Source: an uncultured delta proteobacterium (lineage in GTDB: Bacteria; Desulfobacterota; Binatia; UBA9968). Taken from it: a stretch of 64,000 nt of DNA. The notes below the pieces were generated by a model. That model did no database searches and was not told the DNA's origin. It saw only the letters and a list, made by a program, of their open reading frames with translations. Shown one piece after another: positions 1 through 64,000 of the stretch (position 1 is its first letter; every line of letters begins with the position of its first letter). The translations under genes and the position numbers were made by a program. The DNA is taken from assembly GCA_963745035.1 (NCBI GenBank), contig CAVUVW010000014.1:512001-576000 (forward strand). Reading direction: 5' to 3'.

Positions 1-15
1 GTGCTCGGCATCTAA
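1..15 (+). CDS. Probable 3' end of an MlaE-family ABC permease (partial)
   Basis: In-frame VLGI-stop at the window edge directly upstream of an MlaF-like ATPase; inferred from operon order only. Confidence 0.35.
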   Translation: MLGI

Positions 16-53
16 GGCCAATGCGATGGCTAAAGAGCGGCTGATGAACTGAC

Positions 54-842
54 ATGGCGGACGGAAGAGCGACCAACGGCAACGGCGCCAAGGCGCACAT
101 CACGGTGAGCGATCTCACCATGGCGTACGGCAGCTTTGTGTTGATGCGCGGTCTCAATTTCACCATTGATCACGGCGACGTGTTCATCATCATGGGCGGC
201 AGCGGCTGCGGCAAGAGCACTTTGCTGCGCCACTTGATCGGACTCAAGGAGCCCGCCCAGGGCCACATCTATTATGGCGACGAGAACTTTACCCGCGCGG
301 ATGCCGCCAAACGACAGGAGATGGTGCGGCGCATGGGCGTGTTGTTTCAAAGCGGCGCCCTGTGGAGCTCGATGACGTTAGCGGAAAACGTCGGGCTGGC
401 CCTCGGCGAATATACCGATCTAAGCCCCAAGGAGATCGCCGAGATCGCCTCGCTCAAGCTCGCGCTGGTCGGCTTGAAAGGCTTTGAGGATTATTACCCA
501 TCGCAGATCAGCGGCGGCATGCAGAAACGCGCCGGATTGGCGCGCGCCATGGCGCTCGATCCAGAGATTCTATTTTTCGACGAGCCTTCGGCGGGCTTGG
601 ACCCGATCAGCTCGCGCTTGCTCGACGATTTGATTCTCGAACTGCGGGACAGTCTGGGCGCGACGGTTGTGGTGGTCACGCACGAGCTGGCGAGTATTTT
701 CACCATTGGCAACAACAGCGTGTTTCTCGACACCGAGACGCGCACGATGATCGCCGGCGGCGACCCGAAGGAGCTTTTGGCCCATTCGCGCGATCCGAAA
801 GTGCGCCGGTTTTTAACCCGCGCGGAGGAGGAAAGAGCGTGA
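54..842 (+). CDS. mlaF: MlaF/Ttg2A-family ABC transporter ATP-binding protein
   Basis: Walker A GGSGCGKS, signature ISGGMQKRAGLARA, Walker B ILFFDEPSAGLDP, H-loop VTHEL; followed by an MCE gene. Confidence 0.9.
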   Translation: MADGRATNGNGAKAHITVSDLTMAYGSFVLMRGLNFTIDHGDVFIIMGGSGCGKSTLLRHLIGLKEPAQGHIYYGDENFTRADAAKRQEMVRRMGVLFQSGALWSSMTLAENVGLALGEYTDLSPKEIAEIASLKLALVGLKGFEDYYPSQISGGMQKRAGLARAMALDPEILFFDEPSAGLDPISSRLLDDLILELRDSLGATVVVVTHELASIFTIGNNSVFLDTETRTMIAGGDPKELLAHSRDPKVRRFLTRAEEERA

Positions 843-1849
843 GCAAGAGAATCAGTCCGACGTTGATCGGCGCCTTCGTCCTCGGCGCGCTGGCTCTGGT
901 CGTGGTCGCGGTGGTCGCTTTGGGCTCCGGGAGATTTTTCCGTCAGACTCGCGAGTTCGTGCTTTACTTCGACAGCTCGGTCAACGGTCTGCGCGTCGGC
1001 GCGCCGGTCAAGTTCAAAGGCGTCGAGATCGGCGCCGTCAAAGACATTCGCTTGCAACTCGAAAAGAGCGCGCAGGTCGACAAGATTCCGGTCATCATCG
1101 AAATCGATCTGGAGAAATTGACCTCGCGCGGCGCGAGCGGCGAGGTCGCGCGCGATCTGCCAACTTTCCATCAGACGATCGTTAAGATGGGACTGCGTGG
1201 CCAGCTCTTGATGGAAAGTCTGGTGACCGGCTTGCTCTATGTCGGGTTGGATCTGTTTCCCAACAGCCCGGTACGTCTCGTACAAACGGCCGGCAACAAT
1301 TACCGCTATCCGGAGATTCCCACCATACCGACCACGTTGGAAGAGGCCCAGGACGCAGTGACTCGTATCATTTCCAAACTTGAGGAGCTCGATTTCAAAG
1401 GCCTGACGAAGTCGCTCACCGAAACGGTCGATGGCATCAATCAACTGGTCAACTCGCCTGAAGTCAAGGCCTCGCTGCACGATTTGCGGCAAACAATGCC
1501 GAAGGTCGATGATGCGTTGGTGAGCGTGCGCAAGGCAGCGACGAGCCTGGACGCCAACGTGACAACGCTAAGCGCTAGCCTGGAACAGACCTCAGATGCG
1601 ACCCGCGAAGCGATGCAACAGGCAGCGGTCGCTCTCAAGCAATCCGACGGCGCGCTTAAGGCGGCTGAAGCCGCCATGGTCAACGTGAACGGCATCGTCG
1701 ATCAGGACTCGCCGACATTGTACGAGTTCAGAAGAAGCATGAAGGAGATCGCTGCGGCGGCGCGCACCTTGAGACTTTTGAGCGGCTATATCGAGAGAAA
1801 TCCCCGGGCTTTAATCTTCGGAAAGCCGGAAATCGTGGGAGACCAATGA
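839..1849 (+). CDS. mlaD: MlaD/MCE-domain substrate-binding protein
   Basis: N-terminal TM, MCE motif GLRVGAPVKFKGVEIGAV, long helical region, C-terminal ERNPRALIFG; 4-nt overlap with mlaF. Confidence 0.85.
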   Translation: MSKRISPTLIGAFVLGALALVVVAVVALGSGRFFRQTREFVLYFDSSVNGLRVGAPVKFKGVEIGAVKDIRLQLEKSAQVDKIPVIIEIDLEKLTSRGASGEVARDLPTFHQTIVKMGLRGQLLMESLVTGLLYVGLDLFPNSPVRLVQTAGNNYRYPEIPTIPTTLEEAQDAVTRIISKLEELDFKGLTKSLTETVDGINQLVNSPEVKASLHDLRQTMPKVDDALVSVRKAATSLDANVTTLSASLEQTSDATREAMQQAAVALKQSDGALKAAEAAMVNVNGIVDQDSPTLYEFRRSMKEIAAAARTLRLLSGYIERNPRALIFGKPEIVGDQ

Positions 1850-2460
1850 AATTTCTTCTTATCGTCGGATTCGCGCTCGCGCTCGCCGGCTGTACAAATT
1901 TCTCGGCGCAACCGGACCCATCGCGGTTCTTCACTCTGTCGGCGCTCTCGCAAGGCGAAGAAGGCGCGGAAAAGCACCCCGCGCAGGCTCCGAATCTCTC
2001 TTTCGGCATCGGGCCGGTGAGCTTGCCCGGCTACCTCGATCGTCAAGAGATCGTCACGCGTATCGCGCAAAACCAAATTCGTCTTTCCGACTACGATCGT
2101 TGGGCCGAGCCGCTCGAAGAAAGCATCGGCCGCGTGGTGTCGCAGAATGTAGCAAGTATTTTACGCGCAGAGCGGATCACAAGTTATCCGTGGCCGATCG
2201 ACAGGAGGCCGCTCTATCAAGTGGAACTCGAGATGCTGCGATTCGAAACCAACAACTCCCAGGAAGCGCACTTGGCGGCACGTTGGACGGTGCGCAACAC
2301 GGGAAAAAAAGATTCCGTCCGCTATCGCGATACCCGGCTGTCGCGGCCGGCGCGCGCCAGCTCCACCGACGCTTCCGTTGCCGCGCTGAGCGAGGTGTTG
2401 AAAGATCTGAGCCGGCAGATTGCGGACGCGATCGAGAACATGGACAGCAGCGGCAAATGA
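1846..2460 (+). CDS. pqiC: PqiC-family ABC transport auxiliary lipoprotein
   Basis: Lipobox LAGC; motifs GPVSLPGYLDRQEIV and RWAEPL. Confidence 0.85.
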   Translation: MKFLLIVGFALALAGCTNFSAQPDPSRFFTLSALSQGEEGAEKHPAQAPNLSFGIGPVSLPGYLDRQEIVTRIAQNQIRLSDYDRWAEPLEESIGRVVSQNVASILRAERITSYPWPIDRRPLYQVELEMLRFETNNSQEAHLAARWTVRNTGKKDSVRYRDTRLSRPARASSTDASVAALSEVLKDLSRQIADAIENMDSSGK

Positions 2461-2549
2461 CCGTCAGTGACAAAATCCTTGACGTAAGCAAGCGAGTACC
2501 GTTGAAACGGTAAGATGGGAACAAGCATGAATGTAGTCAAATTTGCGGC

Positions 2550-2770
2550 AGTGAAACGATCGCAACGTGTCCTCAACCAATTCCTTGAAGTCAATCCGAT
2601 AGCTCTTCAGCCGCCATTGCAAAGTGCGCGGGCTCACGCCCAACGCATTGGCGGCGCGTGCCAGGTGAAGGCTGCCATCCGTCATTAACTGAGCGATCGT
2701 TTTGCTAATCAGCCTCAGATCCTTAGGTATGCGGCTCAACACTTCGTCCAGATAGTGGGTGATGTAGCAG
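2550..2770 (-). pseudogene. AraC-family regulator remnant, C-terminal HTH part
   Basis: HYLDEVLSRIP...LARAANALGVSPRTLQWRLKSYRIDFKELVEDT aligns by eye with the C-terminal half of the AraC at 30308; second HTH missing. Confidence 0.75.
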
Positions 2771-2916
2771 GGCGGACCGATGACCAGGCCTTCGGCCTGC
2801 GTTTTGGAGCGCGCAGCAATCCGAAAAATATCGGCGTCCTCGCTTACGCGGTTATGAATGCGCCGACTGTTGCCGCCGCTTTCGAAACTGCGGGACGGTA
2901 TATCCATTTGGCTTGA
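2761..2916 (+). pseudogene. AraC-family regulator remnant, N-terminal ligand-binding part
   Basis: Hand translation DDQAFGLRFGARSNPKNIGVLAYAVMNAPTVAAAFETAGRYIHLA* matches GDHCFGLHFGERFNPKDIGPLAYVALNSPTIAVA of 30308. Confidence 0.75.
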
Positions 2917-3369
2917 TTTTAGCCCGGCAATCGCTCTAAAGTCCGGGCTGTCGTGGGAACCTCCCAGAGTGCTTGTTCCGGAATCCGCCCGTCGCACCAT
3001 TGGTTTGTTCTTGGTCTTTGCGCCTGTAGCAGTTTTTTGGTGCCGAGCAGCCGCCCTACAGCGTGCCGCCAAAGAAGTAGGTGGGCGGCTGATCACGTCT
3101 GCTGTCGTTCACGCGTTTGCGGCGCGCACAAAACAGAGGCAGAGACCGGCCCGCCGCGACAATCGCAAAATAATCTTTCTGACATCGAAACTATACCGAA
3201 AGCATGTGCGGCTTTGTTGAACGACCTCACTGCGCGCCTCATGTTAATCCTCCGTTGCCGCATTGCTGAAGCTGTTTCCTTTGTGCTACACACTGCTTCT
3301 CCTTGAGGGGTTAGGTTTCCCCAATTTTGAGGCATTTGCCGCCGGCCACCCTTTGATGAGGATTAGACG

Positions 3370-6300
3370 ATGCGGCTTTCAAGAGCTTTGACAACGCTTG
3401 TGCTGGGTTGTCTATGTTGTCTCTCACGGCCTGAAATCGCCCCTGCTGCGCAGGAGGAGATGCGGCCTAAGCGTGTATTGATGATCTCGACCGGCAGCCG
3501 GATTGCGCCGGGCTTCGCGGCTGTTGATCAGCAGTTACTCCAAGCATTGGCGAAGGTCCCGGCGCCCGTCGAAACCTACGCGGAGAATCTCGATATCATT
3601 CGATTTCCTACGCAGCGTTTTCAGCGAATTTTCAGAGAATATTTAATGGAGAAATACGCCCAACATCCTCCCAACCTGATTATACTGGTCTACGTCGGTA
3701 ACTTAGGGATTAGCGTAAAATTGCTCGAGCAACTGTTTCCACAAACTCCGATTATAGTCGCCGGGATATCCGAAGAGGAAATCCGTCCCAACCAGTTCGG
3801 TGCGCTGGTCACTGGCTTGGTGCAGCGCATGGATCCGCGCACGACGTTGGAATTGATTCTCCGCCTACAACCCGACACCCGCCGTATTGTCGTCATCGGC
3901 GGCAGCGCAGAAGTAGATCGCACGTTTCTCAAGCGGGTGAAAGCCATCGCACCCTCCTTCGCAGGACGGGTCGACTTTGATTTTTGGGACAATCGTAGCA
4001 TGGCCCAGCTGCGCCATGACGTCGCCGTGCTGTCGCCGCAAACACCAATTCTCTTTACCGCAATGTTTCGGGATGGAGCAGGTCAGGCGTTTGTTTCCAG
4101 CCAGGTGGGGCAGAATATCGGTCAGTGGGCAAATGCACCAGTCTATGCCTTGACGAATACGGTTTTAGGCACCGGCGCTGTCGGTGGATCGATGCTCAGC
4201 ATCGAAGCAATGGGAAAGCGTGCCGGCGAAATGGCGCAGCTCATTCTAAGCGGTATGGCGCCGGCCTCGCTGCCATTCGAGATCCGTACGGACAGCGTGC
4301 CGACCTTCGATTGGCGCGCTTTGCAACGCTGGGGAATTCGGGAAAACCGGCTATCGCCGGGCAGCGTGGTGCGATTCAAACCGCCTTCTATATGGGAGCA
4401 ATACCGTTGGTACGTCATCGGCGCGCTCTTCATAATCTGCATGCAGGGCGCCATGATCGCCGATTTGCTTCTCCAGCGCCGACGCCGGCTCCGGGCGGAG
4501 GCCGGTTTGTTGGAGAGTCAACAATTCATGGAGTTAGCAACCGAAGCCGGCGGCATCGGATTGTGGGTTCGCGACCTGGTACGTGGGAATTTGTGGGCCA
4601 ATCCTCGCCTGCGTTCTTTGTTAGGATTCGGTGATGCGGATACGCTCAGCGTCGATGAGATTTTGGCTCGCGTCCATCCGCACGACCGAGCGATGGTCAC
4701 CGGAGTCGTCGAGCGAGCACAAGAGAGCGGAGCGCCTTTTGACGTAGAGTTTCGAACAGTATTTCCAGCTGCCCCGGAGCATTGGATTGCCGTCAGAGGC
4801 CAATTCGTACGCAGTCATGAAGGCGAGCTTGTGCGCCGTATGGGAACGATGATCGATATCACGGACCGCAAAGTAGCCGAGCAACAACTGTGGGAGAGTG
4901 AAGAGAACTTTCGCCGACTGGTGGAATCCACAGCGGCCGTCCTTTGGCAAGCCGACCCTGAAACCTGGGCATTTACCTACGTCGCCCCGCAGGCGGTGAA
5001 GCTGCTCGGTTATCCGCTGGAGCAGTGGTACGAACAAGATTTCTGGGTTTCGCATATCCATCCCGATGACCGGCAGTGGGCGGTCGACACGTGTATGACG
5101 AGGAGCCGGACCGCTGAAGAATTCGCATTCGATTACCGGATGATGAAAGCGTCGGGCGAGGTCGTCTGGGTTCATGATATCGTCAACTGCCAGCAGCAAA
5201 ATGGCAAGCCCAAGCAGCTACGCGGTCTGATGTTCGACATCACCGAGCGGAAACACAGCGAGCAGGCGATACTCGAGAGTGAACAGCGTTTTCGCACAAT
5301 GGCTAACGCGGCCCCGGTGATGATCTGGATGTCCGATGCCAATAAGCTCTGCACATTTTTCAACAAAGGCTGGCTCGATTTTACCGGGCGATCGCCAGAG
5401 CAAGAACTTGGCAGCGGTTGGCAAGAGAGTGTGCACGAAAGCGATCTTGATCGCTGCCTTGAAGTTTACTTCACGGCCTTTCATGTGCGCCAAGAATATA
5501 CGATCGAATTTCGTTTGCGTCGACACGACGGAGAATATCGCTGGGTTTTGGCTCGCGGAGTTCCGCGCTTCGAATCGGAGGGCATGTTCCTCGGATATAT
5601 CGGCACTGCCATCGATATTACCGAGCTTAAGCGCGGCGAGGAAAAATTCCGCAGCGCGGTTGAGGCCTCGCCCAACGCGATTGTGATGATCGACGAGCAA
5701 GACCGGATCTTGCTGGTCAACGTGTGCGCAGAAAAGCTGTTCGGTTACGCGCGCGAGGAATTATTCGGCCAACCCGTGGAGATGCTCGTTCCGGAGCGAT
5801 TTCGCGGCGCGCATCCGGCGCATCGCGCGGATTTTCTCGCGGCGCCGCAGACCCGATCCATAGGGGCGGGGCGAGAGCTGTTCGGTCTCTGCAAAGACGG
5901 CAGCGAGTTCCCGATCGAGATCGGGCTCAGCCCCATCCACACGGCTGAAGGATTAATCATATTAACCACGATCATCGACATTTCGGAGCGCAAGCGCAGC
6001 GCCGAAGCTCTGGAGAGGGAGCGGGTTTTCTTGCGACAGGTGATCGACACTGTGCCGAACTTTATTTTTGCCAAGGACCAGGACGGTCGCTTCACGCTCG
6101 CAAACCAGGCAGTAGCTGAAGCTTATGGTACAACCGTGGAGAATCTCATTGGCAAGAGCGATGCCGATTTCAACTCGAATATGGAAGAGGTCGAAGCGTT
6201 CCGGCGCGTCGACCAACAAGTCATCGAGACGCTGAGGGAACGCTTCATCGCGGAAGAACATATCACCGACGCAAAGGGGAGACTGCGCTGGCTTCAGACC

Positions 6301-7149
6301 GTCAAACGCCCGATCATCGAAAGCGATGGCAGGGCGAAGCAAGTGCTTGGCGCATCCACGGACATCACGCGACGCAAAGAAATAGATTTGGAGCTCAGGG
6401 AGCAGCGAGCGGAACTCGCCCACGCGGCGCGCTTGACGAGCATGGGAGAATTGGCGGCCTCCCTGGCGCATGAATTGAACCAGCCACTGACGGCGATCCT
6501 GAGCAATGCGCAAGCGGCACTCCGCTTCATGAACGGCAAATCGGTTCACCTCGAGGAGGTGCGGGAGATCCTGCGTGATATCGTCAAGGACAACAGCCGC
6601 GCGGGCGAAGTTATTCGGCGCATGCGTGCATTGGTCAAAAAGGAAACTCTCGAGTTCGTCTCGATCGATCTGGCGGGCCTGATCGAGGACGTGGTCTCGC
6701 TGGTCCACAGCGACGCGATTCTGCAGAACGTTCGAATCGCGCTTGAATTGAATGGCAGTCTGCCAGCGGTATGGGGCGATCGAGTGCAGCTGCAGCAGGT
6801 GGTGCTCAATATCATGTTGAACGCCTTCGACGCCATGAGCGAGTGTCCAACCGATCAGCGAAAGGTCGAATTGCAGGTGGAACCTTACGGCGCGGAGCTG
6901 ATCAAGATAGCTGTGAGCGACCGCGGACCGGGTCTAAGCGGAGACCAGCTCGACAAAATTTTCCAACCGTTTTACACCACGAAGGGTAATGGGTTAGGAA
7001 TGGGGCTGTCGATTTGTCGATCGATCATTGAGGCGCACGGTGGACGTCTCTGGGCTGAGAATAACAGCGAGGGCGGCGCAACGTTTCACTTCACCGTGCC
7101 GGTCGAGAAGTGTGGAGAAACGGCGGAAGTCGGCGTCGTCCGGACGTGA
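3370..7149 (+). CDS. Membrane sensor histidine kinase with a periplasmic ABC-substrate-binding-like domain and about five PAS/PAC domains (FixL/NodV/StyS-like)
   Basis: Signal peptide, TM near aa 345-367, repeated PAC ends (DITDRK, DITERK, DITELK, DISERK, DITRRK), H-box LAHELNQPL, G-box GLGMGLSICRSII. Confidence 0.92.
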   Translation: MRLSRALTTLVLGCLCCLSRPEIAPAAQEEMRPKRVLMISTGSRIAPGFAAVDQQLLQALAKVPAPVETYAENLDIIRFPTQRFQRIFREYLMEKYAQHPPNLIILVYVGNLGISVKLLEQLFPQTPIIVAGISEEEIRPNQFGALVTGLVQRMDPRTTLELILRLQPDTRRIVVIGGSAEVDRTFLKRVKAIAPSFAGRVDFDFWDNRSMAQLRHDVAVLSPQTPILFTAMFRDGAGQAFVSSQVGQNIGQWANAPVYALTNTVLGTGAVGGSMLSIEAMGKRAGEMAQLILSGMAPASLPFEIRTDSVPTFDWRALQRWGIRENRLSPGSVVRFKPPSIWEQYRWYVIGALFIICMQGAMIADLLLQRRRRLRAEAGLLESQQFMELATEAGGIGLWVRDLVRGNLWANPRLRSLLGFGDADTLSVDEILARVHPHDRAMVTGVVERAQESGAPFDVEFRTVFPAAPEHWIAVRGQFVRSHEGELVRRMGTMIDITDRKVAEQQLWESEENFRRLVESTAAVLWQADPETWAFTYVAPQAVKLLGYPLEQWYEQDFWVSHIHPDDRQWAVDTCMTRSRTAEEFAFDYRMMKASGEVVWVHDIVNCQQQNGKPKQLRGLMFDITERKHSEQAILESEQRFRTMANAAPVMIWMSDANKLCTFFNKGWLDFTGRSPEQELGSGWQESVHESDLDRCLEVYFTAFHVRQEYTIEFRLRRHDGEYRWVLARGVPRFESEGMFLGYIGTAIDITELKRGEEKFRSAVEASPNAIVMIDEQDRILLVNVCAEKLFGYAREELFGQPVEMLVPERFRGAHPAHRADFLAAPQTRSIGAGRELFGLCKDGSEFPIEIGLSPIHTAEGLIILTTIIDISERKRSAEALERERVFLRQVIDTVPNFIFAKDQDGRFTLANQAVAEAYGTTVENLIGKSDADFNSNMEEVEAFRRVDQQVIETLRERFIAEEHITDAKGRLRWLQTVKRPIIESDGRAKQVLGASTDITRRKEIDLELREQRAELAHAARLTSMGELAASLAHELNQPLTAILSNAQAALRFMNGKSVHLEEVREILRDIVKDNSRAGEVIRRMRALVKKETLEFVSIDLAGLIEDVVSLVHSDAILQNVRIALELNGSLPAVWGDRVQLQQVVLNIMLNAFDAMSECPTDQRKVELQVEPYGAELIKIAVSDRGPGLSGDQLDKIFQPFYTTKGNGLGMGLSICRSIIEAHGGRLWAENNSEGGATFHFTVPVEKCGETAEVGVVRT

Positions 7150-7223
7150 GTGAGGCTATGTCCACACTGAAATACAAGTTTTCAGATCCAGTACCCGAAG
7201 GCCGGTTAGCTACCCGAAAGTTT

Positions 7224-7871
7224 ATGGCATCCTCTGCCAACACGGTTTTTCTTGTCGATGACGATCCTTCGGTCCGCAAGGCGTTGACACGGCTGATCAA
7301 GTCTGCCGGATTTGTCGTACACGCGTTTTCCTCGGCGGACGATTTTCTTAAATCCCGTACCACGGTGGACGAAGTCCCAGCCTGCTTGGTGCTCGATGTG
7401 CGTATGCCCGGCCTGAGCGGTCTAGATCTGCAGCTTGAATTGCAGGCTGCCGATGTGCTGCTTCCGATCATTTTCATTACCGGACACGGCGACATCCCGA
7501 TGAGTGTGCGGGCGATGAAGGATGGCGCCGTCGATTTTCTGCCGAAGCCCGTTCAGGACAAGGTGCTGCTGAAAACGATCGAGCAGGCGCTGGAGCGCGC
7601 CCGTCGCGATCACGCCGAGCGCGCAGAACTTGAGGGAATCCGGACGCGTCTCGATAGCTTGACCGCCCGTGAGTGCGAAGTAATGCAGCTGGTCGTGCAA
7701 GGTTTTTTGAACAAGCAGATCGCCTTCGAGCTCGGGACGGTTGAAAAAACCATCAAGGTGCATCGGGCGCGGGTCATGGAAAAGATGAAGGTGCGATCTC
7801 TTGCCGAGCTCGTGCACCTCAGCGATCGCGCGGGATTGGTGAAAAGTCCTAGTCTCCGGTCACGACGCTGA
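7224..7871 (+). CDS. FixJ/StyR/NodW-family DNA-binding response regulator (REC + LuxR-type HTH)
   Basis: VFLVDDD, LDVRMPG, FITGHGD, FLPKP; HTH LNKQIAFELGTVEKTIKVHRARVMEKM; start may be 7158. Confidence 0.92.
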   Translation: MASSANTVFLVDDDPSVRKALTRLIKSAGFVVHAFSSADDFLKSRTTVDEVPACLVLDVRMPGLSGLDLQLELQAADVLLPIIFITGHGDIPMSVRAMKDGAVDFLPKPVQDKVLLKTIEQALERARRDHAERAELEGIRTRLDSLTARECEVMQLVVQGFLNKQIAFELGTVEKTIKVHRARVMEKMKVRSLAELVHLSDRAGLVKSPSLRSRR

Positions 7872-7936
7872 CCGACATCGATAGGCCTCCCTTCAGGCAG
7901 TCATTCCTCGTCTCCGCAACCTCTTTCCGTTCCTCC

Positions 7937-7956
7937 TATTGGACTAAGGTCCAATA
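7937..7956 (+). promoter_or_regulatory. Dyad operator copy 1: TATTGGAC-TAAG-GTCCAATA
   Basis: Perfect 8-bp inverted repeat; TACAGT -10-like hexamer at 7978; upstream of the single-domain response regulator operon. Confidence 0.8.
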
Positions 7957-7995
7957 TACGCGCACTTTTGCTCTCGCTACAGTCCTGTTCACTCG

Positions 7996-8436
7996 ATGGT
8001 GTTGCTTATCAATCATTTCGGTCACGGCCCAGAGGGTGTCGCGTTGTATAAATCCAAACCGTTGATTGCCATCGTGGACGACGATGAATCGGTCTGCCGC
8101 GCAATACGGCGACTGGTGCGGTCACTGGCCATGGATGCAGAGATATTCAGCTCAGGGCGCCAGTTTCTCGATCTTCTTCATGCCATGCCCTCGTTCCAAC
8201 CTGACTGTGTGATTCTCGACGTGCAAATGCCTGGGATGAACGGTTTGGAGGTGCAAGAGCTGCTCTCCGAGAGCGGCAAGAAGTTTCCTTTGATCTTTAT
8301 TACAGCGCACGATGAGGTCGGCGTGCGGGAAAAGGCTCTCAATGGCGGAGCACTGGCCTTCCTGCGCAAACCCTTTGATGACGAGTTGCTCGTAAAGACT
8401 CTGAGTGAGGGGCTCAAACGCGCTGCGAGGAATTAA
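7996..8436 (+). CDS. Single-domain response regulator (receiver only)
   Basis: IAIVDDDE, ILDVQMPGMNG, FITAH, FLRKPF; likely true start is TTG at 8044. Confidence 0.9.
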   Translation: MVLLINHFGHGPEGVALYKSKPLIAIVDDDESVCRAIRRLVRSLAMDAEIFSSGRQFLDLLHAMPSFQPDCVILDVQMPGMNGLEVQELLSESGKKFPLIFITAHDEVGVREKALNGGALAFLRKPFDDELLVKTLSEGLKRAARN

Positions 8437-8460
8437 TGAGTTCAAACAAGGGAAAAGTCG

Positions 8461-10134
8461 GTGACACAGTTTAAAGGTTTCTTTCGGTCCGGGTCTCGGT
8501 TCATGATCGGGGTGCTGGCGATTCTGGCGCTGCAACATGGAATGACTTTCGCCGCGCAGCACGCATATGAGCAGCGGGAAGTCCTCAGCGCTTCGAAAAT
8601 CCTACCGCCGGATCTTCTGAGCGGCCCGAATCATCGGGTCGAAGAAAGAGTTTACAACGACGGCTATCTTAATACCTATCGAATCGGCTCCAAGTTCGGT
8701 ACTTTCGTCGCCGTATCAACGCCAATGCTGCGCAAGCGCATCGGTGAGATCAATGCACTGGTTCGCATGGAGCAGATCCAGAACACGAAGGAATTTACCT
8801 CAGCGCTCAAGGAAGCAGGTACCGACACCTTGGTCGGCTTCAAAAATCTCGTCACCGAGCCCGGCGATACTGTAAAGGGCGCTGTTTCGGGATTAGGCGT
8901 GGCCTTTCGCCGGGCGGGCGACGCCCTCACAGGTCCAAAGCGGAGCGATGCCGAAGACAGCAAAATCAAAGACCTGATCGGGTTCTCTAAAACCAAGCGC
9001 GAATACGCCTACCAACTCGGGGTCGATGCCTATACCGATAACGAACAAGTCCAAGACCGGCTCGACCAGATTTCCTGGGCCGGATATGCCGGCGGGATTA
9101 CCTGGGCGGGCGCCATGGCCGCAGTGCCGGGGGGCGCCGGCTTGGCGATAACGATCTCGGGAACTCACCACCTGTTAAACGAGGTTTTTCGCACCACGCC
9201 TCCAGTCGATCTGCGCCGAATGAATGGCGAAAAACTCAAGGCCATGGCCGTGCATCCGGAAGTCGCTGATGCCTTTTTGAACAATTCCTTCTATTCACCG
9301 CGATACCAGACGCTGCTGGTCCATGCGCTGGAGGAAATGAAAGGCGTCGGCGATCGGGCGACCTTCATCCGATTGGCGGCGTCCAGTGTAAATAGGGACA
9401 TCGCGTTTTTCCGCCAGCGACAGGCTGAAACGTACGCGGGCTTTCATAAAGCGGTAGCTCCGGTTGCAGCATTTATCGACTTGGGTGGATTTGCCGCCGT
9501 GCGAACCACAAAGAACGAAGTGGTCTTCAGCGTACCACTGGATCATCTCGTCTGGACTGAAGACATGGCGAAATTATTGACCGCCGCGGACGCTCGCGTC
9601 ACTCAATTAAACCGTCCGGCCCGCAAACAATTATGGATCACTGGAACAACGAGTACGCGGGCAAAAAAGGAGCTCGAAGCTCGAGGCTGGCAGCTGCACG
9701 AGCGGGCGGAACAGCGGTTGCTCAGTTGGTCCGAAGAGTATCCGAACTATCAGAAGCCGGAGGAAAGAGTCCCGGACGCTCTCGTCAAACTGAACTTTAA
9801 GTCTGTCGGCGTCGGTGTCGGTGGCAGCTCCGGCGATGGCATTCTTTCGTACCAGGGCAAAGACTATCCACTGGGGATCTCCGGAATCAATATTGCCGAT
9901 CTTGGCGTATCGCAGTTTCAGGGTGCGGGCAAAGTGTACGAACTCAAGAACGTCGCCGATTTCTCCGGTAACTATGCCGCGGCGCAGGCCGCCTTCGCGG
10001 TTCGGGGAGGACAGAGTTCTTTGTCCATGAAAAATGGCAAAGGCGTAACCATTGTAATTTTGCAGGATGAGGGCAAAGAATCGGGAACGCGCTTAAGCCT
10101 CGGCCCATCCGGTATCACTTTTAAGCTAAAGTAA
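8461..10134 (+). CDS. Exported hypothetical protein with a C-terminal DUF1134/EipA-like beta domain
   Basis: Signal peptide; C-terminal VGVGGSSGDGILSYQGKDYPLGISG...GKVYELKNVADFSGNY...SMKNGKGVTI resembles small DUF1134-like proteins. Confidence 0.6.
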   Translation: MTQFKGFFRSGSRFMIGVLAILALQHGMTFAAQHAYEQREVLSASKILPPDLLSGPNHRVEERVYNDGYLNTYRIGSKFGTFVAVSTPMLRKRIGEINALVRMEQIQNTKEFTSALKEAGTDTLVGFKNLVTEPGDTVKGAVSGLGVAFRRAGDALTGPKRSDAEDSKIKDLIGFSKTKREYAYQLGVDAYTDNEQVQDRLDQISWAGYAGGITWAGAMAAVPGGAGLAITISGTHHLLNEVFRTTPPVDLRRMNGEKLKAMAVHPEVADAFLNNSFYSPRYQTLLVHALEEMKGVGDRATFIRLAASSVNRDIAFFRQRQAETYAGFHKAVAPVAAFIDLGGFAAVRTTKNEVVFSVPLDHLVWTEDMAKLLTAADARVTQLNRPARKQLWITGTTSTRAKKELEARGWQLHERAEQRLLSWSEEYPNYQKPEERVPDALVKLNFKSVGVGVGGSSGDGILSYQGKDYPLGISGINIADLGVSQFQGAGKVYELKNVADFSGNYAAAQAAFAVRGGQSSLSMKNGKGVTIVILQDEGKESGTRLSLGPSGITFKLK

Positions 10135-10160
10135 AAGGTAGAGCTCGCGAGGAATTTACA

Positions 10161-11528
10161 ATGAATCGAAATATTGACGGGCGAATCTTTATCTGGCTGA
10201 TGATTGGCCTTTTGTCTGCGCCCCCGCAGGTGTTCTCTCAGCAGAAGGCAGCCGCTCCGGAGAAGACAGCCGCTGCGGTTTTTTCGCAGGAAGAATTGGA
10301 TCAAACCCTGGCGCCCATCGCGCTCCACCCGGACTCGCTCGTCGCGCAGATTTTAATGGCGTCCACATATCCACTGGAGGTGGTGCAGGCCGACCGCTGG
10401 GCAAAGCAAAACGCCAGTCTCAAGGGGGATGCTCTGACCAAGGCGCTCGAGTCGCAGAACTGGGACCCGAGCGTAAAATCGCTGGTGAACTTTCCCCAGG
10501 TACTCACCATGATGAGCGAGAAGCTCGACTGGACTCAGAAGCTCGGCGACGCGTTTTTGGCCGACCAGAAAAAAGTCTTGGATACCATCCAGAGTTTGCG
10601 CGCCAAAGCGCAGGCTTCCGGCAATCTCAAAACGACCAAAGAGCAGACCGTCATCGTCGAAGAAAAGATCATCAAGATCGAGCCGGCACAACCCCAAACG
10701 GTTTACGTGCCGACCTATAACCCGACCGTGGTTTACGGCGCGTGGCCGTACCCGGCCTCCCCGCCTTATTACTACTATCCGCCGGGATATGTAGCCAGCT
10801 CCGTGCTTGCGTTCGGCGCCGGTGTCGCCATGGGGGCCGCGTGGGGTTATGCGTGGGGCGGCTGCAACTGGGGCGGCGGAGACGTCGACATCGATGTCGA
10901 TCGGAACACGAATATCAATAACAACATCAACCGAGACCAGGCCAAGCAGAAATTACAGGAGAGGGGACAGGCTAATCAAAGGGGTCAGGGCAAATGGCAG
11001 CACAACCCCGAGCACCGCAAAGGAGTTTCGTATCGCGACCAGGGAACGGCGCAGAAATTCAATCGGGAGAGCACCAACCAGGCGATTCAGTCCAGGGAAC
11101 AGTTTCGTGGACGGTCCGAGCAAGGACAGCAGGAATTGGCTCGCGGAGGCGGCGATCGCGCCGCTGCCGGCGATCGCGGTGGCCAGGGACCAGGCGGTGA
11201 CCGCGGCGGAAGCGATCGCGCTGCTGGCGGTGACCGCGGCGGCGCCGGTGGTGACCGCGGTGGGGGCGATCGCGCTGCGATTAGCGATCGAGGCGGCCAG
11301 GGAGTCGGCGGTGATCGAGGCGGGTCGGGCGGTGATCGAGGCGGTGCAAGTCAGCTCGGTGGTTCCGGCAGCCGCGGCGGCGCATTCGAGGGTGTCGGGG
11401 GTGGGGGCAGCTCAGCCCGCAGCGCGAGCGAGCGCGGCAGTGCCAGTCGCGGCGGCGGTGGCGGAGGGCGTGGGGGCGGTGGCGGCGGAGGCCGGGGGGG
11501 TGGTGGTGGCGGAGGCCGGCGCCGCTAG
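10161..11528 (+). CDS. DUF3300 domain-containing exported protein with Gly/Arg-rich tail
   Basis: ELDQTLAPIALHPDSLVAQILMASTYPLEVVQA, WDPSVKSL, VYVPTYNPTVVYGAW. Confidence 0.85.
   Translation: MNRNIDGRIFIWLMIGLLSAPPQVFSQQKAAAPEKTAAAVFSQEELDQTLAPIALHPDSLVAQILMASTYPLEVVQADRWAKQNASLKGDALTKALESQNWDPSVKSLVNFPQVLTMMSEKLDWTQKLGDAFLADQKKVLDTIQSLRAKAQASGNLKTTKEQTVIVEEKIIKIEPAQPQTVYVPTYNPTVVYGAWPYPASPPYYYYPPGYVASSVLAFGAGVAMGAAWGYAWGGCNWGGGDVDIDVDRNTNINNNINRDQAKQKLQERGQANQRGQGKWQHNPEHRKGVSYRDQGTAQKFNRESTNQAIQSREQFRGRSEQGQQELARGGGDRAAAGDRGGQGPGGDRGGSDRAAGGDRGGAGGDRGGGDRAAISDRGGQGVGGDRGGSGGDRGGASQLGGSGSRGGAFEGVGGGGSSARSASERGSASRGGGGGGRGGGGGGGRGGGGGGGRRR
11148..11525 (+). repeat. Coding low-complexity repeats (GGDRG/GGDRA units, then RGGGGGGG)
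   Basis: Repeated ggcgatcgcg/ggtgaccgcggc/ggtgatcgaggc units inside the DUF3300 gene. Confidence 0.85.
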
Positions 11529-11605
11529 TTTGAGCCGGAAGAGCGGAATCAGAAGGTGGAACTGTGGAAAATTTGAATGTTGCTCTTGGTTTTACCGGAG
11601 GAGAA

Positions 11606-12553
11606 ATGAAGTTTGCGAACGCAAAATCGCAAAGCCGCGCCGATCAATGGTTGCTCGCGAGCGTCGTGTTCGTTACAGTGATGTTGAATTGCAGTCTGTC
11701 GTTTGCGGCGGCAGCCCCGCAAAAAACCTTCAGCTCGGCTGAAGAAGCGGTCAAAGCCGCAATAGCCGCGGCGAAGAAGGGTGACGATAAAGAAGTTAGC
11801 GCAATCTTCGGTCCCGGCTCCCAGGAACTGCTGCATTCAGGGGACGCCATTGCGGATAAGCAGAGGCGAGCCGAATTTCTCAAGGCCTACGACGAAAGAA
11901 ACCGGCTGGTCACCGAAGGGGAGCATACCATCCTTGTGGTAGGCAAAACCGATTGGCCGCTGCCGATTCCGTTAGTCAAGAAAGGCAACGGCTGGATCTT
12001 CGATGCTGCCAAAGGAAAAGAAGAAGTACTCAATCGCCGCATCGGGCAAAACGAGCTCAGTGCGATTCAGGTTACATTAGCCTACGTCGATGCACAGCGG
12101 GAGTATGCGAGGAAGGATCGCGACCGTGATGGGCTGTTGGAATACGCCCAGAGGCCTCGCAGCGAATCGGGCAAGCGGAATGGGCTGTACTGGCCAGTCA
12201 AGAGTGGAGAAGAGCAGAGCCCCCTAGGGCCACTGGCTGCCCGCGCCGTCAAAGAAGGATATAAGGCAAGCGATAAACCGGTCCCCTTCCATGGCTATTA
12301 TTACCGCATTCTTACGGCGCAAGGGAAAAACGCGCCCGGTGGAGCCTACAGCTATCTCGTGAAAGGCAGCATGATCGGCGGCTTTGCTCTGGTGGCCTAT
12401 CCGGCGGAGTACCGCAATTCCGGAGTGATGACTTTTATCGTCAACCACGACGGCAAAGTGTTTCAGAAGGATCTCGGAAAGAACACCGCTGCGGTCGCCT
12501 CCGCGATGAAAGAATACAATCCGGACCAGAGCTGGGTGGAGGTGCAACAGTGA
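11606..12553 (+). CDS. DUF2950 family exported protein
   Basis: WPLPIPLVK, RRIGQNEL, YVDAQREYA, GLYWP, PFHGYYYRIL, SGVMTFIVN; RBS GGAGGAG; usual partner of DUF3300. Confidence 0.88.
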   Translation: MKFANAKSQSRADQWLLASVVFVTVMLNCSLSFAAAAPQKTFSSAEEAVKAAIAAAKKGDDKEVSAIFGPGSQELLHSGDAIADKQRRAEFLKAYDERNRLVTEGEHTILVVGKTDWPLPIPLVKKGNGWIFDAAKGKEEVLNRRIGQNELSAIQVTLAYVDAQREYARKDRDRDGLLEYAQRPRSESGKRNGLYWPVKSGEEQSPLGPLAARAVKEGYKASDKPVPFHGYYYRILTAQGKNAPGGAYSYLVKGSMIGGFALVAYPAEYRNSGVMTFIVNHDGKVFQKDLGKNTAAVASAMKEYNPDQSWVEVQQ

Positions 12554-12772
12554 TTTGAAACGCAGAGCGATGTGATCTAAGCTACGACCTGGCTCGGACG
12601 AGAGCGGAGAATACAACGAGCTATGTCGCGAGCCGGAAAAAGGTCGATCCCAGTCAGCTTGTCGTGATGTCTTACGGTGAGAGCGCCGAATCGAAATTTT
12701 TGTTTACCGCGATCCCGTGACTGCCGGATCAGCTGAGCAAGCGAAGGACGAGCGCTGACATACGGGTGATCT

Positions 12773-14323
12773 ATGCTAGTCTTTTTGATCCACATTCGAG
12801 ATCCGCAATTCTACGCGCTTCCGACCGCGAAGCGGGCAAAGAACGGCAATATCCGTGTCATGGGTTTCCCGCCGATCGGGATAATGTCGCTCTCCGCGGT
12901 ACTCAAACGCGCCGGGCATGATTGCATAATGTTCGACCAGGCCAACCCCGAAACGCCCAATGAAGCGATCATCGAGCGCATACGGCGCGACAAACCTGAT
13001 TTGGTCGGATTGAGCTTTTTGAGCACGACAAGTTATCCCTACGCAAAGATCCTTGCGCGAAAAATCCGAGCCGTGGACAGCCGCGTGCGCCTGGCATTCG
13101 GGGGGGTCTTTGCCACATTGAACGCGGAGCAAGTGAAGCTGCAGTGCCCCGAAGTCGATTTCGTATGCCGTGGCGACGGTGAACAACTGATTCTCGATCT
13201 GCTTGACCGCTTGGATGATCCTGCGGACGTGCCCGGTGTGACCTGGGCCAAAGACGGTCGACCAATTCATAACCCCAATCGAGAGCTGGATCGCAGGCTC
13301 GATCAGTGGCCGTTTCCAGATCGCGAGAGTCTGGCTTTGGACTTTGTCGAATCCATGCCCCTCGACGTCCCTGCCGTGCTGTCGATGGAGCGCTTCACCA
13401 CGATGCAGACCTCCCGCGGCTGTCCCTGGCCGTGCGTATTTTGCGACATTCCGATCTTCAACGAAGGGAAATGGCGCTCCCGAAGCGCGCAGCACGTGGT
13501 CGACGAGTTCAAGCACCTGCAGTCGCTCGGTTATGGCTCGGTCTATTTTGTGGACGATCATTTTTTGCTCCAGCCCAAACGAATCGAAGCAATCTGCAAA
13601 GGCATCAGGGACAACGGCATCTCGATTCAATGGGGTTGCGAAGGCCGGGTTGATTCAACGGCGCAGCATCTATTTCCGGCAATGGCCCAAGCGCACTGCC
13701 GCACCGTGATGTTCGGCGTGGAAAGCGGCAGTCAAAAAGTGCTCGACCGCTTGAAGAAGGATCAAACCCTGGAACAGGTGGAGGGCGCGGTCAATAAAGC
13801 CAAACAAGCAGGCATCGAGATCGTGCACGGGTTCTTTGTGGTCGGCAGTCCCGACGAGACAGTCGAGGACATGCGCGCGACATTCGACTTTGCCGCGAAG
13901 CTACGACTCGATACCTTCGGATTCAACCGGCTGTGTGTTTACCGCGGCACCCCGCTATGGAAAGAGTACGTTGCCCGTGGTTTGGTTGATGATGCCACGG
14001 ATTGGTACAAGTATTTTAAGTGCTCCGAGATCGATCCTACGTGCCTGCCGGGGGGAGTGATCAATACAGAACGGATTGCCGGCTTACGCCGGCTATTCCG
14101 CTACAAAGTGACTCACCACACTCTGCAAACCTTTCGGCTCTTGCGACGCTTCTTGCGTTATATGCCGCTGCGGGACGTCGTCCATCTGATTATCAAACCG
14201 TTTCTCGGCCAGAAGCAGGGAGCGACGCGCAACGAGGTGCTTACGCGCGCCGTCGAACATGGCGCTTTCAAGGATGCCGCTGCGGAAATGACAACCATCC
14301 CTGACGATCGCTTGAAGGTTTGA
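12773..14323 (+). CDS. Cobalamin-binding radical SAM protein
   Basis: N-terminal B12-binding region (PPIGIMSLSAVLK, GGVFAT, GDGE); SRGCPWPCVFC CxxxCxxC; GVESGSQKVL. Confidence 0.9.
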   Translation: MLVFLIHIRDPQFYALPTAKRAKNGNIRVMGFPPIGIMSLSAVLKRAGHDCIMFDQANPETPNEAIIERIRRDKPDLVGLSFLSTTSYPYAKILARKIRAVDSRVRLAFGGVFATLNAEQVKLQCPEVDFVCRGDGEQLILDLLDRLDDPADVPGVTWAKDGRPIHNPNRELDRRLDQWPFPDRESLALDFVESMPLDVPAVLSMERFTTMQTSRGCPWPCVFCDIPIFNEGKWRSRSAQHVVDEFKHLQSLGYGSVYFVDDHFLLQPKRIEAICKGIRDNGISIQWGCEGRVDSTAQHLFPAMAQAHCRTVMFGVESGSQKVLDRLKKDQTLEQVEGAVNKAKQAGIEIVHGFFVVGSPDETVEDMRATFDFAAKLRLDTFGFNRLCVYRGTPLWKEYVARGLVDDATDWYKYFKCSEIDPTCLPGGVINTERIAGLRRLFRYKVTHHTLQTFRLLRRFLRYMPLRDVVHLIIKPFLGQKQGATRNEVLTRAVEHGAFKDAAAEMTTIPDDRLKV

Positions 14324-14565
14324 GTCATTTGCCGTTCAAAGTGGCCGCTGATGCGTTGTAATTTCAAGCCTCTTCGTTTGACTACCGTGTCTCGATAAGC
14401 CTTCCAGACTTGATCACTGAGACATTTCGGTTTCTTTGTTTGCCGGCGATCGTCGATCGAAGATCGCCGGCCTGTAATCATCGATTCGTACTGTTGCCAT
14501 AAGCTGGGCTCTGAGATTATGATCGGCTACTTCCGGCACAAATCCTTGTCGCAAGTCATCTAACA

Positions 14566-16641
14566 ATGGGAAGAGGGACAAAATTGATCGAGTCGCCGCT
14601 GGTTCCACGGTACCAAGAAGGCATATTGATTAGAGGGAATATTCCCGTAGCGCTTCGTCATGCGTTCGCCGTGCTGTTGGTCTGTACCGGCTACTATGCC
14701 GGAACCTTAATTGCCCAATCGCTTAGATTCCCGAACTCTCATCTATCGCTCCTGTGGCCGCCTACGGCAATCGTCTTGGCAGCATTGCTGCTCGCGCCGC
14801 CACGACTCTGGTGGATTTATCTCGTCGCCGTTTCCCCCGTGCATATTTTCGTGCAACTGCAGGACGGTGTGCCGGAGTTGGGGATATTGAGCCAGCTGAT
14901 CGGCAACTTCGGTCAGGCGGTCGTTGCCGCGCTGGGTGTGCGCTATTTCGTCGGAGACCAACGACAGCTCGACAGTTTTCGCGCCGTCGTAATCTTTACG
15001 CTATGTGCAGCTCTTCTCGCTCCTTTTCTCGTGTCGGCAATCGCCGTATATCTCTACGTGCTGAGCGGGTGGGAGCATGACTATTGGTACGCGTGGCGTG
15101 CACGGGTCTTGTCCAATTCCCTTTCGACGCTGACGATCGTGCCACCTATACTGACGGCGTTCGGTGCCGTAGCTGCGCAGATGGAAAGCCCTCCACCGCG
15201 GCGCTATCTGGAATTGGTTCTCCTTATGACCGGGCTGGTTGTCGTGGGATTTTTGGCCGGTAGGCAAGCGGCTCCCACATTGATTTACGCACCGCTTCCG
15301 TTCCTTCTGTGGGCAGCCGTGCGATTCGAGATCGGCACCTTGTGTCTCGCCCTGTTGCTTGCCGCCTATATCGTTTTTGTGAATACCTCGGGCGGTCATG
15401 GGCCCTTCGCGATGCAGTCAGCTGCCGAGAATGCCTTGTCAGTGCAGCTGTTCCTCATTACGATTTCCGTCCCGTTGATCTACCTGGCGGCGCTGACCAG
15501 CGAACGACGTGAAAAAGAGCAGGCGCTAGGCCGGAGCGAGGCTCGCTACCGGGCGTTGGTGATGACGAGCGCGGAAGTGGTTTGGCGCGCGAACGCACGG
15601 GGAGAGGTTTTCTTTGTTACCCCGAGTTGGCAACAACTCACAGGGCAGAGCGACGAAGAAATGCGCAAATTCGGTTGGCTTCAAGCCCTTCATCCCGACG
15701 ACCGAGAGTCGAACGCGCGTTTGTGGCAGCAAGCGATGAAGAAAAAACGCGTGTTCGAGAATGAGTTTAGGGTCCGCACTCATAGCGGGAGTTACCGGCA
15801 TTTTCACGTTCAAGCGGTGCCGATTGTGGCGCCGGACGGCACTGTGCAAGAGTGGGTGGGAGCGAACACCGATATCACCGACAGAAAGGAAGCTGCATTA
15901 GCGGCTCAGCGGCACCGCGACGAACTTGCCCATGTGTCGCGCATCTCGACGATGGGAGAACTGGCGGCATCCCTGGCGCATGAGCTAAACCAGCCGTTAA
16001 CGGCCATCCTCAGTAACGCCCAGGCTGCCCAGCGCTTGTTAGCGATCGCTCCATCCGATCTCGAAGAGGTGCGTGAGATTCTGAAGGATATCGTCTATGA
16101 CGACAATCGCGCCGGCGAGGTCATCCATCGGCTGCGTGCCCTGGTGAGAAAAGAACATCTCGAGTTTGCGCCGCTCGTTCTCGCCAATGTGGTCAACGAC
16201 GTCGTGCTGCTGCTCCGCAGCGATGCCATTCTGCACAACGTTCGCATCTTGGTCGAAATCAACGCCGATCTAGCGCTCGTGCGCGGCGACCGGATCCAGT
16301 TGCAGCAAGTGGTTCTGAATCTGCTGTTGAACGCCTTTGACGCCATGAAGGACAATCCAGTGCACGAACGCGAGGTTGTCGTGCGTGGGGGATTGGACGG
16401 GACGAACTCGGTAAAAGTCGCGGTCCAAGATCGGGGGATCGGTCTGGATAACGAAAAGCAAAAGGCCGACAAAATATTTGAGCCTTTTTATACGACCAAG
16501 AAAGACGGATTGGGAATGGGGCTTTCCATCAGCCGCTCTATCATCGAGGCTCACGGAGGGCAGTTGTGGGCGGAGAACAATCCACAGCGCGGCGCAACGT
16601 TATATTTTACGGTGCCGATAGCGAAGTCAGAAGCGCTATGA
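14566..16641 (+). CDS. MASE1-PAS sensor histidine kinase (FixL-like kinase core)
   Basis: Multi-TM N-terminus with LWPPTAIVLAALL, one PAS, LAHELNQPL, GLGMGLSISRSII; kinase core closely resembles 3370. Confidence 0.9.
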   Translation: MGRGTKLIESPLVPRYQEGILIRGNIPVALRHAFAVLLVCTGYYAGTLIAQSLRFPNSHLSLLWPPTAIVLAALLLAPPRLWWIYLVAVSPVHIFVQLQDGVPELGILSQLIGNFGQAVVAALGVRYFVGDQRQLDSFRAVVIFTLCAALLAPFLVSAIAVYLYVLSGWEHDYWYAWRARVLSNSLSTLTIVPPILTAFGAVAAQMESPPPRRYLELVLLMTGLVVVGFLAGRQAAPTLIYAPLPFLLWAAVRFEIGTLCLALLLAAYIVFVNTSGGHGPFAMQSAAENALSVQLFLITISVPLIYLAALTSERREKEQALGRSEARYRALVMTSAEVVWRANARGEVFFVTPSWQQLTGQSDEEMRKFGWLQALHPDDRESNARLWQQAMKKKRVFENEFRVRTHSGSYRHFHVQAVPIVAPDGTVQEWVGANTDITDRKEAALAAQRHRDELAHVSRISTMGELAASLAHELNQPLTAILSNAQAAQRLLAIAPSDLEEVREILKDIVYDDNRAGEVIHRLRALVRKEHLEFAPLVLANVVNDVVLLLRSDAILHNVRILVEINADLALVRGDRIQLQQVVLNLLLNAFDAMKDNPVHEREVVVRGGLDGTNSVKVAVQDRGIGLDNEKQKADKIFEPFYTTKKDGLGMGLSISRSIIEAHGGQLWAENNPQRGATLYFTVPIAKSEAL

Positions 16642-16993
16642 GTTGAATGCTCTAACCAAAAAGCACTGGAACAAGAAACCGGAAGCCGGTGGACAACTTT
16701 CTTTGTATCCCCGGCGGGATGTCAGTTACTCTCAGTAATTCCTGACGCTCGGCGGCACCGGACGCAGATCGCATTACATATCTATCTCTATCGTAAAGAT
16801 CGCTTTGGCCACCTCTGCATTGGACTAATCCCATGCGATTATTTCGATCCCGTGCGACGGGTCGCGCTTCTCTTGACCTGGTAAGAATCCATCGGTTTCA
16901 CAGAAAACACCCGCCTCTCTCGGTGACTTATTCCTTGAGTCAAGCGTGGGTGACCTCAAGGTAGCCGATCGAGCTGGTCGGCCATGTTTCCCC

Positions 16994-17013
16994 AGTTGGA
17001 CCAAAGTCCAATA
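16994..17013 (+). promoter_or_regulatory. Dyad operator copy 2: AGTTGGAC-CAAA-GTCCAATA
   Basis: Same motif; TGA-TAAAAA extended -10-like at 17032-17040; upstream of the sORF-patatin genes. Confidence 0.8.
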
Positions 17014-17101
17014 CACAGCGTATCGGCTCTTTGATAAAAACCGCGGCTAGCGGGGTGATTACGAAAACGACCATCGTAAATTTTTGCAGGAGGAGTTGCG
17101 T

Positions 17102-17194
17102 ATGAAACCACTAATTCTCGCGGTCATCGTTATGATGCTTTCAAGCTCTACTGTCGCGCAAGGAAACAATTCTACAGACAGGCCCGCTTTATAG
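17102..17194 (+). CDS. 30-aa small ORF with signal-peptide character (or remnant of a secreted protein)
   Basis: Strong RBS AGGAGGAG; MKPLILAVIVMMLSSSTVAQGNNSTDRPAL*. Confidence 0.45.
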   Translation: MKPLILAVIVMMLSSSTVAQGNNSTDRPAL

Positions 17195-17203
17195 AGGTAA
17201 CCC

Positions 17204-18466
17204 ATGACAATAGGAACTCGATCAGTGCTTCTCTCTAACCTTTTGCGCTATTCGGCATGTGTCCGTCGTACGATTTCACTGAAGGCCGTTTCAGCTCTCG
17301 CCGCGGGGCTCGTGCTGACCGGTTGTGGGACTGCCATACAGCGCTCGGACGTTGAGCGGCAGAATCTCCTGAAACTGCGCAGCGCGAGCGACGAACAGTC
17401 CATCGTGGTTGCCCGGAGACTGTTCGCTCGATTGCTGCAACGCACCAAGGCCGAGTACGACCGGCGCGCCGCAGCAGGGCAGCCGCCGCCGGTGATCGAT
17501 ATTCTGATTGTCTCGGGCGGAGGTGACTGGGGGGCGTTCGGAGCGGGATTTCTCAAGGGGTGGCAGAAGGTGCCGGCCCAACACCCGCTGGCGAAGCCTG
17601 AGTTCGACGCTGTAACCGGAGTAAGCACTGGCGCGTTGATCGCACCATTCGCTTTCCTGGGCGACGAGCAGTCGATCGATCAGATCGTCAACCTCTATCG
17701 CAACCCGGAGCCGGACTGGGTGAAGAACCGCGGGTTTCTTTATTTTTTGCCCGACAATATTTCTTTCGCCGAAGTGCCGGGGCTCGAGCGCGAGATGCGC
17801 AAACACATCACCTTGGACATGGCGCGTCGTCTCACGAAGGCGGGAAGCGACGGTCGACTGCTGGCGGTCAACACGACCAACCTTGACGATGCCTCGTCGC
17901 GGGTATTCGACCTGGTGGCGGAAGCCCAGCGCGCCTCTGACTCCGGCCAGCTTGACCGCATTCACAATGTCATGCTCGCATCCGCGGGAATTCCGGGTGC
18001 TTTCCCGTTCCGTATGATCGACGACGAGCTCTACGTCGACGGCGGCGTTACCGGAAACATCATCTATGGCGGGCGTGTAACGGAAGAGGATAGCTTGCCG
18101 GCCGCGTGGCAGAAGACCTATCCGAACCTGCCCATCCCGAAGATACGCTATTGGGTAATTTTCAACAATCAGTTCCGCCCAGTACCGGAGGTGGTGGCAC
18201 CGAAATGGCCGGCGGTCATTCAACGAAGCCTTGAAACGTCCACACGCGCGGCGACGGCGACCGCGGTGCGGCATCTTTACGCTATGGCCGAGATCTCGCG
18301 GCTCAGGCGCAAGGCCGAAGTGGAAGTGCGTATCGTTTCGATCCCTGGCGATTGGTTACCTCCGATACCCGGGATTTTTATCAAAGAGAGTATGAACAAT
18401 CTCGCGGACCTCGGCGAGAAGATGGGCGCCGATCCATCCAGCTGGAGCACGGAGCCGCCGCAGTAG
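17204..18466 (+). CDS. Patatin-like phospholipase, lipoprotein
   Basis: Lipobox LTGC; SGGGDWGAFGAG, GVSTG nucleophile elbow, DGG motif. Confidence 0.9.
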   Translation: MTIGTRSVLLSNLLRYSACVRRTISLKAVSALAAGLVLTGCGTAIQRSDVERQNLLKLRSASDEQSIVVARRLFARLLQRTKAEYDRRAAAGQPPPVIDILIVSGGGDWGAFGAGFLKGWQKVPAQHPLAKPEFDAVTGVSTGALIAPFAFLGDEQSIDQIVNLYRNPEPDWVKNRGFLYFLPDNISFAEVPGLEREMRKHITLDMARRLTKAGSDGRLLAVNTTNLDDASSRVFDLVAEAQRASDSGQLDRIHNVMLASAGIPGAFPFRMIDDELYVDGGVTGNIIYGGRVTEEDSLPAAWQKTYPNLPIPKIRYWVIFNNQFRPVPEVVAPKWPAVIQRSLETSTRAATATAVRHLYAMAEISRLRRKAEVEVRIVSIPGDWLPPIPGIFIKESMNNLADLGEKMGADPSSWSTEPPQ

Positions 18467-18790
18467 TGAGTCCGCGGTGATTGTAGGGGACAGTAGAAAC
18501 ACCGATATACGTTCACATGCTCTATATTTACATGAACCGGCCATCGCCTGCGGCGATGAGTCCCGCCCTGCGCGAATTCCTCCGGTTTGTTTGTTCTAGA
18601 CAGGCGCAGGAGATCGCGGCGCGGGACGGAAATTTTCCTCTTGACGCACCGCTCGCAGCGCAGGAATGCGCGATCGGCGAATGAACCAGTGTTCGACGCG
18701 GCCGTGTCACTCGCCGAGCTCGCACCTATGGTGATTGACGGCGCGTGGCTCATTTAGATTGCCTAAGATGCGAAGCTTAGAGGAGATAAG

Positions 18791-20291
18791 ATGACGCGCA
18801 AATCGCTCTTCCATAGAAGATTTGTTAGCTGCTCTCTGTTCACCGTTCTGTACTTCAGCGGCTTATCGACTCTGCCGGCGCAAGCCGGCGAAGCCACGAA
18901 ATCCGCTCCGACGAAGACGCGCGCGCTTCCGACCGATACGAAGGCATGGAAGGGCGACTTCGACGGCATGGTCAAGAGCCGCCACATCCGGATGGCGGTG
19001 CCGTACAGCCGTACTCTCTATTTCAACGACAAGGGACGCGAGCGCGGCATTTCCGCCGACAATGCGCGCGACTTCGAAGGCTACATCAACAAAAAATACC
19101 GCAAACAGATCGGCAACCGACCGATCACGGTTTATCTTGGTGCCGACCACCCGCGACCTGATGCTGCAAAAAGTCGCCGCTGGGCTCGCAGACATTGCCA
19201 TCGGCAACATCACGGCTACCGAAGGGCGCAAGAAGCTAGTCGATTTCGTGGCACCGGCGGATCAGAAGCGGGTCTCAGAAGTAATCGTGACAAGCTCGGA
19301 TGCGCCGCCTCTGGGCAGTGCGGAAGAGCTGTCCGGCAAGACGGTTCACGTCCGCAAGGCGTCGAGCTACTACGAGAGCTTGAACGCGCTCAATAGCCTG
19401 TTAAAGAAAGCAGGCAAGCCGCCGGTCAACCTCATTCTCGTTCCTGACGCCCTTGAGGACGAAGACATGATGGAAATGCTGGGCGTGGGTCTGCTCCGGG
19501 CCATTGTCGTCGATGATTGGAAGGCCGACATATGGGGTAAGCTCTTGCCGAAAATCAGAGTCAATAGCGGAGCTGTGGTGAATTCAGGCGGCCTAATCGG
19601 TTGGGGCATCCGCAAGGGCAGCCCAAAGCTCGCCGCCGAGATCAATGACTTCTACGTGAATTTCATGAAGAAGCACGGCACGGTCAATTCGCGCAAGCAG
19701 GAGTACTTCAAAAAGATCAAACAGATTACCAACTCGACCGATTCCGCCGAAGCAAAACGATTCCGCGAAATGCATCAGGTATTCGAGAAGTATGGCACGA
19801 AGTACGGTTTCGATCCGCTGATGCTCGCGGCCCAAGGCTATCAGGAGTCGCAGCTCAATCAGCATGCCAAAAGCCGGGTAGGCGCCATCGGCGTCATGCA
19901 GGTGATGCCGGCCACCGGCGCCGAGATGAAAGTCGGCGACATTAAAGTCACCGAGGCGAATATCCATGCGGGAGCGAAATACATGGATCATTTGATGACC
20001 CGGTATTTTCGCGACGCGAATTTTCATGAGGCGAATCGATCTCTCTTCGCTTTCGCGGCGTACAACGCCGGACCGGGGCGGATCGCCGGCATGCGCAAGG
20101 AAGCGGCCAAGCGCGGCCTGGACCCGGACAAGTGGTTCAATAACGTCGAGATCGTCACCGCGGAGAAGGTCGGCATCGAAACCACCACTTACGTGCGCAA
20201 CATCTTCAAGTACTACACGGCTTACAAGTTGATGCTTGATCTCGAGGAAACCCAGAAAAAGGCACGCGAGTCGGTCAAGAAAGGGAGCTAG
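18791..20291 (+). CDS. MltF-like lytic transglycosylase (SBP + SLT), one frameshift near 19139
   Basis: Signal peptide and WKGDFDGM in one frame; SLT motifs YQESQL, GAIGVMQVMPAT, AAYNAGPG in the next. Confidence 0.85.
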
Positions 20292-20604
20292 ATTATTTCG
20301 AGTGAATTGTCCCGTTTTTGTCCGCGATAGCTATTGACCATACGCCCAAAGAGGCTTTGATTAGCAGTGTAGTTTGGGCTTTTTGAATCGGAGTGTGGAG
20401 AAAGATGCCTCGCATCCGCTCGGAATGACAACGAAGCAGCTTGTATCGTCGAAGCTTTACTCCGACTAAGAATTGTCGGAATAAAGAATCAGAGTTTCCC
20501 TGATACCGCTCCTAGGTTGTCTCGCGTAGTTTTTTTCGTAAAAAGCGATATAAGTGCGGCACGAAAACCCGGCGTCCTAGGTTAAAAAAACAAGGAAGTA
20601 GCTT

Positions 20605-21609
20605 ATGCACGAAGCCACCGGCGTGAAGGCCGTATCGGAAGCATGCAAAGAGCCTCGAACTCCTCCCTTCCCAGGCATGGTCTGGATCCCGGGCGGCACC
20701 TTTCTCATGGGATCTGACAAGCACTATCCCGAAGAAGCGCCCGCGCACGAAGTGACCGTCGATGGCTTTTGGATGGATGCGCACACGGTGACCAACGAAG
20801 AATTTCGCAAGTTCGTCGAAGCCACCAAGCACGTAACATCCGCCGAGCGACCGCCGAATCCCGACGATTATCCCGGAGCGAAACCGGAACTCCTCGTGCC
20901 AGCTTCGGTCGTCTTTCAAAAACCGAAACAACGAGTCGATCTGCGCGACTGCTATCAATGGTGGACCTATGTTCCCGGCGCCAACTGGCGTCATCCCGAA
21001 GGACCGGCCAGTTCGCTAAAGGGCAAAGCGAAACATCCGGTGGTGCAACTCGCCTACGAGGACGTGGAAGCCTACGCCAAATGGATCGGCAAGGAGCTAC
21101 CGACCGAAGCCGAATGGGAGTTCGCGGCGCGCGGCGGATTGGCCGGCGCTGAATTTGTTTGGGGCGGTGAATTCACTCCGGGCGGCAAATATATGGCGAA
21201 CAGTTGGCAGGGAGAGTTTCCCTGGCAGAATCTCAAGACCGACGGATTCGAAGGAATCGCGCCGGCGGGCAGTTTTCCGCCGAACGGCTACGGGCTCTAC
21301 GACATGGCCGGCAATGTTTGGGAATGGACCACGGACTGGTATCAGGAACACGGCAAGGTCACGCATTCCTGCTGCGGAGCCATCAATCCCCGGGGTCCGG
21401 AACGAGACCAGAGCTACGACCCCAACACGCCTGACATCAAGATCCCGCGCAAAGTGATGAAAGGCGGATCGTATCTTTGCGCGCCGAACTATTGCCGTCG
21501 CTATCGGCCGGCGGCGCGGATGGCGCAGCCGGTCGATACCTCGACCTGCCATCTCGGCTTTCGCTGCATCGTACGGAGGCCGGCACCGACGGAAGGGTCG
21601 CAAGGCTGA
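20605..21609 (+). CDS. Formylglycine-generating enzyme (sulfatase-modifying factor, SUMF1 family)
   Basis: LPTEAEWEFAARGG, YGLYDMAGNVWEW, catalytic GGSYLCAPNYCRRYRPAAR, GFRC. Confidence 0.92.
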   Translation: MHEATGVKAVSEACKEPRTPPFPGMVWIPGGTFLMGSDKHYPEEAPAHEVTVDGFWMDAHTVTNEEFRKFVEATKHVTSAERPPNPDDYPGAKPELLVPASVVFQKPKQRVDLRDCYQWWTYVPGANWRHPEGPASSLKGKAKHPVVQLAYEDVEAYAKWIGKELPTEAEWEFAARGGLAGAEFVWGGEFTPGGKYMANSWQGEFPWQNLKTDGFEGIAPAGSFPPNGYGLYDMAGNVWEWTTDWYQEHGKVTHSCCGAINPRGPERDQSYDPNTPDIKIPRKVMKGGSYLCAPNYCRRYRPAARMAQPVDTSTCHLGFRCIVRRPAPTEGSQG

Positions 21610-21756
21610 TATCGGTTGATCTCGCGTTTATCCAAAACATTTTATTCGTCGCCTGGTAACGCGGCTTTTTGTCGGGAAACGCAAAATTATAAAGAGCGTG
21701 AATCACTAACGTTGGGCCTATTTAGCAACCTCGAAACATAACGCTAAGGAGGGCGC

Positions 21757-21984
21757 ATGGCACAGCAAGAAACAAAGAAACCGAATATTTTGGTGATCTG
21801 GGGCGATGACATAGGGCAGTCGAATTTGAGTTGTTTCACCAAGGGCATGATGGGGTACCGCACGCCCAACATCGACCGAATCGCCAACGAGGGAATGGTC
21901 TTTACCGACTATTACGCCGAACAGAGTTGTACGGCCGGCCGCGCCGCTTTCATCAAGCCTTTCGGACAATGCGCCCGTCTGTGA
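21757..21984 (+). pseudogene. Truncated arylsulfatase (N-terminal ~67 aa only)
   Basis: [13 protein letters not shown]...[11 protein letters not shown]...[12 protein letters not shown], then divergence and stop. Confidence 0.85.
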
Positions 21985-22116
21985 TGAGCCGGCCCGATTG
22001 CCAGGCAAAAGTCTCAGTAGAGTTCTCGGCTTCAAATTTTTCTTGCTTTGGTCGAACGTATCGTTAGACGGCGGCGCGGTACAGGCCAAGATTCATGATC
22101 GACAGCGTTCGGCCCG

Positions 22117-23019
22117 GTGCGCACAGAGGCAATTCATCCGAGTTCGGGAATTCCCATGGGAGATGCACCCTTTTACGTCAAAGTCCTCATGTATGTTTTC
22201 GTCGTGGTCTACATGATTTCGGTCATGCTGGAGACCACGCGGGGCGAGCTCGTGACGATGCTTCAGGATCGGCGCAAAATGGGGCGAGGTCTGCTGGCAA
22301 ACCTGATCATCGTTCCCATCGTGGGCTTTATTCTCGTCCGACTGCTGAACCTGGCGCCCGACATCAGAATCGGCATCATGATGTTGGCAATCTCTCCAGG
22401 CGGGTTGTTAGCCTTGCAATTTGCCCGCATCTCCAAGGGCGATCGCGTTTTTGCAGTTGCGCTGGTGATCGTTCTCACGATCCTGGCGATCTTGATTATG
22501 CCCTTGTTGGCCGATTGGCTTTTTCCCAGGACGGAAGGCCGGCCGTTTATCCAGATCGTCCTGCTATTTTTGCTGCTGGTGGTGGCGCCGCTCTTGGTGG
22601 GGCGGGCTCTGCAAAAGCGATTTCCGGAAGTCGCGCCGAAACTGGGCCGCTGGTTGGGCTTACTCTCGATCCTGATTTTCATCGCGGCGGCGCTGCTGAG
22701 CGGCAGGTTCAAGACGCCCGCGATCAAGGCCCTGGATGCCAACGGGATCGCGGCGATCGTGGTGCTGACCGTGCTTTGTTGGGCCGTCGGCTGGATGCTG
22801 GGAGGCCCGGAGATCAGATACCGAAAAGTCCTCGCCATCAGTACGGCCATGCGCAATTTCGGAATCTGTGTTCCGGTCGCACTTCATTATTTTCCCGGCA
22901 CCGAAGTGATCGCGCCGATCATGGCCTTTAGCGGCATCTCGATTCCCATGAATATGGTTTTCGCGCTGATCACCGGCAAGATGCTGCGTGATCCGCCGGA
23001 CAGCACCGGATCAAGTTAA
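22117..23019 (+). CDS. Bile acid:sodium symporter (SBF) family transporter
   Basis: About 9 TM segments; LLANLIIVP, SPGG, AMRNFGI motifs; start may be 22156. Confidence 0.8.
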   Translation: MRTEAIHPSSGIPMGDAPFYVKVLMYVFVVVYMISVMLETTRGELVTMLQDRRKMGRGLLANLIIVPIVGFILVRLLNLAPDIRIGIMMLAISPGGLLALQFARISKGDRVFAVALVIVLTILAILIMPLLADWLFPRTEGRPFIQIVLLFLLLVVAPLLVGRALQKRFPEVAPKLGRWLGLLSILIFIAAALLSGRFKTPAIKALDANGIAAIVVLTVLCWAVGWMLGGPEIRYRKVLAISTAMRNFGICVPVALHYFPGTEVIAPIMAFSGISIPMNMVFALITGKMLRDPPDSTGSS

Positions 23020-23215
23020 GCAAGCACGAGCGGCTCGATCAATCTAAGGGATTCCGAAGCAGGAAATCAGGCGAACTAGGATGGAGAACTTGCCACGTTT
23101 TAAATTACGTTCTGTTCAGCAACACCCTTCTCCAGTTTGCCGGCTGGCAAAATTATATAGCAGCGGCGGTCCAATCGCGGCGCTATGCGCATACCGGCAG
23201 AGTTGAAGCGAAGCA

Positions 23216-23614
23216 ATGGAGCAAGCCGTTATCGAAAGACAAGTGAGCGCGCTCACCCAATGGGTGGAATATGCCGCGGTGGCCATCGAGCTGCTCGCCG
23301 TAGCAATCATCGTTGTGGTGATTCTCGTAGCTACGGTTCTGTATTTGTTGCGCATCGTGACCGCCCGGGCGGATGGGGACACTTACAAGCAATATCGGCA
23401 TGGCGTGGCGCGCGCGCTTTTGCTCGGGCTGGAAATACTGGTGGCCGCCGATGTGATCCGCACGGTGGCTCTGGCGCCGTCGCTGCAAAATGTGCTCGTG
23501 CTCGGGCTGTTGGTCTTGATCCGCACCTTCCTGGGCTGGTCGCTGGTGGTCGAGATCGAAGAGCGTTGGCCCTGGCAGCCCGCGCGGCGCAACGAACCTG
23601 GCGGCGTTAGCTGA
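23216..23614 (+). CDS. DUF1622 family membrane protein
   Basis: LLLGLEILVAADVIRTV...IRTFLGWSLVVEIEERWPWQ. Confidence 0.85.
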   Translation: MEQAVIERQVSALTQWVEYAAVAIELLAVAIIVVVILVATVLYLLRIVTARADGDTYKQYRHGVARALLLGLEILVAADVIRTVALAPSLQNVLVLGLLVLIRTFLGWSLVVEIEERWPWQPARRNEPGGVS

Positions 23615-23691
23615 CTCATGCGAGCGGACAGAACATCCGCGAGCATTCGACGTTTGTCGGTGTCGTTTTCGAGATTGGCTGGGGGGGAACC

Positions 23692-24144
23692 GTGGAATTG
23701 AAGTCGATATTCGCTGGATTGACGTCGAGGATCGATTCGTTTTTTACCATCAGCGGCCAGCGTGAGGGGCCAGGTAGGGCGAAGCCCGATTTCAATACGC
23801 AGCTAGCCGTCGAACGGACCTTCCTCGCGCACGAACGGACGCTGATGGCATGGATCAGGACGGCGACTTCTCTGATCTCTTTCGGTTTTACTATTTACAA
23901 ATTTTTCCAATTGGAAGCGAAAGGCCGCGTGCCTATTTCGCAGGTTATCGGACCCCGTTCCTTCGCTTCCATCATGATTCTTATGGGGCTGTTCGCGCTG
24001 GTAATCGCGACCATACAGCATCGCGCCAACGTTCGGCGCCAAAGAAGCTACGGAGTGCCGCAGCGAACGCTGGTGGGATGGGTGGCTGCCCTCATCTCAG
24101 CGTTGGGGATACTGGCGATGGTCAGCGTAATCCTGGAACTGTAA
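23692..24144 (+). CDS. DUF202/YidH family membrane protein
   Basis: LAVERTFLAHERTLMAWIRTATSLISFGF. Confidence 0.85.
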   Translation: MELKSIFAGLTSRIDSFFTISGQREGPGRAKPDFNTQLAVERTFLAHERTLMAWIRTATSLISFGFTIYKFFQLEAKGRVPISQVIGPRSFASIMILMGLFALVIATIQHRANVRRQRSYGVPQRTLVGWVAALISALGILAMVSVILEL

Positions 24145-24234
24145 GCGGCCCCCGGCACAAGAGCTCCGGATATTTGCGAAACACGGCTCGGCGGCCGCCA
24201 TGCATTTTGACGGAGCCGCCGGTAAGCGGGTTTT

Positions 24235-25332
24235 ATGGGTGAAGACATCATTACTGCGCGAGACTATCGCTTTGTCACGCTCTGGGCCGTCGGCATAATC
24301 GTGTTTTTCGTGATCGCCGGGTATTTTGGGGTTCGGCAGTTACGCACGTACAAAATGCAGAGCATGGAGCGACGGCAGGCCTGGTTAGAGCAGGCTAGCG
24401 GCGCAGGCCGCGACCAAAAATCCGCTGCCATCACGCAAAAAGGCAATCCGGTCGAAGTGCGCGTTGGACTTTACGTCACGCACATCGGCGAGTTTTCCTT
24501 GAAGGAGGATAGTTGGGTTGCGCACTTCGACATCTGGTTCCGCTGGACCGGCAAGGCGGTGAGTCCGGGCGAGACGTTCTGGCTTGTCAACGGCGAGGTT
24601 CAGTCGCGTGAGAAACGAGAAGCCTATGTCGTCGGCGGCGAGCAGTACGAGCGCTACCATGTCAAAGCACGCATCAGCAATCATTTCGATCCCACCCGTT
24701 TTCCGTTCGCCGACGAGCCGCTCACCCTTGAAATCGAAGATACGATTCACTCCGCGGAGACCCTGCGCTTTGTCCCAGACACGCAAGACAGCGGAATCAG
24801 CCCGACGGCGATCCTGCGAGAGCTGAAAATCGCCCAGTCGCTTCTGACCGTCAGAGCCCAGGATTACGGATCGCGGGTTGGGGGCCGGCGTTCGGATTCC
24901 GCCTCACGCATTCATTCCCGGGTGGTTTTTGCCGCCCTGCTGAACCATCCGGGCGGTATGTTTCACCTCAAGATGTTCCAAGCGCTGTTCGTCGCTGCGG
25001 CGATTGCAATGCTGGCTTTCTTTATTAAACCCATCCATGTCGACCCGCGCTTCGGGCTGCCGGTCGGCGCCGCGTTCACCGCCGTTGCCAACATCATTGC
25101 GACCGGCGCGTTGCTGCCGCGAGCCGATGGTTTAGTGCTGGCCGACATGGTGAACTCGGTCGGCTTTGCGACGATCTTTCTCGCGCTGGTCCAATCCGCG
25201 ATCTCGCTGTACTTCTTCGATACGCTTGGCAAAGAAAAGTTGTCGCGGTTTTTCGATCACGTCTCCTTCCTGGTTTTCGTCGTGGGGTACGTTGTTGTCA
25301 ATATCGCGCTGCCTATGGCTGCGAGATCTTGA
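24235..25332 (+). CDS. Prokaryotic pentameric ligand-gated ion channel homolog (GLIC/ELIC-like)
   Basis: PVEVRVGLYVTHI...FDIWFRW beta strands, Pro-loop FDPTRFPFADEPLTLEIE, four C-terminal TM helices; N-terminal membrane anchor. Confidence 0.65.
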   Translation: MGEDIITARDYRFVTLWAVGIIVFFVIAGYFGVRQLRTYKMQSMERRQAWLEQASGAGRDQKSAAITQKGNPVEVRVGLYVTHIGEFSLKEDSWVAHFDIWFRWTGKAVSPGETFWLVNGEVQSREKREAYVVGGEQYERYHVKARISNHFDPTRFPFADEPLTLEIEDTIHSAETLRFVPDTQDSGISPTAILRELKIAQSLLTVRAQDYGSRVGGRRSDSASRIHSRVVFAALLNHPGGMFHLKMFQALFVAAAIAMLAFFIKPIHVDPRFGLPVGAAFTAVANIIATGALLPRADGLVLADMVNSVGFATIFLALVQSAISLYFFDTLGKEKLSRFFDHVSFLVFVVGYVVVNIALPMAARS

Positions 25333-25501
25333 GTTTGCAATGTTGGCGAAAGGGCGAACGTGAGCCGTACTAAGACTCGAAAGAGGGAATAAAGCAAAGG
25401 AGGTAGCATTCAGCAAAAACAGGAGGGCAGGTTGAAGGCGCTCTGCCCAGCGCCCCGGGCGCGGTAAGCAAAGGAAAAACGCAGTTATTAAGGAGGGAAA
25501 A

Positions 25502-27058
25502 ATGGCACAGCAAGAAAATAAAAAACCAAATATCCTGGTCATCTGGGGCGATGACATAGGCATCTCCAACCTGAGTTGTTATTCGCACGGCTTGATGGGT
25601 TACCAGACGCCCAATATCGATCGCCTTGCAAAGGAAGGCATGATGTTCACCGACTCCTACGGCGAGCAATCCTGCACCGCGGGCCGCTCGTCTTTCATCA
25701 CCGGGCAGAGCGTCTACCGCACCGGGCTGTCCAAGGTCGGGCTGCCCGGCGCGCCGATCGGCATGTCGGACAAGCTGGTGACGATCGCGGGGCTGCTGAA
25801 GGAGCAGGGCTACGCCACCGGCCAGTTCGGCAAGAACCACCTCGGCGACTTGAACCACATGCTGCCGACCAACCACGGCTTCGACGAGTTCTTCGGCAAT
25901 CTGTACCACCTCAACGCCGAGGAGGAGCCGGAGATGGAGGACTACCCCCGGAGAAGGACTTTCCAAACTTCCGCAAGAATTTCGGGCCGCGCGGCGTGAT
26001 CCATTCCTGGGCCACCGATAAGGACGACCAGACCGTGATGCCGCGTTGGGGCAAGGTCGGCAAGCAGAAGATCGAGGACACCGGCCCGCTCAATCGCAAG
26101 CGCATGGAGACCTGCGACGACGAGTTCGTCGCAGCCGCCAAGGATTTCATCAAGCAGCAGGAGAAGGCCGGCAAGCCCTGGTTCGTGTGGCTCAACACCA
26201 CGCACATGCACGCCTACACGCACACCAAGAAGACGAGCCGCGGCCAGGCAGGTCGCTGGCAATCGGCCTACCACGACACGATGATCGACCACGACAAGAA
26301 CGTGGGCCAGATGCTCGACTTCCTCGACGAGATGGGGCTGGCTGACGACACTTTCGTCCAGTACTCGCACCGACAACGGGCCGCACCGCAACACCTGGCC
26401 CGACGCCGGCACCACGCCGTTCCGCAGCGAGAAGAACACCAACTGGGAAGGCGCGTTCCGCGTCCCGCTGATCGTGCGCTGGCCGCGGCAGGATCGAGGC
26501 CGGCTCGATCAGCAACGAGATCGTCCAGCACCACGACTGGCTGCCGACTTTCCTCGCCGATGGCCGGTGCACCGGACGTGGTCGACAAGTTGAAGAAGGG
26601 CTACAAGGCGATCGGCCGCACCTACAAGAACCACATCGACGGCTACAACTTGCTGCCGTACCTGACCGGCAAGGAGAAGAAGAGCCCGCGCCAGCTGTTC
26701 TTCTACTTCAGCGACGACGGCGACGTGCTGGGGATCGCATGGACAACTGGAAGATCACTGTTCATGGAGCAGCGAACTGCCGGCGGGCTGGACGTCTGGA
26801 AGGATCCGTTCATGCGGCTGCGCGCCCCCAACATCTACAACCTGCGCACCGATCCCTACGAGTTCGGCAAGATCACGTCGAACACCTACAACGACTGGAT
26901 GTTCCAGCACGCCTACCTGATCTACGCGGTGCAGGCCGTCGCGGCGAAGTTCGCCGCGACGTTCAAGGAGTTTCCGGCGGTGCAGAAGCCGAACACGCTT
27001 CACCATCGACGACGCGATGGCCAAGATGTCCGAGGCAGCGGGCGGGGCGGGCCACTGA
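25502..27058 (+). pseudogene. Arylsulfatase (Cys-type), near full length with several frameshifts
   Basis: [36 protein letters not shown] spread over three frames; paralog of 58561; frameshifts may be sequencing errors. Confidence 0.85.
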
Positions 27059-27287
27059 GGAAATTGACCGACTTATCGAAACGGAGGAGAGATACTATGC
27101 AACCGAAATTACTTTCACAGGAAATACCCGTTTGTTCCTGAGTTACTGCCGCCACGCCCCCGATTCCTTGACGTTGTAAGGAAAATTGGATACCAAAAGT
27201 AGGGTTACCCTGATTTTCATGATTTGCGAAATTAAGTAAAAACTTCTGCTGTGCTGACGGGACCATGTATTCGGAAGGACGAACGTT

Positions 27288-28013
27288 ATGAACAAAAACA
27301 GACTGTGGATTTCGCTTCTTATCCTTGCTTTCTTTCTGAGTAGCTGCGCAGCAAGTTGGACGAGGCGCCAAACCGTTGCGGCTACTGCCGCCGGGGTTTG
27401 CGGTTTCATAGGCGCGGGTATAGCGGGAGGCGTAAACCACAATAACTGGGGCCACGAGCTCAGTGAGGGGCAAGCGATTCCCGCTGGTGCAATCACAGGC
27501 GCTTTGCTTTGCGGCGGACTAGCGTATCTACTGACGCCGGACCCGCCACCGCCCCCCCCGCCCCCACCACCGGAACCGAAGGCAAAGCCGGCTCCCCCGC
27601 CACCACCACCGGAACCGAAGGCAAAGCCGGCTCCCCCGCCACCACCGCCCGCACCGCCACCGGCGCCGAAGGTTGAACGGACGATCATCCTGGATGACGT
27701 GTTGTTCGATTTTGACAAGAGCACGCTCAAGCCCGAAACGACGCAGATTCTCGATCGGCTGATCGTGTTCATGACCGAGAACAAAGACAAGCGCGCAAAC
27801 CTTGCTGGTCACACCGACAGTGTCGGTAATGAAGCCTACAACCAGCGGCTGTCTGAACGGCGCGTGAATTCGGTGAGAGATTATGTTGTGCGCAAGGGCA
27901 TTGATAGCGGCCGAGTTTCTGGACAAGGTCTTGGTGAAAGTAAACCGATCGCTGAAAACAAGACTGTAGAAGGTCGAGCCAAGAATCGCAGGGTCGAAAT
28001 CAAAGTTAATTAG
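27288..28013 (+). CDS. OmpA-family lipoprotein with proline-rich linker
   Basis: Lipobox LSSC; VLFDFDKS, GHTDSVG, NQRLSERR, NRRVEI. Confidence 0.9.
   Translation: MNKNRLWISLLILAFFLSSCAASWTRRQTVAATAAGVCGFIGAGIAGGVNHNNWGHELSEGQAIPAGAITGALLCGGLAYLLTPDPPPPPPPPPPEPKAKPAPPPPPPEPKAKPAPPPPPPAPPPAPKVERTIILDDVLFDFDKSTLKPETTQILDRLIVFMTENKDKRANLAGHTDSVGNEAYNQRLSERRVNSVRDYVVRKGIDSGRVSGQGLGESKPIAENKTVEGRAKNRRVEIKVN
27564..27645 (+). repeat. 39-bp tandem duplication encoding PPPPEPKAKPAPP
   Basis: ccaccaccggaaccgaaggcaaagccggctcccccgcca occurs twice in tandem. Confidence 0.85.
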
Positions 28014-28499
28014 ACTCCCTAAGCAATTCCTGCTTCGAGCGTCGGGGCTGAGCGATCGCTTCAGCGATTGCCCCTCGGCGCTCGTTCGGTTGATCGTAAG
28101 CTTTCGCTAGCATCAGCCACGTAATGAGCTAAGGCTCGACGCATGTGCCGTGTTTGCGCACATCTCCAGTGCGCCGCACTACGCTGGCTTTAAGATTCCG
28201 CTAGTAATTGCCGCGACTCAATGTTCCGATCCATTCCACGCTGCTCTGAATCGAACCGAGCTCCGAATCGTCCTACGGCGATACGGCTTTTCGCCACAGG
28301 GAAGAACGGGTATATCCCGCTCGGGTTTTTTCCATTTTTATTTTTGTAAGGTGCTTGGACTGCCTTCGGCTTCAAGCGAAGCAAGGCGCACAGCGGAATC
28401 GAAGTGAAGACTCAAACCCATTGGTAGTTTAAAATGCGACCGATATAATCTCGTTGCCACTCTTTTTGTTCTCTGCAGTTTAAGCGTTGGCCTCGCGGT

Positions 28500-28858
28500 A
28501 GGCGCCGATCAGCCGACCAACGACACCTTGCCCAACTGGAATGAGGGTGCTGCGAAACAGCCATTGTTGCGTTCATTGGCAAAATAACGAAGCGGGGCTT
28601 GTCTGATTCGGCCGCCGGCCGATCGCCGCGTTCGGCAATTCCGACGGCGATCAGCAGATGCTGCAATACACCGCCGCCTGCAACGGCGCGCGATTCATGA
28701 TGATCGTGCACCATACCGACGCCGAGCGCGAATGGGCCTACGACCGCAAATCTCACATCGGCCGGCTCGATAAGGCGCTGGATGAGGCGAACGCGAAGGG
28801 CTGGACGGTGGTGGATATGAAAAGAGATTGGCGGCGTGTATTCCCGTTCGAGAAGTGA
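28500..28858 (+). pseudogene. HAD hydrolase remnant (paralog of 32845) with large internal deletion
   Basis: N-terminal LPNWNEGAAKQ joined to C-terminal FGNSDGDQQMLQYT...HHTDAEREWAYDR...DMKRDWRRVFPFEK. Confidence 0.8.
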
Positions 28859-28945
28859 AGGGCAGAGTCGGAAAAGAAAACAGAAGGTGGAAACGCTGGT
28901 CCGGGACGGAAAATGCCGGCGGCGGAAAATCGTTGACGTGTTGGT

Positions 28946-29383
28946 CTAAGTTTGAAGGGGATCGATAACCTGGAGAAACGGAAAGCGGTGAAAATCGGCA
29001 TCGCGAGTGCAAATCTGCCGGATTCCGTGCTCACGCATGAGGATGGCAGTATGCGCATCGTGGAGGAGATTGCCTGAGAGGTGAGGGATTTCTCTGATAA
29101 CCTGCTCCGCAACCATTGGGTGTTGTTGGGTCGGTACCAGAATGTCGAGGCCTGGCGAAGCAAGCAGCGCCTGGACGAAGTTCCACGCCTCAGTCACATT
29201 CCATGGTCGCCGCATTACCCGTGGGTGCGTTGTCACGCGGAGGAACTCATAAAGGATCGACCAGGTCGAATACCACGCGTCCGCGCGCCCTCGCTGGCGT
29301 TCCAACCAGCCGCGGCAGCCGGCGTGAAATGGCGAATCACCGTCAGCGGCGTACACGAGGATGTTCGTATCGACAACGAGCAC
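28946..29383 (-). CDS. vapC: VapC-family PIN-domain toxin
   Basis: VVDTNILVYA, EFLRVTTHPR, GNLLHDAHTAILM, TRDADFHRF. Confidence 0.9.
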   Translation of the reverse strand: MLVVDTNILVYAADGDSPFHAGCRGWLERQRGRADAWYSTWSILYEFLRVTTHPRVMRRPWNVTEAWNFVQALLASPGLDILVPTQQHPMVAEQVIREIPHLSGNLLHDAHTAILMREHGIRQICTRDADFHRFPFLQVIDPLQT

Positions 29384-29610
29384 TACCGCCCTTCCATGGC
29401 CTGGTAGAGAGCATCCCGATCCGTGACATCCACTAGCGTGCCCCCGCTGCGAAACGTCGGCAGGGGAGGAACATCATGCGATTTCTTCTGGGATCGGAAC
29501 AGACCGCGCAGAGCGGTCTCGACAAGCTCTGACATCGTGCGTTTCTGGCGCGCCGCCTCCCGCTTGAGTTGGGCCATGACCGTGTCATCGATATTGAGCG
29601 TCGTCTTCAT
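29383..29610 (-). CDS. vapB: VapB-type ribbon-helix-helix antitoxin
   Basis: MKTTLNIDDTVMAQLKREAARQKRTMSELVETALR; overlaps the toxin start by 1 nt. Confidence 0.85.
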   Translation of the reverse strand: MKTTLNIDDTVMAQLKREAARQKRTMSELVETALRGLFRSQKKSHDVPPLPTFRSGGTLVDVTDRDALYQAMEGR

Positions 29611-29624
29611 ATGGAAAACCATAT
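29609..29624. promoter_or_regulatory. Probable TA autoregulatory operator ATATGG-AAAA-CCATAT
   Basis: Perfect 6-bp inverted repeat abutting the antitoxin start codon; TACAGT -10-like hexamer on the minus strand at 29627-29632. Confidence 0.5.
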
Positions 29625-29944
29625 CAACTGTACAGCGATATTGCAAGTTGTACGTTCGATGAGCCTGTCCGCAATGAGGCAAGGCACGATGAAATTTGAA
29701 AGCCTACTCCCGCTCTTCCAGGGACTCAGGCTTTTCGAGCTACAAAATCAAGGAGTGCATCCTAGTCAATTCTATTGTTCCTAAGTTAAATGGCCTCGGG
29801 GTTTAGGCAAGATTTTCAAGAAACTCTGCCGCTTAATTATGCTATTATGCCCGGAGCAGCACGTTCGGGCTCGTAACTCTTTTGAAGGTTTAGCGCCATT
29901 GCGCGTACTGACTAGTCAGTCGGAGCTGAAGAATCGAACAGTCC

Positions 29945-30203
29945 CACGAGGCGAATCGGTCGCTCTTTGCCTTCGGCCTACAACGCCGGTCCGGGGCGCA
30001 TCGCGAGCATGCGTAAGGAGGCGGCCAAGCGCGGACTAGACCCGGACAAGTGGTTTAACAACGTTGAGATCGTTACGGCAGAAGGTCGGTATCGAACCGA
30101 CCACGACGTGCGCAACATCTATAAATACTACGTGGCAAGCCGATGCTCGATCTCGAAGAAACCCAGAAAGAGGCGCGCGAGGCGGTCAAGCAGGGGGGCT
30201 GAG
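29945..30203 (+). pseudogene. Degenerate duplicate of the MltF-like gene 3' end
   Basis: AYNAGPGRIASMRKEAAKRGLDPDKWFNNVEIVTAE nearly identical to 20030-20291, with indels. Confidence 0.85.
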
Positions 30204-30307
30204 GATTTCGGACTTGCCGAAAAGCAGACGGCAAGGCTTGGACAATTCAAGCGCGGAAACACTGGAACAGCTGTTATTTTGGAATTCCGAGAGGGTATAG
30301 TAGACAG

Positions 30308-31414
30308 ATGAAACCGATGATCTCGCTGGCGGCGACCACCGGTCTGATAGAAGCCATTAGCGCGGCCGGTGGAGATCCGGATCGAGTTTTAGCCGCCGTC
30401 GGTTTGAAGCGCTCGAGCCTCGACAAAGCCGACGGATTCATCCCTTGCGCTACTTTTGCACGGCTGTTGGAAGAAGCAGCCAAGGCCACTGGCGATCATT
30501 GTTTTGGATTGCATTTCGGCGAGCGGTTCAATCCTAAAGATATCGGCCCGCTGGCTTACGTGGCGTTGAATTCACCGACCATCGCCGTGGCTGATGAACA
30601 AATAGCGCGTTACTTAAAACTCTACAATCAAGCGGCGCAAGTGTCCGCGGCCGTCGAGGGAACGGGTGCTTACCTCCACTTCAAACTTACCGATCTGGAT
30701 ATACCGCACTCGCGCCAGGAGAATGAGTACAGCATGGTCCTCAGGCTGAATGCCGTTCGAATGATGGTGGGCAGCCAATGGGCGCCTCGCGAGGTTCGAT
30801 TCGTCCACGATAAACCGGAAAATATTTTAGAGCACGAGAGGGTTTTTTGTGCGCCCGTGCTGTTCCGCTTTCCCACGAATAATTTTCTGATTGATGCGGA
30901 CTTCCTGAACTCCCGCGTGCCGGCGGCTGATCCAGGACTCTACCGAATCATGAAACGTTACCTCGAGGATATTTTGGAGACGATGCCAGAGGAAGACGGC
31001 GTACTTATGAAGTTTCGCACCGCCATTGCCGAGGGTTTAAGGGAGGGAGAGCCGAGCCTTGCGCGCATTGCCAAGCGACTGGGCGTGGGGCCGCGCACGT
31101 TACAGCGACAACTTCGTGCGCACGAAATCAGATTTAAAAAGCTGGCCGACGACACACGCCGGCATTTTGCCTTGAATTATCTAAAAGACCCTAACAACAC
31201 GCTCACGCAAATCGCTTTTCTTCTGGGGTATTCCGAAGCAAGCGCGTTTAATCGTGCGTTCAAGCGCTGGACCGGCCTGACGCCGCAGATTTATCGTTCG
31301 CAAGCGACGGGCGAGCGCGGCGCGGACGATTCTACCGATCGTCAATTAAAACCACATTCTCCCAGGCGCAGCCGATTTGGACTGGGCCCGCTGCAAAGCT
31401 TGTTCTCACCGTAA
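30308..31414 (+). CDS. AraC-family transcriptional regulator (OruR/Arabinose_bd_2 type)
   Basis: FGLHFGE...GPLAYVALNSPT; HTH IAKRLGVGPRTLQRQL and IAFLLGYSEASAFNRAFKRWTG. Confidence 0.92.
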   Translation: MKPMISLAATTGLIEAISAAGGDPDRVLAAVGLKRSSLDKADGFIPCATFARLLEEAAKATGDHCFGLHFGERFNPKDIGPLAYVALNSPTIAVADEQIARYLKLYNQAAQVSAAVEGTGAYLHFKLTDLDIPHSRQENEYSMVLRLNAVRMMVGSQWAPREVRFVHDKPENILEHERVFCAPVLFRFPTNNFLIDADFLNSRVPAADPGLYRIMKRYLEDILETMPEEDGVLMKFRTAIAEGLREGEPSLARIAKRLGVGPRTLQRQLRAHEIRFKKLADDTRRHFALNYLKDPNNTLTQIAFLLGYSEASAFNRAFKRWTGLTPQIYRSQATGERGADDSTDRQLKPHSPRRSRFGLGPLQSLFSP

Positions 31415-31538
31415 AACCCACTGCTGGATCATTTGGGGTGTCTGTCGGCCCGGTGTCCATCCTCCAACAGCTGGCCCGACGGCGGCAACCAGCGCCCCGG
31501 CACGGCCGGCAGCGACGGTGAGGACTGCCCTCTCCCAA

Positions 31539-31558
31539 AGTTGGACCAAAGTCCAATA
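31539..31558 (+). promoter_or_regulatory. Dyad operator copy 3: AGTTGGAC-CAAA-GTCCAATA
   Basis: Same motif; TGA-TAAAAG at 31577-31585; downstream flank resembles copy 2. Confidence 0.8.
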
Positions 31559-31754
31559 TAAAGCGTGTGGACTCTTTGATAAAAGCTCCTAGTCAGAGCG
31601 TGCAATAAAGTCGTCAAGATGGCGGTAACACTCGGTGTTTCAAGCGGTAAAATCTGATCACCGTGTCAGAGGATTTTCGTTTATGGATGCCGCAGCCGCT
31701 TCTCCAACAACCTAATCAAACGGTGGTCAAAAGTTGAATGCAGCGCGCCAGTCG

Positions 31755-31855
31755 GACGACGTTTAGGAAATTGCCGCCGGTAGAAGCCGCACAGCTTCAC
31801 TATCGATGAAGCGCTGCGCATGTTGACCGAAGCGGGGGGCGGCGGAAAATCATGA
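31755..31855 (+). pseudogene. Arylsulfatase C-terminal remnant
   Basis: KPHSFTIDEALRMLTEAGGGGKS* matches the C-termini of 25502 (FTIDDAMAKMSEAAGG) and 58561 (SFTVDQVL). Confidence 0.65.
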
Positions 31856-31930
31856 TGAAGCGAGGATGTTCGGACGATAGATCGACGCGACAGCAGTCGT
31901 AAAGGAGTCAACTTCGATAAGGAGGTCATT

Positions 31931-32422
31931 ATGACGACGAAAAGCGATTTCACGACCGAGGAATGGAATCAAATCCGGCGCGCGCCTTTCATGGCCTGTC
32001 TCGCCGTGGTCGCGGCGAGCCCCAGCGGGCCATTTGGATTGATTAAGGAAATGTTTGCGGTCGGCAAAATGCTGGCCGAGGTCAAAACGCAGGGCGCCTC
32101 AAATGAATTGGTAAAGGCGCTAGTGTCAGAACTTGAAACCGGAGCCCGCGACCAGTCAGCATCGGCCGAACTTCAGGACAAGTCGCCGGACCAAGTCAAG
32201 AGTTTGGCGATCCAAAACCTGGGGCAGATCACCGCGCTCCTCGAAAAGAAAGCAACGCCTGAAGAAGTCCAGGGATTTAAACAATGGCTGGTCGCGGTGG
32301 CGCAAAAGGTCGCCGAGGCGGCCAAGGAAGGCGGCTTTCTCGGTTTTGGCGGCACACAGGTGAGCGATCAGGAAGCGACGACCATCAGAGAGTTATCCAC
32401 GGCGCTTGGGGTCAAGACGTAG
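31931..32422 (+). CDS. Conserved hypothetical protein
   Basis: RBS AAGGAGG; DFTTEEWNQI...VAEAAKEGGFLGFGGTQVSDQE. Confidence 0.8.
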   Translation: MTTKSDFTTEEWNQIRRAPFMACLAVVAASPSGPFGLIKEMFAVGKMLAEVKTQGASNELVKALVSELETGARDQSASAELQDKSPDQVKSLAIQNLGQITALLEKKATPEEVQGFKQWLVAVAQKVAEAAKEGGFLGFGGTQVSDQEATTIRELSTALGVKT

Positions 32423-32518
32423 TTCACTTATAAGGCAAGCGTAGTCGCCACCCTGCGGCGCTCAGCGGAGTCCGCAGGGATGCGGTGGCAAATGTTCTGC
32501 GTTGCTCAAGGCGCGCAC

Positions 32519-32647
32519 CCCGGCAGCCGCGTAGTGGGGCAGTGGTTGCAGAGCTTCCGCGAATTTCCGCCGCGCCAAAAGCCGGGCAGCTTCAATCTCG
32601 ACCAAGTGATGGAAGCGGTGACTAGCCATCAAGGCAGCGGCACGTAG
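32519..32647 (+). pseudogene. Arylsulfatase C-terminal remnant
   Basis: VGQWLQSFREFPPRQKPGSFNLDQVMEAV matches VGRFLATFKDYPPRQKAASFTVDQVL of 58561. Confidence 0.8.
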
Positions 32648-32687
32648 TGACGCGTACCGGCACTCGCTGAAGCAAAAAACACGAATC

Positions 32688-32816
32688 GACAATATTGGCT
32701 ATGGCGAGATCGGCGTGTACGGCGGCCCGCGGCGTACCGCCGCGTTCCAGGCGTTCACGAAAGAAAATCCGCCCATCTTCATGGCCACGACGGATCCGCA
32801 CACGGCGCCAGATTAA
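32688..32816 (+). pseudogene. Sulfatase remnant with N- and C-termini joined by deletion
   Basis: DNIGYGEIGVYGG (sulfatase N-terminal metal-ligand motif) followed directly by FTKENPPIFMATTDPHTAPD*. Confidence 0.55.
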
Positions 32817-32844
32817 TGAGATGTGAGCAGAAAGGAGAAACTCA

Positions 32845-33846
32845 ATGAGGCGCACAATAATAGGCCCAATGAAGATGGCCGCGTACTTATTATTTTCGCT
32901 GGTGATTACCCAAGCGCATGCCCAGACGAGCGCACTCCCGTCCTGGAACGACGGCAAGAGCAAGCAGTCCATTGTGGAGTTCGTGAAGCGCGTCACTACG
33001 AAAGGCGCAAAAGACTTCGTCCAGCCCGCCGAACGGATCGCGGTATTCGACAACGACGGCACGCTTTGGGCCGAGCAGCCGATCTATTTCCAGCTCGCCT
33101 TCGCCCTGGACCGGGTGAAGACGCTCGCGCCGCAACACCCGGAGTGGAAGGAAAAGGAGCCCTTTGCGTCGCTCATCAAAGGCGACGTGAAAGGCGCGCT
33201 GGCAGGCGGCGAGAAAGCGCTCGTGGAAATCATCATGGCGACGCACGCGGGAACGACGACCGAGGAATTCGAGGACATCGTGCGCGACTGGTTAACTACT
33301 GCAAAGCACCCAAAAACAGGGCGGCGTTACAACGAGATGATCTACCAGCCGATGGTCGAGCTGCTTCGCTACCTGCGCGCAAACGGATTCAAGACGTATA
33401 TCGTTTCCGGCGGCGGCGTCGAATTCATGCGGCCGTGGGTGGAGAAGGCCTACGGCATCCCGCCCGAGCAGGTAGTCGGGAGCACGATTAAGACGAAGTT
33501 CGAGATGCGCGACGGAAAGCCGGTGATCCTACGGCTGGCGGAAATCGATTTCATCGACGACAAGGCAGGCAAGCCAGTGTCGATCAACAAGTTCATCGGA
33601 CGGCGCCCGATCTTCGCCTTCGGCAATTCCGACGGCGATCACGAGATGCTTCTCTGGACGGCGGCCGGACGCGGCGCGCGCTTTATGGGTATTGTTCATC
33701 ACACCGACGCCGAGCGCGAGTGGAGCTACGACCGCACATCGTCCATTGGCAAGCTCGACAAGGCACTCGACGATGCCAGAGCGAACGGTTGGACGGTAAT
33801 GGACATGAAGAAAGACTGGAAGCGGATATTCGCGTTCGAGAAATGA
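32845..33846 (+). CDS. Exported HAD-superfamily hydrolase (nonspecific acid phosphatase-like)
   Basis: Signal peptide AHA-Q; AVFDNDGTLW, IVSGGG, GNSDGD. Confidence 0.9.
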   Translation: MRRTIIGPMKMAAYLLFSLVITQAHAQTSALPSWNDGKSKQSIVEFVKRVTTKGAKDFVQPAERIAVFDNDGTLWAEQPIYFQLAFALDRVKTLAPQHPEWKEKEPFASLIKGDVKGALAGGEKALVEIIMATHAGTTTEEFEDIVRDWLTTAKHPKTGRRYNEMIYQPMVELLRYLRANGFKTYIVSGGGVEFMRPWVEKAYGIPPEQVVGSTIKTKFEMRDGKPVILRLAEIDFIDDKAGKPVSINKFIGRRPIFAFGNSDGDHEMLLWTAAGRGARFMGIVHHTDAEREWSYDRTSSIGKLDKALDDARANGWTVMDMKKDWKRIFAFEK

Positions 33847-34020
33847 AACTGGGTCTTCAGCAAGTATCATGGCGCGCCGACGAAAAAACAAACGCCCCTC
33901 GACAAAAACTTCAAACGAGGGGCAAACAGAAAGATCCCAAAAAGGTACGTCGCATAGATCGAGCCAAGCGAGAATACGAATCATCTCGCTTGGTGTTGCA
34001 AGTGCGATCGCGGTGGGCTC

Positions 34021-34230
34021 GTGGCTTATTTGGCTTTTCAGAATCGTCCATTGGTCGGGGTTGGCGCGATAGCCGGCAGAGCCGGTACGGCGGCTGCGGT
34101 TTCCGGGGCAAGCACGGTTGTGAGCGAGGTTTTTTTTCAGACCGTCGAGGCAGACGCGAGGCGAACCGCCAGAGAGATTGCCGATCATATGGCCGGCTAT
34201 TACAAGGAGCGCGGTTGGCTTACGCGTTGA
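34021..34230 (+). pseudogene. C-terminal remnant of a DUF4410-like protein
   Basis: TVEADARRTAREIADHMAGYYKERGWL resembles TLEGRAKATADAIAEELRIRFRQRGWI of 47832. Confidence 0.55.
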
Positions 34231-34493
34231 AATTCTTGGTCGCGGCGGTGAGCCACGGCGATCCAAACAGAGCCCGATGGAGTCCTGCTGCTCCAAGGAG
34301 TGACGGGTGGCGAAAGAGTCGGAGCAGGTGTAGGACGGTCAGCGAGGCGCTAGACAAGGCTAGGCGACAAGAACTAAACATGCCTCTGGGCCTGACTCGT
34401 CCCTGTGTTGGGGCTCGCCGCGCGGTGCTGTTCGAAGTGGACCGGCTTTGAAGCGTATACCGGGCTTTTGGCCCGAGCCACAGGAGTTACCCG

Positions 34494-35129
34494 ATGGGAC
34501 CATCTCCTGAAAACACCCGACCCTCCGCTGATGAGGCGTTGGCGCGGCTGATGGATGGGAATCGACGGTTTCTCCGGGGCGAGGCGCGCACTGGCGCCTT
34601 CCGGCGAGAGACACTGGCCGATCTCGCCAAGGCCCAGCGACCCTACGCGACCATCCTCGGTTGCAGCGACTCGCGCGTGGCGCCCGAGTGGATTTTCGAT
34701 ACCGGCCTGGGAGAGCTGTTTGTGGTGCGCGTTGCCGGCAACATTCTCTCGCCGGAGATTGCAGGGAGCCTGAAGTATGCGGGGTCGTATCTGGAGACAC
34801 CGTTGTTCGTGGTACTCGGCCACGAGGGATGCGGGGCGATCAGCGCGGCGCTGGCTACCAAGCACAAGGCGGAGCAGTTCCACTCTCGGGTTCAACTGCT
34901 GCTGGCGAGCATCGTCCCCGGCCTTCCAGATCTCGATGTGCAGCTTTCTCCCGAAGAACAGTTGTCGCGTGCCGTCGAAGGCAACGTGCGGTGGACGGTC
35001 CGGCAGATCCTGGATTCGCCGGAGGGACAGGCGCGTGCGGCGGAAGGGCGCATGAAGATCGTCGGCGCGGTTTATGAAATCGAAACGGGTAGCGTGAGAT
35101 TCTTGCCCCCGGACGCGTTTCGGGGGTAG
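34494..35129 (+). CDS. Beta-class carbonic anhydrase
   Basis: GCSDSRV, RVAGN, GHEGCGA zinc ligands. Confidence 0.92.
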   Translation: MGPSPENTRPSADEALARLMDGNRRFLRGEARTGAFRRETLADLAKAQRPYATILGCSDSRVAPEWIFDTGLGELFVVRVAGNILSPEIAGSLKYAGSYLETPLFVVLGHEGCGAISAALATKHKAEQFHSRVQLLLASIVPGLPDLDVQLSPEEQLSRAVEGNVRWTVRQILDSPEGQARAAEGRMKIVGAVYEIETGSVRFLPPDAFRG

Positions 35130-35132
35130 ACG

Positions 35133-36836
35133 ATGAGCGTGACCGCTGATCCTCGGGCCTCCGCGTCATCCCGGAACGTCCTACGCGGCGATTTTTTCGG
35201 CGGCGTGGCGGCCGGCGTCATAGCGCTGCCGCTGGCGCTCGCCTTCGGCGTCGCGTCGGGACTGGGGCCAGCGGCGGGCCTTTACGGCGCCATCGCGACC
35301 GGCATCGTCGCGGCGGTGTTTGGGGGCACGCCCGTGCAGATCACCGGCCCGACGGGCCCGATGACGCTGGTCGTGGCCGGCGTGGTGGCGACGAACACGC
35401 TTCCTTCCGGCGCGGTCGACCTTCCTCGCGTCGTAGGGATCGTTGTGCTCGCCGGGTTGCTGCAGATCGCTCTCGGGCTGTTTCGGGTCGGCGCCTACAT
35501 CCGTTACGTTCCCTACCCCGTCATCTCCGGGTTCATGAGCGGCATCGGGGTGATCATCATCCTTCAGCAGCTGTTCCCGATGTTTGGCGCGGAGCCGCCG
35601 TCGTCGGACCCACTGTCGATCCTCCGCCAGTTGCCCCTGCTAGGCGGCAACGTCAAATGGGGTGCCGTTGCCGTATCGGCCTTGACCATCGCGACGGTCT
35701 TCATCCTGCCGCGATTCACCAAAGCGGTTCCGGCCTCGCTCGTGGCGCTCGTGACGCTGACGGCGTTGGCGGTGTTGCTGAACCTCGACGTTTCGGTGAT
35801 CGGCGAGATACCGTCAGGGCTGCCGAGCCTGGTGATGCCAGCGCTGGACTTTCAGCAGGTGCCTTCGTTGACGGCCGCCGCGCTCCAGCTGGCGTTCCTT
35901 GGGGCAATCGACTCGTTGCTGACGTCGCTCGTCGCCGACAACCTGACGCGCACGCAGCACGACAGCAATCGTGAACTCGTCGGGCAGGGCCTGGGAAACA
36001 TCGCCGCCGGTCTGATCGGCGGAATTCCCGGCGCCGGCGCCACCATGCGCACCGTCGTCAACGTCGAGGCCGGCGGGAGAAGCCGGCTATCGGGTGTGAT
36101 CCATGGCCTGTTCCTGGCCGCCGTGCTGCTCGGCCTGTCGGGCCTCGTCCAGCATGTTCCCCGCGCCGTCCTTGCGGGTCTGCTCGTTGCCGTCGGGATC
36201 GGCATCATCGACTACCGCGGCATCAGCCATATCCTCAAGGTGCCACGGTCGGATGCGTTCCTGATGCTCTTCGTCCTCGTGCTGACCGTGTTCACCGATC
36301 TGATCATCGCGGTGGCCGCCGGCCTCATCGTGGCGTCGTTCGTCTTCATGAAGAAGGTAAGCGACATCACCGAACGGCAGACGACGCTTTCGCCGGTCGC
36401 CGATGAACCTTGGGCGGATGAGCTGACCATCCCGGACACGATCCGCAACAAGCTCCTCATCAAGCACGTCGACGGGCCGCTCTTTTTCGGTTTCGCCAGC
36501 CAGTTCCTCGACATCGCCCGTCAGGCGGCGACGCAAAGCAGGCTCCTGGTTCTGCGCATGGACCGCATCTCCTACATGGACCAGACAGGCGTCTACGCGC
36601 TGAAGGATGCCCTGACGAGACTGATTGCGGCCGGGGTGCGCGTGCTGGTGGTGGGCGTTTCCGTGGCCCACCGCGATCTCCTCGAGACGCTGCAGGTGAT
36701 CCCGGCGGTCGTTCCCGAATCCGACGTCTTCAGCGACTTCGACACATTGAAGAAGGCACTTGTCGTCAGCATCGGGAAGATGCAGGCGAAATCGAGCAGT
36801 CGCTTAGGAGAAACTCAAGGCAGTGTCAGCGGATAA
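35133..36836 (+). CDS. SulP/BicA-family anion transporter with STAS domain
   Basis: ALPLALAFGVASG, ITGPTGPMT, GAGATMRTVVN, GPLFFG, YMDQTG. Confidence 0.92.
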   Translation: MSVTADPRASASSRNVLRGDFFGGVAAGVIALPLALAFGVASGLGPAAGLYGAIATGIVAAVFGGTPVQITGPTGPMTLVVAGVVATNTLPSGAVDLPRVVGIVVLAGLLQIALGLFRVGAYIRYVPYPVISGFMSGIGVIIILQQLFPMFGAEPPSSDPLSILRQLPLLGGNVKWGAVAVSALTIATVFILPRFTKAVPASLVALVTLTALAVLLNLDVSVIGEIPSGLPSLVMPALDFQQVPSLTAAALQLAFLGAIDSLLTSLVADNLTRTQHDSNRELVGQGLGNIAAGLIGGIPGAGATMRTVVNVEAGGRSRLSGVIHGLFLAAVLLGLSGLVQHVPRAVLAGLLVAVGIGIIDYRGISHILKVPRSDAFLMLFVLVLTVFTDLIIAVAAGLIVASFVFMKKVSDITERQTTLSPVADEPWADELTIPDTIRNKLLIKHVDGPLFFGFASQFLDIARQAATQSRLLVLRMDRISYMDQTGVYALKDALTRLIAAGVRVLVVGVSVAHRDLLETLQVIPAVVPESDVFSDFDTLKKALVVSIGKMQAKSSSRLGETQGSVSG

Positions 36837-36850
36837 ACAAAGATGCGCGA

Positions 36851-37666
36851 CTAGTATTTTTCGGGTACGAAGTTTCGGCCTTCCAAGCTGGCTTGGTCAT
36901 CGTAGGCGCCTTTTTTCGAGCGCCGAGGCAGTTTCACTTTTTCCTGGGCTACCTTTTCGTAGGGAATGAGACTCAGGAGATGCGAAATACAGTTGAGGCG
37001 CGCCTGTTTCTTGTTGTCTGAACGCAAGATGTACCAGGGCGCATACGTTGTATCCGTCGCCTCTAGCATCTTGTCGCGTGCATGAGAATAGTCGTACCAG
37101 CGGCTGCGCGATGGCAGGTCCATAGGGCTCAGCTTCCACTGCCGCAACGGATCGTTGATGCGCGCTTCAAAACGGCGCTCCTGTTCGTCATTGCCAACTT
37201 CCAGCCAATATTTGATCAGCTGAATGCCTCCGTCTACGATGAATCTTTCGACCTCTGGGCAAAGTTCGAGGAAGCGGCGGTACTCTTCTTTCGTGCAAAA
37301 CCCCATCACTTGCTCCACGCCAGCGCGGTTGTACCAACTGCGGTCGAAGAGTACGATTTCGCCCGCCGCAGGAAAATGCTCGATGTAACGCTGAATATAC
37401 ATCTGCGACTTCTCGCGGTCCGACGGGGCGGGGAGCGCGACGACACGAAACACGCGCGGACTCACACGCCCTGTGATCGCTTTGATGGTACCGCCCTTCC
37501 CGGCGCCGTCACGTCCTTCGAACACGACGATGATCCGCATGCCCTTAAGCTTGACCCAATCCTGAAGGCGGCAAAGCTCCGCCTGCAGCCGCCGCAGTTC
37601 CTTTTCATATTGTTTACGTTTAAGCTTGGGCCGGCGCTTGCTTATTTGGTCTTTAGCCATGGGCAT
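36851..37666 (-). CDS. ppk2: Polyphosphate kinase 2
   Basis: FEGRDGAGKGG, FDRSWYNRAGVE, WKLSPMD. Confidence 0.95.
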   Translation of the reverse strand: MPMAKDQISKRRPKLKRKQYEKELRRLQAELCRLQDWVKLKGMRIIVVFEGRDGAGKGGTIKAITGRVSPRVFRVVALPAPSDREKSQMYIQRYIEHFPAAGEIVLFDRSWYNRAGVEQVMGFCTKEEYRRFLELCPEVERFIVDGGIQLIKYWLEVGNDEQERRFEARINDPLRQWKLSPMDLPSRSRWYDYSHARDKMLEATDTTYAPWYILRSDNKKQARLNCISHLLSLIPYEKVAQEKVKLPRRSKKGAYDDQASLEGRNFVPEKY

Positions 37667-37779
37667 CGCTTCTTGATCTCACCAAGTAACATGGTTATCC
37701 ATCTTCGCTCCCTCGATCTCCGTCGGCCAGCGGACTGCGTGTTGATCTGATAGATCGAGGGATAACGGGCGCGGGCGTG

Positions 37780-40505
<2,726 letters not shown>

Positions 40506-40598
40506 AGGGCACGCTTCTTTCGTAAAAACGGCAAGTCAAACATGTATACATAGTGGCTGAACAAGAGTGTCTCCCGCTTTTGTTTCAAGGCTTTACCC

Positions 40599-42507
40599 TC
40601 ATAGCAGATCGGCCAGACCTTGCATGATCTCGTCCTGCACCTCGGGTTTATGCAAGCCTCCTAGATGACCTCCGGAAGGAAAAAACTGCACGTTCTTTTC
40701 GCCCAGAGTGTTGCTTATCCATTCGATGTCTTCCTTGGCAACGAGAAAATCGTTGCGGTTGGCAAAGTGCCGGATCTTGCCGCTTGCCCTCAGAGCGTCG
40801 CCAATCGAACGCAGATCGTTGAGCTTGAACATCTGCTCCGCGCTCTGAATTGCCGCCTCCTGCTTCATATAGTAGGGAATCACGAAGCCGTAGACATACT
40901 CCAGCCAAGAATAGTCGAGGATTTCTTCATAGGCGGGGCTGCGCCGGAACCAGCTTCGGTCGGTTTGTAAGATGCCCGAGTCCCGGCGGGTTTGAGAATT
41001 GTAAATGATCGCGGCGAGCGTCAAGCGATAGGTCAGGCCGATGATAAACTGAGCTTCAATTTCCGTCAAAGGCAGCTCGACATCCGGCTCGAGTTGTCCC
41101 TTGGCCAGGCTGAGGGTCTTCTGAAGGATGTTTTTGATGCGGCCGGCGCGCTCTTCAGGCGGGAAGGCCAGCGGCGCGTTATAAAAAGCGTCGAGCTCCT
41201 CCATGCCTAGCCTCAGTTGCACCGGCGCATCAAGGGTGATGTAGCGATCGAAGCTAACGAGCTTGTTCCCTCCGCTTTGTTCTGCGGCAGCAATAAAAAA
41301 AGCATGAAACGCTCCCATTGAATAGCCCATCAACACGCGCTTGGTTATGCGACCGGGAAATTGCGTGGCGAGGTCTCGATAGACCGCGTCGAGAGCGACG
41401 TGTGTATCGCGCGCGTCCACCGGAGTGTGACCCGGCATGGCAGCAGTTAATGCGCGTTCCATGAATTCCCAGTTGTAGGCGCTGCTGAGAATAGCCACTG
41501 AAAATCCTCGGCGATAAGCCATCTCCGCTAGCGCCAGCGCACTGCCGCTGTAGCGATGCCCGCCTAAGCCGGGCAAGACAAATGTGAGCGGTGCCGGTTT
41601 GTCCTGCAGTTTGAAATTGTAGGGCAGGTTTCTTCCCGTAGACGGCAGTGAAACCTCTCGTGTATCGATCGTCGACAGAAAGTCAGCATCTTTGACGTTC
41701 AAAAATAGCAACCCTAAACTTTCTACCGCAGCGGCTTTTTCATCCCCATACTCGAAATCTTCAACGCTTATTGACCGGTTCAACAACCATACAATCCTTG
41801 AGATAGCGTACGGGTCATAGGTCGACTCGGTAAATTGTTTATAAGACTCGACGGAATCGGTTAGCTCGTTAAAGGTAAATGCCAGACGGGGGAGAAAGAA
41901 ATAGCTTAGAGGATCGGTCAAAGAGTCCGGCCATAGGCCGAGCGCATCCCTTAGCGTTGACGGACCGAGTAGCGGCAACATTAAATACGCCGAGGGGTTC
42001 CAGCCCCAGGCGGCGAACACTTGGCCAAAATCCTCCCGCGATGGCTTAATGCCCCATTCGGTGGCGGGATCGAAGAAGCCGAGCAGTCCCACCGTCGTAT
42101 TGAGGACAAAGCGCAGCGTTTCATCGCCAGCGCCGGCTAGCCTTACCTTGAAGCAAATTGGCTAATAGATGGCGTGGATAAAGGATATTCGTACCGAAAC
42201 GCGTCAGACTATCGCGCACGGGTTTGGGTATCAAAAAGCGGTAGCCCTTGGCCAACGGGTCGGCAACTCCTAAAATCACGCCGTGATTGAAAACGCCAAT
42301 ACTTCGGTTCATCCGTTCGAGCGGATCCGAAAATTCGATGAATTCACGGGCATCAATCTCTGTCTTTTGGAATTGCTCAGCGCCCGGACCGCCATAATTC
42401 GACCAGTCGCGACGGTGCACGGTGTGACTGCAGCCCAAACATAGAAGCCCCATGAACATCCATGTTGCGTAGCGGTTCTTGCAAAACTGAAGTCCCAGCA
42501 TAAACAA
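40599..42507 (-). CDS. MlaA/VacJ lipoprotein fused to an alpha/beta-hydrolase, frameshift near 42135
   Basis: Lipobox LGC, DPLERMNR, GLLGFFDPA, EDFGQ, LPLLGPSTLRD; then GYSMG nucleophile and GGHLG. Confidence 0.8.
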
Positions 42508-42600
42508 ATCGTTTTTCTCGCGTTCTGCCAGTCTCGCTCTTGGTCTCTCTCAGTTACTTGCTTATGGCCGCTTCGCTACCAGCCCCCTTAGCCCTCCAAC

Positions 42601-42620
42601 AATTGGACCTTGGTCCAATA
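42601..42620 (-). promoter_or_regulatory. Dyad operator copy 4 (minus strand TATTGGAC-CAAG-GTCCAATT)
   Basis: Same motif in reverse orientation; TGG-TAGCGA follows on the minus strand, pointing at the mlaA fusion. Confidence 0.75.
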
Positions 42621-42765
42621 GATCATCCGGCGTTCGCAGGCATACCCGCGGGAGCAAGCCGTACTCGCGACAAGTCTCTATTTGAGAAGTTCAACAGTGA
42701 GAGAGAAGCGACTCCGCGTAAGCAAAATTCAAAACCCCGTTCGCCTCGGTGGGTCGGAATCTTGA

Positions 42766-42785
42766 TATTGGACCAAGGTCCAATA
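42766..42785 (+). promoter_or_regulatory. Dyad operator copy 5: TATTGGAC-CAAG-GTCCAATA
   Basis: Perfect dyad; TGA-TAATTT at 42803-42811; upstream of the DUF3604 operon. Confidence 0.8.
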
Positions 42786-42998
42786 GTCCTGCAATTCATT
42801 CCTGATAATTTGCCCCCGGCGGCGATCCGTCGAGCGACGAGATGGTTGCACAGCTATGGCAAATCTCAGCGCTTTCGGCTTTTGGCCCGAGTAGACCGAG
42901 ACGCAGCATTTTTCGGAGCAGCGTACGGCTGGAAGTTCGGAGCCATCGCTATGAGTGCAGTTGCAAACAGCGTCAGCAAGCAAAGGATGGCAAAAACA

Positions 42999-44981
42999 AT
43001 GGCGAAAAAGAAATTACTGCTAAACTCAGCAAAAAACATCAAACGCCGTACCTTCATGAAGATCGCCGCGGCGACGGCTGCCGGCGTCGCCGTACCAGTG
43101 TTGGCGCAGATGCAGACCGACGTCGGTACGCTCGATAAGGAGCAAGCCGCTAAAGCCTTCCCCAGCAAATCGCCGTACTCGCCGTACGCGGGACACGATT
43201 TTCCGACCCGGCCGTTTTTCGGCGACACCCACACACACACGTCGTTCTCGATGGATGCCGGCGCTTTCGGCGCCCGGCTCGGTCCGGCCGATGCCTACCG
43301 CTTCGGCAAGGGACAAGAAGTTGTCGCCTCCAGCGGCCAGCGCGCCAAGCTCTCGCGTCCGCTCGATTTCATGGCGGTCACCGATCATTCAGACCAAATG
43401 GGATTTTTCCCGGATCTCTTCGCGGGCAAGGCTGAAATACTCGGCGATCCGGCGGGGCGCAGGTGGTACGACATGATTCAGTCGGGCAAGGGCGCGGAAG
43501 CAGCCGTTGAAATTATCGTGGCGTTTTCCCAGGGTACCTTCCCTAAGAAGCTGCAGTATTTGCCGGGTTCGTCGGCGTACCGCAGCGCCTGGCGCGAAAC
43601 GATCAAGACAGCGGACGATGCTAACGACCCCGGCCGGTTTACGGCCTTCATCGGCTTCGAGTGGACCTCGAACACCGGCGGCAACAATCTCCACCGAAAC
43701 GTCATCTTTCGCGAAAACGGAGAGCGCGCTCGTTTAGTCGAGCCGTTCACCGTTTATCCGCCGCTCGGCAGCGATAATCCGCGCGATCTCTGGAAATGGA
43801 TGGCGATGACGGAAGAAAAAACCGGCAGCGAAGTGCTAGCGCTGGCGCACAATGGCAATCTCAGCAACGGCCGCATGTTCCCGATCATCGAGTCGTTCAC
43901 AGGTAACAAGATCGACCGTGCTTACGCCGACGGCCGCACTCGCTGGGAGCCGCTCTACGAAGTGACGCAGATCAAAGGGGACGGCGAAACCCATCCGTTC
44001 CTTTCGCCCAACGATGAGTTCGCCAACTTCGAGCGCTGGGACAAGGGCAATCTCGATCTCAGCGAACCGAAGAAGCCCGAGATGCTCGAGTTCGAATACG
44101 CTCGCTCGGCGCTCAAGAACGGCCTCAAGCTGGAAGCAGAGCTCGGCGTCAATCCTTACAAGTTCGGTCTCGTCGGCAGCACCGACACGCACACCGGGCT
44201 TGCCGCCGTGGAAGAGGATAATTTCTTCGGCAAAGCGTCAAACTCCGAGCCCGGCCCGGACCGCGCTATTCATCCCTGGCTTAAGGCACCCAGCGGCGCA
44301 GTGATCATGGGCTGGGAGCAGACCGCTTCGGGCTACGCCGCCGTCTGGGCCACGGAAAATACTCGCGCCGCGCTTTTCGACGCTATGAAGCGCAGGGAAG
44401 TTTATGGCACCACCGGCCCGCGCATGATCGTGCGCTTCTTCGGCGGATTCGATTTCGAGGCGAGAGACGCGCAGACCCGCTTGCCGGCGAGAATCGGCTA
44501 CACCAAGGGCGTGCCTATGGGCGGCGATCTGTCGAACGCGCCCAAAGGCAAGGCGCCGACGTTTCTCGCCGCCGCTCTGAAAGACCCGATCGGCGCCAAT
44601 CTGGATCGCTATCAGATCATCAAAGGCTGGCTCGACGCCAAGGGCCAGCCCCACGAAAAGATCTACGACGTCGCATGGTCTGGGGCACGCAAGCCGGATC
44701 CGAAAACCGGCAAGCTGCCCTCGGTGGGCAATACGGTGGATGTCGAGAACGCGACCTGGACCAACACCATCGGCGCAACCGAGCTGATCGCCGTGTGGAG
44801 AGATCCGGAATTCGATCCGGCGCAGCGCGCCTTTTACTACGGCCGCGTGATCGAGATTCCGACGCCGCGTTGGACCGCCTACGACGCGAAATATTTCGGC
44901 GTCAAGATGCCGAAGGAAGTGCCGATGACCACCACCGAGCGCGCCTACACTTCACCGATCTGGTATACGCCGGCGAGCTGA
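42999..44981 (+). CDS. DUF3604 domain-containing protein (PHP-like metallohydrolase), Tat-exported
   Basis: Twin-arginine KRRTFMKIAA; FGDTHTHTSFSMDA, VTDHS, FEWTS, HNGNLSNG, GSTDTH, ERAYTSPIWY. Confidence 0.88.
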   Translation: MAKKKLLLNSAKNIKRRTFMKIAAATAAGVAVPVLAQMQTDVGTLDKEQAAKAFPSKSPYSPYAGHDFPTRPFFGDTHTHTSFSMDAGAFGARLGPADAYRFGKGQEVVASSGQRAKLSRPLDFMAVTDHSDQMGFFPDLFAGKAEILGDPAGRRWYDMIQSGKGAEAAVEIIVAFSQGTFPKKLQYLPGSSAYRSAWRETIKTADDANDPGRFTAFIGFEWTSNTGGNNLHRNVIFRENGERARLVEPFTVYPPLGSDNPRDLWKWMAMTEEKTGSEVLALAHNGNLSNGRMFPIIESFTGNKIDRAYADGRTRWEPLYEVTQIKGDGETHPFLSPNDEFANFERWDKGNLDLSEPKKPEMLEFEYARSALKNGLKLEAELGVNPYKFGLVGSTDTHTGLAAVEEDNFFGKASNSEPGPDRAIHPWLKAPSGAVIMGWEQTASGYAAVWATENTRAALFDAMKRREVYGTTGPRMIVRFFGGFDFEARDAQTRLPARIGYTKGVPMGGDLSNAPKGKAPTFLAAALKDPIGANLDRYQIIKGWLDAKGQPHEKIYDVAWSGARKPDPKTGKLPSVGNTVDVENATWTNTIGATELIAVWRDPEFDPAQRAFYYGRVIEIPTPRWTAYDAKYFGVKMPKEVPMTTTERAYTSPIWYTPAS

Positions 44982-44983
44982 GG

Positions 44984-45023
44984 GAGGGTCGAGGGGGGAA
45001 AAGCGACGAGGGTCGAGGGACGA
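44984..45023 (+). repeat. Heptamer array GAGGGTC/GAGGGAC, left arm flanking the four-helix-bundle gene
   Basis: GAGGGTC GAGGGGG ... GAGGGTC GAGGGAC. Confidence 0.8.
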
Positions 45024-45383
45024 GTGAGTCAGAGCGGACTAGAGAGCTTCGGCGCGTACCAAAAAGCGCGACAATTGTTTGATCTCGTCGCCGCGGACAT
45101 GGAGACAGTCAAGACAAATCCTCTCTGCTATCGGCTGGTATCACAACAAATGGGCAGTGCGGATTCCATCTGCGCCAACATCGAAGAAGGTTATGGAAGG
45201 TTGAGCCGGGTTGAGTATGTCCGCTTCCTCGATATCGCACGGGGCTCAGCTCGCGAAACCCGCGGGCGCTATGAGCGGATGAAGCATTGGCTAAACGAGA
45301 ATGTAGTCCGTCAACGGATCGAATTGCTCGATGAGATCATCGGCATATTGACCAGCTCTATTGAAAGGATGAGACGAAGGTGA
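45024..45383 (+). CDS. Four helix bundle protein (23S rRNA IVP/TIGR02436-like)
   Basis: AYQKARQL, QQMGSADSICANIEEGYGR, RFLDIARGSARET. Confidence 0.88.
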   Translation: MSQSGLESFGAYQKARQLFDLVAADMETVKTNPLCYRLVSQQMGSADSICANIEEGYGRLSRVEYVRFLDIARGSARETRGRYERMKHWLNENVVRQRIELLDEIIGILTSSIERMRRR

Positions 45384-46378
45384 AAGGCCACGAAATCGTT
45401 TCGAAAAACGACCTAGGAGACGCCAACAGCACGACAGCATCACTCTTCCCCTCGACCCTCGACACTCGACACTCTTCACCCGACACCCGACCCTCGTCCC
45501 TCCGGCGATTTCTCCGCGAGCCGCTGCTGCATTTCCTGTTGCTCGGCGCATTGATCTTCGTGGCGTTCAAATTCATTTCTCGCGAGACCAGCGAACCGGG
45601 AAAGATTCTCATCACTCAGGGCCGCATCGAATCGCTCGAAACCGCGTTCAGCCGCACCTGGCGGCGGCCGCCGAGCGCAAGTGAATTGGAAGGCTTGCTT
45701 CGCGACTACGTTCGCGAAGAAGTTTTCGCGCGCGAAGCGGTCGCCCTCGGACTCGACAAGGACGACACGATCATCCGCCGGCGGCTGCGCCAGAAACTGG
45801 AGTTCATCTCCGAAGACGTCGCCGCCTACGCCGAGCCCACCGATGAGCAATTGAACGCGTATTTGAAAGCACACCCCGACACGTTTCGCGGCGATCGCCG
45901 GTTTAGCTTTAGCCAGGTGTATCTCGACCCGCAGCGGCGCGGCGCCAATCTCAGCCGCGATGCGGCGCAAGTACTCGCGCAGCTCGGTCGTCCTGGCAGC
46001 AAAGTTGATCCTGCAACGCTCGGCGACTCTCTCCTGCTCGAGAACGAGTTCAAGGCGCTGCCGGCGAGCGAAGTGGTGAAACAATTCGGCGAGAAGTTTG
46101 CCGCGTCGCTCGGTGAGATGACAACGGGACAATGGCGCGGGCCGATCGAGTCCGGCTTCGGCGTGCATCTGGTTTTGTTAAGCGAGCGCACCGAGGGCTC
46201 GCTGCCGGCGCTGGAAGACGTCCGCGCCGCGGTGCGGCGCGAATGGACCAACGCGCGCCGGATGGAAGCGAACGAAAAGTTCTATCAAACCCTGCTGCAA
46301 CGCTACATCGTGACCATCGAGCGGCCGGAAGTTGCGAAAAGCGCGGGCGGGAAACAAGTCGCCGAGGCGCGACAATGA
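45380..46378 (+). CDS. PpiC-type peptidyl-prolyl isomerase-like protein
   Basis: LREPLLHFLLLG, GLDKDDTIIRRRLRQK, WRGPIESGFGVHLV; typical DUF3604 neighbour. Confidence 0.85.
   Translation: MKGHEIVSKNDLGDANSTTASLFPSTLDTRHSSPDTRPSSLRRFLREPLLHFLLLGALIFVAFKFISRETSEPGKILITQGRIESLETAFSRTWRRPPSASELEGLLRDYVREEVFAREAVALGLDKDDTIIRRRLRQKLEFISEDVAAYAEPTDEQLNAYLKAHPDTFRGDRRFSFSQVYLDPQRRGANLSRDAAQVLAQLGRPGSKVDPATLGDSLLLENEFKALPASEVVKQFGEKFAASLGEMTTGQWRGPIESGFGVHLVLLSERTEGSLPALEDVRAAVRREWTNARRMEANEKFYQTLLQRYIVTIERPEVAKSAGGKQVAEARQ
45447..45502 (-). repeat. Eight in-register heptamers (GACCCTC/GACACTC), right arm, inverted relative to the left arm
   Basis: TCCCCTC GACCCTC GACACTC GACACTC TTCACCC GACACCC GACCCTC GTCCCTC. 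Confidence 0.85.
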
Positions 46379-46412
46379 ACAGAATCGGGGTGACACGAGT
46401 GTCGGGTGTCGA

Positions 46413-47453
46413 GTGTCGTACCGCGCTCTCGCATGTCGCACCCTTTGCTTACTTCTGTTTCTTTTTTCCGGATTTCCTCTGTTCGCGCACGAAGTGCGCC
46501 CGGCTTATCTGGAGCTGCGTCAGACCGGCGCCGAGACTTACGACATCTTGTGGAAAGTGCCCGGGCAGGGAGAAGATCTGCGCCTGGGACTTTACGTGCA
46601 ACTGCCGGAGAGCTGCTCGAACCTGACGCAACCGCGCGGCGCTTTCGCCGCCAACGCTTATACCGAGCGTTGGAGCGTCCAATGCTCGGGAGGCTTGAGC
46701 GGCGGCACGATCCGCATCGCCGGCCTCTCGGCGACAATGACCGACGTTTTGGTGCGCATCGAGCGAGTCGAGGGCTCGACCCAGATCACTCGCCTCACGC
46801 CGGCGACTTCCTCATTCGTCGTCGAAGCCGCCCCGAGCCGAATGGAAATCGTCCGTACCTATCTCATTCTCGGCATCGAGCACATTTTAACCGGCGTGGA
46901 CCATCTGCTGTTCGTGCTCGGCCTCCTACTGCTGGTGCGCGGATTCGGCCGGCTGGTCAAAACGGTGAGTGCATTTACCGTCGCGCACAGCGTCACCCTG
47001 GCCTTGGCGACGCTCGGCTTTGTTCATGTTCCCTCTCCGCCAGTGGAAGCGGTGATTGCCTTGAGCATCGTCTTTGTCGCCAAAGAAATTCTCCGCAGCC
47101 GCGGCAGGTCTTCGTCCTCCCAGCCCAGTCTGACGGAGCGCCAGCCGTGGCTCGTCGCATTCTCTTTCGGGTTGTTGCACGGGTTGGGATTCGCGGGCGG
47201 ATTGAGCGAGGTGGGATTACCGCAAGGACACATCCCGCTCGCGCTGCTGCTGTTCAGTATCGGCGTCGAGGTCGGCCATTTCGGTTTCATCGCGGCGGTG
47301 TTCGCATTGATGGCGCTCGGTCACCGAGCGATGCAATGGCTGCGCTTACCGCAAACATCGCTTCATCGATCCGCCGTGCTCCGACTGCTGCCGCCGTATG
47401 CGATTGGCGGCACGGCAATGTTCTGGCTGATTGAACGAATCGCGGCGTTTTGA
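46413..47453 (+). CDS. HupE/UreJ family membrane protein
   Basis: AHEVRPAYLEL, GIEHILTGVDHLLF, AFTVAHSVTL, FGLLHGLGFAG; start uncertain (GTG 46413). Confidence 0.88.
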   Translation: MSYRALACRTLCLLLFLFSGFPLFAHEVRPAYLELRQTGAETYDILWKVPGQGEDLRLGLYVQLPESCSNLTQPRGAFAANAYTERWSVQCSGGLSGGTIRIAGLSATMTDVLVRIERVEGSTQITRLTPATSSFVVEAAPSRMEIVRTYLILGIEHILTGVDHLLFVLGLLLLVRGFGRLVKTVSAFTVAHSVTLALATLGFVHVPSPPVEAVIALSIVFVAKEILRSRGRSSSSQPSLTERQPWLVAFSFGLLHGLGFAGGLSEVGLPQGHIPLALLLFSIGVEVGHFGFIAAVFALMALGHRAMQWLRLPQTSLHRSAVLRLLPPYAIGGTAMFWLIERIAAF

Positions 47454-47831
47454 ATCACGGAAGTCGGAAATGAGTCATAAGTCGCAACCACGTTGAACGC
47501 AAACGCGATGCACGGATGAAAAGCTGTTTTTTGCAGACGACGTCCGACGCACCAACCAGAGAGGAGGTATGACAAAGGCGAAAGAAGTTAGGCTATCTAA
47601 AAATATGGCGGATTTGCCGCGAAGGCTCACGTTAGGATGGCAACGAGAATTCCACGCGAGATTACCCCGCCGAACTCCATAAAGACAGGAAGCAGCACGC
47701 CGAGATTTTGACGTCGCGCGGCAGAATGAGCTCCCGCTTTATATCGGATGGGAGCATAATAGCCGTGGCAATTTGTGAGACGGAATAAGCTTCGAGGTGT
47801 AAGCCAACCTAACTGCATTAGGAGGTTCGCT

Positions 47832-48542
47832 ATGATCACTCGGAATCGTGCAATATCAATCTTTTTCGCCTTAGCCGTGCTTTCCGGATGCGCGTCGACG
47901 AAGGTTACCCAGCAAACACCCAGGGTAAACGGGGGGCTCGCCCGCCCCAATCAAATCTGGGTCTACGACTTCATCGCCGACCCGGCCAAGGTCCCCGCCG
48001 ATTCCTATATTAGCGCCGATCTCAGTGCGCCGACCACGCCTCCGACCGCCGAGGAACTGGAAACCGGGCGTAGGCTTGGCGCCATCATCGCCAAAAGCCT
48101 GGTTGCGCATATCCAGGCCATGGGTCTTCCCGCAGTGCAAGCCGGTCCGGGAGCAGCGCCACAAGTTGGCGAGGGTGTAATGCGTGGCTATTTGGTCTCG
48201 GTCCAGGCCGGCAGTGGGGCCAAGCGTTTTGTGATTGGATTCGGCGCCGGGAGCTCGGAAATGTATACGGTGGTGGAAGGCTACGAGATGACGCCCGAGG
48301 GCTTAAAGAAAGTTGGATCAGGGACGCTTAGTTCGTCTGGAAGCAAGACGCCCGGCATTATCGCGCCGGGCGCTGTCGCGATTGCGACCGGCAATCCGCT
48401 AGGACTGATCGTGGTTGGCGCGACGAAGATTTATGGCGAGGCGAGCGGCAGCAATACGCTTGAGGGGAGAGCCAAGGCGACCGCCGACGCAATTGCAGAG
48501 GAGCTCAGGATCCGATTTCGGCAGCGCGGCTGGATCAATTGA
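47832..48542 (+). CDS. DUF4410-like lipoprotein
   Basis: RBS GGAGG, lipobox LSGC, IWVYDF, KRFVIGFGAGSS. Confidence 0.75.
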   Translation: MITRNRAISIFFALAVLSGCASTKVTQQTPRVNGGLARPNQIWVYDFIADPAKVPADSYISADLSAPTTPPTAEELETGRRLGAIIAKSLVAHIQAMGLPAVQAGPGAAPQVGEGVMRGYLVSVQAGSGAKRFVIGFGAGSSEMYTVVEGYEMTPEGLKKVGSGTLSSSGSKTPGIIAPGAVAIATGNPLGLIVVGATKIYGEASGSNTLEGRAKATADAIAEELRIRFRQRGWIN

Positions 48543-48620
48543 TTCAATATCAAGTTCATTTCGCCTGAATAGCCGATATTGCGGATGCCTTTGCGCGGCC
48601 ATCGCCGTACGGCCGAGGCC

Positions 48621-49109
48621 TCAGGGCCGGGCCTCAGGTTGGACGAGCCGCACGAAGACGAGGAAGGACAGGGAGAGGTACCACGTGAGCGTGGCCAGAT
48701 GCGGCCAGGCGACACCTAGCCAGACGCAGTTCACCAGCTGCGCCGCCATGCACACCACGCTGCCGGTGTACGCCCCCGCGATCACCCACCGCTCTCGGGC
48801 GAGCGTGTCGGCGTCGCGGACGACGCTCCGCGCCCGGATCACCATAAGCACGAGTTGCAGGACTACGGAGCAGCCGCTGGTGGAGGACCACACGGTCGGC
48901 TCGGCGAGCCCAGTGGAGGCCAGGATCAGGGGTAAGGCGCTGAGTATAGTGCACCCGCCGCTTGTCAGGAGCAGGACATATAGGAGCTGGCGCTCGCGGT
49001 ATGACCACGCGCCCTGCCCGCGGTTCCCGAGGGAGACCACGATGCCGGAAAAGCCGGAGATCGCGACACCGATCTGAATGTAAGTGATCAGCAGGCTTTC
49101 CGCGGTCAT
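48621..49109 (-). CDS. Hypothetical membrane protein
   Basis: RBS GGAGG; IGVAISGFSGIVVSL and 4-5 hydrophobic segments. Confidence 0.7.
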   Translation of the reverse strand: MTAESLLITYIQIGVAISGFSGIVVSLGNRGQGAWSYRERQLLYVLLLTSGGCTILSALPLILASTGLAEPTVWSSTSGCSVVLQLVLMVIRARSVVRDADTLARERWVIAGAYTGSVVCMAAQLVNCVWLGVAWPHLATLTWYLSLSFLVFVRLVQPEARP

Positions 49110-49449
49110 CCGACCTCCCGTTCCTCACCGAAAGCGGACAGCTCTCCCCTACCCGCCCGTCCTTCTCGTCACCTTGCTGCTGACGCTGGGTCGAACCAGT
49201 TATACACGGGTCGGGTTTTTCGGATATTATTATCGGCAAAGTTTTCCGACAAGAGGGAGATTTTCTCCCTCGACAGTGGGAGGTACTTGTTCTGCCCAGG
49301 TTCAGGCACAAAACGAGCACAGCCGGAATCGGCCCTCGCCTTGCCAGCGGCCTTTGCCGATATTGATATCCACAAAAGACAGTCTGTATATTACTGGTTA
49401 GGCCCCCAGAGAGTTGAGCAAGAGGCTGGAAAGCGAGCCCAAGCGACCG

Positions 49450-49600
49450 CAGATGACTGGGTCAGCAAGGCATCGGCATTGGCAAGCAGCAGTTCCTGCT
49501 GGAGGAGACTGTGCGGGCGCGGTCGACGTGATGCGTCAGATCAAGGCCACGCTCGATCCCCGCAACATCCTCAATCCCGGGAAGATACTGGCTTCGCCGA
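49450..49600 (+). pseudogene. C-terminal remnant of a FAD-linked oxidase (GlcD/D-lactate dehydrogenase type)
   Basis: GIGIGKQQFL and AVDVMRQIKATLDPRNILNPGKI in adjacent frames. Confidence 0.7.
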
Positions 49601-49706
49601 TCGAGCAATTGCGCAGATGATTTCCGTGACAGCTGTTCAAGAGGCGATGCACAACTCTAGGCAGGGCACGCCGGGAGATCGATTTCAGCCGGGGATGGAT
49701 AGCCGG

Positions 49707-51092
49707 ATGAAGTGCGAGCCCAAGCTAGTGTCGATACTTGCGCGGCGATCTCTGAGGCCGGTGCTGATCGCGAGCTTACTCTTGGCGGCAAGTGTCACGG
49801 GGTTGTCTGGCTGCGCGATGATCAGCAAGCTGACTGGTGCAGAAGACGAGGCCGAGGCCACGAAGCTGCAGGAGCTGCAGCTCAAGGTCATGCGTTTCGC
49901 CGACGAATATGCGGGAGGAATCAGCGAACCGATTACACGCTTTCAGACGGAGACGCAGGATGCCGCGGAGCGGCTGGCCGCCCAGAATTGGAGACTGTCT
50001 CAGGCGACGTCTGCCTATACGATTGCCACGGGCCCCAACCCCGTGAGCAACGCGCTCGACATGGTGGTGCTTGCCACTTTGAGTCGAATGGTCATCGAGG
50101 ACTCGAGGATTCAAGACAAATACGGCGAGCGCGCCGTGCCACTCCGCGATGCGCACCGCAATCTGGAACGTGGTGCCTGGGCGCTCGCGTCCGAAGTCCT
50201 GACCGAAGGGCAGATTGAGCAGTTGCGCCAGGTGATCGAGGAATGGCGCCTAAAGAATCCCCATGTGAACGCCGTGGCGTACGTTTACTTCAGGGACTTC
50301 GCCCGCGCGGTCGGTCGCCCGAGACCTGGCGAGTCACAATCGAGCGGTAACCTGTTCTCGCTGATCGGCATCGACCCGTTGAGCAACCTGGATCCGGCCG
50401 TTCAGGAAATCGCCCAGACGCGCAATCTCGCCGAGCGCACGATCTACTACCTGCAACGTTCACCCAGACTGCTCGACATGCAGGTCGAACGCCTCACGTA
50501 TCAGATCGCTAGCATGCCTGAGACCCGAGACGCGCTGCTGGATGTGGATCGTGTCAGCCTGGCAGCGGAGGCAGTTGGCAACGTCGCTGGGCAACTTCCG
50601 GCCCTGGTGGCTCGTGAGCGTGAAGCCGTGATCAGTCAATTCATGCGGGAAATGGCGGCGCGGCAGCAGCAGATGTTGGCGCTGGTCAGCCAGCTCAGAG
50701 GCGCGCTCGAAGCCGGAACCGCGACATTCGATTCGCTGCAGGGCACTTTACGCGGCATCGATTCGCTGTTCGGTCGGCTCGACAAGAACGAGAAGTCCAC
50801 TGCGCCTGCCATACCTGCCAAGCCGTTCGACATCGCCGACTACGCCAACGCCGCGCGCGAATTTGCCGCGACGGCGAGGCAGCTCGAATTGCTGATGGTT
50901 CAGCTCAACGCCGGCGCGCCCCAGGTCGGCGACCTGGCCCACCGCACGGTGGCCGACATGCGCGCACTCGTGGATTTCGCCTTTTCGCGGCTGATCATTT
51001 TGGTCGTGGTTCTGGTCGCAGCCGTGTGGATCGCCGCTCTCGCCTATCAGTTGGTCGTTCGACGCATCGGCATTCGGCGGAACGCAGGATGA
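49707..51092 (+). CDS. Hypothetical helical lipoprotein with C-terminal membrane anchor
   Basis: Lipobox LSGC, long helical body, C-terminal TM; ORF open from 49287. Confidence 0.75.
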   Translation: MKCEPKLVSILARRSLRPVLIASLLLAASVTGLSGCAMISKLTGAEDEAEATKLQELQLKVMRFADEYAGGISEPITRFQTETQDAAERLAAQNWRLSQATSAYTIATGPNPVSNALDMVVLATLSRMVIEDSRIQDKYGERAVPLRDAHRNLERGAWALASEVLTEGQIEQLRQVIEEWRLKNPHVNAVAYVYFRDFARAVGRPRPGESQSSGNLFSLIGIDPLSNLDPAVQEIAQTRNLAERTIYYLQRSPRLLDMQVERLTYQIASMPETRDALLDVDRVSLAAEAVGNVAGQLPALVAREREAVISQFMREMAARQQQMLALVSQLRGALEAGTATFDSLQGTLRGIDSLFGRLDKNEKSTAPAIPAKPFDIADYANAAREFAATARQLELLMVQLNAGAPQVGDLAHRTVADMRALVDFAFSRLIILVVVLVAAVWIAALAYQLVVRRIGIRRNAG

Positions 51093-51337
51093 GGAACCAG
51101 GCGGCCTGACCGGCAAGACTTGACTTGCCGAATCCTCCTAGCCATCGGAGCCATCCACGGCGCAGCGCCCGGCTCTGTGTGCGCTCGCTGTGCACGTCAA
51201 GGATCTCATTCAGTGCTTGTTTTGAGATTGATCACCAAATCAAATTTACGCCAGTGAGCACTTGGAAGTGCTGAGGATCAAGCCGATTGCAAGCAATCCG
51301 TCGCTGGCCCTTTTGCGCTGCGCGGTGAACGGCGCCA

Positions 51338-52507
51338 TCACTTGACCGGGATCGTCAGGAGCGGTGCGCCCTGCACCCCTCGTGTCGCCTCGGAGAGACG
51401 GGTCATGAAGAGCATCTGGATCTGCAGGAACGCCCGTTTACTTGCTAAATCCGTGTCGTCCACATAGTACCACCAGCCGCGATGCTGCACGGCCACGTTG
51501 GCCTGCCTCGGCGCGCTGCTGCTCGAATGGATGCGCACGATTGGGCCGAGGGTCCCCGAAGCTTCCAGAGGGACCGAGCGTACCTGCACGAGGCCCTCCT
51601 TGACATGCACGCCAGGCACCTCGATCGACGCCGCCACGCTCTGCAGGATCTCCGCGACCGAGCGAGTCTGCACGGCCAAACCGTCGAATTTTCCGTCCCG
51701 GACGCCCAGGACCAATGGTATCCGGATCGTGCTCTCCTGCGCCGGGTTGCCATGCAACTCCAGAAGACGCAGGAGTTCCTCCACCTCGGCGATGTGGCCC
51801 GGCGCATAGTGCGAGAGGATCAGCTCGTAGCGTCCGGGCGCGCCGCTCTCCTGCACCCACAGCGCCATCCCGAGCTCGCGGAACTGCGCCAGGAGCGTTG
51901 CCACTCGATGAAAGGCGGTCCGCTCCTCTACCGTCGCGCCCACACCCAAGCGCAGTCCATTCATGCGTTCGACCAAAGTCAGGAGCACCATGAGCGCGCC
52001 CTCGCCAACGGCTCCCTGCATCGCCAACACCAGCGTCTCCAGCGTGACGGGCGCGAGCCATTCGCGCAGGAACGCCTGCGCGTCGACGGGCGCGTAGGAG
52101 ATCAAGGGGCTGTCCTCGTAGCTGACCCCCGCCGAGAACGGAACCAGGGCCCCCGCGTAACTCGCGGACGACCCGAAGCCCGCCTCGCCTGTAGCTTGGG
52201 TGCTGAACTTAAGGCCCGCGGTGACGCTCGAGACAGCGAGCAGACCAATGGGATCTGAGTACCGGAGCCGCACGATGAGGCCAAGCGTCTGCTCAGAACT
52301 CGTCCGTGCGATGACGTCGTTATAGGCGCCGCGGCCCGCGCCCAAGGCCGCCGGGCCCAGGATCTGGCAGCCCGTAAGTGGGAGCCACGCGCATAGGACG
52401 ACGATCGCTCGTAACTGAAGCACACGTGTAAGAACGGCCACAAAATCGTCCATGATCATCTCAACTTGTTTGCTGGTTGCGCTGCGAGTCATCACTGATT
52501 CGAACAC
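51338..52507 (-). CDS. Hypothetical lipoprotein
   Basis: Lipobox LTGC; YNDVI...IVRLRY, PLISYAP, WYYVDDTDLASKRAF, PLLTIPV; start uncertain. Confidence 0.75.
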   Translation of the reverse strand: MFESVMTRSATSKQVEMIMDDFVAVLTRVLQLRAIVVLCAWLPLTGCQILGPAALGAGRGAYNDVIARTSSEQTLGLIVRLRYSDPIGLLAVSSVTAGLKFSTQATGEAGFGSSASYAGALVPFSAGVSYEDSPLISYAPVDAQAFLREWLAPVTLETLVLAMQGAVGEGALMVLLTLVERMNGLRLGVGATVEERTAFHRVATLLAQFRELGMALWVQESGAPGRYELILSHYAPGHIAEVEELLRLLELHGNPAQESTIRIPLVLGVRDGKFDGLAVQTRSVAEILQSVAASIEVPGVHVKEGLVQVRSVPLEASGTLGPIVRIHSSSSAPRQANVAVQHRGWWYYVDDTDLASKRAFLQIQMLFMTRLSEATRGVQGAPLLTIPVK

Positions 52508-52632
52508 ATAATAACAAATAGTTCTGGCAAAGTTGTGGCAAAGTCACGGCACAAAAAGGTACAAATCACCATGGCCGGTGACAATTTGCATTTGGTTTAG
52601 AAATTTCCCTAGCTGCGACCAGCAGTTCAACT

Positions 52633-53556
52633 CTAAAGTCCCGCGCCCCAACGGAATTGCCAGACGATCCCCACCAAGTCGAAGTCGCTGCCGGTCTTCG
52701 TGTAAACACCCGTGCTGCCGTAGAGTTTGACCGAGTTATACCGGTTAACCGGCAGGGTCAAGGTAAGGCCCACGCGGGCGTTCGCGAGGGTTTCGCCTTT
52801 TTTTCCGTCGATGGTCGGGCGCCCGCCGGTATAGTAGAGACCATCGAGCCCCACCCATATCCCTGGAGTAAAGGAGTAAATGAGATGGGCCTGCACAGAA
52901 TAGATCGGGCTGACTTGCAGAGTTTGGCCGTCGAGAAAGTCGCTATTGTCAGTGTAGAAACGTACCCCGGTGGCGAGCTCCAAGGTCAACGGTCCAAGTG
53001 TCTTGGAGACTCCGACCTCCGGCTTGAAGGACCAACGATTGGTGCCGATGTTTAGCAGTTTGTCGGAGTCGTACTGCCCGAGGGGAGCAGTCACCTCGAG
53101 CATCGTTCCAATGATCACATCCGGCTGGAAGTCGCGAAACTCGTCCAGCGAAAGCGACGGACCCCCGTAGAGCAGCATGGAAAAACGGAACCTCGGATCG
53201 CCGAGTCCGGAAACATCCCGCTTGCGCGGCTGCCCGACTAGTGTGGCGCTTCCAGATGCCCAGGTATAGGGTAATATCACGTCGAATTTCCCCGACCGGC
53301 CCCACAAGTCCAACGTCCGCACGTAGGCAAGGACGGCGCTGTTAAGCGTAACCTCGGTATCTTCCAGTGGCACCGACGCGTCCGTGCCCACAGTGCCTTT
53401 CGCATACGCATACCCGCCGATCAAGAAGTTGAGTCCCACCGGCGTATTCGCGAACGCCCTCGGTTCGAGGTCCTGAGCGTGGGTCTCGACGCTCGCAGCC
53501 GCCAGCGCAACGATCAGCCAGCCAAAAACGGAGAGCCTACGAAAGCGCGCCGGCAT
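52633..53556 (-). CDS. Outer-membrane beta-barrel 'transporter' (MetA-pathway/Phenol_MetA_deg family)
   Basis: AQDLEPRAFANTPVGLN, GLGDPRFR, PLGQYDSDKLLNIGTNRWSFKPE, C-terminal WQFRW. Confidence 0.8.
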   Translation of the reverse strand: MPARFRRLSVFGWLIVALAAASVETHAQDLEPRAFANTPVGLNFLIGGYAYAKGTVGTDASVPLEDTEVTLNSAVLAYVRTLDLWGRSGKFDVILPYTWASGSATLVGQPRKRDVSGLGDPRFRFSMLLYGGPSLSLDEFRDFQPDVIIGTMLEVTAPLGQYDSDKLLNIGTNRWSFKPEVGVSKTLGPLTLELATGVRFYTDNSDFLDGQTLQVSPIYSVQAHLIYSFTPGIWVGLDGLYYTGGRPTIDGKKGETLANARVGLTLTLPVNRYNSVKLYGSTGVYTKTGSDFDLVGIVWQFRWGAGL

Positions 53557-53923
53557 AGCCCCTGCATCGCTCCCCAGGGTGTACAGATAGAGTTCGGTGC
53601 GCTGCTTCGATGATTTCGGCATACGACTCTGTGGAGTGGCTGGAGCGCGCGCACATTCGACTCTAGCGACTTCCTCCCGGCACCGCGGCGTGTTCAAGCA
53701 GGATGCGCCGGATCTCTTCGATGGCCTGTGGATTTCCCTGCACTGCGTGACTTGAACGCACCACCAGTTCGGAAGCCGCCTCGAATCCCCTCCAAGAGAA
53801 TGGAATGTTGGAGTAATGGAATGCTGGGGCGGGGACTGCTCTTACGGTAATCTGCTCTTGTCATTTGATTGCGCGCGCTCGTCCTCACTCTGTCGTAAAT
53901 GGACGCACGCGACCGTGACGCAC

Positions 53924-54691
53924 CTACTGATTCAGATGCGTATGTGCGTAGCGCAACGCATCGGCGGAGACCTTGAGCATGCCGTCGAACGGCCCATCCA
54001 TCTCCAATACGAGGAATATGGCGCCGCCAACAGACAGCGCGCAAACGAAGAGGACCGTAACAACCATGGCGTTCCGAGGAGCGAACAACCCGAAACTCGC
54101 GAATGTGATCGTAAGCCAGAACAGGAGGATCGCAAGGAACGGCATAGGAATTGACGACCCGGTGCTAGCCATTGCAAGCCACCTGCTTTGTAAGATCGCT
54201 TCCGCGAGGTCCAGCGCCCGCGCCTGGAACGCCCGCTGGGAGTCGTCCTGCGGCTTCAGACCCCGGACTGCGTCCGCGAGTCGCTCAGCTGCTAACGCTG
54301 TGCCCGAGCGCATCGGGTCCAGATCGGCTGGCTTGGATGAGCCCTGCCCCCAAACCATGTCGATTCGAGCCCCAACCGCGCGCTGCAAGCCCTTGCGAAT
54401 CTCGCCGGTCTCGGACCCGTAGCGAGCAAGTACGCGGTCGAGAGCGAGGAGTTGAGTGGCGGTTTGCTTCACGGTTGTGTCCACAGCATCAAAGGAACTC
54501 TTGGCCGAGGCGGTGACGAGGCCAAGAACGAGGGCGGTCATCGTGGCGATGAGCCCGACGCCAACCTTCACCGTATCTCTCGACTCAGCGTCGAGCCAAT
54601 GTTCTGGTAAGGCGGCGCGCAACCACATTCCGAGCAGGGCTCCCGCGAACGTACATGTGAACACGATAATCCCGACGATAGTAGCATCCAC
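53924..54691 (-). CDS. DUF4239-like membrane protein
   Basis: GLIATMTALVLGLVTASAKSSFD, AIFLVLEMDGPFDG; GTG start with GGAG RBS. Confidence 0.75.
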   Translation of the reverse strand: MDATIVGIIVFTCTFAGALLGMWLRAALPEHWLDAESRDTVKVGVGLIATMTALVLGLVTASAKSSFDAVDTTVKQTATQLLALDRVLARYGSETGEIRKGLQRAVGARIDMVWGQGSSKPADLDPMRSGTALAAERLADAVRGLKPQDDSQRAFQARALDLAEAILQSRWLAMASTGSSIPMPFLAILLFWLTITFASFGLFAPRNAMVVTVLFVCALSVGGAIFLVLEMDGPFDGMLKVSADALRYAHTHLNQ

Positions 54692-55021
54692 CGTTCTGGC
54701 TCCGACTTTCTCGGCTGTGCTTGTTTTGTGCCTGAACTCGGGCAGAACATACACCTTCCATTGTCGAAGAAAAAGCAAGCGGGCCTCGAAAAGGGTCGGC
54801 CCACCGATTACTTGATGCCCCTGCGCGGCCATCCCGTACGGCCGAGGCCTCAGTGTATTCGACCCTCAGTTTCATTCTAACTTAGTCGCTAATCTCTGGA
54901 TCGCGGTATGTAACGATGTCTGAACTGAAACTCGGCGTACTTCGCCGTACCACCATTCGACTCCTATCTCTCTTCCCCGTCGAGAGTGTTACCGACTCCC
55001 ATTGAAATCGATTACTGCAAA

Positions 55022-55041
55022 TATTGGACTAAGGTCCAATA
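55022..55041 (+). promoter_or_regulatory. Dyad operator copy 6: TATTGGAC-TAAG-GTCCAATA
   Basis: Perfect 9-bp arms (55021-55042); TAGATA at 55063; upstream of an OprB porin. Confidence 0.8.
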
Positions 55042-55216
55042 TCCAGCTTTGCTGCACTTCGATAGATAACTTGCGTTTCTGGTCGGCAAAAACCATGGTC
55101 GGCAGCAGCGCGATGCATGTCCCCGACGCACGCCAGTGCACTTGCAAGCCACTCACCTCGCAGATTCATCGCTTAAATCCACAACGTACAAATCTCACAG
55201 ATTCGGAGCACCATTC

Positions 55217-56599
55217 ATGAAGAGAACTTCAACTGTCCTGACTGCGATATTTCTTCTAACACTTTCGATCGGTGCGCAGTGTCATGCGGCGGACGCGCCG
55301 ACTGCAAATCCCTACTCGGGAGATCTATGGACGCGCTCGACGCTCAGCGGCGACTGGTGGGGTTTTCGCAACCAGCTTGCTGAAAAAGGCGTCACCCTCG
55401 ACATGAGCCTGACTCAGGCCGCGCAAGGCATCGTTCATGGCGGCAAAGACACCGGCTGGCAGTACGGCGGCGGACGCGGCGACATCATCCTCAATCTGGA
55501 CACGCAGAAACTTGGTCTTTGGCCCGGCGGGTTCTTGAACGTGGAAGCGGAAGGCAACTTTATTCCGGACGATACTTTGCGCAAATCGATCAACGGCAGG
55601 ACCGGTGCACTCATGCCGGTGAATAGCAATCAGTCTTTTCCCACTGCCGGCGGGCGACAACTTCAATTTCCCCGCTTTGAATTTTACTCAATTTCTGTCG
55701 CCTTACTTCGGCTTGACTATCGGCAAATACGCCACCGTCACCTCCAATTCCGGCGACATGAATGACTTTGCCCATGGCAAAGGCGACACCCAGTTCATGA
55801 ACACCGCATTGAACTTCAATCCGATGATAGTCTGTGACCATGCCTTACTCCACATTGGGCACCGGGCGTGATCGTATTGCCGACCAAGGATCCCAAGCAG
55901 GCGATTGTGAGCTTTTTTGTAATGTCATCGACCGGCAAAGCCAGCACCAGCGGCTTCGATGACTTGAATGATGACAATTTGACGTTTGCCGGTGAGGGCC
56001 GCGTGAGGACCGACTTTTTCGGCCTCACCGGGCATCAGCTTTTAGGCGCGACTTATTCCAACCGGAAATTCACTTCGATCGACCAGAACGCACGCTTCAT
56101 ATTCGAGAACGGCGCATTTGAGGAGGAGAAAGGCTCTTGGAACGTTTACTACAACTTCGATCAGTATTTTTACGAACCGAAGAAAGGATCTGGCGAAGGG
56201 ATCGGAATTTTTGGCCGCTTCGGCGCTTCGGACGGTGATCCTAACTTCATGCATTTTTTCTACAGTCTGGGGATTGGCGGCAAAGGCGTTATCCCGAACC
56301 GTGAACGCGACCGTTACGGATTCGGTTTTTACTACATCGATGTCAAGAATCCGAAACTCCAGGGCCTATTTCAAACCACGAAGTTGTTGCGCGATGAGCA
56401 CGGGTTCGAGGCTTTCTACAATATCGCCATTACGCCGTGGCTGGAGCTCACACCGGATATCCAGGTCGTTCGAGGGGCGCAGAAAGAGAAGGTTACCATC
56501 GGCACCCGTCCCGGACCCTTGGGACTACCCTTCATCGCCAGCCGAAAAAGCATCGGGACGGCGACGGTCTTGGGTGTGAGATTGAAGATGATCTTCTAA
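55217..56599 (+). CDS. OprB-family carbohydrate-selective porin, frameshifted near 55650 and 55835-55865
   Basis: Signal peptide; TLSGDWWGFRNQLAEKGV, YYNFDQY, EAFYNIAITPWLELTPDIQV, terminal F. Confidence 0.85.
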
Positions 56600-56637
56600 T
56601 TATGCCGGATTCCACTCTTCGTAACCCATCCATATCC

Positions 56638-56657
56638 TGTTGGACCAAAGTCCAATA
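56638..56657 (+). promoter_or_regulatory. Dyad operator copy 7: TGTTGGAC-CAAA-GTCCAATA
   Basis: Same motif; TGC-TAGACA at 56677-56685; 61 nt upstream of 56719. Confidence 0.8.
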
Positions 56658-56718
56658 TACGGCGGCGGCGCCGCGGTGCTAGACAGAGTCACGATAAACC
56701 ATTTAAAAGGAGAGAGAG

Positions 56719-57285
56719 ATGAAGAAAAATATTTTAGCAGTGTTGTCGGCAATGATGCTGATCGGCGGGATCAGTTGCGCTCAAAATAAAGAAGCCGCTA
56801 CGAGGCCCGGCGTTGTGACTGTCGATGTCGTTAAATTGAGCGGCATCGTGAAAGCGATCGATCGAGACAAAAAGATGGTGACCGTCGAGGGGTCGGGCGG
56901 CAGAACGGTTGTGATCGATGCCACGAACGCGAGAAACCTCGATCAGCTGAAGGTCGGCGATAAAGTCAATTTGACGTACACCGAAGAAGTAGCGCTTTTC
57001 GTGAGAAAGTCAGACGATCCCCCGAGCGTGACCGAATTGCAAAACGTGGAACTGGCCCCGAAGGGTGAAAAGCCGGGAGGTGTAATCACCAAGACGATCG
57101 AAGTGACCGGCAGCGTCGAATCCATTGACATGAATAATCGGACCGTCGCATTGAAGGGCCCGGCCGGAAATGTCCGGACATATAAGGTGGGTCCAGAGGT
57201 AAAGAGGTTAAACGAGGTAAAAATGGGCGATCAAGTCGTGCTGCGGGTTACCCAAGCCGTGGCGCTGTCGGTGGGGAACCCCTGA
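56719..57285 (+). CDS. Exported hypothetical protein with two OB-fold-like repeats
   Basis: RBS AAGGAG, signal or lipobox, internal repeat VKAID..KMVTVEG..LDQLKVGD / VESID..RTVALKG..LNEVKMGD. Confidence 0.8.
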   Translation: MKKNILAVLSAMMLIGGISCAQNKEAATRPGVVTVDVVKLSGIVKAIDRDKKMVTVEGSGGRTVVIDATNARNLDQLKVGDKVNLTYTEEVALFVRKSDDPPSVTELQNVELAPKGEKPGGVITKTIEVTGSVESIDMNNRTVALKGPAGNVRTYKVGPEVKRLNEVKMGDQVVLRVTQAVALSVGNP

Positions 57286-57349
57286 ATAAGAGCTCGAGCA
57301 AGAAAAAAATAATCGCCAGGCAAAGTTGACAGGAAGGCCCAGGGAGCGA

Positions 57350-57600
57350 GAAACTCCTCACCCCCCAGGCCTTCTTCTTGGCGCACTGATCGTCGCCCGA
57401 TTACTGGGAATTTGGCTGTCGAATCGCGGCTTCGTTCCTTTTCCGCGCGGGGGAAAGTCAATTAGAGCGACGACGGTGGCAAGCAAAGCTGAGTTTAAAA
57501 AGCTACTTGGTCAATGGCACAGGCCGGACGGCGGTTATGATTGGCGATCAAAAGTATCGCCGCCGATGGCTTGATTGGTGCGGGCTACTTCACTAAACAG
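57350..57600 (+). pseudogene. Remnant of a conserved hypothetical exported protein
   Basis: LLGQWHRPDGGY, frameshift, LAIKSIAADGLIGAGYF, then break. Confidence 0.45.
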
Positions 57601-57631
57601 CCTGATTAAGACGCACTGCTGTACTAAGTCG

Positions 57632-58345
57632 ATGCGTGCGGACACGTGCGTGTGGATTGTCCTGCTCCTGTTGCCCTACTGGTGCTTCTGGGCAAATTCT
57701 CAAGCCGCAGAAGTCGAAGAGCCTTTCAGGGTGATGATCCTGCGCAATACCAGCCAGTACCTGCCGGCGGGTATTCTTCAGGACCGTGGGATGCGCGAGG
57801 CCTTTGCTGCCAAGGGTACCCGCCACGTAGAGTTTTTCGTCGAGACAATGGACACGATGTGGTTTGATCGATCGGAGATCGAGCCAGAGTTCTTGTCGCT
57901 TTTCGAAAGAAGTACGGCAGCCGCAAAATAGATTTTCTCATGGCTGCGGGGGCGGACGGTTGGATGTTGCACAGCGACTTCGTGAGGTATTGCTGCGCGG
58001 GGTACCGATCGTCTTTTACAATGTCGCGGAAGATGCGCTGCGCGGACGCGCAATTCCACCGGATATTGCCGGCGTAGTCTTGCGGTTCGACTTACCTGGC
58101 ACCTTGAGCTTGGCGAAGCGTTTGCACCCGAATGCACGGCGCATCGTCGTTGTGAGCGGGACATCGCCCTATGATCGAAATTGGCTGCGCCGGGCGCGGG
58201 AAGCGCTGCGGTCGTACGAAGGCTGGCTCGAAGTCTCATACTGGTCGGGCCAACTGCTTCAACAGCTTCTCGAAAATCTCCGAAATATTTCTCTAACGTT
58301 CCCTCCGGAAGTCTCGATCTGGCGTAACTCGATAATTTCGCTAAG
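57632..58345 (+). pseudogene. Truncated, frameshifted periplasmic sensor domain paralogous to the N-terminus of 3370
   Basis: VEFFVETMD, GVPIVF, TLSLAKRLHPNARRIVVVSGTSPYDR vs TLELILRLQPDTRRIVVIGGSAEVDR. Confidence 0.7.
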
Positions 58346-58443
58346 ATGTCGCGGTTGGCGCAAAAAGCCGTAGCCGATTCAGGCCTTGCGCTTCTCGCCG
58401 AACATCTAAACCTCCCGTGCTCCTCAACTCTTCTGAACCGCCG

Positions 58444-58463
58444 TATTGGACCAAAGTCCAATA
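58444..58463 (+). promoter_or_regulatory. Dyad operator copy 8: TATTGGAC-CAAA-GTCCAATA
   Basis: Perfect dyad; TGA-TAGTTT at 58481-58489; upstream of the intact arylsulfatase. Confidence 0.8.
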
Positions 58464-58560
58464 GTCCTGAATTTCGTGCCTGATAGTTTTCCGCAGAACG
58501 CAATGATGGTTTGGCGGAATTGCACCAATCGTTTTAAAGACAAAGAGAAAGGAGAAACTA

Positions 58561-60075
58561 ATGGCACAAGCAAAATCTAACAAACAACCGAATGTCCTCG
58601 TGATTTGGGGCGACGATATCGGTTACTGGAACCTCAGTTGTTACAGCCGGGGGATGATGGGATATCAGACGCCCAACATTGATCGCATCGCCAACGAAGG
58701 GATGCTGTTTACCGACTGCTACGCCGAACAGAGTTGTACGGCGGGTCGAGCGGCTTTCATCATGGGGCAAAGCGTCTTTCGCTCGGGACTGAGCAAGGTC
58801 GGCTTGCCGGGCGCCACCGCGGGAATGCGCGCGGAGGATCCCACCATTGCCGAGTTGCTCAAGCCGCTCGGCTACGCCACCGCCCAATTCGGCAAGAATC
58901 ACCTGGGCGACAGAGACGAACATCTGCCGACGATGCACGGGTTCGACGAGTTCTTCGGCAACCTCTATCACTTGAACGCCGAAGAAGAGCCCGAGCTGCG
59001 GGACTATCCGACGGAGAAAGACTTCCCCAATTTCAGGAAAAACTTTGGCCCGCGCGGCGTGCTCCACTGCTGGGCCGACGGTAAGGGCGGGCAAAAGATC
59101 GAAAACACCGGACCGCTGACGAAAAAGCGCATGGAGACGATTGACGACGAGACTGGAACTGCGGCGAGAGACTTTATCAATCGTGCGCACAAAGACGGCA
59201 AGCCGTTCTTCGTCTGGTACAACACCACGCACATGCATTTTCGCACGCACGCCAAGCCGGAGAGCATGGGGCAGTCGGGAAGATGGCAGTCGGAATACCA
59301 CGACGCGATGATCGACCACGACAAGAGCGTCGGCGAGATGCTCGCGCAGCTGGACCAGCTCGGCATCGCCGAGGACACGATCGTCTTCTACAGCACCGAC
59401 AACGGGCCGCACATGAACAGCTGGCCCGACGCCGGCATGACTCCCTTCCGCAGCGAGAAAAACACCAACTGGGAAGGCGCCTTCCGGGTTCCCGGGATGG
59501 TGCGCTGGCCCGGCAAGATCAAGGCCGGCTCGGTCTCCAATCAGATGATCAGCCACATGGACTGGCTGCCCACGATTCTAGCCGCCGCGGGCGAGCCGGA
59601 TATCAAAGAAAAGCTGCTGAAGGGCCACACTGCCGGAGCAAAGACGTTCAAGGTCCATCTGGACGGCTACAATCAGCTTCCCTTCCTGACCGGCAAGACT
59701 GACAAAGGCCCGCGCGACGAGTTTTTCTACTTCTCGGATGACGGAGATCTGTTTGCTATGCGGTACGACAACTGGAAGTTCGTTTTTGCGGAGCAGCGCG
59801 AACAAGGCACCTGTCAGATCTGGGCCGAACCGTTCGTGCGGCTGCGGCTACCGCATATCTTCAATCTGCGGACGGATCCATTGGAGCGCGCAACCATCAC
59901 CTCGAACACGTACTGGGACTGGATCTTCGATCATGCCTTTCTGTTGGTGCCGGCGCAGCAGGTCGTGGGCCGGTTCCTGGCGACGTTCAAGGACTACCCG
60001 CCGCGGCAGAAGGCGGCGAGCTTCACCGTGGACCAGGTTCTCGCGCAGCTGCAGGAGGGTGGCGGAAGTCACTAA
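58561..60075 (+). CDS. Arylsulfatase (Cys-type, formylglycine-dependent), intact, no signal peptide
   Basis: [44 protein letters not shown]. Confidence 0.93.
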   Translation: MAQAKSNKQPNVLVIWGDDIGYWNLSCYSRGMMGYQTPNIDRIANEGMLFTDCYAEQSCTAGRAAFIMGQSVFRSGLSKVGLPGATAGMRAEDPTIAELLKPLGYATAQFGKNHLGDRDEHLPTMHGFDEFFGNLYHLNAEEEPELRDYPTEKDFPNFRKNFGPRGVLHCWADGKGGQKIENTGPLTKKRMETIDDETGTAARDFINRAHKDGKPFFVWYNTTHMHFRTHAKPESMGQSGRWQSEYHDAMIDHDKSVGEMLAQLDQLGIAEDTIVFYSTDNGPHMNSWPDAGMTPFRSEKNTNWEGAFRVPGMVRWPGKIKAGSVSNQMISHMDWLPTILAAAGEPDIKEKLLKGHTAGAKTFKVHLDGYNQLPFLTGKTDKGPRDEFFYFSDDGDLFAMRYDNWKFVFAEQREQGTCQIWAEPFVRLRLPHIFNLRTDPLERATITSNTYWDWIFDHAFLLVPAQQVVGRFLATFKDYPPRQKAASFTVDQVLAQLQEGGGSH

Positions 60076-60219
60076 TGACGCAGCGCTGATCGAGTGTCGA
60101 GAAAAATGACAAGTGACGGGTTCCGAGGGTCGAGTGGTTCGAAAAACTCTTCCCTCGGCACCCGTCCGTGAAATGAGTAAATTGCTACGGCAAAAAACAA
60201 TTGCGTCGAAAGTGAACGA

Positions 60220-60622
60220 ATGGAAGAAACCGGAATTAAGCCCGAAGATCTGAAACTGAGCGACAGGCTTGCGGTTGAACGGACAGTGTTGGCGGCAGAC
60301 CGAACCATGCTGGCCGGGGTGCGCACATCGTTGTCGTTTATCGGTTTCGGATTCACGATATTCAATGTGCTCCGGTACCTCCATGAGCACGGCCCCGCGA
60401 AAGGCATGCGGCCTGACACGCCGAGGAATGTCGGCCTCTTCATGCTTGTGGCGGGAACCGTGCCCTTGTTTGTCATGATGATCCAATATTACCGGACGTT
60501 GCAGCGGATGGGCAGGAAAGAGAGCGTCTTTAAGAACCCGAATTTCCAGATGGCCCTGCGTCATTTTTTTGCTTGGGAGCATTCTCTTGGTCACTCTTAT
60601 AAGTGACATTATTCTGCTGTGA
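60220..60622 (+). CDS. DUF202/YidH family membrane protein, frameshift near 60555
   Basis: LAVERTVLAADRTMLAGVRTSLSFIGFGF; last TM continues in another frame. Confidence 0.75.
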
Positions 60623-60879
60623 AAAAACGGCAACAAAGATCAACTTGAGCTTTGTGTTCAGGTTTATTCTGGGAACAGTGGAAGGCTAGATCCGCTTCAG
60701 AAAGCGATGAACACACAAGAAGGATTCAACTAACAGTTCTTCTCATCCCAACAGCATCCCGTAGATCGAAGATTCGACAACGTACGATGCCGGCGGTCAC
60801 GCATGGCAGAGGTAGGTGTGCCTACGGTCAGGCCATCGCGAAAAATTGAAAGAAAGAAGCAATCAATGAGTTTTGGAAA

Positions 60880-61254
60880 ATGGATATGATCCGCGAGCTT
60901 ATTCAGCTTGCGGCTCAGGCGATTGAAACGTTGGCCGTGGTGATCATCGTGATTGCGATCGTGCATGGAACGATACGCTATCTCATTCGCATTAACCAAC
61001 AGGCGGGTGACGCATATGGGCAACTTAAGGCTCAGCTTGGAAGGGCGCTACTGTTGGTGCTGGAGATTCTAGTGGCGGCCGATATCATCAGGACCGTCGC
61101 TCTCGACCCGAACCTTCGAAATGTCATGATCCTGGGGTTGCTCGTCGTCATACGAACGCTTCTTAGCTGGTCAGTGGTTGTTGAGATCGAAGGGCGTTGG
61201 CCGTGGCAGGGCGCCGAGGGACGAGGAGTAAAGAGTGTCGAGCGTAAAACGTGA
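60880..61254 (+). CDS. DUF1622 family membrane protein
   Basis: LEILVAADIIRTV...WSVVVEIEGRWPWQ; paralog of 23216. Confidence 0.85.
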   Translation: MDMIRELIQLAAQAIETLAVVIIVIAIVHGTIRYLIRINQQAGDAYGQLKAQLGRALLLVLEILVAADIIRTVALDPNLRNVMILGLLVVIRTLLSWSVVVEIEGRWPWQGAEGRGVKSVERKT

Positions 61255-61380
61255 CGCGTCAAGAAAAGAACAATTTTGCAGGAAGATTTCTTTTGAGCGA
61301 CTCCGTTATCTCTCTTGCTTCCTGTTCAAGTGACCCCGACCCTCGTCCTTTTCAAGGGCGAGCCGAGGAGAGAATAGTCG

Positions 61381-61758
61381 ATGGAAGAATTACTGATGCG
61401 TATAGGGGAAGACTTGGCTGGGCGATTGCACGGACCCATGAGGTTTCGTTTGTTACTTCAACCTACGATGGCTGTTATCTTCGCCATTCGCTCCGGATTG
61501 AAGGATGCACGCGAGGGACGTCCGCCGTATTCCTGGGCGCTCCTCACCGATCCGTCACATCGCGCCGCGCTTTTGCGCGAAGGTTGGAAGAGAATCTCGA
61601 AAGTTTTCATCCTCGCCGTGGTGCTGGATGTGATTTACCAATACCTCGTGTTTCGCTGGTTTTATCTGGGAGAAGCCCTAATCGTTGCGTTTATTCTCGC
61701 TCTTATCCCGTATTTGCTGATCCGCGGTCCGGTGGATCGCATCGCGCGACGCGGATGA
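61381..61758 (+). CDS. Conserved hypothetical membrane protein
   Basis: RBS GAGGAG; GRLHGPMRFRLLLQP...LDVIYQ...PYLLIRGPV. Confidence 0.75.
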   Translation: MEELLMRIGEDLAGRLHGPMRFRLLLQPTMAVIFAIRSGLKDAREGRPPYSWALLTDPSHRAALLREGWKRISKVFILAVVLDVIYQYLVFRWFYLGEALIVAFILALIPYLLIRGPVDRIARRG

Positions 61759-61968
61759 AGTTGCGCGCGAGTTTCAAGAGGAAAGCTTTTTGTTGTCAAA
61801 CAACCTGAAACGAAGAATCGTTTTTTCCATATCGGGTTTCATGTGTGAGGCGGTTATTCGGATGGGGCGCATGTGCTTCGGGAACCAAGTCAACGGCAAG
61901 CGCGAATAGCGTTCTCTTGCCTGAGTCTCTGGATATGAAACGGACAGTGCGACAGAGGATGAGGGTCG

Positions 61969-62614
61969 ATGCAAATGATCCGTGACGAATCGCGCTGGCC
62001 TCCGGTGCTTTCGATAATTGTTGTATTCTGCTTGCTGACAACGATACCCGGCCACGTACACGCGCTGCCGGTTTGGGTTTCCTATCTGGCCATGGTTGCG
62101 CTCGTCGTGCCGATGGCTGCCGTCGCGCTTACCAAAGGGAACATACGGTGGCTCGGCATCGAGCGAATCATAATTCTATTCTTTGCGGCGGTGTATGTTG
62201 TTAACACCATCGTGGAGCTGGCGGATATGATCGGGGTCATCACTCTCCATCGGACGGGGAACAATGCCTTCGCGCTGCTTTCTTCAGCCGTTGCCATATG
62301 GGTGGTGAATGTCCTGGCCTTTTCGTTGCTGTACTGGCAGATCGATCGTGGCGGCCCCTACGGTCGAGCGCGCAAATTGAGTGTCAGAGCCGGATTGGGT
62401 CTTTCCGCAACCGGAGCCCCAGGACTTGCCGCCAGATTGGCGGCCATTGTTCCTCGATTATCTCTATCTTGGATACAACACCGCGACGGCTTTCAGTCCC
62501 ACCGATGCCTTGCCCCTCACGCATCGCGCCAAGATGCTGATGGTGATCGAAAGTACGATCTCGCTCTTGACGTCGGTCATCGTCCTGTCGCGCGCCATCA
62601 ATGTGCTGCCGTAG
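61969..62614 (+). CDS. DUF1345-like membrane protein, frameshift near 62385
   Basis: FSLLYWQIDRGGP / PDWVFPQ, DYLYLGYNTATAFSPTDALPL, RAINVL. Confidence 0.8.
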
Positions 62615-62847
62615 CGGAATACGGGATGCGATTGCAGATGCGGAGGCGAGGTTCGAGCTGCGCGAGGTGGTCTGCTCCGGGGTGGAGTTGTGGCGGCAGT
62701 GCTCGGGACCGTTCTGAGGATGCGATGAAGAGTAAGGACGACGGGCACCGGATTCGGCGACTTCAACCCGACGTACTTCTTTTCGCCTGCAAAGCCAGGT
62801 GAGCTGATCTGATGGTGTTTTAAGAGGCGGCGAGGGACGAGTGTCGA

Positions 62848-64000
62848 GTGACAAGAGTCGAAGCTCGGTGCCGATTACTGAACAGACCGCGAAACAGAAC
62901 TGTCGACAGCCTCTGTCTGACGCGGCGAGTACTTTTGGCAATGCTGCTCAAGCTGTCATTGAGCGCGGGGATTGCCGCCGCACAAGGGCAGGCAAGTTCT
63001 CCGGTGAGTCCGTCCTTTTCACCCGGACCCTCAGTCCGTTGTCCATCGCCGGGCAATCCCCACAAGCAATACTTCGAATGCTTGGGAAGACCTTTTGATT
63101 TCAGCGAGCATACGCTGACGCAAGACTGGGCGGGATTTCGCAGCGAGCTGGCTAGCCTTGGAATCATGCCGACGGCGTCCTACACGACCCAACTCTTCGG
63201 CAACCCAAGCGGTGGCCAGTCGCGGGGATTCACCTACAGCGGGACGTTGCAAACCTCGATATTCTGGGACCTCGACAAGCTCATGGGAGTTCCCGGCCTT
63301 TCGTTCAATATCAGCGCGGCTTGGTCCACCGGGAAGAGCCTTTCAACCGACCATGTGGAAAACATCTTTCCGGTTCAGAGCGCCTACACCGCTCCGGGCA
63401 ATGGCACGAACAACTTCACTCTAGGCGAGCTCTATTTGCAGCAACAATTGTTTAACGATTCGCTCACCATTGCGGCGGGACGCCTGACGCCTCAGCGGAC
63501 CTTCGCCACCATGCCGGTGCTCAATCAGTATATCAACGGAGGCATCAATCCTGTTCCAGGGCATCTCAGCATAAACGACCCGAGCTTTACCGCTTATCCG
63601 CCGGGCGTGGAATGGGGTATTCAAGCGCTTTACAACCTCACCCCGAGGGTTCAGCTCGTCGCCGGGGTGTTCAACACCAATCAAAACTCTGCCGCTGGCG
63701 CCAAGGGAGGGCTCGACTTTAGTTTCCAGCAAGGCAACCGCGGTGCGCTTTCGGTAGTTCAGATAAATTACCTCTTGAACCACGCCCCCGAAGACAAAGG
63801 CATGCCAGGGCAGTACAGCTTCGGCGGCCTGTACGACAGCAACAGGTTCGCCAGTCTCCGAAAAACGAACGCCTCAGCAAGCGGCACCTACAGCATCTAT
63901 GGTCTGTTTCAGCAAATGATTTATCGCGACGGTGATGCCAGTAGCCAGAAAGGTCTGACGGTTTGGGCGGAGACTGCCATTGCGCCTAAATCGAACGTTA
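62848..64000 (+). CDS. OprB-family carbohydrate porin (partial, runs off the window)
   Basis: Hand translation: TLTQDWAGFRSELASLGI, GNPSGGQSRGFTYSG, WDLDKLMGVPG, LGELYLQQ; start GTG 62848 or ATG 62941. Confidence 0.85.
   Translation, partial: MTRVEARCRLLNRPRNRTVDSLCLTRRVLLAMLLKLSLSAGIAAAQGQASSPVSPSFSPGPSVRCPSPGNPHKQYFECLGRPFDFSEHTLTQDWAGFRSELASLGIMPTASYTTQLFGNPSGGQSRGFTYSGTLQTSIFWDLDKLMGVPGLSFNISAAWSTGKSLSTDHVENIFPVQSAYTAPGNGTNNFTLGELYLQQQLFNDSLTIAAGRLTPQRTFATMPVLNQYINGGINPVPGHLSINDPSFTAYPPGVEWGIQALYNLTPRVQLVAGVFNTNQNSAAGAKGGLDFSFQQGNRGALSVVQINYLLNHAPEDKGMPGQYSFGGLYDSNRFASLRKTNASASGTYSIYGLFQQMIYRDGDASSQKGLTVWAETAIAPKSNV

Follow-up and report, generated by a model that had tools for sequence, protein, structure and literature searches.

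A 20-bp palindrome before eight transcription units of a Binatia genomic region and a NarL/FixJ-family response regulator as its probable reader

The window studied here, i.e. the whole 64,000-nucleotide stretch of DNA, carries a 20-bp dyad in front of eight transcription units, which raises the question of whether one protein reads all the copies and which protein this could be.

Copies of the box and their target units in the window

The pattern TTGGAC-N4-GTCCAA has exactly eight matches in the window (starting at 7939, 16996, 31541, 42603, 42768, 55024, 56640 and 58446) and none in 100 dinucleotide-preserving shuffles, confirming the exact positions that an earlier sequence-only reading had given for the corresponding 20-mers (Table 1). 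The full 20-mer of that reading, with up to two mismatches, retrieves the same eight places (16 rows over both strands, 0.05 expected). The N4 center is YWWR in all eight copies, and the full palindrome (20 bp) can be written (T/A)(A/G)TTGGAC-YWWR-GTCCAATA. Degenerate copies are absent from the window, because a scan with the 16-mer including YWWR at up to three mismatches adds none to the eight (1.19 expected); the window sites are real and all-or-none. No box within three mismatches was found before a decayed sulfatase paralogue at 25502. A Bryobacteraceae relative of this paralogue (locus L061) does have a box.

All eight boxes are intergenic and lie upstream of gene starts, outside confidently called genes, as had been proposed from the sequence. 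A 241-aa minus-strand ORF runs across 58444, with a GC content by codon position of 0.57/0.58/0.51, which is non-coding-like. The end of a MITE or IS family, which the earlier reading had named as something to be checked, was rejected together with a REP element, because the 140-bp contexts of the eight copies align at the box alone (the invariant columns are the box and one T, with a mean column identity of 45%) and the flanks are unrelated.

Table 1. Boxes, -10-like hexamers and associated genes by position in the window
Feature	Position	Strand	Remarks
Sensor histidine kinase 1	3370..7149	+	Pfam: periplasmic ABC_sub_bind-like, several PAS, HisKA, HATPase_c
Response regulator	7224..7871	+	REC and GerE/LuxR HTH; maximal ORF from 7110, ATG 7224 the probable start
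Box 1	7937..7956	+	TATTGGACTAAGGTCCAATA; between regulator stop (7871) and receiver gene
Box 1 -10-like hexamer	7978-7983		TACAGT
Lone receiver	8044..8436	+	First gene after box 1; Pfam: Response_reg alone; ORF opens at 7996, TTG 8044 behind GAGGG the probable start
Rest of unit 1	8461..16641	+	One strand throughout; products by Pfam
557-aa protein without assigned function, unit 1	8461-10134	+	
DUF3300, unit 1	10161-11528	+	
DUF2950, unit 1	11564-12553	+	
B12-radical SAM, unit 1	12773-14323	+	
MASE1-PAS histidine kinase 2, unit 1	14566-16641	+	
Box 2	16994..17013	+	3' of kinase stop (16641)
Box 2 -10-like hexamer	17035-17040		In -10-like TGATAAAAA
30-aa signal-peptide-like sORF	17102-17194		Putative box 2 target
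Patatin-like phospholipase	17204-18466		Putative box 2 target, after the sORF
AraC-type gene	30308-31414		
Box 3	31539..31558	+	3' of AraC-type gene's stop (31414)
Box 3 -10-like hexamer	31580-31585		TAAAAG
163-aa protein without assigned function	31931-32422		Downstream of box 3
Sulfatase C-terminal scrap	32453-32638		Downstream of box 3, after the 163-aa protein
MlaA-alpha/beta-hydrolase	42507-40599	-	Putative box 4 target; frameshifted
Box 4 -10-like hexamer	42578-42573	-	Together with TGGTAGCGA
Box 4	42601..42620	-	Center reads CAAG on minus strand
Box 5	42766..42785	+	
Box 5 -10-like hexamer	42806-42811		Hexamer of TGATAATTT
DUF3604	42987-44981		Putative box 5 target 1; probable ATG (42987) just before TAT signal
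Four-helix-bundle protein	45024-45383		Putative box 5 target 2
PpiC-type isomerase	45380-46378		Putative box 5 target 3
HupE/UreJ	46332-47453		Putative box 5 target 4
Box 6	55022..55041	+	In divergent gap
Box 6 -10-like hexamer	55063-55068		TAGATA
OprB-type porin	55136-56599		Putative box 6 target; reading frame broken
Box 7	56638..56657	+	Before gene with clear Shine-Dalgarno site
Box 7 -10-like hexamer	56680-56685		Hexamer of TGCTAGACA
CusF-like OB-fold protein	56719-57285		Putative box 7 target
Box 8	58444..58463	+	Before gene with clear Shine-Dalgarno site
Box 8 -10-like hexamer	58484-58489		Hexamer of TGATAGTTT
Arylsulfatase	58561-60075		Putative box 8 target; possibly genes further downstream

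The genes of unit 1 that follow the lone receiver would form one operon with box 1. The receiver itself conserves the acidic pocket, the phospho-acceptor Asp, the Thr and the Lys, and homologues with 67-69% identity are found immediately after a box at three other loci (L044, L046 and L068). This single-domain protein recalls FixT of Caulobacter, a receiver-type feedback element. Boxes 4 and 5 both lie between the start of the minus-strand MlaA-hydrolase gene and the probable DUF3604 start, and box 4 faces the minus strand, which fits the previous assignment of 42601 to the MlaA-hydrolase gene. Several of the window targets are broken genes. The promoters of boxes 2 and 3 are similar to each other outside the box as well.

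Conservation of the box and its distance to the -10 hexamer

Species-representative genomes were scanned with the 14 core bases fixed, giving at least 121 loci, 80 with full flanks and 41 with approximately 300 bp per side. In 95 of the 123 sites listed an A adjoins TTGGAC at the free position; 41 have TA as the free dinucleotide, so that the palindrome is complete, versus a chance of 1/16, and 109 have AA or TT at the center. Most of the scan matches are true family members of the box. They are not placed regardless of gene starts but at promoters; by our reading, five of the 125 rows listed fall far within an ORF of at least 250 aa. Two or more sites are present in at least 13 assemblies among the matches listed.

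On the 244 sides of the 122 sites listed, the start of TANNNT peaks at +22 and +23 from the box, with 40 and 20 cases respectively, compared with approximately 2.5 cases at each other offset. It is present at +21 to +24 in 66 of the 122 sites, on one side only in 64 of these 66, and at six control offsets in 7 to 12 of the 122; the other 56 sites listed have no strict TANNNT at +21 to +24. A TAnnnN hexamer is found at +21 to +23 on the gene side of all eight window sites. The hexamer 17 bp upstream of TANNNT reads T-A-n-C-n-n, which is a poor -35. Because TANNNT starts 21 to 24 nt after the box, the box center would lie near -43.5, a position derived from the -10 distance alone, and would overlap this weak -35; with start sites so predicted, the layout is of class II type, with the box at a set distance from -10. 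Moreover, the central AA points toward the promoter in 53 of the 59 AA/TT cases among the matches listed, so that the palindrome has a built-in direction, which might mean that the two monomers are non-equivalent in their contact with RNA polymerase.

It is hardly conceivable that the dyad is a nucleic-acid structure or a repeat (RNA hairpin or terminator, REP- or MITE-like element) and not a protein site. The dyad could fold into a hairpin (8-bp stem, 4-nt loop), and box 1 comes after a gene end, but the unrelated flanks speak against a repeat, no RNA family of Rfam was matched at the gathering threshold over the whole window, and identical bases, not pairing alone, are kept across phyla. Given the fixed one-sided distance to the -10 hexamer, the dyad would also precede the start site of transcription. 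An intrinsic terminator was rejected: among the matches listed, at least six T follow the dyad within 10 nt on just 8 of 244 sides (mean T fraction 0.22).

The response regulator beside box 1

Box 1 lies 65 nt 3' of the stop of a response regulator gene, which is itself preceded by a PAS histidine kinase gene. The regulator has the NarL/FixJ domain layout (Pfam: Response_reg 3.1e-26, GerE 1.1e-20). No megablast match for positions 3300-12600 was found in the plasmid collection. Full-length homologues of the regulator (199-222 aa aligned, 42-64% identity) are present at 13 of the at least 121 loci, labelled delta-proteobacterial/Desulfatiglandales, Bacillota, Rokubacteria, Verrucomicrobiae, Gamma- and Alphaproteobacteria and Acidobacteriota, and in 10 of these 13 a gap of 8-149 nt separates the end of the regulator gene from the box that follows. 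A REC protein lies beside the box in 28 of the 121 loci listed and FixL-like kinases in 14; homologues of kinase 1 come before the regulator at 14 loci. The other 93 loci listed have no REC gene inside the fetched flank, as expected because they would be target promoters, and the link between box and regulator thus comes from 28 loci. The response regulator is the only DNA-binding protein recurrent beside the box among the 121 loci listed, and box, regulator and set distance to the -10 hexamer recur jointly in genomes of many phyla among these matches. Its phospho-acceptor pocket (D51, D52, D96, K146) and the recognition helix EKT(I/V)KVHR are invariant in the 14 aligned regulators.

The box is probably the DNA site of this regulator, which would activate the eight window units as a phosphorylated dimer. 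The earlier proposal of one dimeric factor co-regulating the units is supported and narrowed to the FixJ/StyR-type protein coded at 7224-7871 as the most likely candidate. That another factor encoded elsewhere binds the box, such as the AraC-type protein of Table 1 or a protein of CRP/FNR type, the regulator being a mere neighbor, appears quite improbable. CRP/FNR-type sites also fit half-sites of 5-6 bp, this spacing and a center near -42, but no CRP/FNR-type gene is present among the 59 window ORFs scanned. The AraC-type gene stops 125 nt short of box 3, and in another genome (L045) a homologue is located approximately 1 kb from a box; however, this is one locus versus 13 for the regulator among the loci listed, and perfect palindromes are not usually read by AraC-type proteins. 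The 93 loci without a REC gene would also suit another factor, whereas the short distance from regulator end to box, kept across several phyla, would be hard to obtain by chance.

A protein search with the regulator gave 8,000 scored candidates, 7,992 of them at E<=1e-30, and the names that these carry are just generic, the public annotation of close homologues being 'FixJ family' or 'response regulator'. The best NCBIfam models are likewise FixJ-like for the regulator and FixL-like for the core of kinase 1, yet both fall below the equivalog cut-offs (215.3 bits versus 255 for NF006900, and 422 bits versus 850 for NF041777), and the regulator is not a FixJ orthologue. Oxygen sensing by a FixL haem PAS is unsupported for the final PAS domain in kinase 1 (residues 860-1010), whose solved-structure matches at E<=1e-3 are the BvgS PAS (3.1e-10) and 3ewk, with no FixL haem PAS among them. 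No fixK or fixNOQP gene was found in the window by Pfam, and the box differs from the site GTACGTAG given for the R. palustris fixK promoter in the accessible text of PMC13327599.

The closest solved relative is StyR of the StyS/StyR system (1yio, E=6.4e-59; cf. TodS/TodT), to which the regulator is not orthologous, followed by FixJ (5xso, 2e-43) and DevR (3c3w, 2e-9). According to the accessible portions of the sources, StyR activates from the site STY2 at about -40 (PMC2442086), and the StyR-type consensus is ATAAAC-N4-GTTTAT (PMC5874301). This site and the box are both palindromic 6-N4-6 elements ending in AC-N4-GT, but as far as that consensus goes the StyR/TodT operator is not matched, TTGGAC and ATAAAC differing at half-site positions 1, 3 and 4. 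The recognition residues listed in the same portion of PMC5874301 are Lys175, Val176 and His179; the Lys and Val are kept here, whereas the window protein has Ala in place of His179 (among the 14 aligned regulators, Ala in 11, Ser or Gly in two, and Ala then His in one). The kinases here have one transmitter core, unlike the double-kinase TodS/StyS described there, and the targets are envelope proteins in place of the catabolic operons of StyR/TodT.

DosR/DevR of Mycobacterium (OsdR in Streptomyces) is likewise a NarL-family response regulator with a 20-bp palindrome and a multi-operon regulon. The DosR box, in the accessible text of PMC3177182, is a 20-bp palindrome with the half-site G4G5G6A7C8T9; the register is shared here (T4G5G6A7C8Y9), with a common core GGAC-N4-GTCC, but T replaces G at position 4, and A/T makes up the flanks. 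The same text describes Dev boxes in tandems of two or more, whereas each promoter here has a single box. The hspX scaffold, as presented in the accessible part of PMC13486717, has a DosR box centered at -43.5 and a suboptimal -35, a layout that the position estimated here from the -10 distance would match. The regulator is not a DosR orthologue, as the E values of DevR and StyR indicate, the target genes differ, and kinases 1 and 2 carry PAS and MASE1 domains, with no GAF in either by Pfam.

The position of the box also suits an operator, at which the same regulator or, for example, a TetR-type repressor would occlude the -35 and co-repress the eight units, although we find this unlikely. Perfect high-affinity palindromes are common among repressors, and a 20-bp site centered near -43.5 covers about -53 to -34, touching the -35 region. 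StyR also represses, from other sites (PMC2442086, accessible text), but the closest characterized relatives activate from this very position in the accessible texts (PMC2442086, PMC13486717). Furthermore, the -35 is poorly conserved, unlike a strong -35 and as expected of activator-dependent promoters, and the sole DNA-binding protein recurring beside the box, among the loci listed, is a response regulator. Activation by the regulator is the preferred reading.

The sequence-only reading had not recognized the motif as a described site. No published description of the box was found in the full-text motif matches listed, as judged by title or start of the abstract (primers, CRISPR and unrelated subjects), nor anything on such a box among the DUF3300/DUF2950 literature matches listed; the motif is, however, not exotic, since it has the 6-N4-6 design of NarL/FixJ sites.

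A candidate regulon and its distribution

In the mechanism that we propose, one or both of the PAS kinases would phosphorylate the regulator, which would dimerize and bind one box per promoter. About 43.5 bp upstream of the start, the occupied box would replace the poor -35 and recruit RNA polymerase in a class II-type activation, and the eight window transcription units would be switched on together. As a mechanism, a dimeric response regulator positioned at about -43 is textbook knowledge. The lone receiver would be the first and most conserved target, and it probably acts on its own phosphorelay, either as a phosphate sink or as a feedback modulator. The remaining targets would be mainly exported, envelope or periplasmic proteins, i.e. 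DUF3300/DUF2950, patatin, MlaA-hydrolase, DUF3604-PpiC-HupE, OprB porin, CusF-like protein and sulfatase.

Homologues of several of these targets accompany boxes elsewhere. For example, in L078 a box is followed by a homologue of DUF3604 (73% identity) and another is found in L111, a sulfatase 64% identical to the box 8 target follows a box in L023, where the regulator precedes that box, and a CusF-like homologue follows one in L004. Intact OprB homologues adjoin boxes in L040 and L074, and homologues of the 557-aa protein in L040 and L057. This is also the case, near boxes, for DUF3300 (L035, L036), DUF2950 (L032, L036) and the B12-radical SAM protein (L064). The downstream genes in other taxa are otherwise very mixed, no Pfam family being assigned to 28 of the 58 ORFs scanned in first downstream position, and no common physiological theme was established from them. 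Taken as a whole, the regulon seems to be real and apparently has no earlier description, with a mechanism of a kind that is well known. More tentatively, kinase, regulator, box and receiver might constitute a portable cassette, with a near-invariant 20-bp box in at least seven phylum-level groups, including Bacillota-labelled assemblies, and different envelope, transport and stress genes captured in each lineage, and it would then be an unstudied global regulon comparable to that of DosR, present in uncultured bacteria of soil and sediment.

Should the regulator bind the box, the targets of a very common, unnamed two-component system could be predicted from one short pattern. This system is present in Acidobacteriota, Desulfobacterota, Binatia, Rokubacteria, Burkholderiales and others, groups for which, to our knowledge, there are almost no experimental regulation data. 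DUF3300, DUF2950, DUF3604 and the 557-aa protein would then be tied to one signal, and the culturable carriers Caballeronia, Paraburkholderia, Mesorhizobium and strain NaphS2 would offer promoters in which this can be tested.

Boxes of the window and their surroundings

The window harbors eight exact matches to the palindromic core TTGGAC-N4-GTCCAA, at the positions where a sequence-only reading had placed a dyad and proposed control by one dimeric factor, and no match was obtained in 100 dinucleotide-preserving shuffles. The full 20-mer searched with up to two mismatches returns the same eight places, and the central four bases are YWWR in all of them. With as many as three mismatches tolerated, the 16-mer still gives no additional place in the window, against 1.19 chance matches expected, so the window boxes are all-or-none. 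All eight lie between genes, as that reading had it, and its list of downstream units agrees with our gene calls. Two called ORFs overlap boxes: the one at 42540-44981, spanning two boxes, starts too early (TAT signal at residues 166-186, Met-Ala-Lys start at 42987), and a minus-strand ORF across box 58444 differs from sure genes in GC by codon position. The reading had also named a MITE or IS end among the outcomes that would count against it. The 140-bp contexts match at the box alone, so the box is not such a terminus, and Rfam gives no RNA family match over the whole window; a structural or repeat role for the box is very unlikely.

Boxes and other features of the window (boxes by start of the 20-mer, with the predicted downstream unit)
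Feature	Position	Strand	Content
Mla-like ABC transport set	54-2460	+	ATPase, MlaD, auxiliary lipoprotein
Kinase 1	3370-7149		1259 aa; periplasmic ABC_sub_bind-like domain, several PAS, FixL-like transmitter
Regulator	7224-7871	+	receiver + GerE/LuxR HTH
Box 1	7937		lone receiver, 557-aa unknown, DUF3300, DUF2950, B12-radical SAM protein, kinase 2
Lone receiver	8044-8436		receiver only
Kinase 2	14566-16641		MASE1-PAS
Box 2	16994		sORF, then patatin
sORF	17102-17194	+	30 codons
Sulfatase scrap	21757-21954
Sulfatase paralogue	25502-27141	+	split over two frames
PIN-domain and ribbon-helix-helix proteins	28946-29682	-	adjacent genes
AraC-type gene	30308-31414
Box 3	31539		163-aa unknown + sulfatase scrap
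Sulfatase scrap	32453-32638
MlaA-hydrolase gene	40599-42507	-	frame change near codon 125
Box 4	42601		MlaA-hydrolase gene (minus strand)
Box 5	42766		DUF3604, four-helix-bundle protein, PpiC, HupE
Box 6	55022		OprB porin
OprB-type porin gene	55136-56599	+	frame lost between ~55685 and ~55868
Box 7	56638		CusF-like OB-fold protein
Box 8	58444		arylsulfatase

The regulator gene ends 65 nt upstream of box 1 and is preceded by kinase 1, immediately downstream of the Mla-like set. The last PAS of this kinase was considered as a FixL haem PAS and resembles the BvgS PAS instead. The promoters of boxes 2 and 3 (16994-17045 and 31539-31590) are similar past the box, both having an AG-prefixed box, a CAAA centre and CTCTTTGATAAAA at the same offset, which suggests from their sequence a duplicated promoter. 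The candidate sORF after box 2, ahead of the patatin gene, has a strong Shine-Dalgarno and is signal-peptide-like, and its GC across codon positions does not resemble that of a gene. The PIN-domain/ribbon-helix-helix pair is likely a VapBC-type toxin-antitoxin. The broken genes of the window, among them the porin gene, which is a single uninterrupted ORF at one locus of another genome (L040), could reflect either real decay or assembly indel errors. A Bryobacteraceae contig is 79% identical to window DNA, and a Thermoanaerobaculia contig 75% identical, over 1.6-1.8 kb, suggesting an origin in Acidobacteriota.

Boxes in other genomes and their promoter layout

A scan of species-representative genomes with TTGGACYWWRGTCCAATA gave at least 121 stretches, 80 with 2-kb flanks and 41 with only about 300 bp per side; they are a sample, not a census, all of them share the core bases fixed in the query, and their taxa are named as in the records. 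Among the 123 distinct sites in the matches listed, the base beside TTGGAC, left free in the query, is A in 95, and the free dinucleotide is TA in 41 (chance 1/16), completing the palindrome; the box centre is AA or TT in 109. Moreover, at least 13 assemblies carry two or more boxes, with a chance expectation of essentially none among 185,579 genomes, and 5 of the 125 listed site rows lie, by our reading, deep within an ORF of at least 250 aa. The completed palindrome, the multi-site assemblies and the few deep-ORF sites indicate that most matches are true relatives of the box and not chance occurrences.

The distance to a -10-like element is fixed. Over 122 listed sites, both sides considered, a TANNNT hexamer starts at +22, counted from the final base of the 20-mer, in 40 cases and at +23 in 20, on a background of about 2.5 per offset. 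It is found at +21 to +24 in 66 of these sites, one-sided in 64, the six control offsets giving 7-12 of 122. The hexamer lies 31.5-32.5 nt downstream of the box centre; taken as the -10, it would place this centre near -43.5 from the predicted start. At 17 bp upstream of it, the sequence T-A-n-C-n-n is a poor -35, and a TG extension is present in only 7 of 64 sites. In the window, a TAnnnN hexamer occurs at +21 to +23 on the gene side of all eight boxes, that of box 42601 on the minus strand; this box and box 42766 thus stand back to back, each serving one of two divergent units. An unexpected feature is the polarity of the box: read in the direction of the promoter, its two middle bases are AA in 53 and TT in 6 of the 64 one-sided listed sites (p = 1.8e-10), and AA in 8/8 window boxes once 42601 is turned. 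With such a layout, a phosphorylated regulator dimer would bind the single box of each promoter at about -43.5 and would activate transcription at promoters with a weak -35. The box could also be a repressor operator covering the -35, which we regard as unlikely.

Association of the box with a response regulator

A full-length regulator homologue was identified by tblastn with window proteins in 13 of the 121 listed loci (199-222 aa aligned, 42-64% identity), and in ten of these its gene ends 8-149 nt upstream of the box, as in the window. In L036 the regulator gene is separated from the box by the lone receiver, and in L030 an operon containing the regulator has a box upstream. Going by record titles, these 13 loci belong to assemblies of delta-proteobacterial/Desulfatiglandales, Bacillota, Rokubacteria, Verrucomicrobiae, Gamma- and Alphaproteobacteria and Acidobacteriota, plus one unclassified. 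Clustering of the flanking ORFs of the 121 listed loci places REC proteins next to the box in 28 and FixL-like kinases in 14, and gives no recurrent DNA-binding family besides REC response regulators. In addition, the recognition helix EKT(I/V)KVHR is invariant in 14/14 aligned regulators. A two-component regulon with the regulator as candidate box-binding factor is the reading best supported by these comparisons. Another factor might bind the box, for example a CRP/FNR-type protein or the AraC-type protein encoded before box 3; however, no CRP/FNR gene was identified among the 59 window ORFs scanned, and an AraC homologue occurs in one listed locus against 13 for the regulator. We consider this improbable, and less likely than a repressor operator.

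Two boxes about 6 kb apart lie on one contig of a delta-proteobacterial MAG (L045 and L046). One of them, beside an AraC-type homologue of the window gene, precedes a gene homologous to the large kinase. A box before the kinase would mean autoregulation of the whole system; unlike this contig, the window has no box upstream of kinase 1.

Known relatives and putative targets

Among solved structures, StyR is closest to the regulator (6.4e-59), followed by FixJ (2e-43), with DevR far behind (2e-9); the regulator scores under the curated FixJ and TtrR cut-offs. StyR-type regulators read ATAAAC-N4-GTTTAT via Lys175, Val176 and His179 (PMC5874301, excerpt). The Lys and Val are retained in the window regulator, whereas the His position is Ala, in line with the altered half-site. 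An activating site of StyR lies at about -40 (PMC2442086, excerpt). A DosR dimer reads the half-site G4-G5-G6-A7-C8-T9 of a palindromic 20-bp box (PMC3177182, excerpt); in the hspX cryo-EM scaffold this box is centred at -43.5 and the -35 is suboptimal (PMC13486717, excerpt). In length, register and predicted position the window box agrees with it, but it differs in having T at position 4, flanks of A/T and one copy per promoter. The site reported for the R. palustris fixK promoter is GTACGTAG (PMC13327599, excerpt). By analogy, the box may work like a DosR or StyR box, yet the system belongs to none of the DosR, StyR and FixJ systems.

Among 58 ORFs scanned as the first ones downstream of a box in the listed loci, on its promoter side (62 minus 4 shorter than 65 aa), 9 encode a lone receiver, and the phospho-acceptor pocket of the receivers is kept. 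The lone receiver is the most conserved of the predicted targets and probably feeds back on the phosphorelay. Downstream genes in other genomes are mixed, including sulfatase, DUF3300, DUF3604, OmpA-family, HlyD/RND efflux, solute-binding proteins and NhaA, as well as carbonic anhydrase, SOD, desulfoferrodoxin, G6PD, aldolase and others; Pfam assigns no family to 28 of the 58 first downstream ORFs of the listed loci. 'Envelope and stress' describes these targets only loosely. HlyD-type adaptor and AcrB-type pump genes lie beside boxes in five loci (L014, L047, L048, L050 and L075) of Syntrophobacteraceae, Binatia and Chloroflexota assemblies, and such a target is absent from the window. A MlaE gene is downstream of a box in L009; together with the Mla-like set and the MlaA-hydrolase gene of the window, this makes lipid-transport genes recurrent around the system.

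A search of the full-text literature on the motif found no relevant description among the listed papers. Homologues among the closest matches listed bear generic names only, being called 'FixJ family two-component response regulator', 'response regulator transcription factor' and, twice, by a sigma-factor label, and 7,992 of the 8,000 regulator candidates scored in the protein search reach E<=1e-30. The regulon appears to be real, widespread and undescribed, and its mechanism would be a textbook one.
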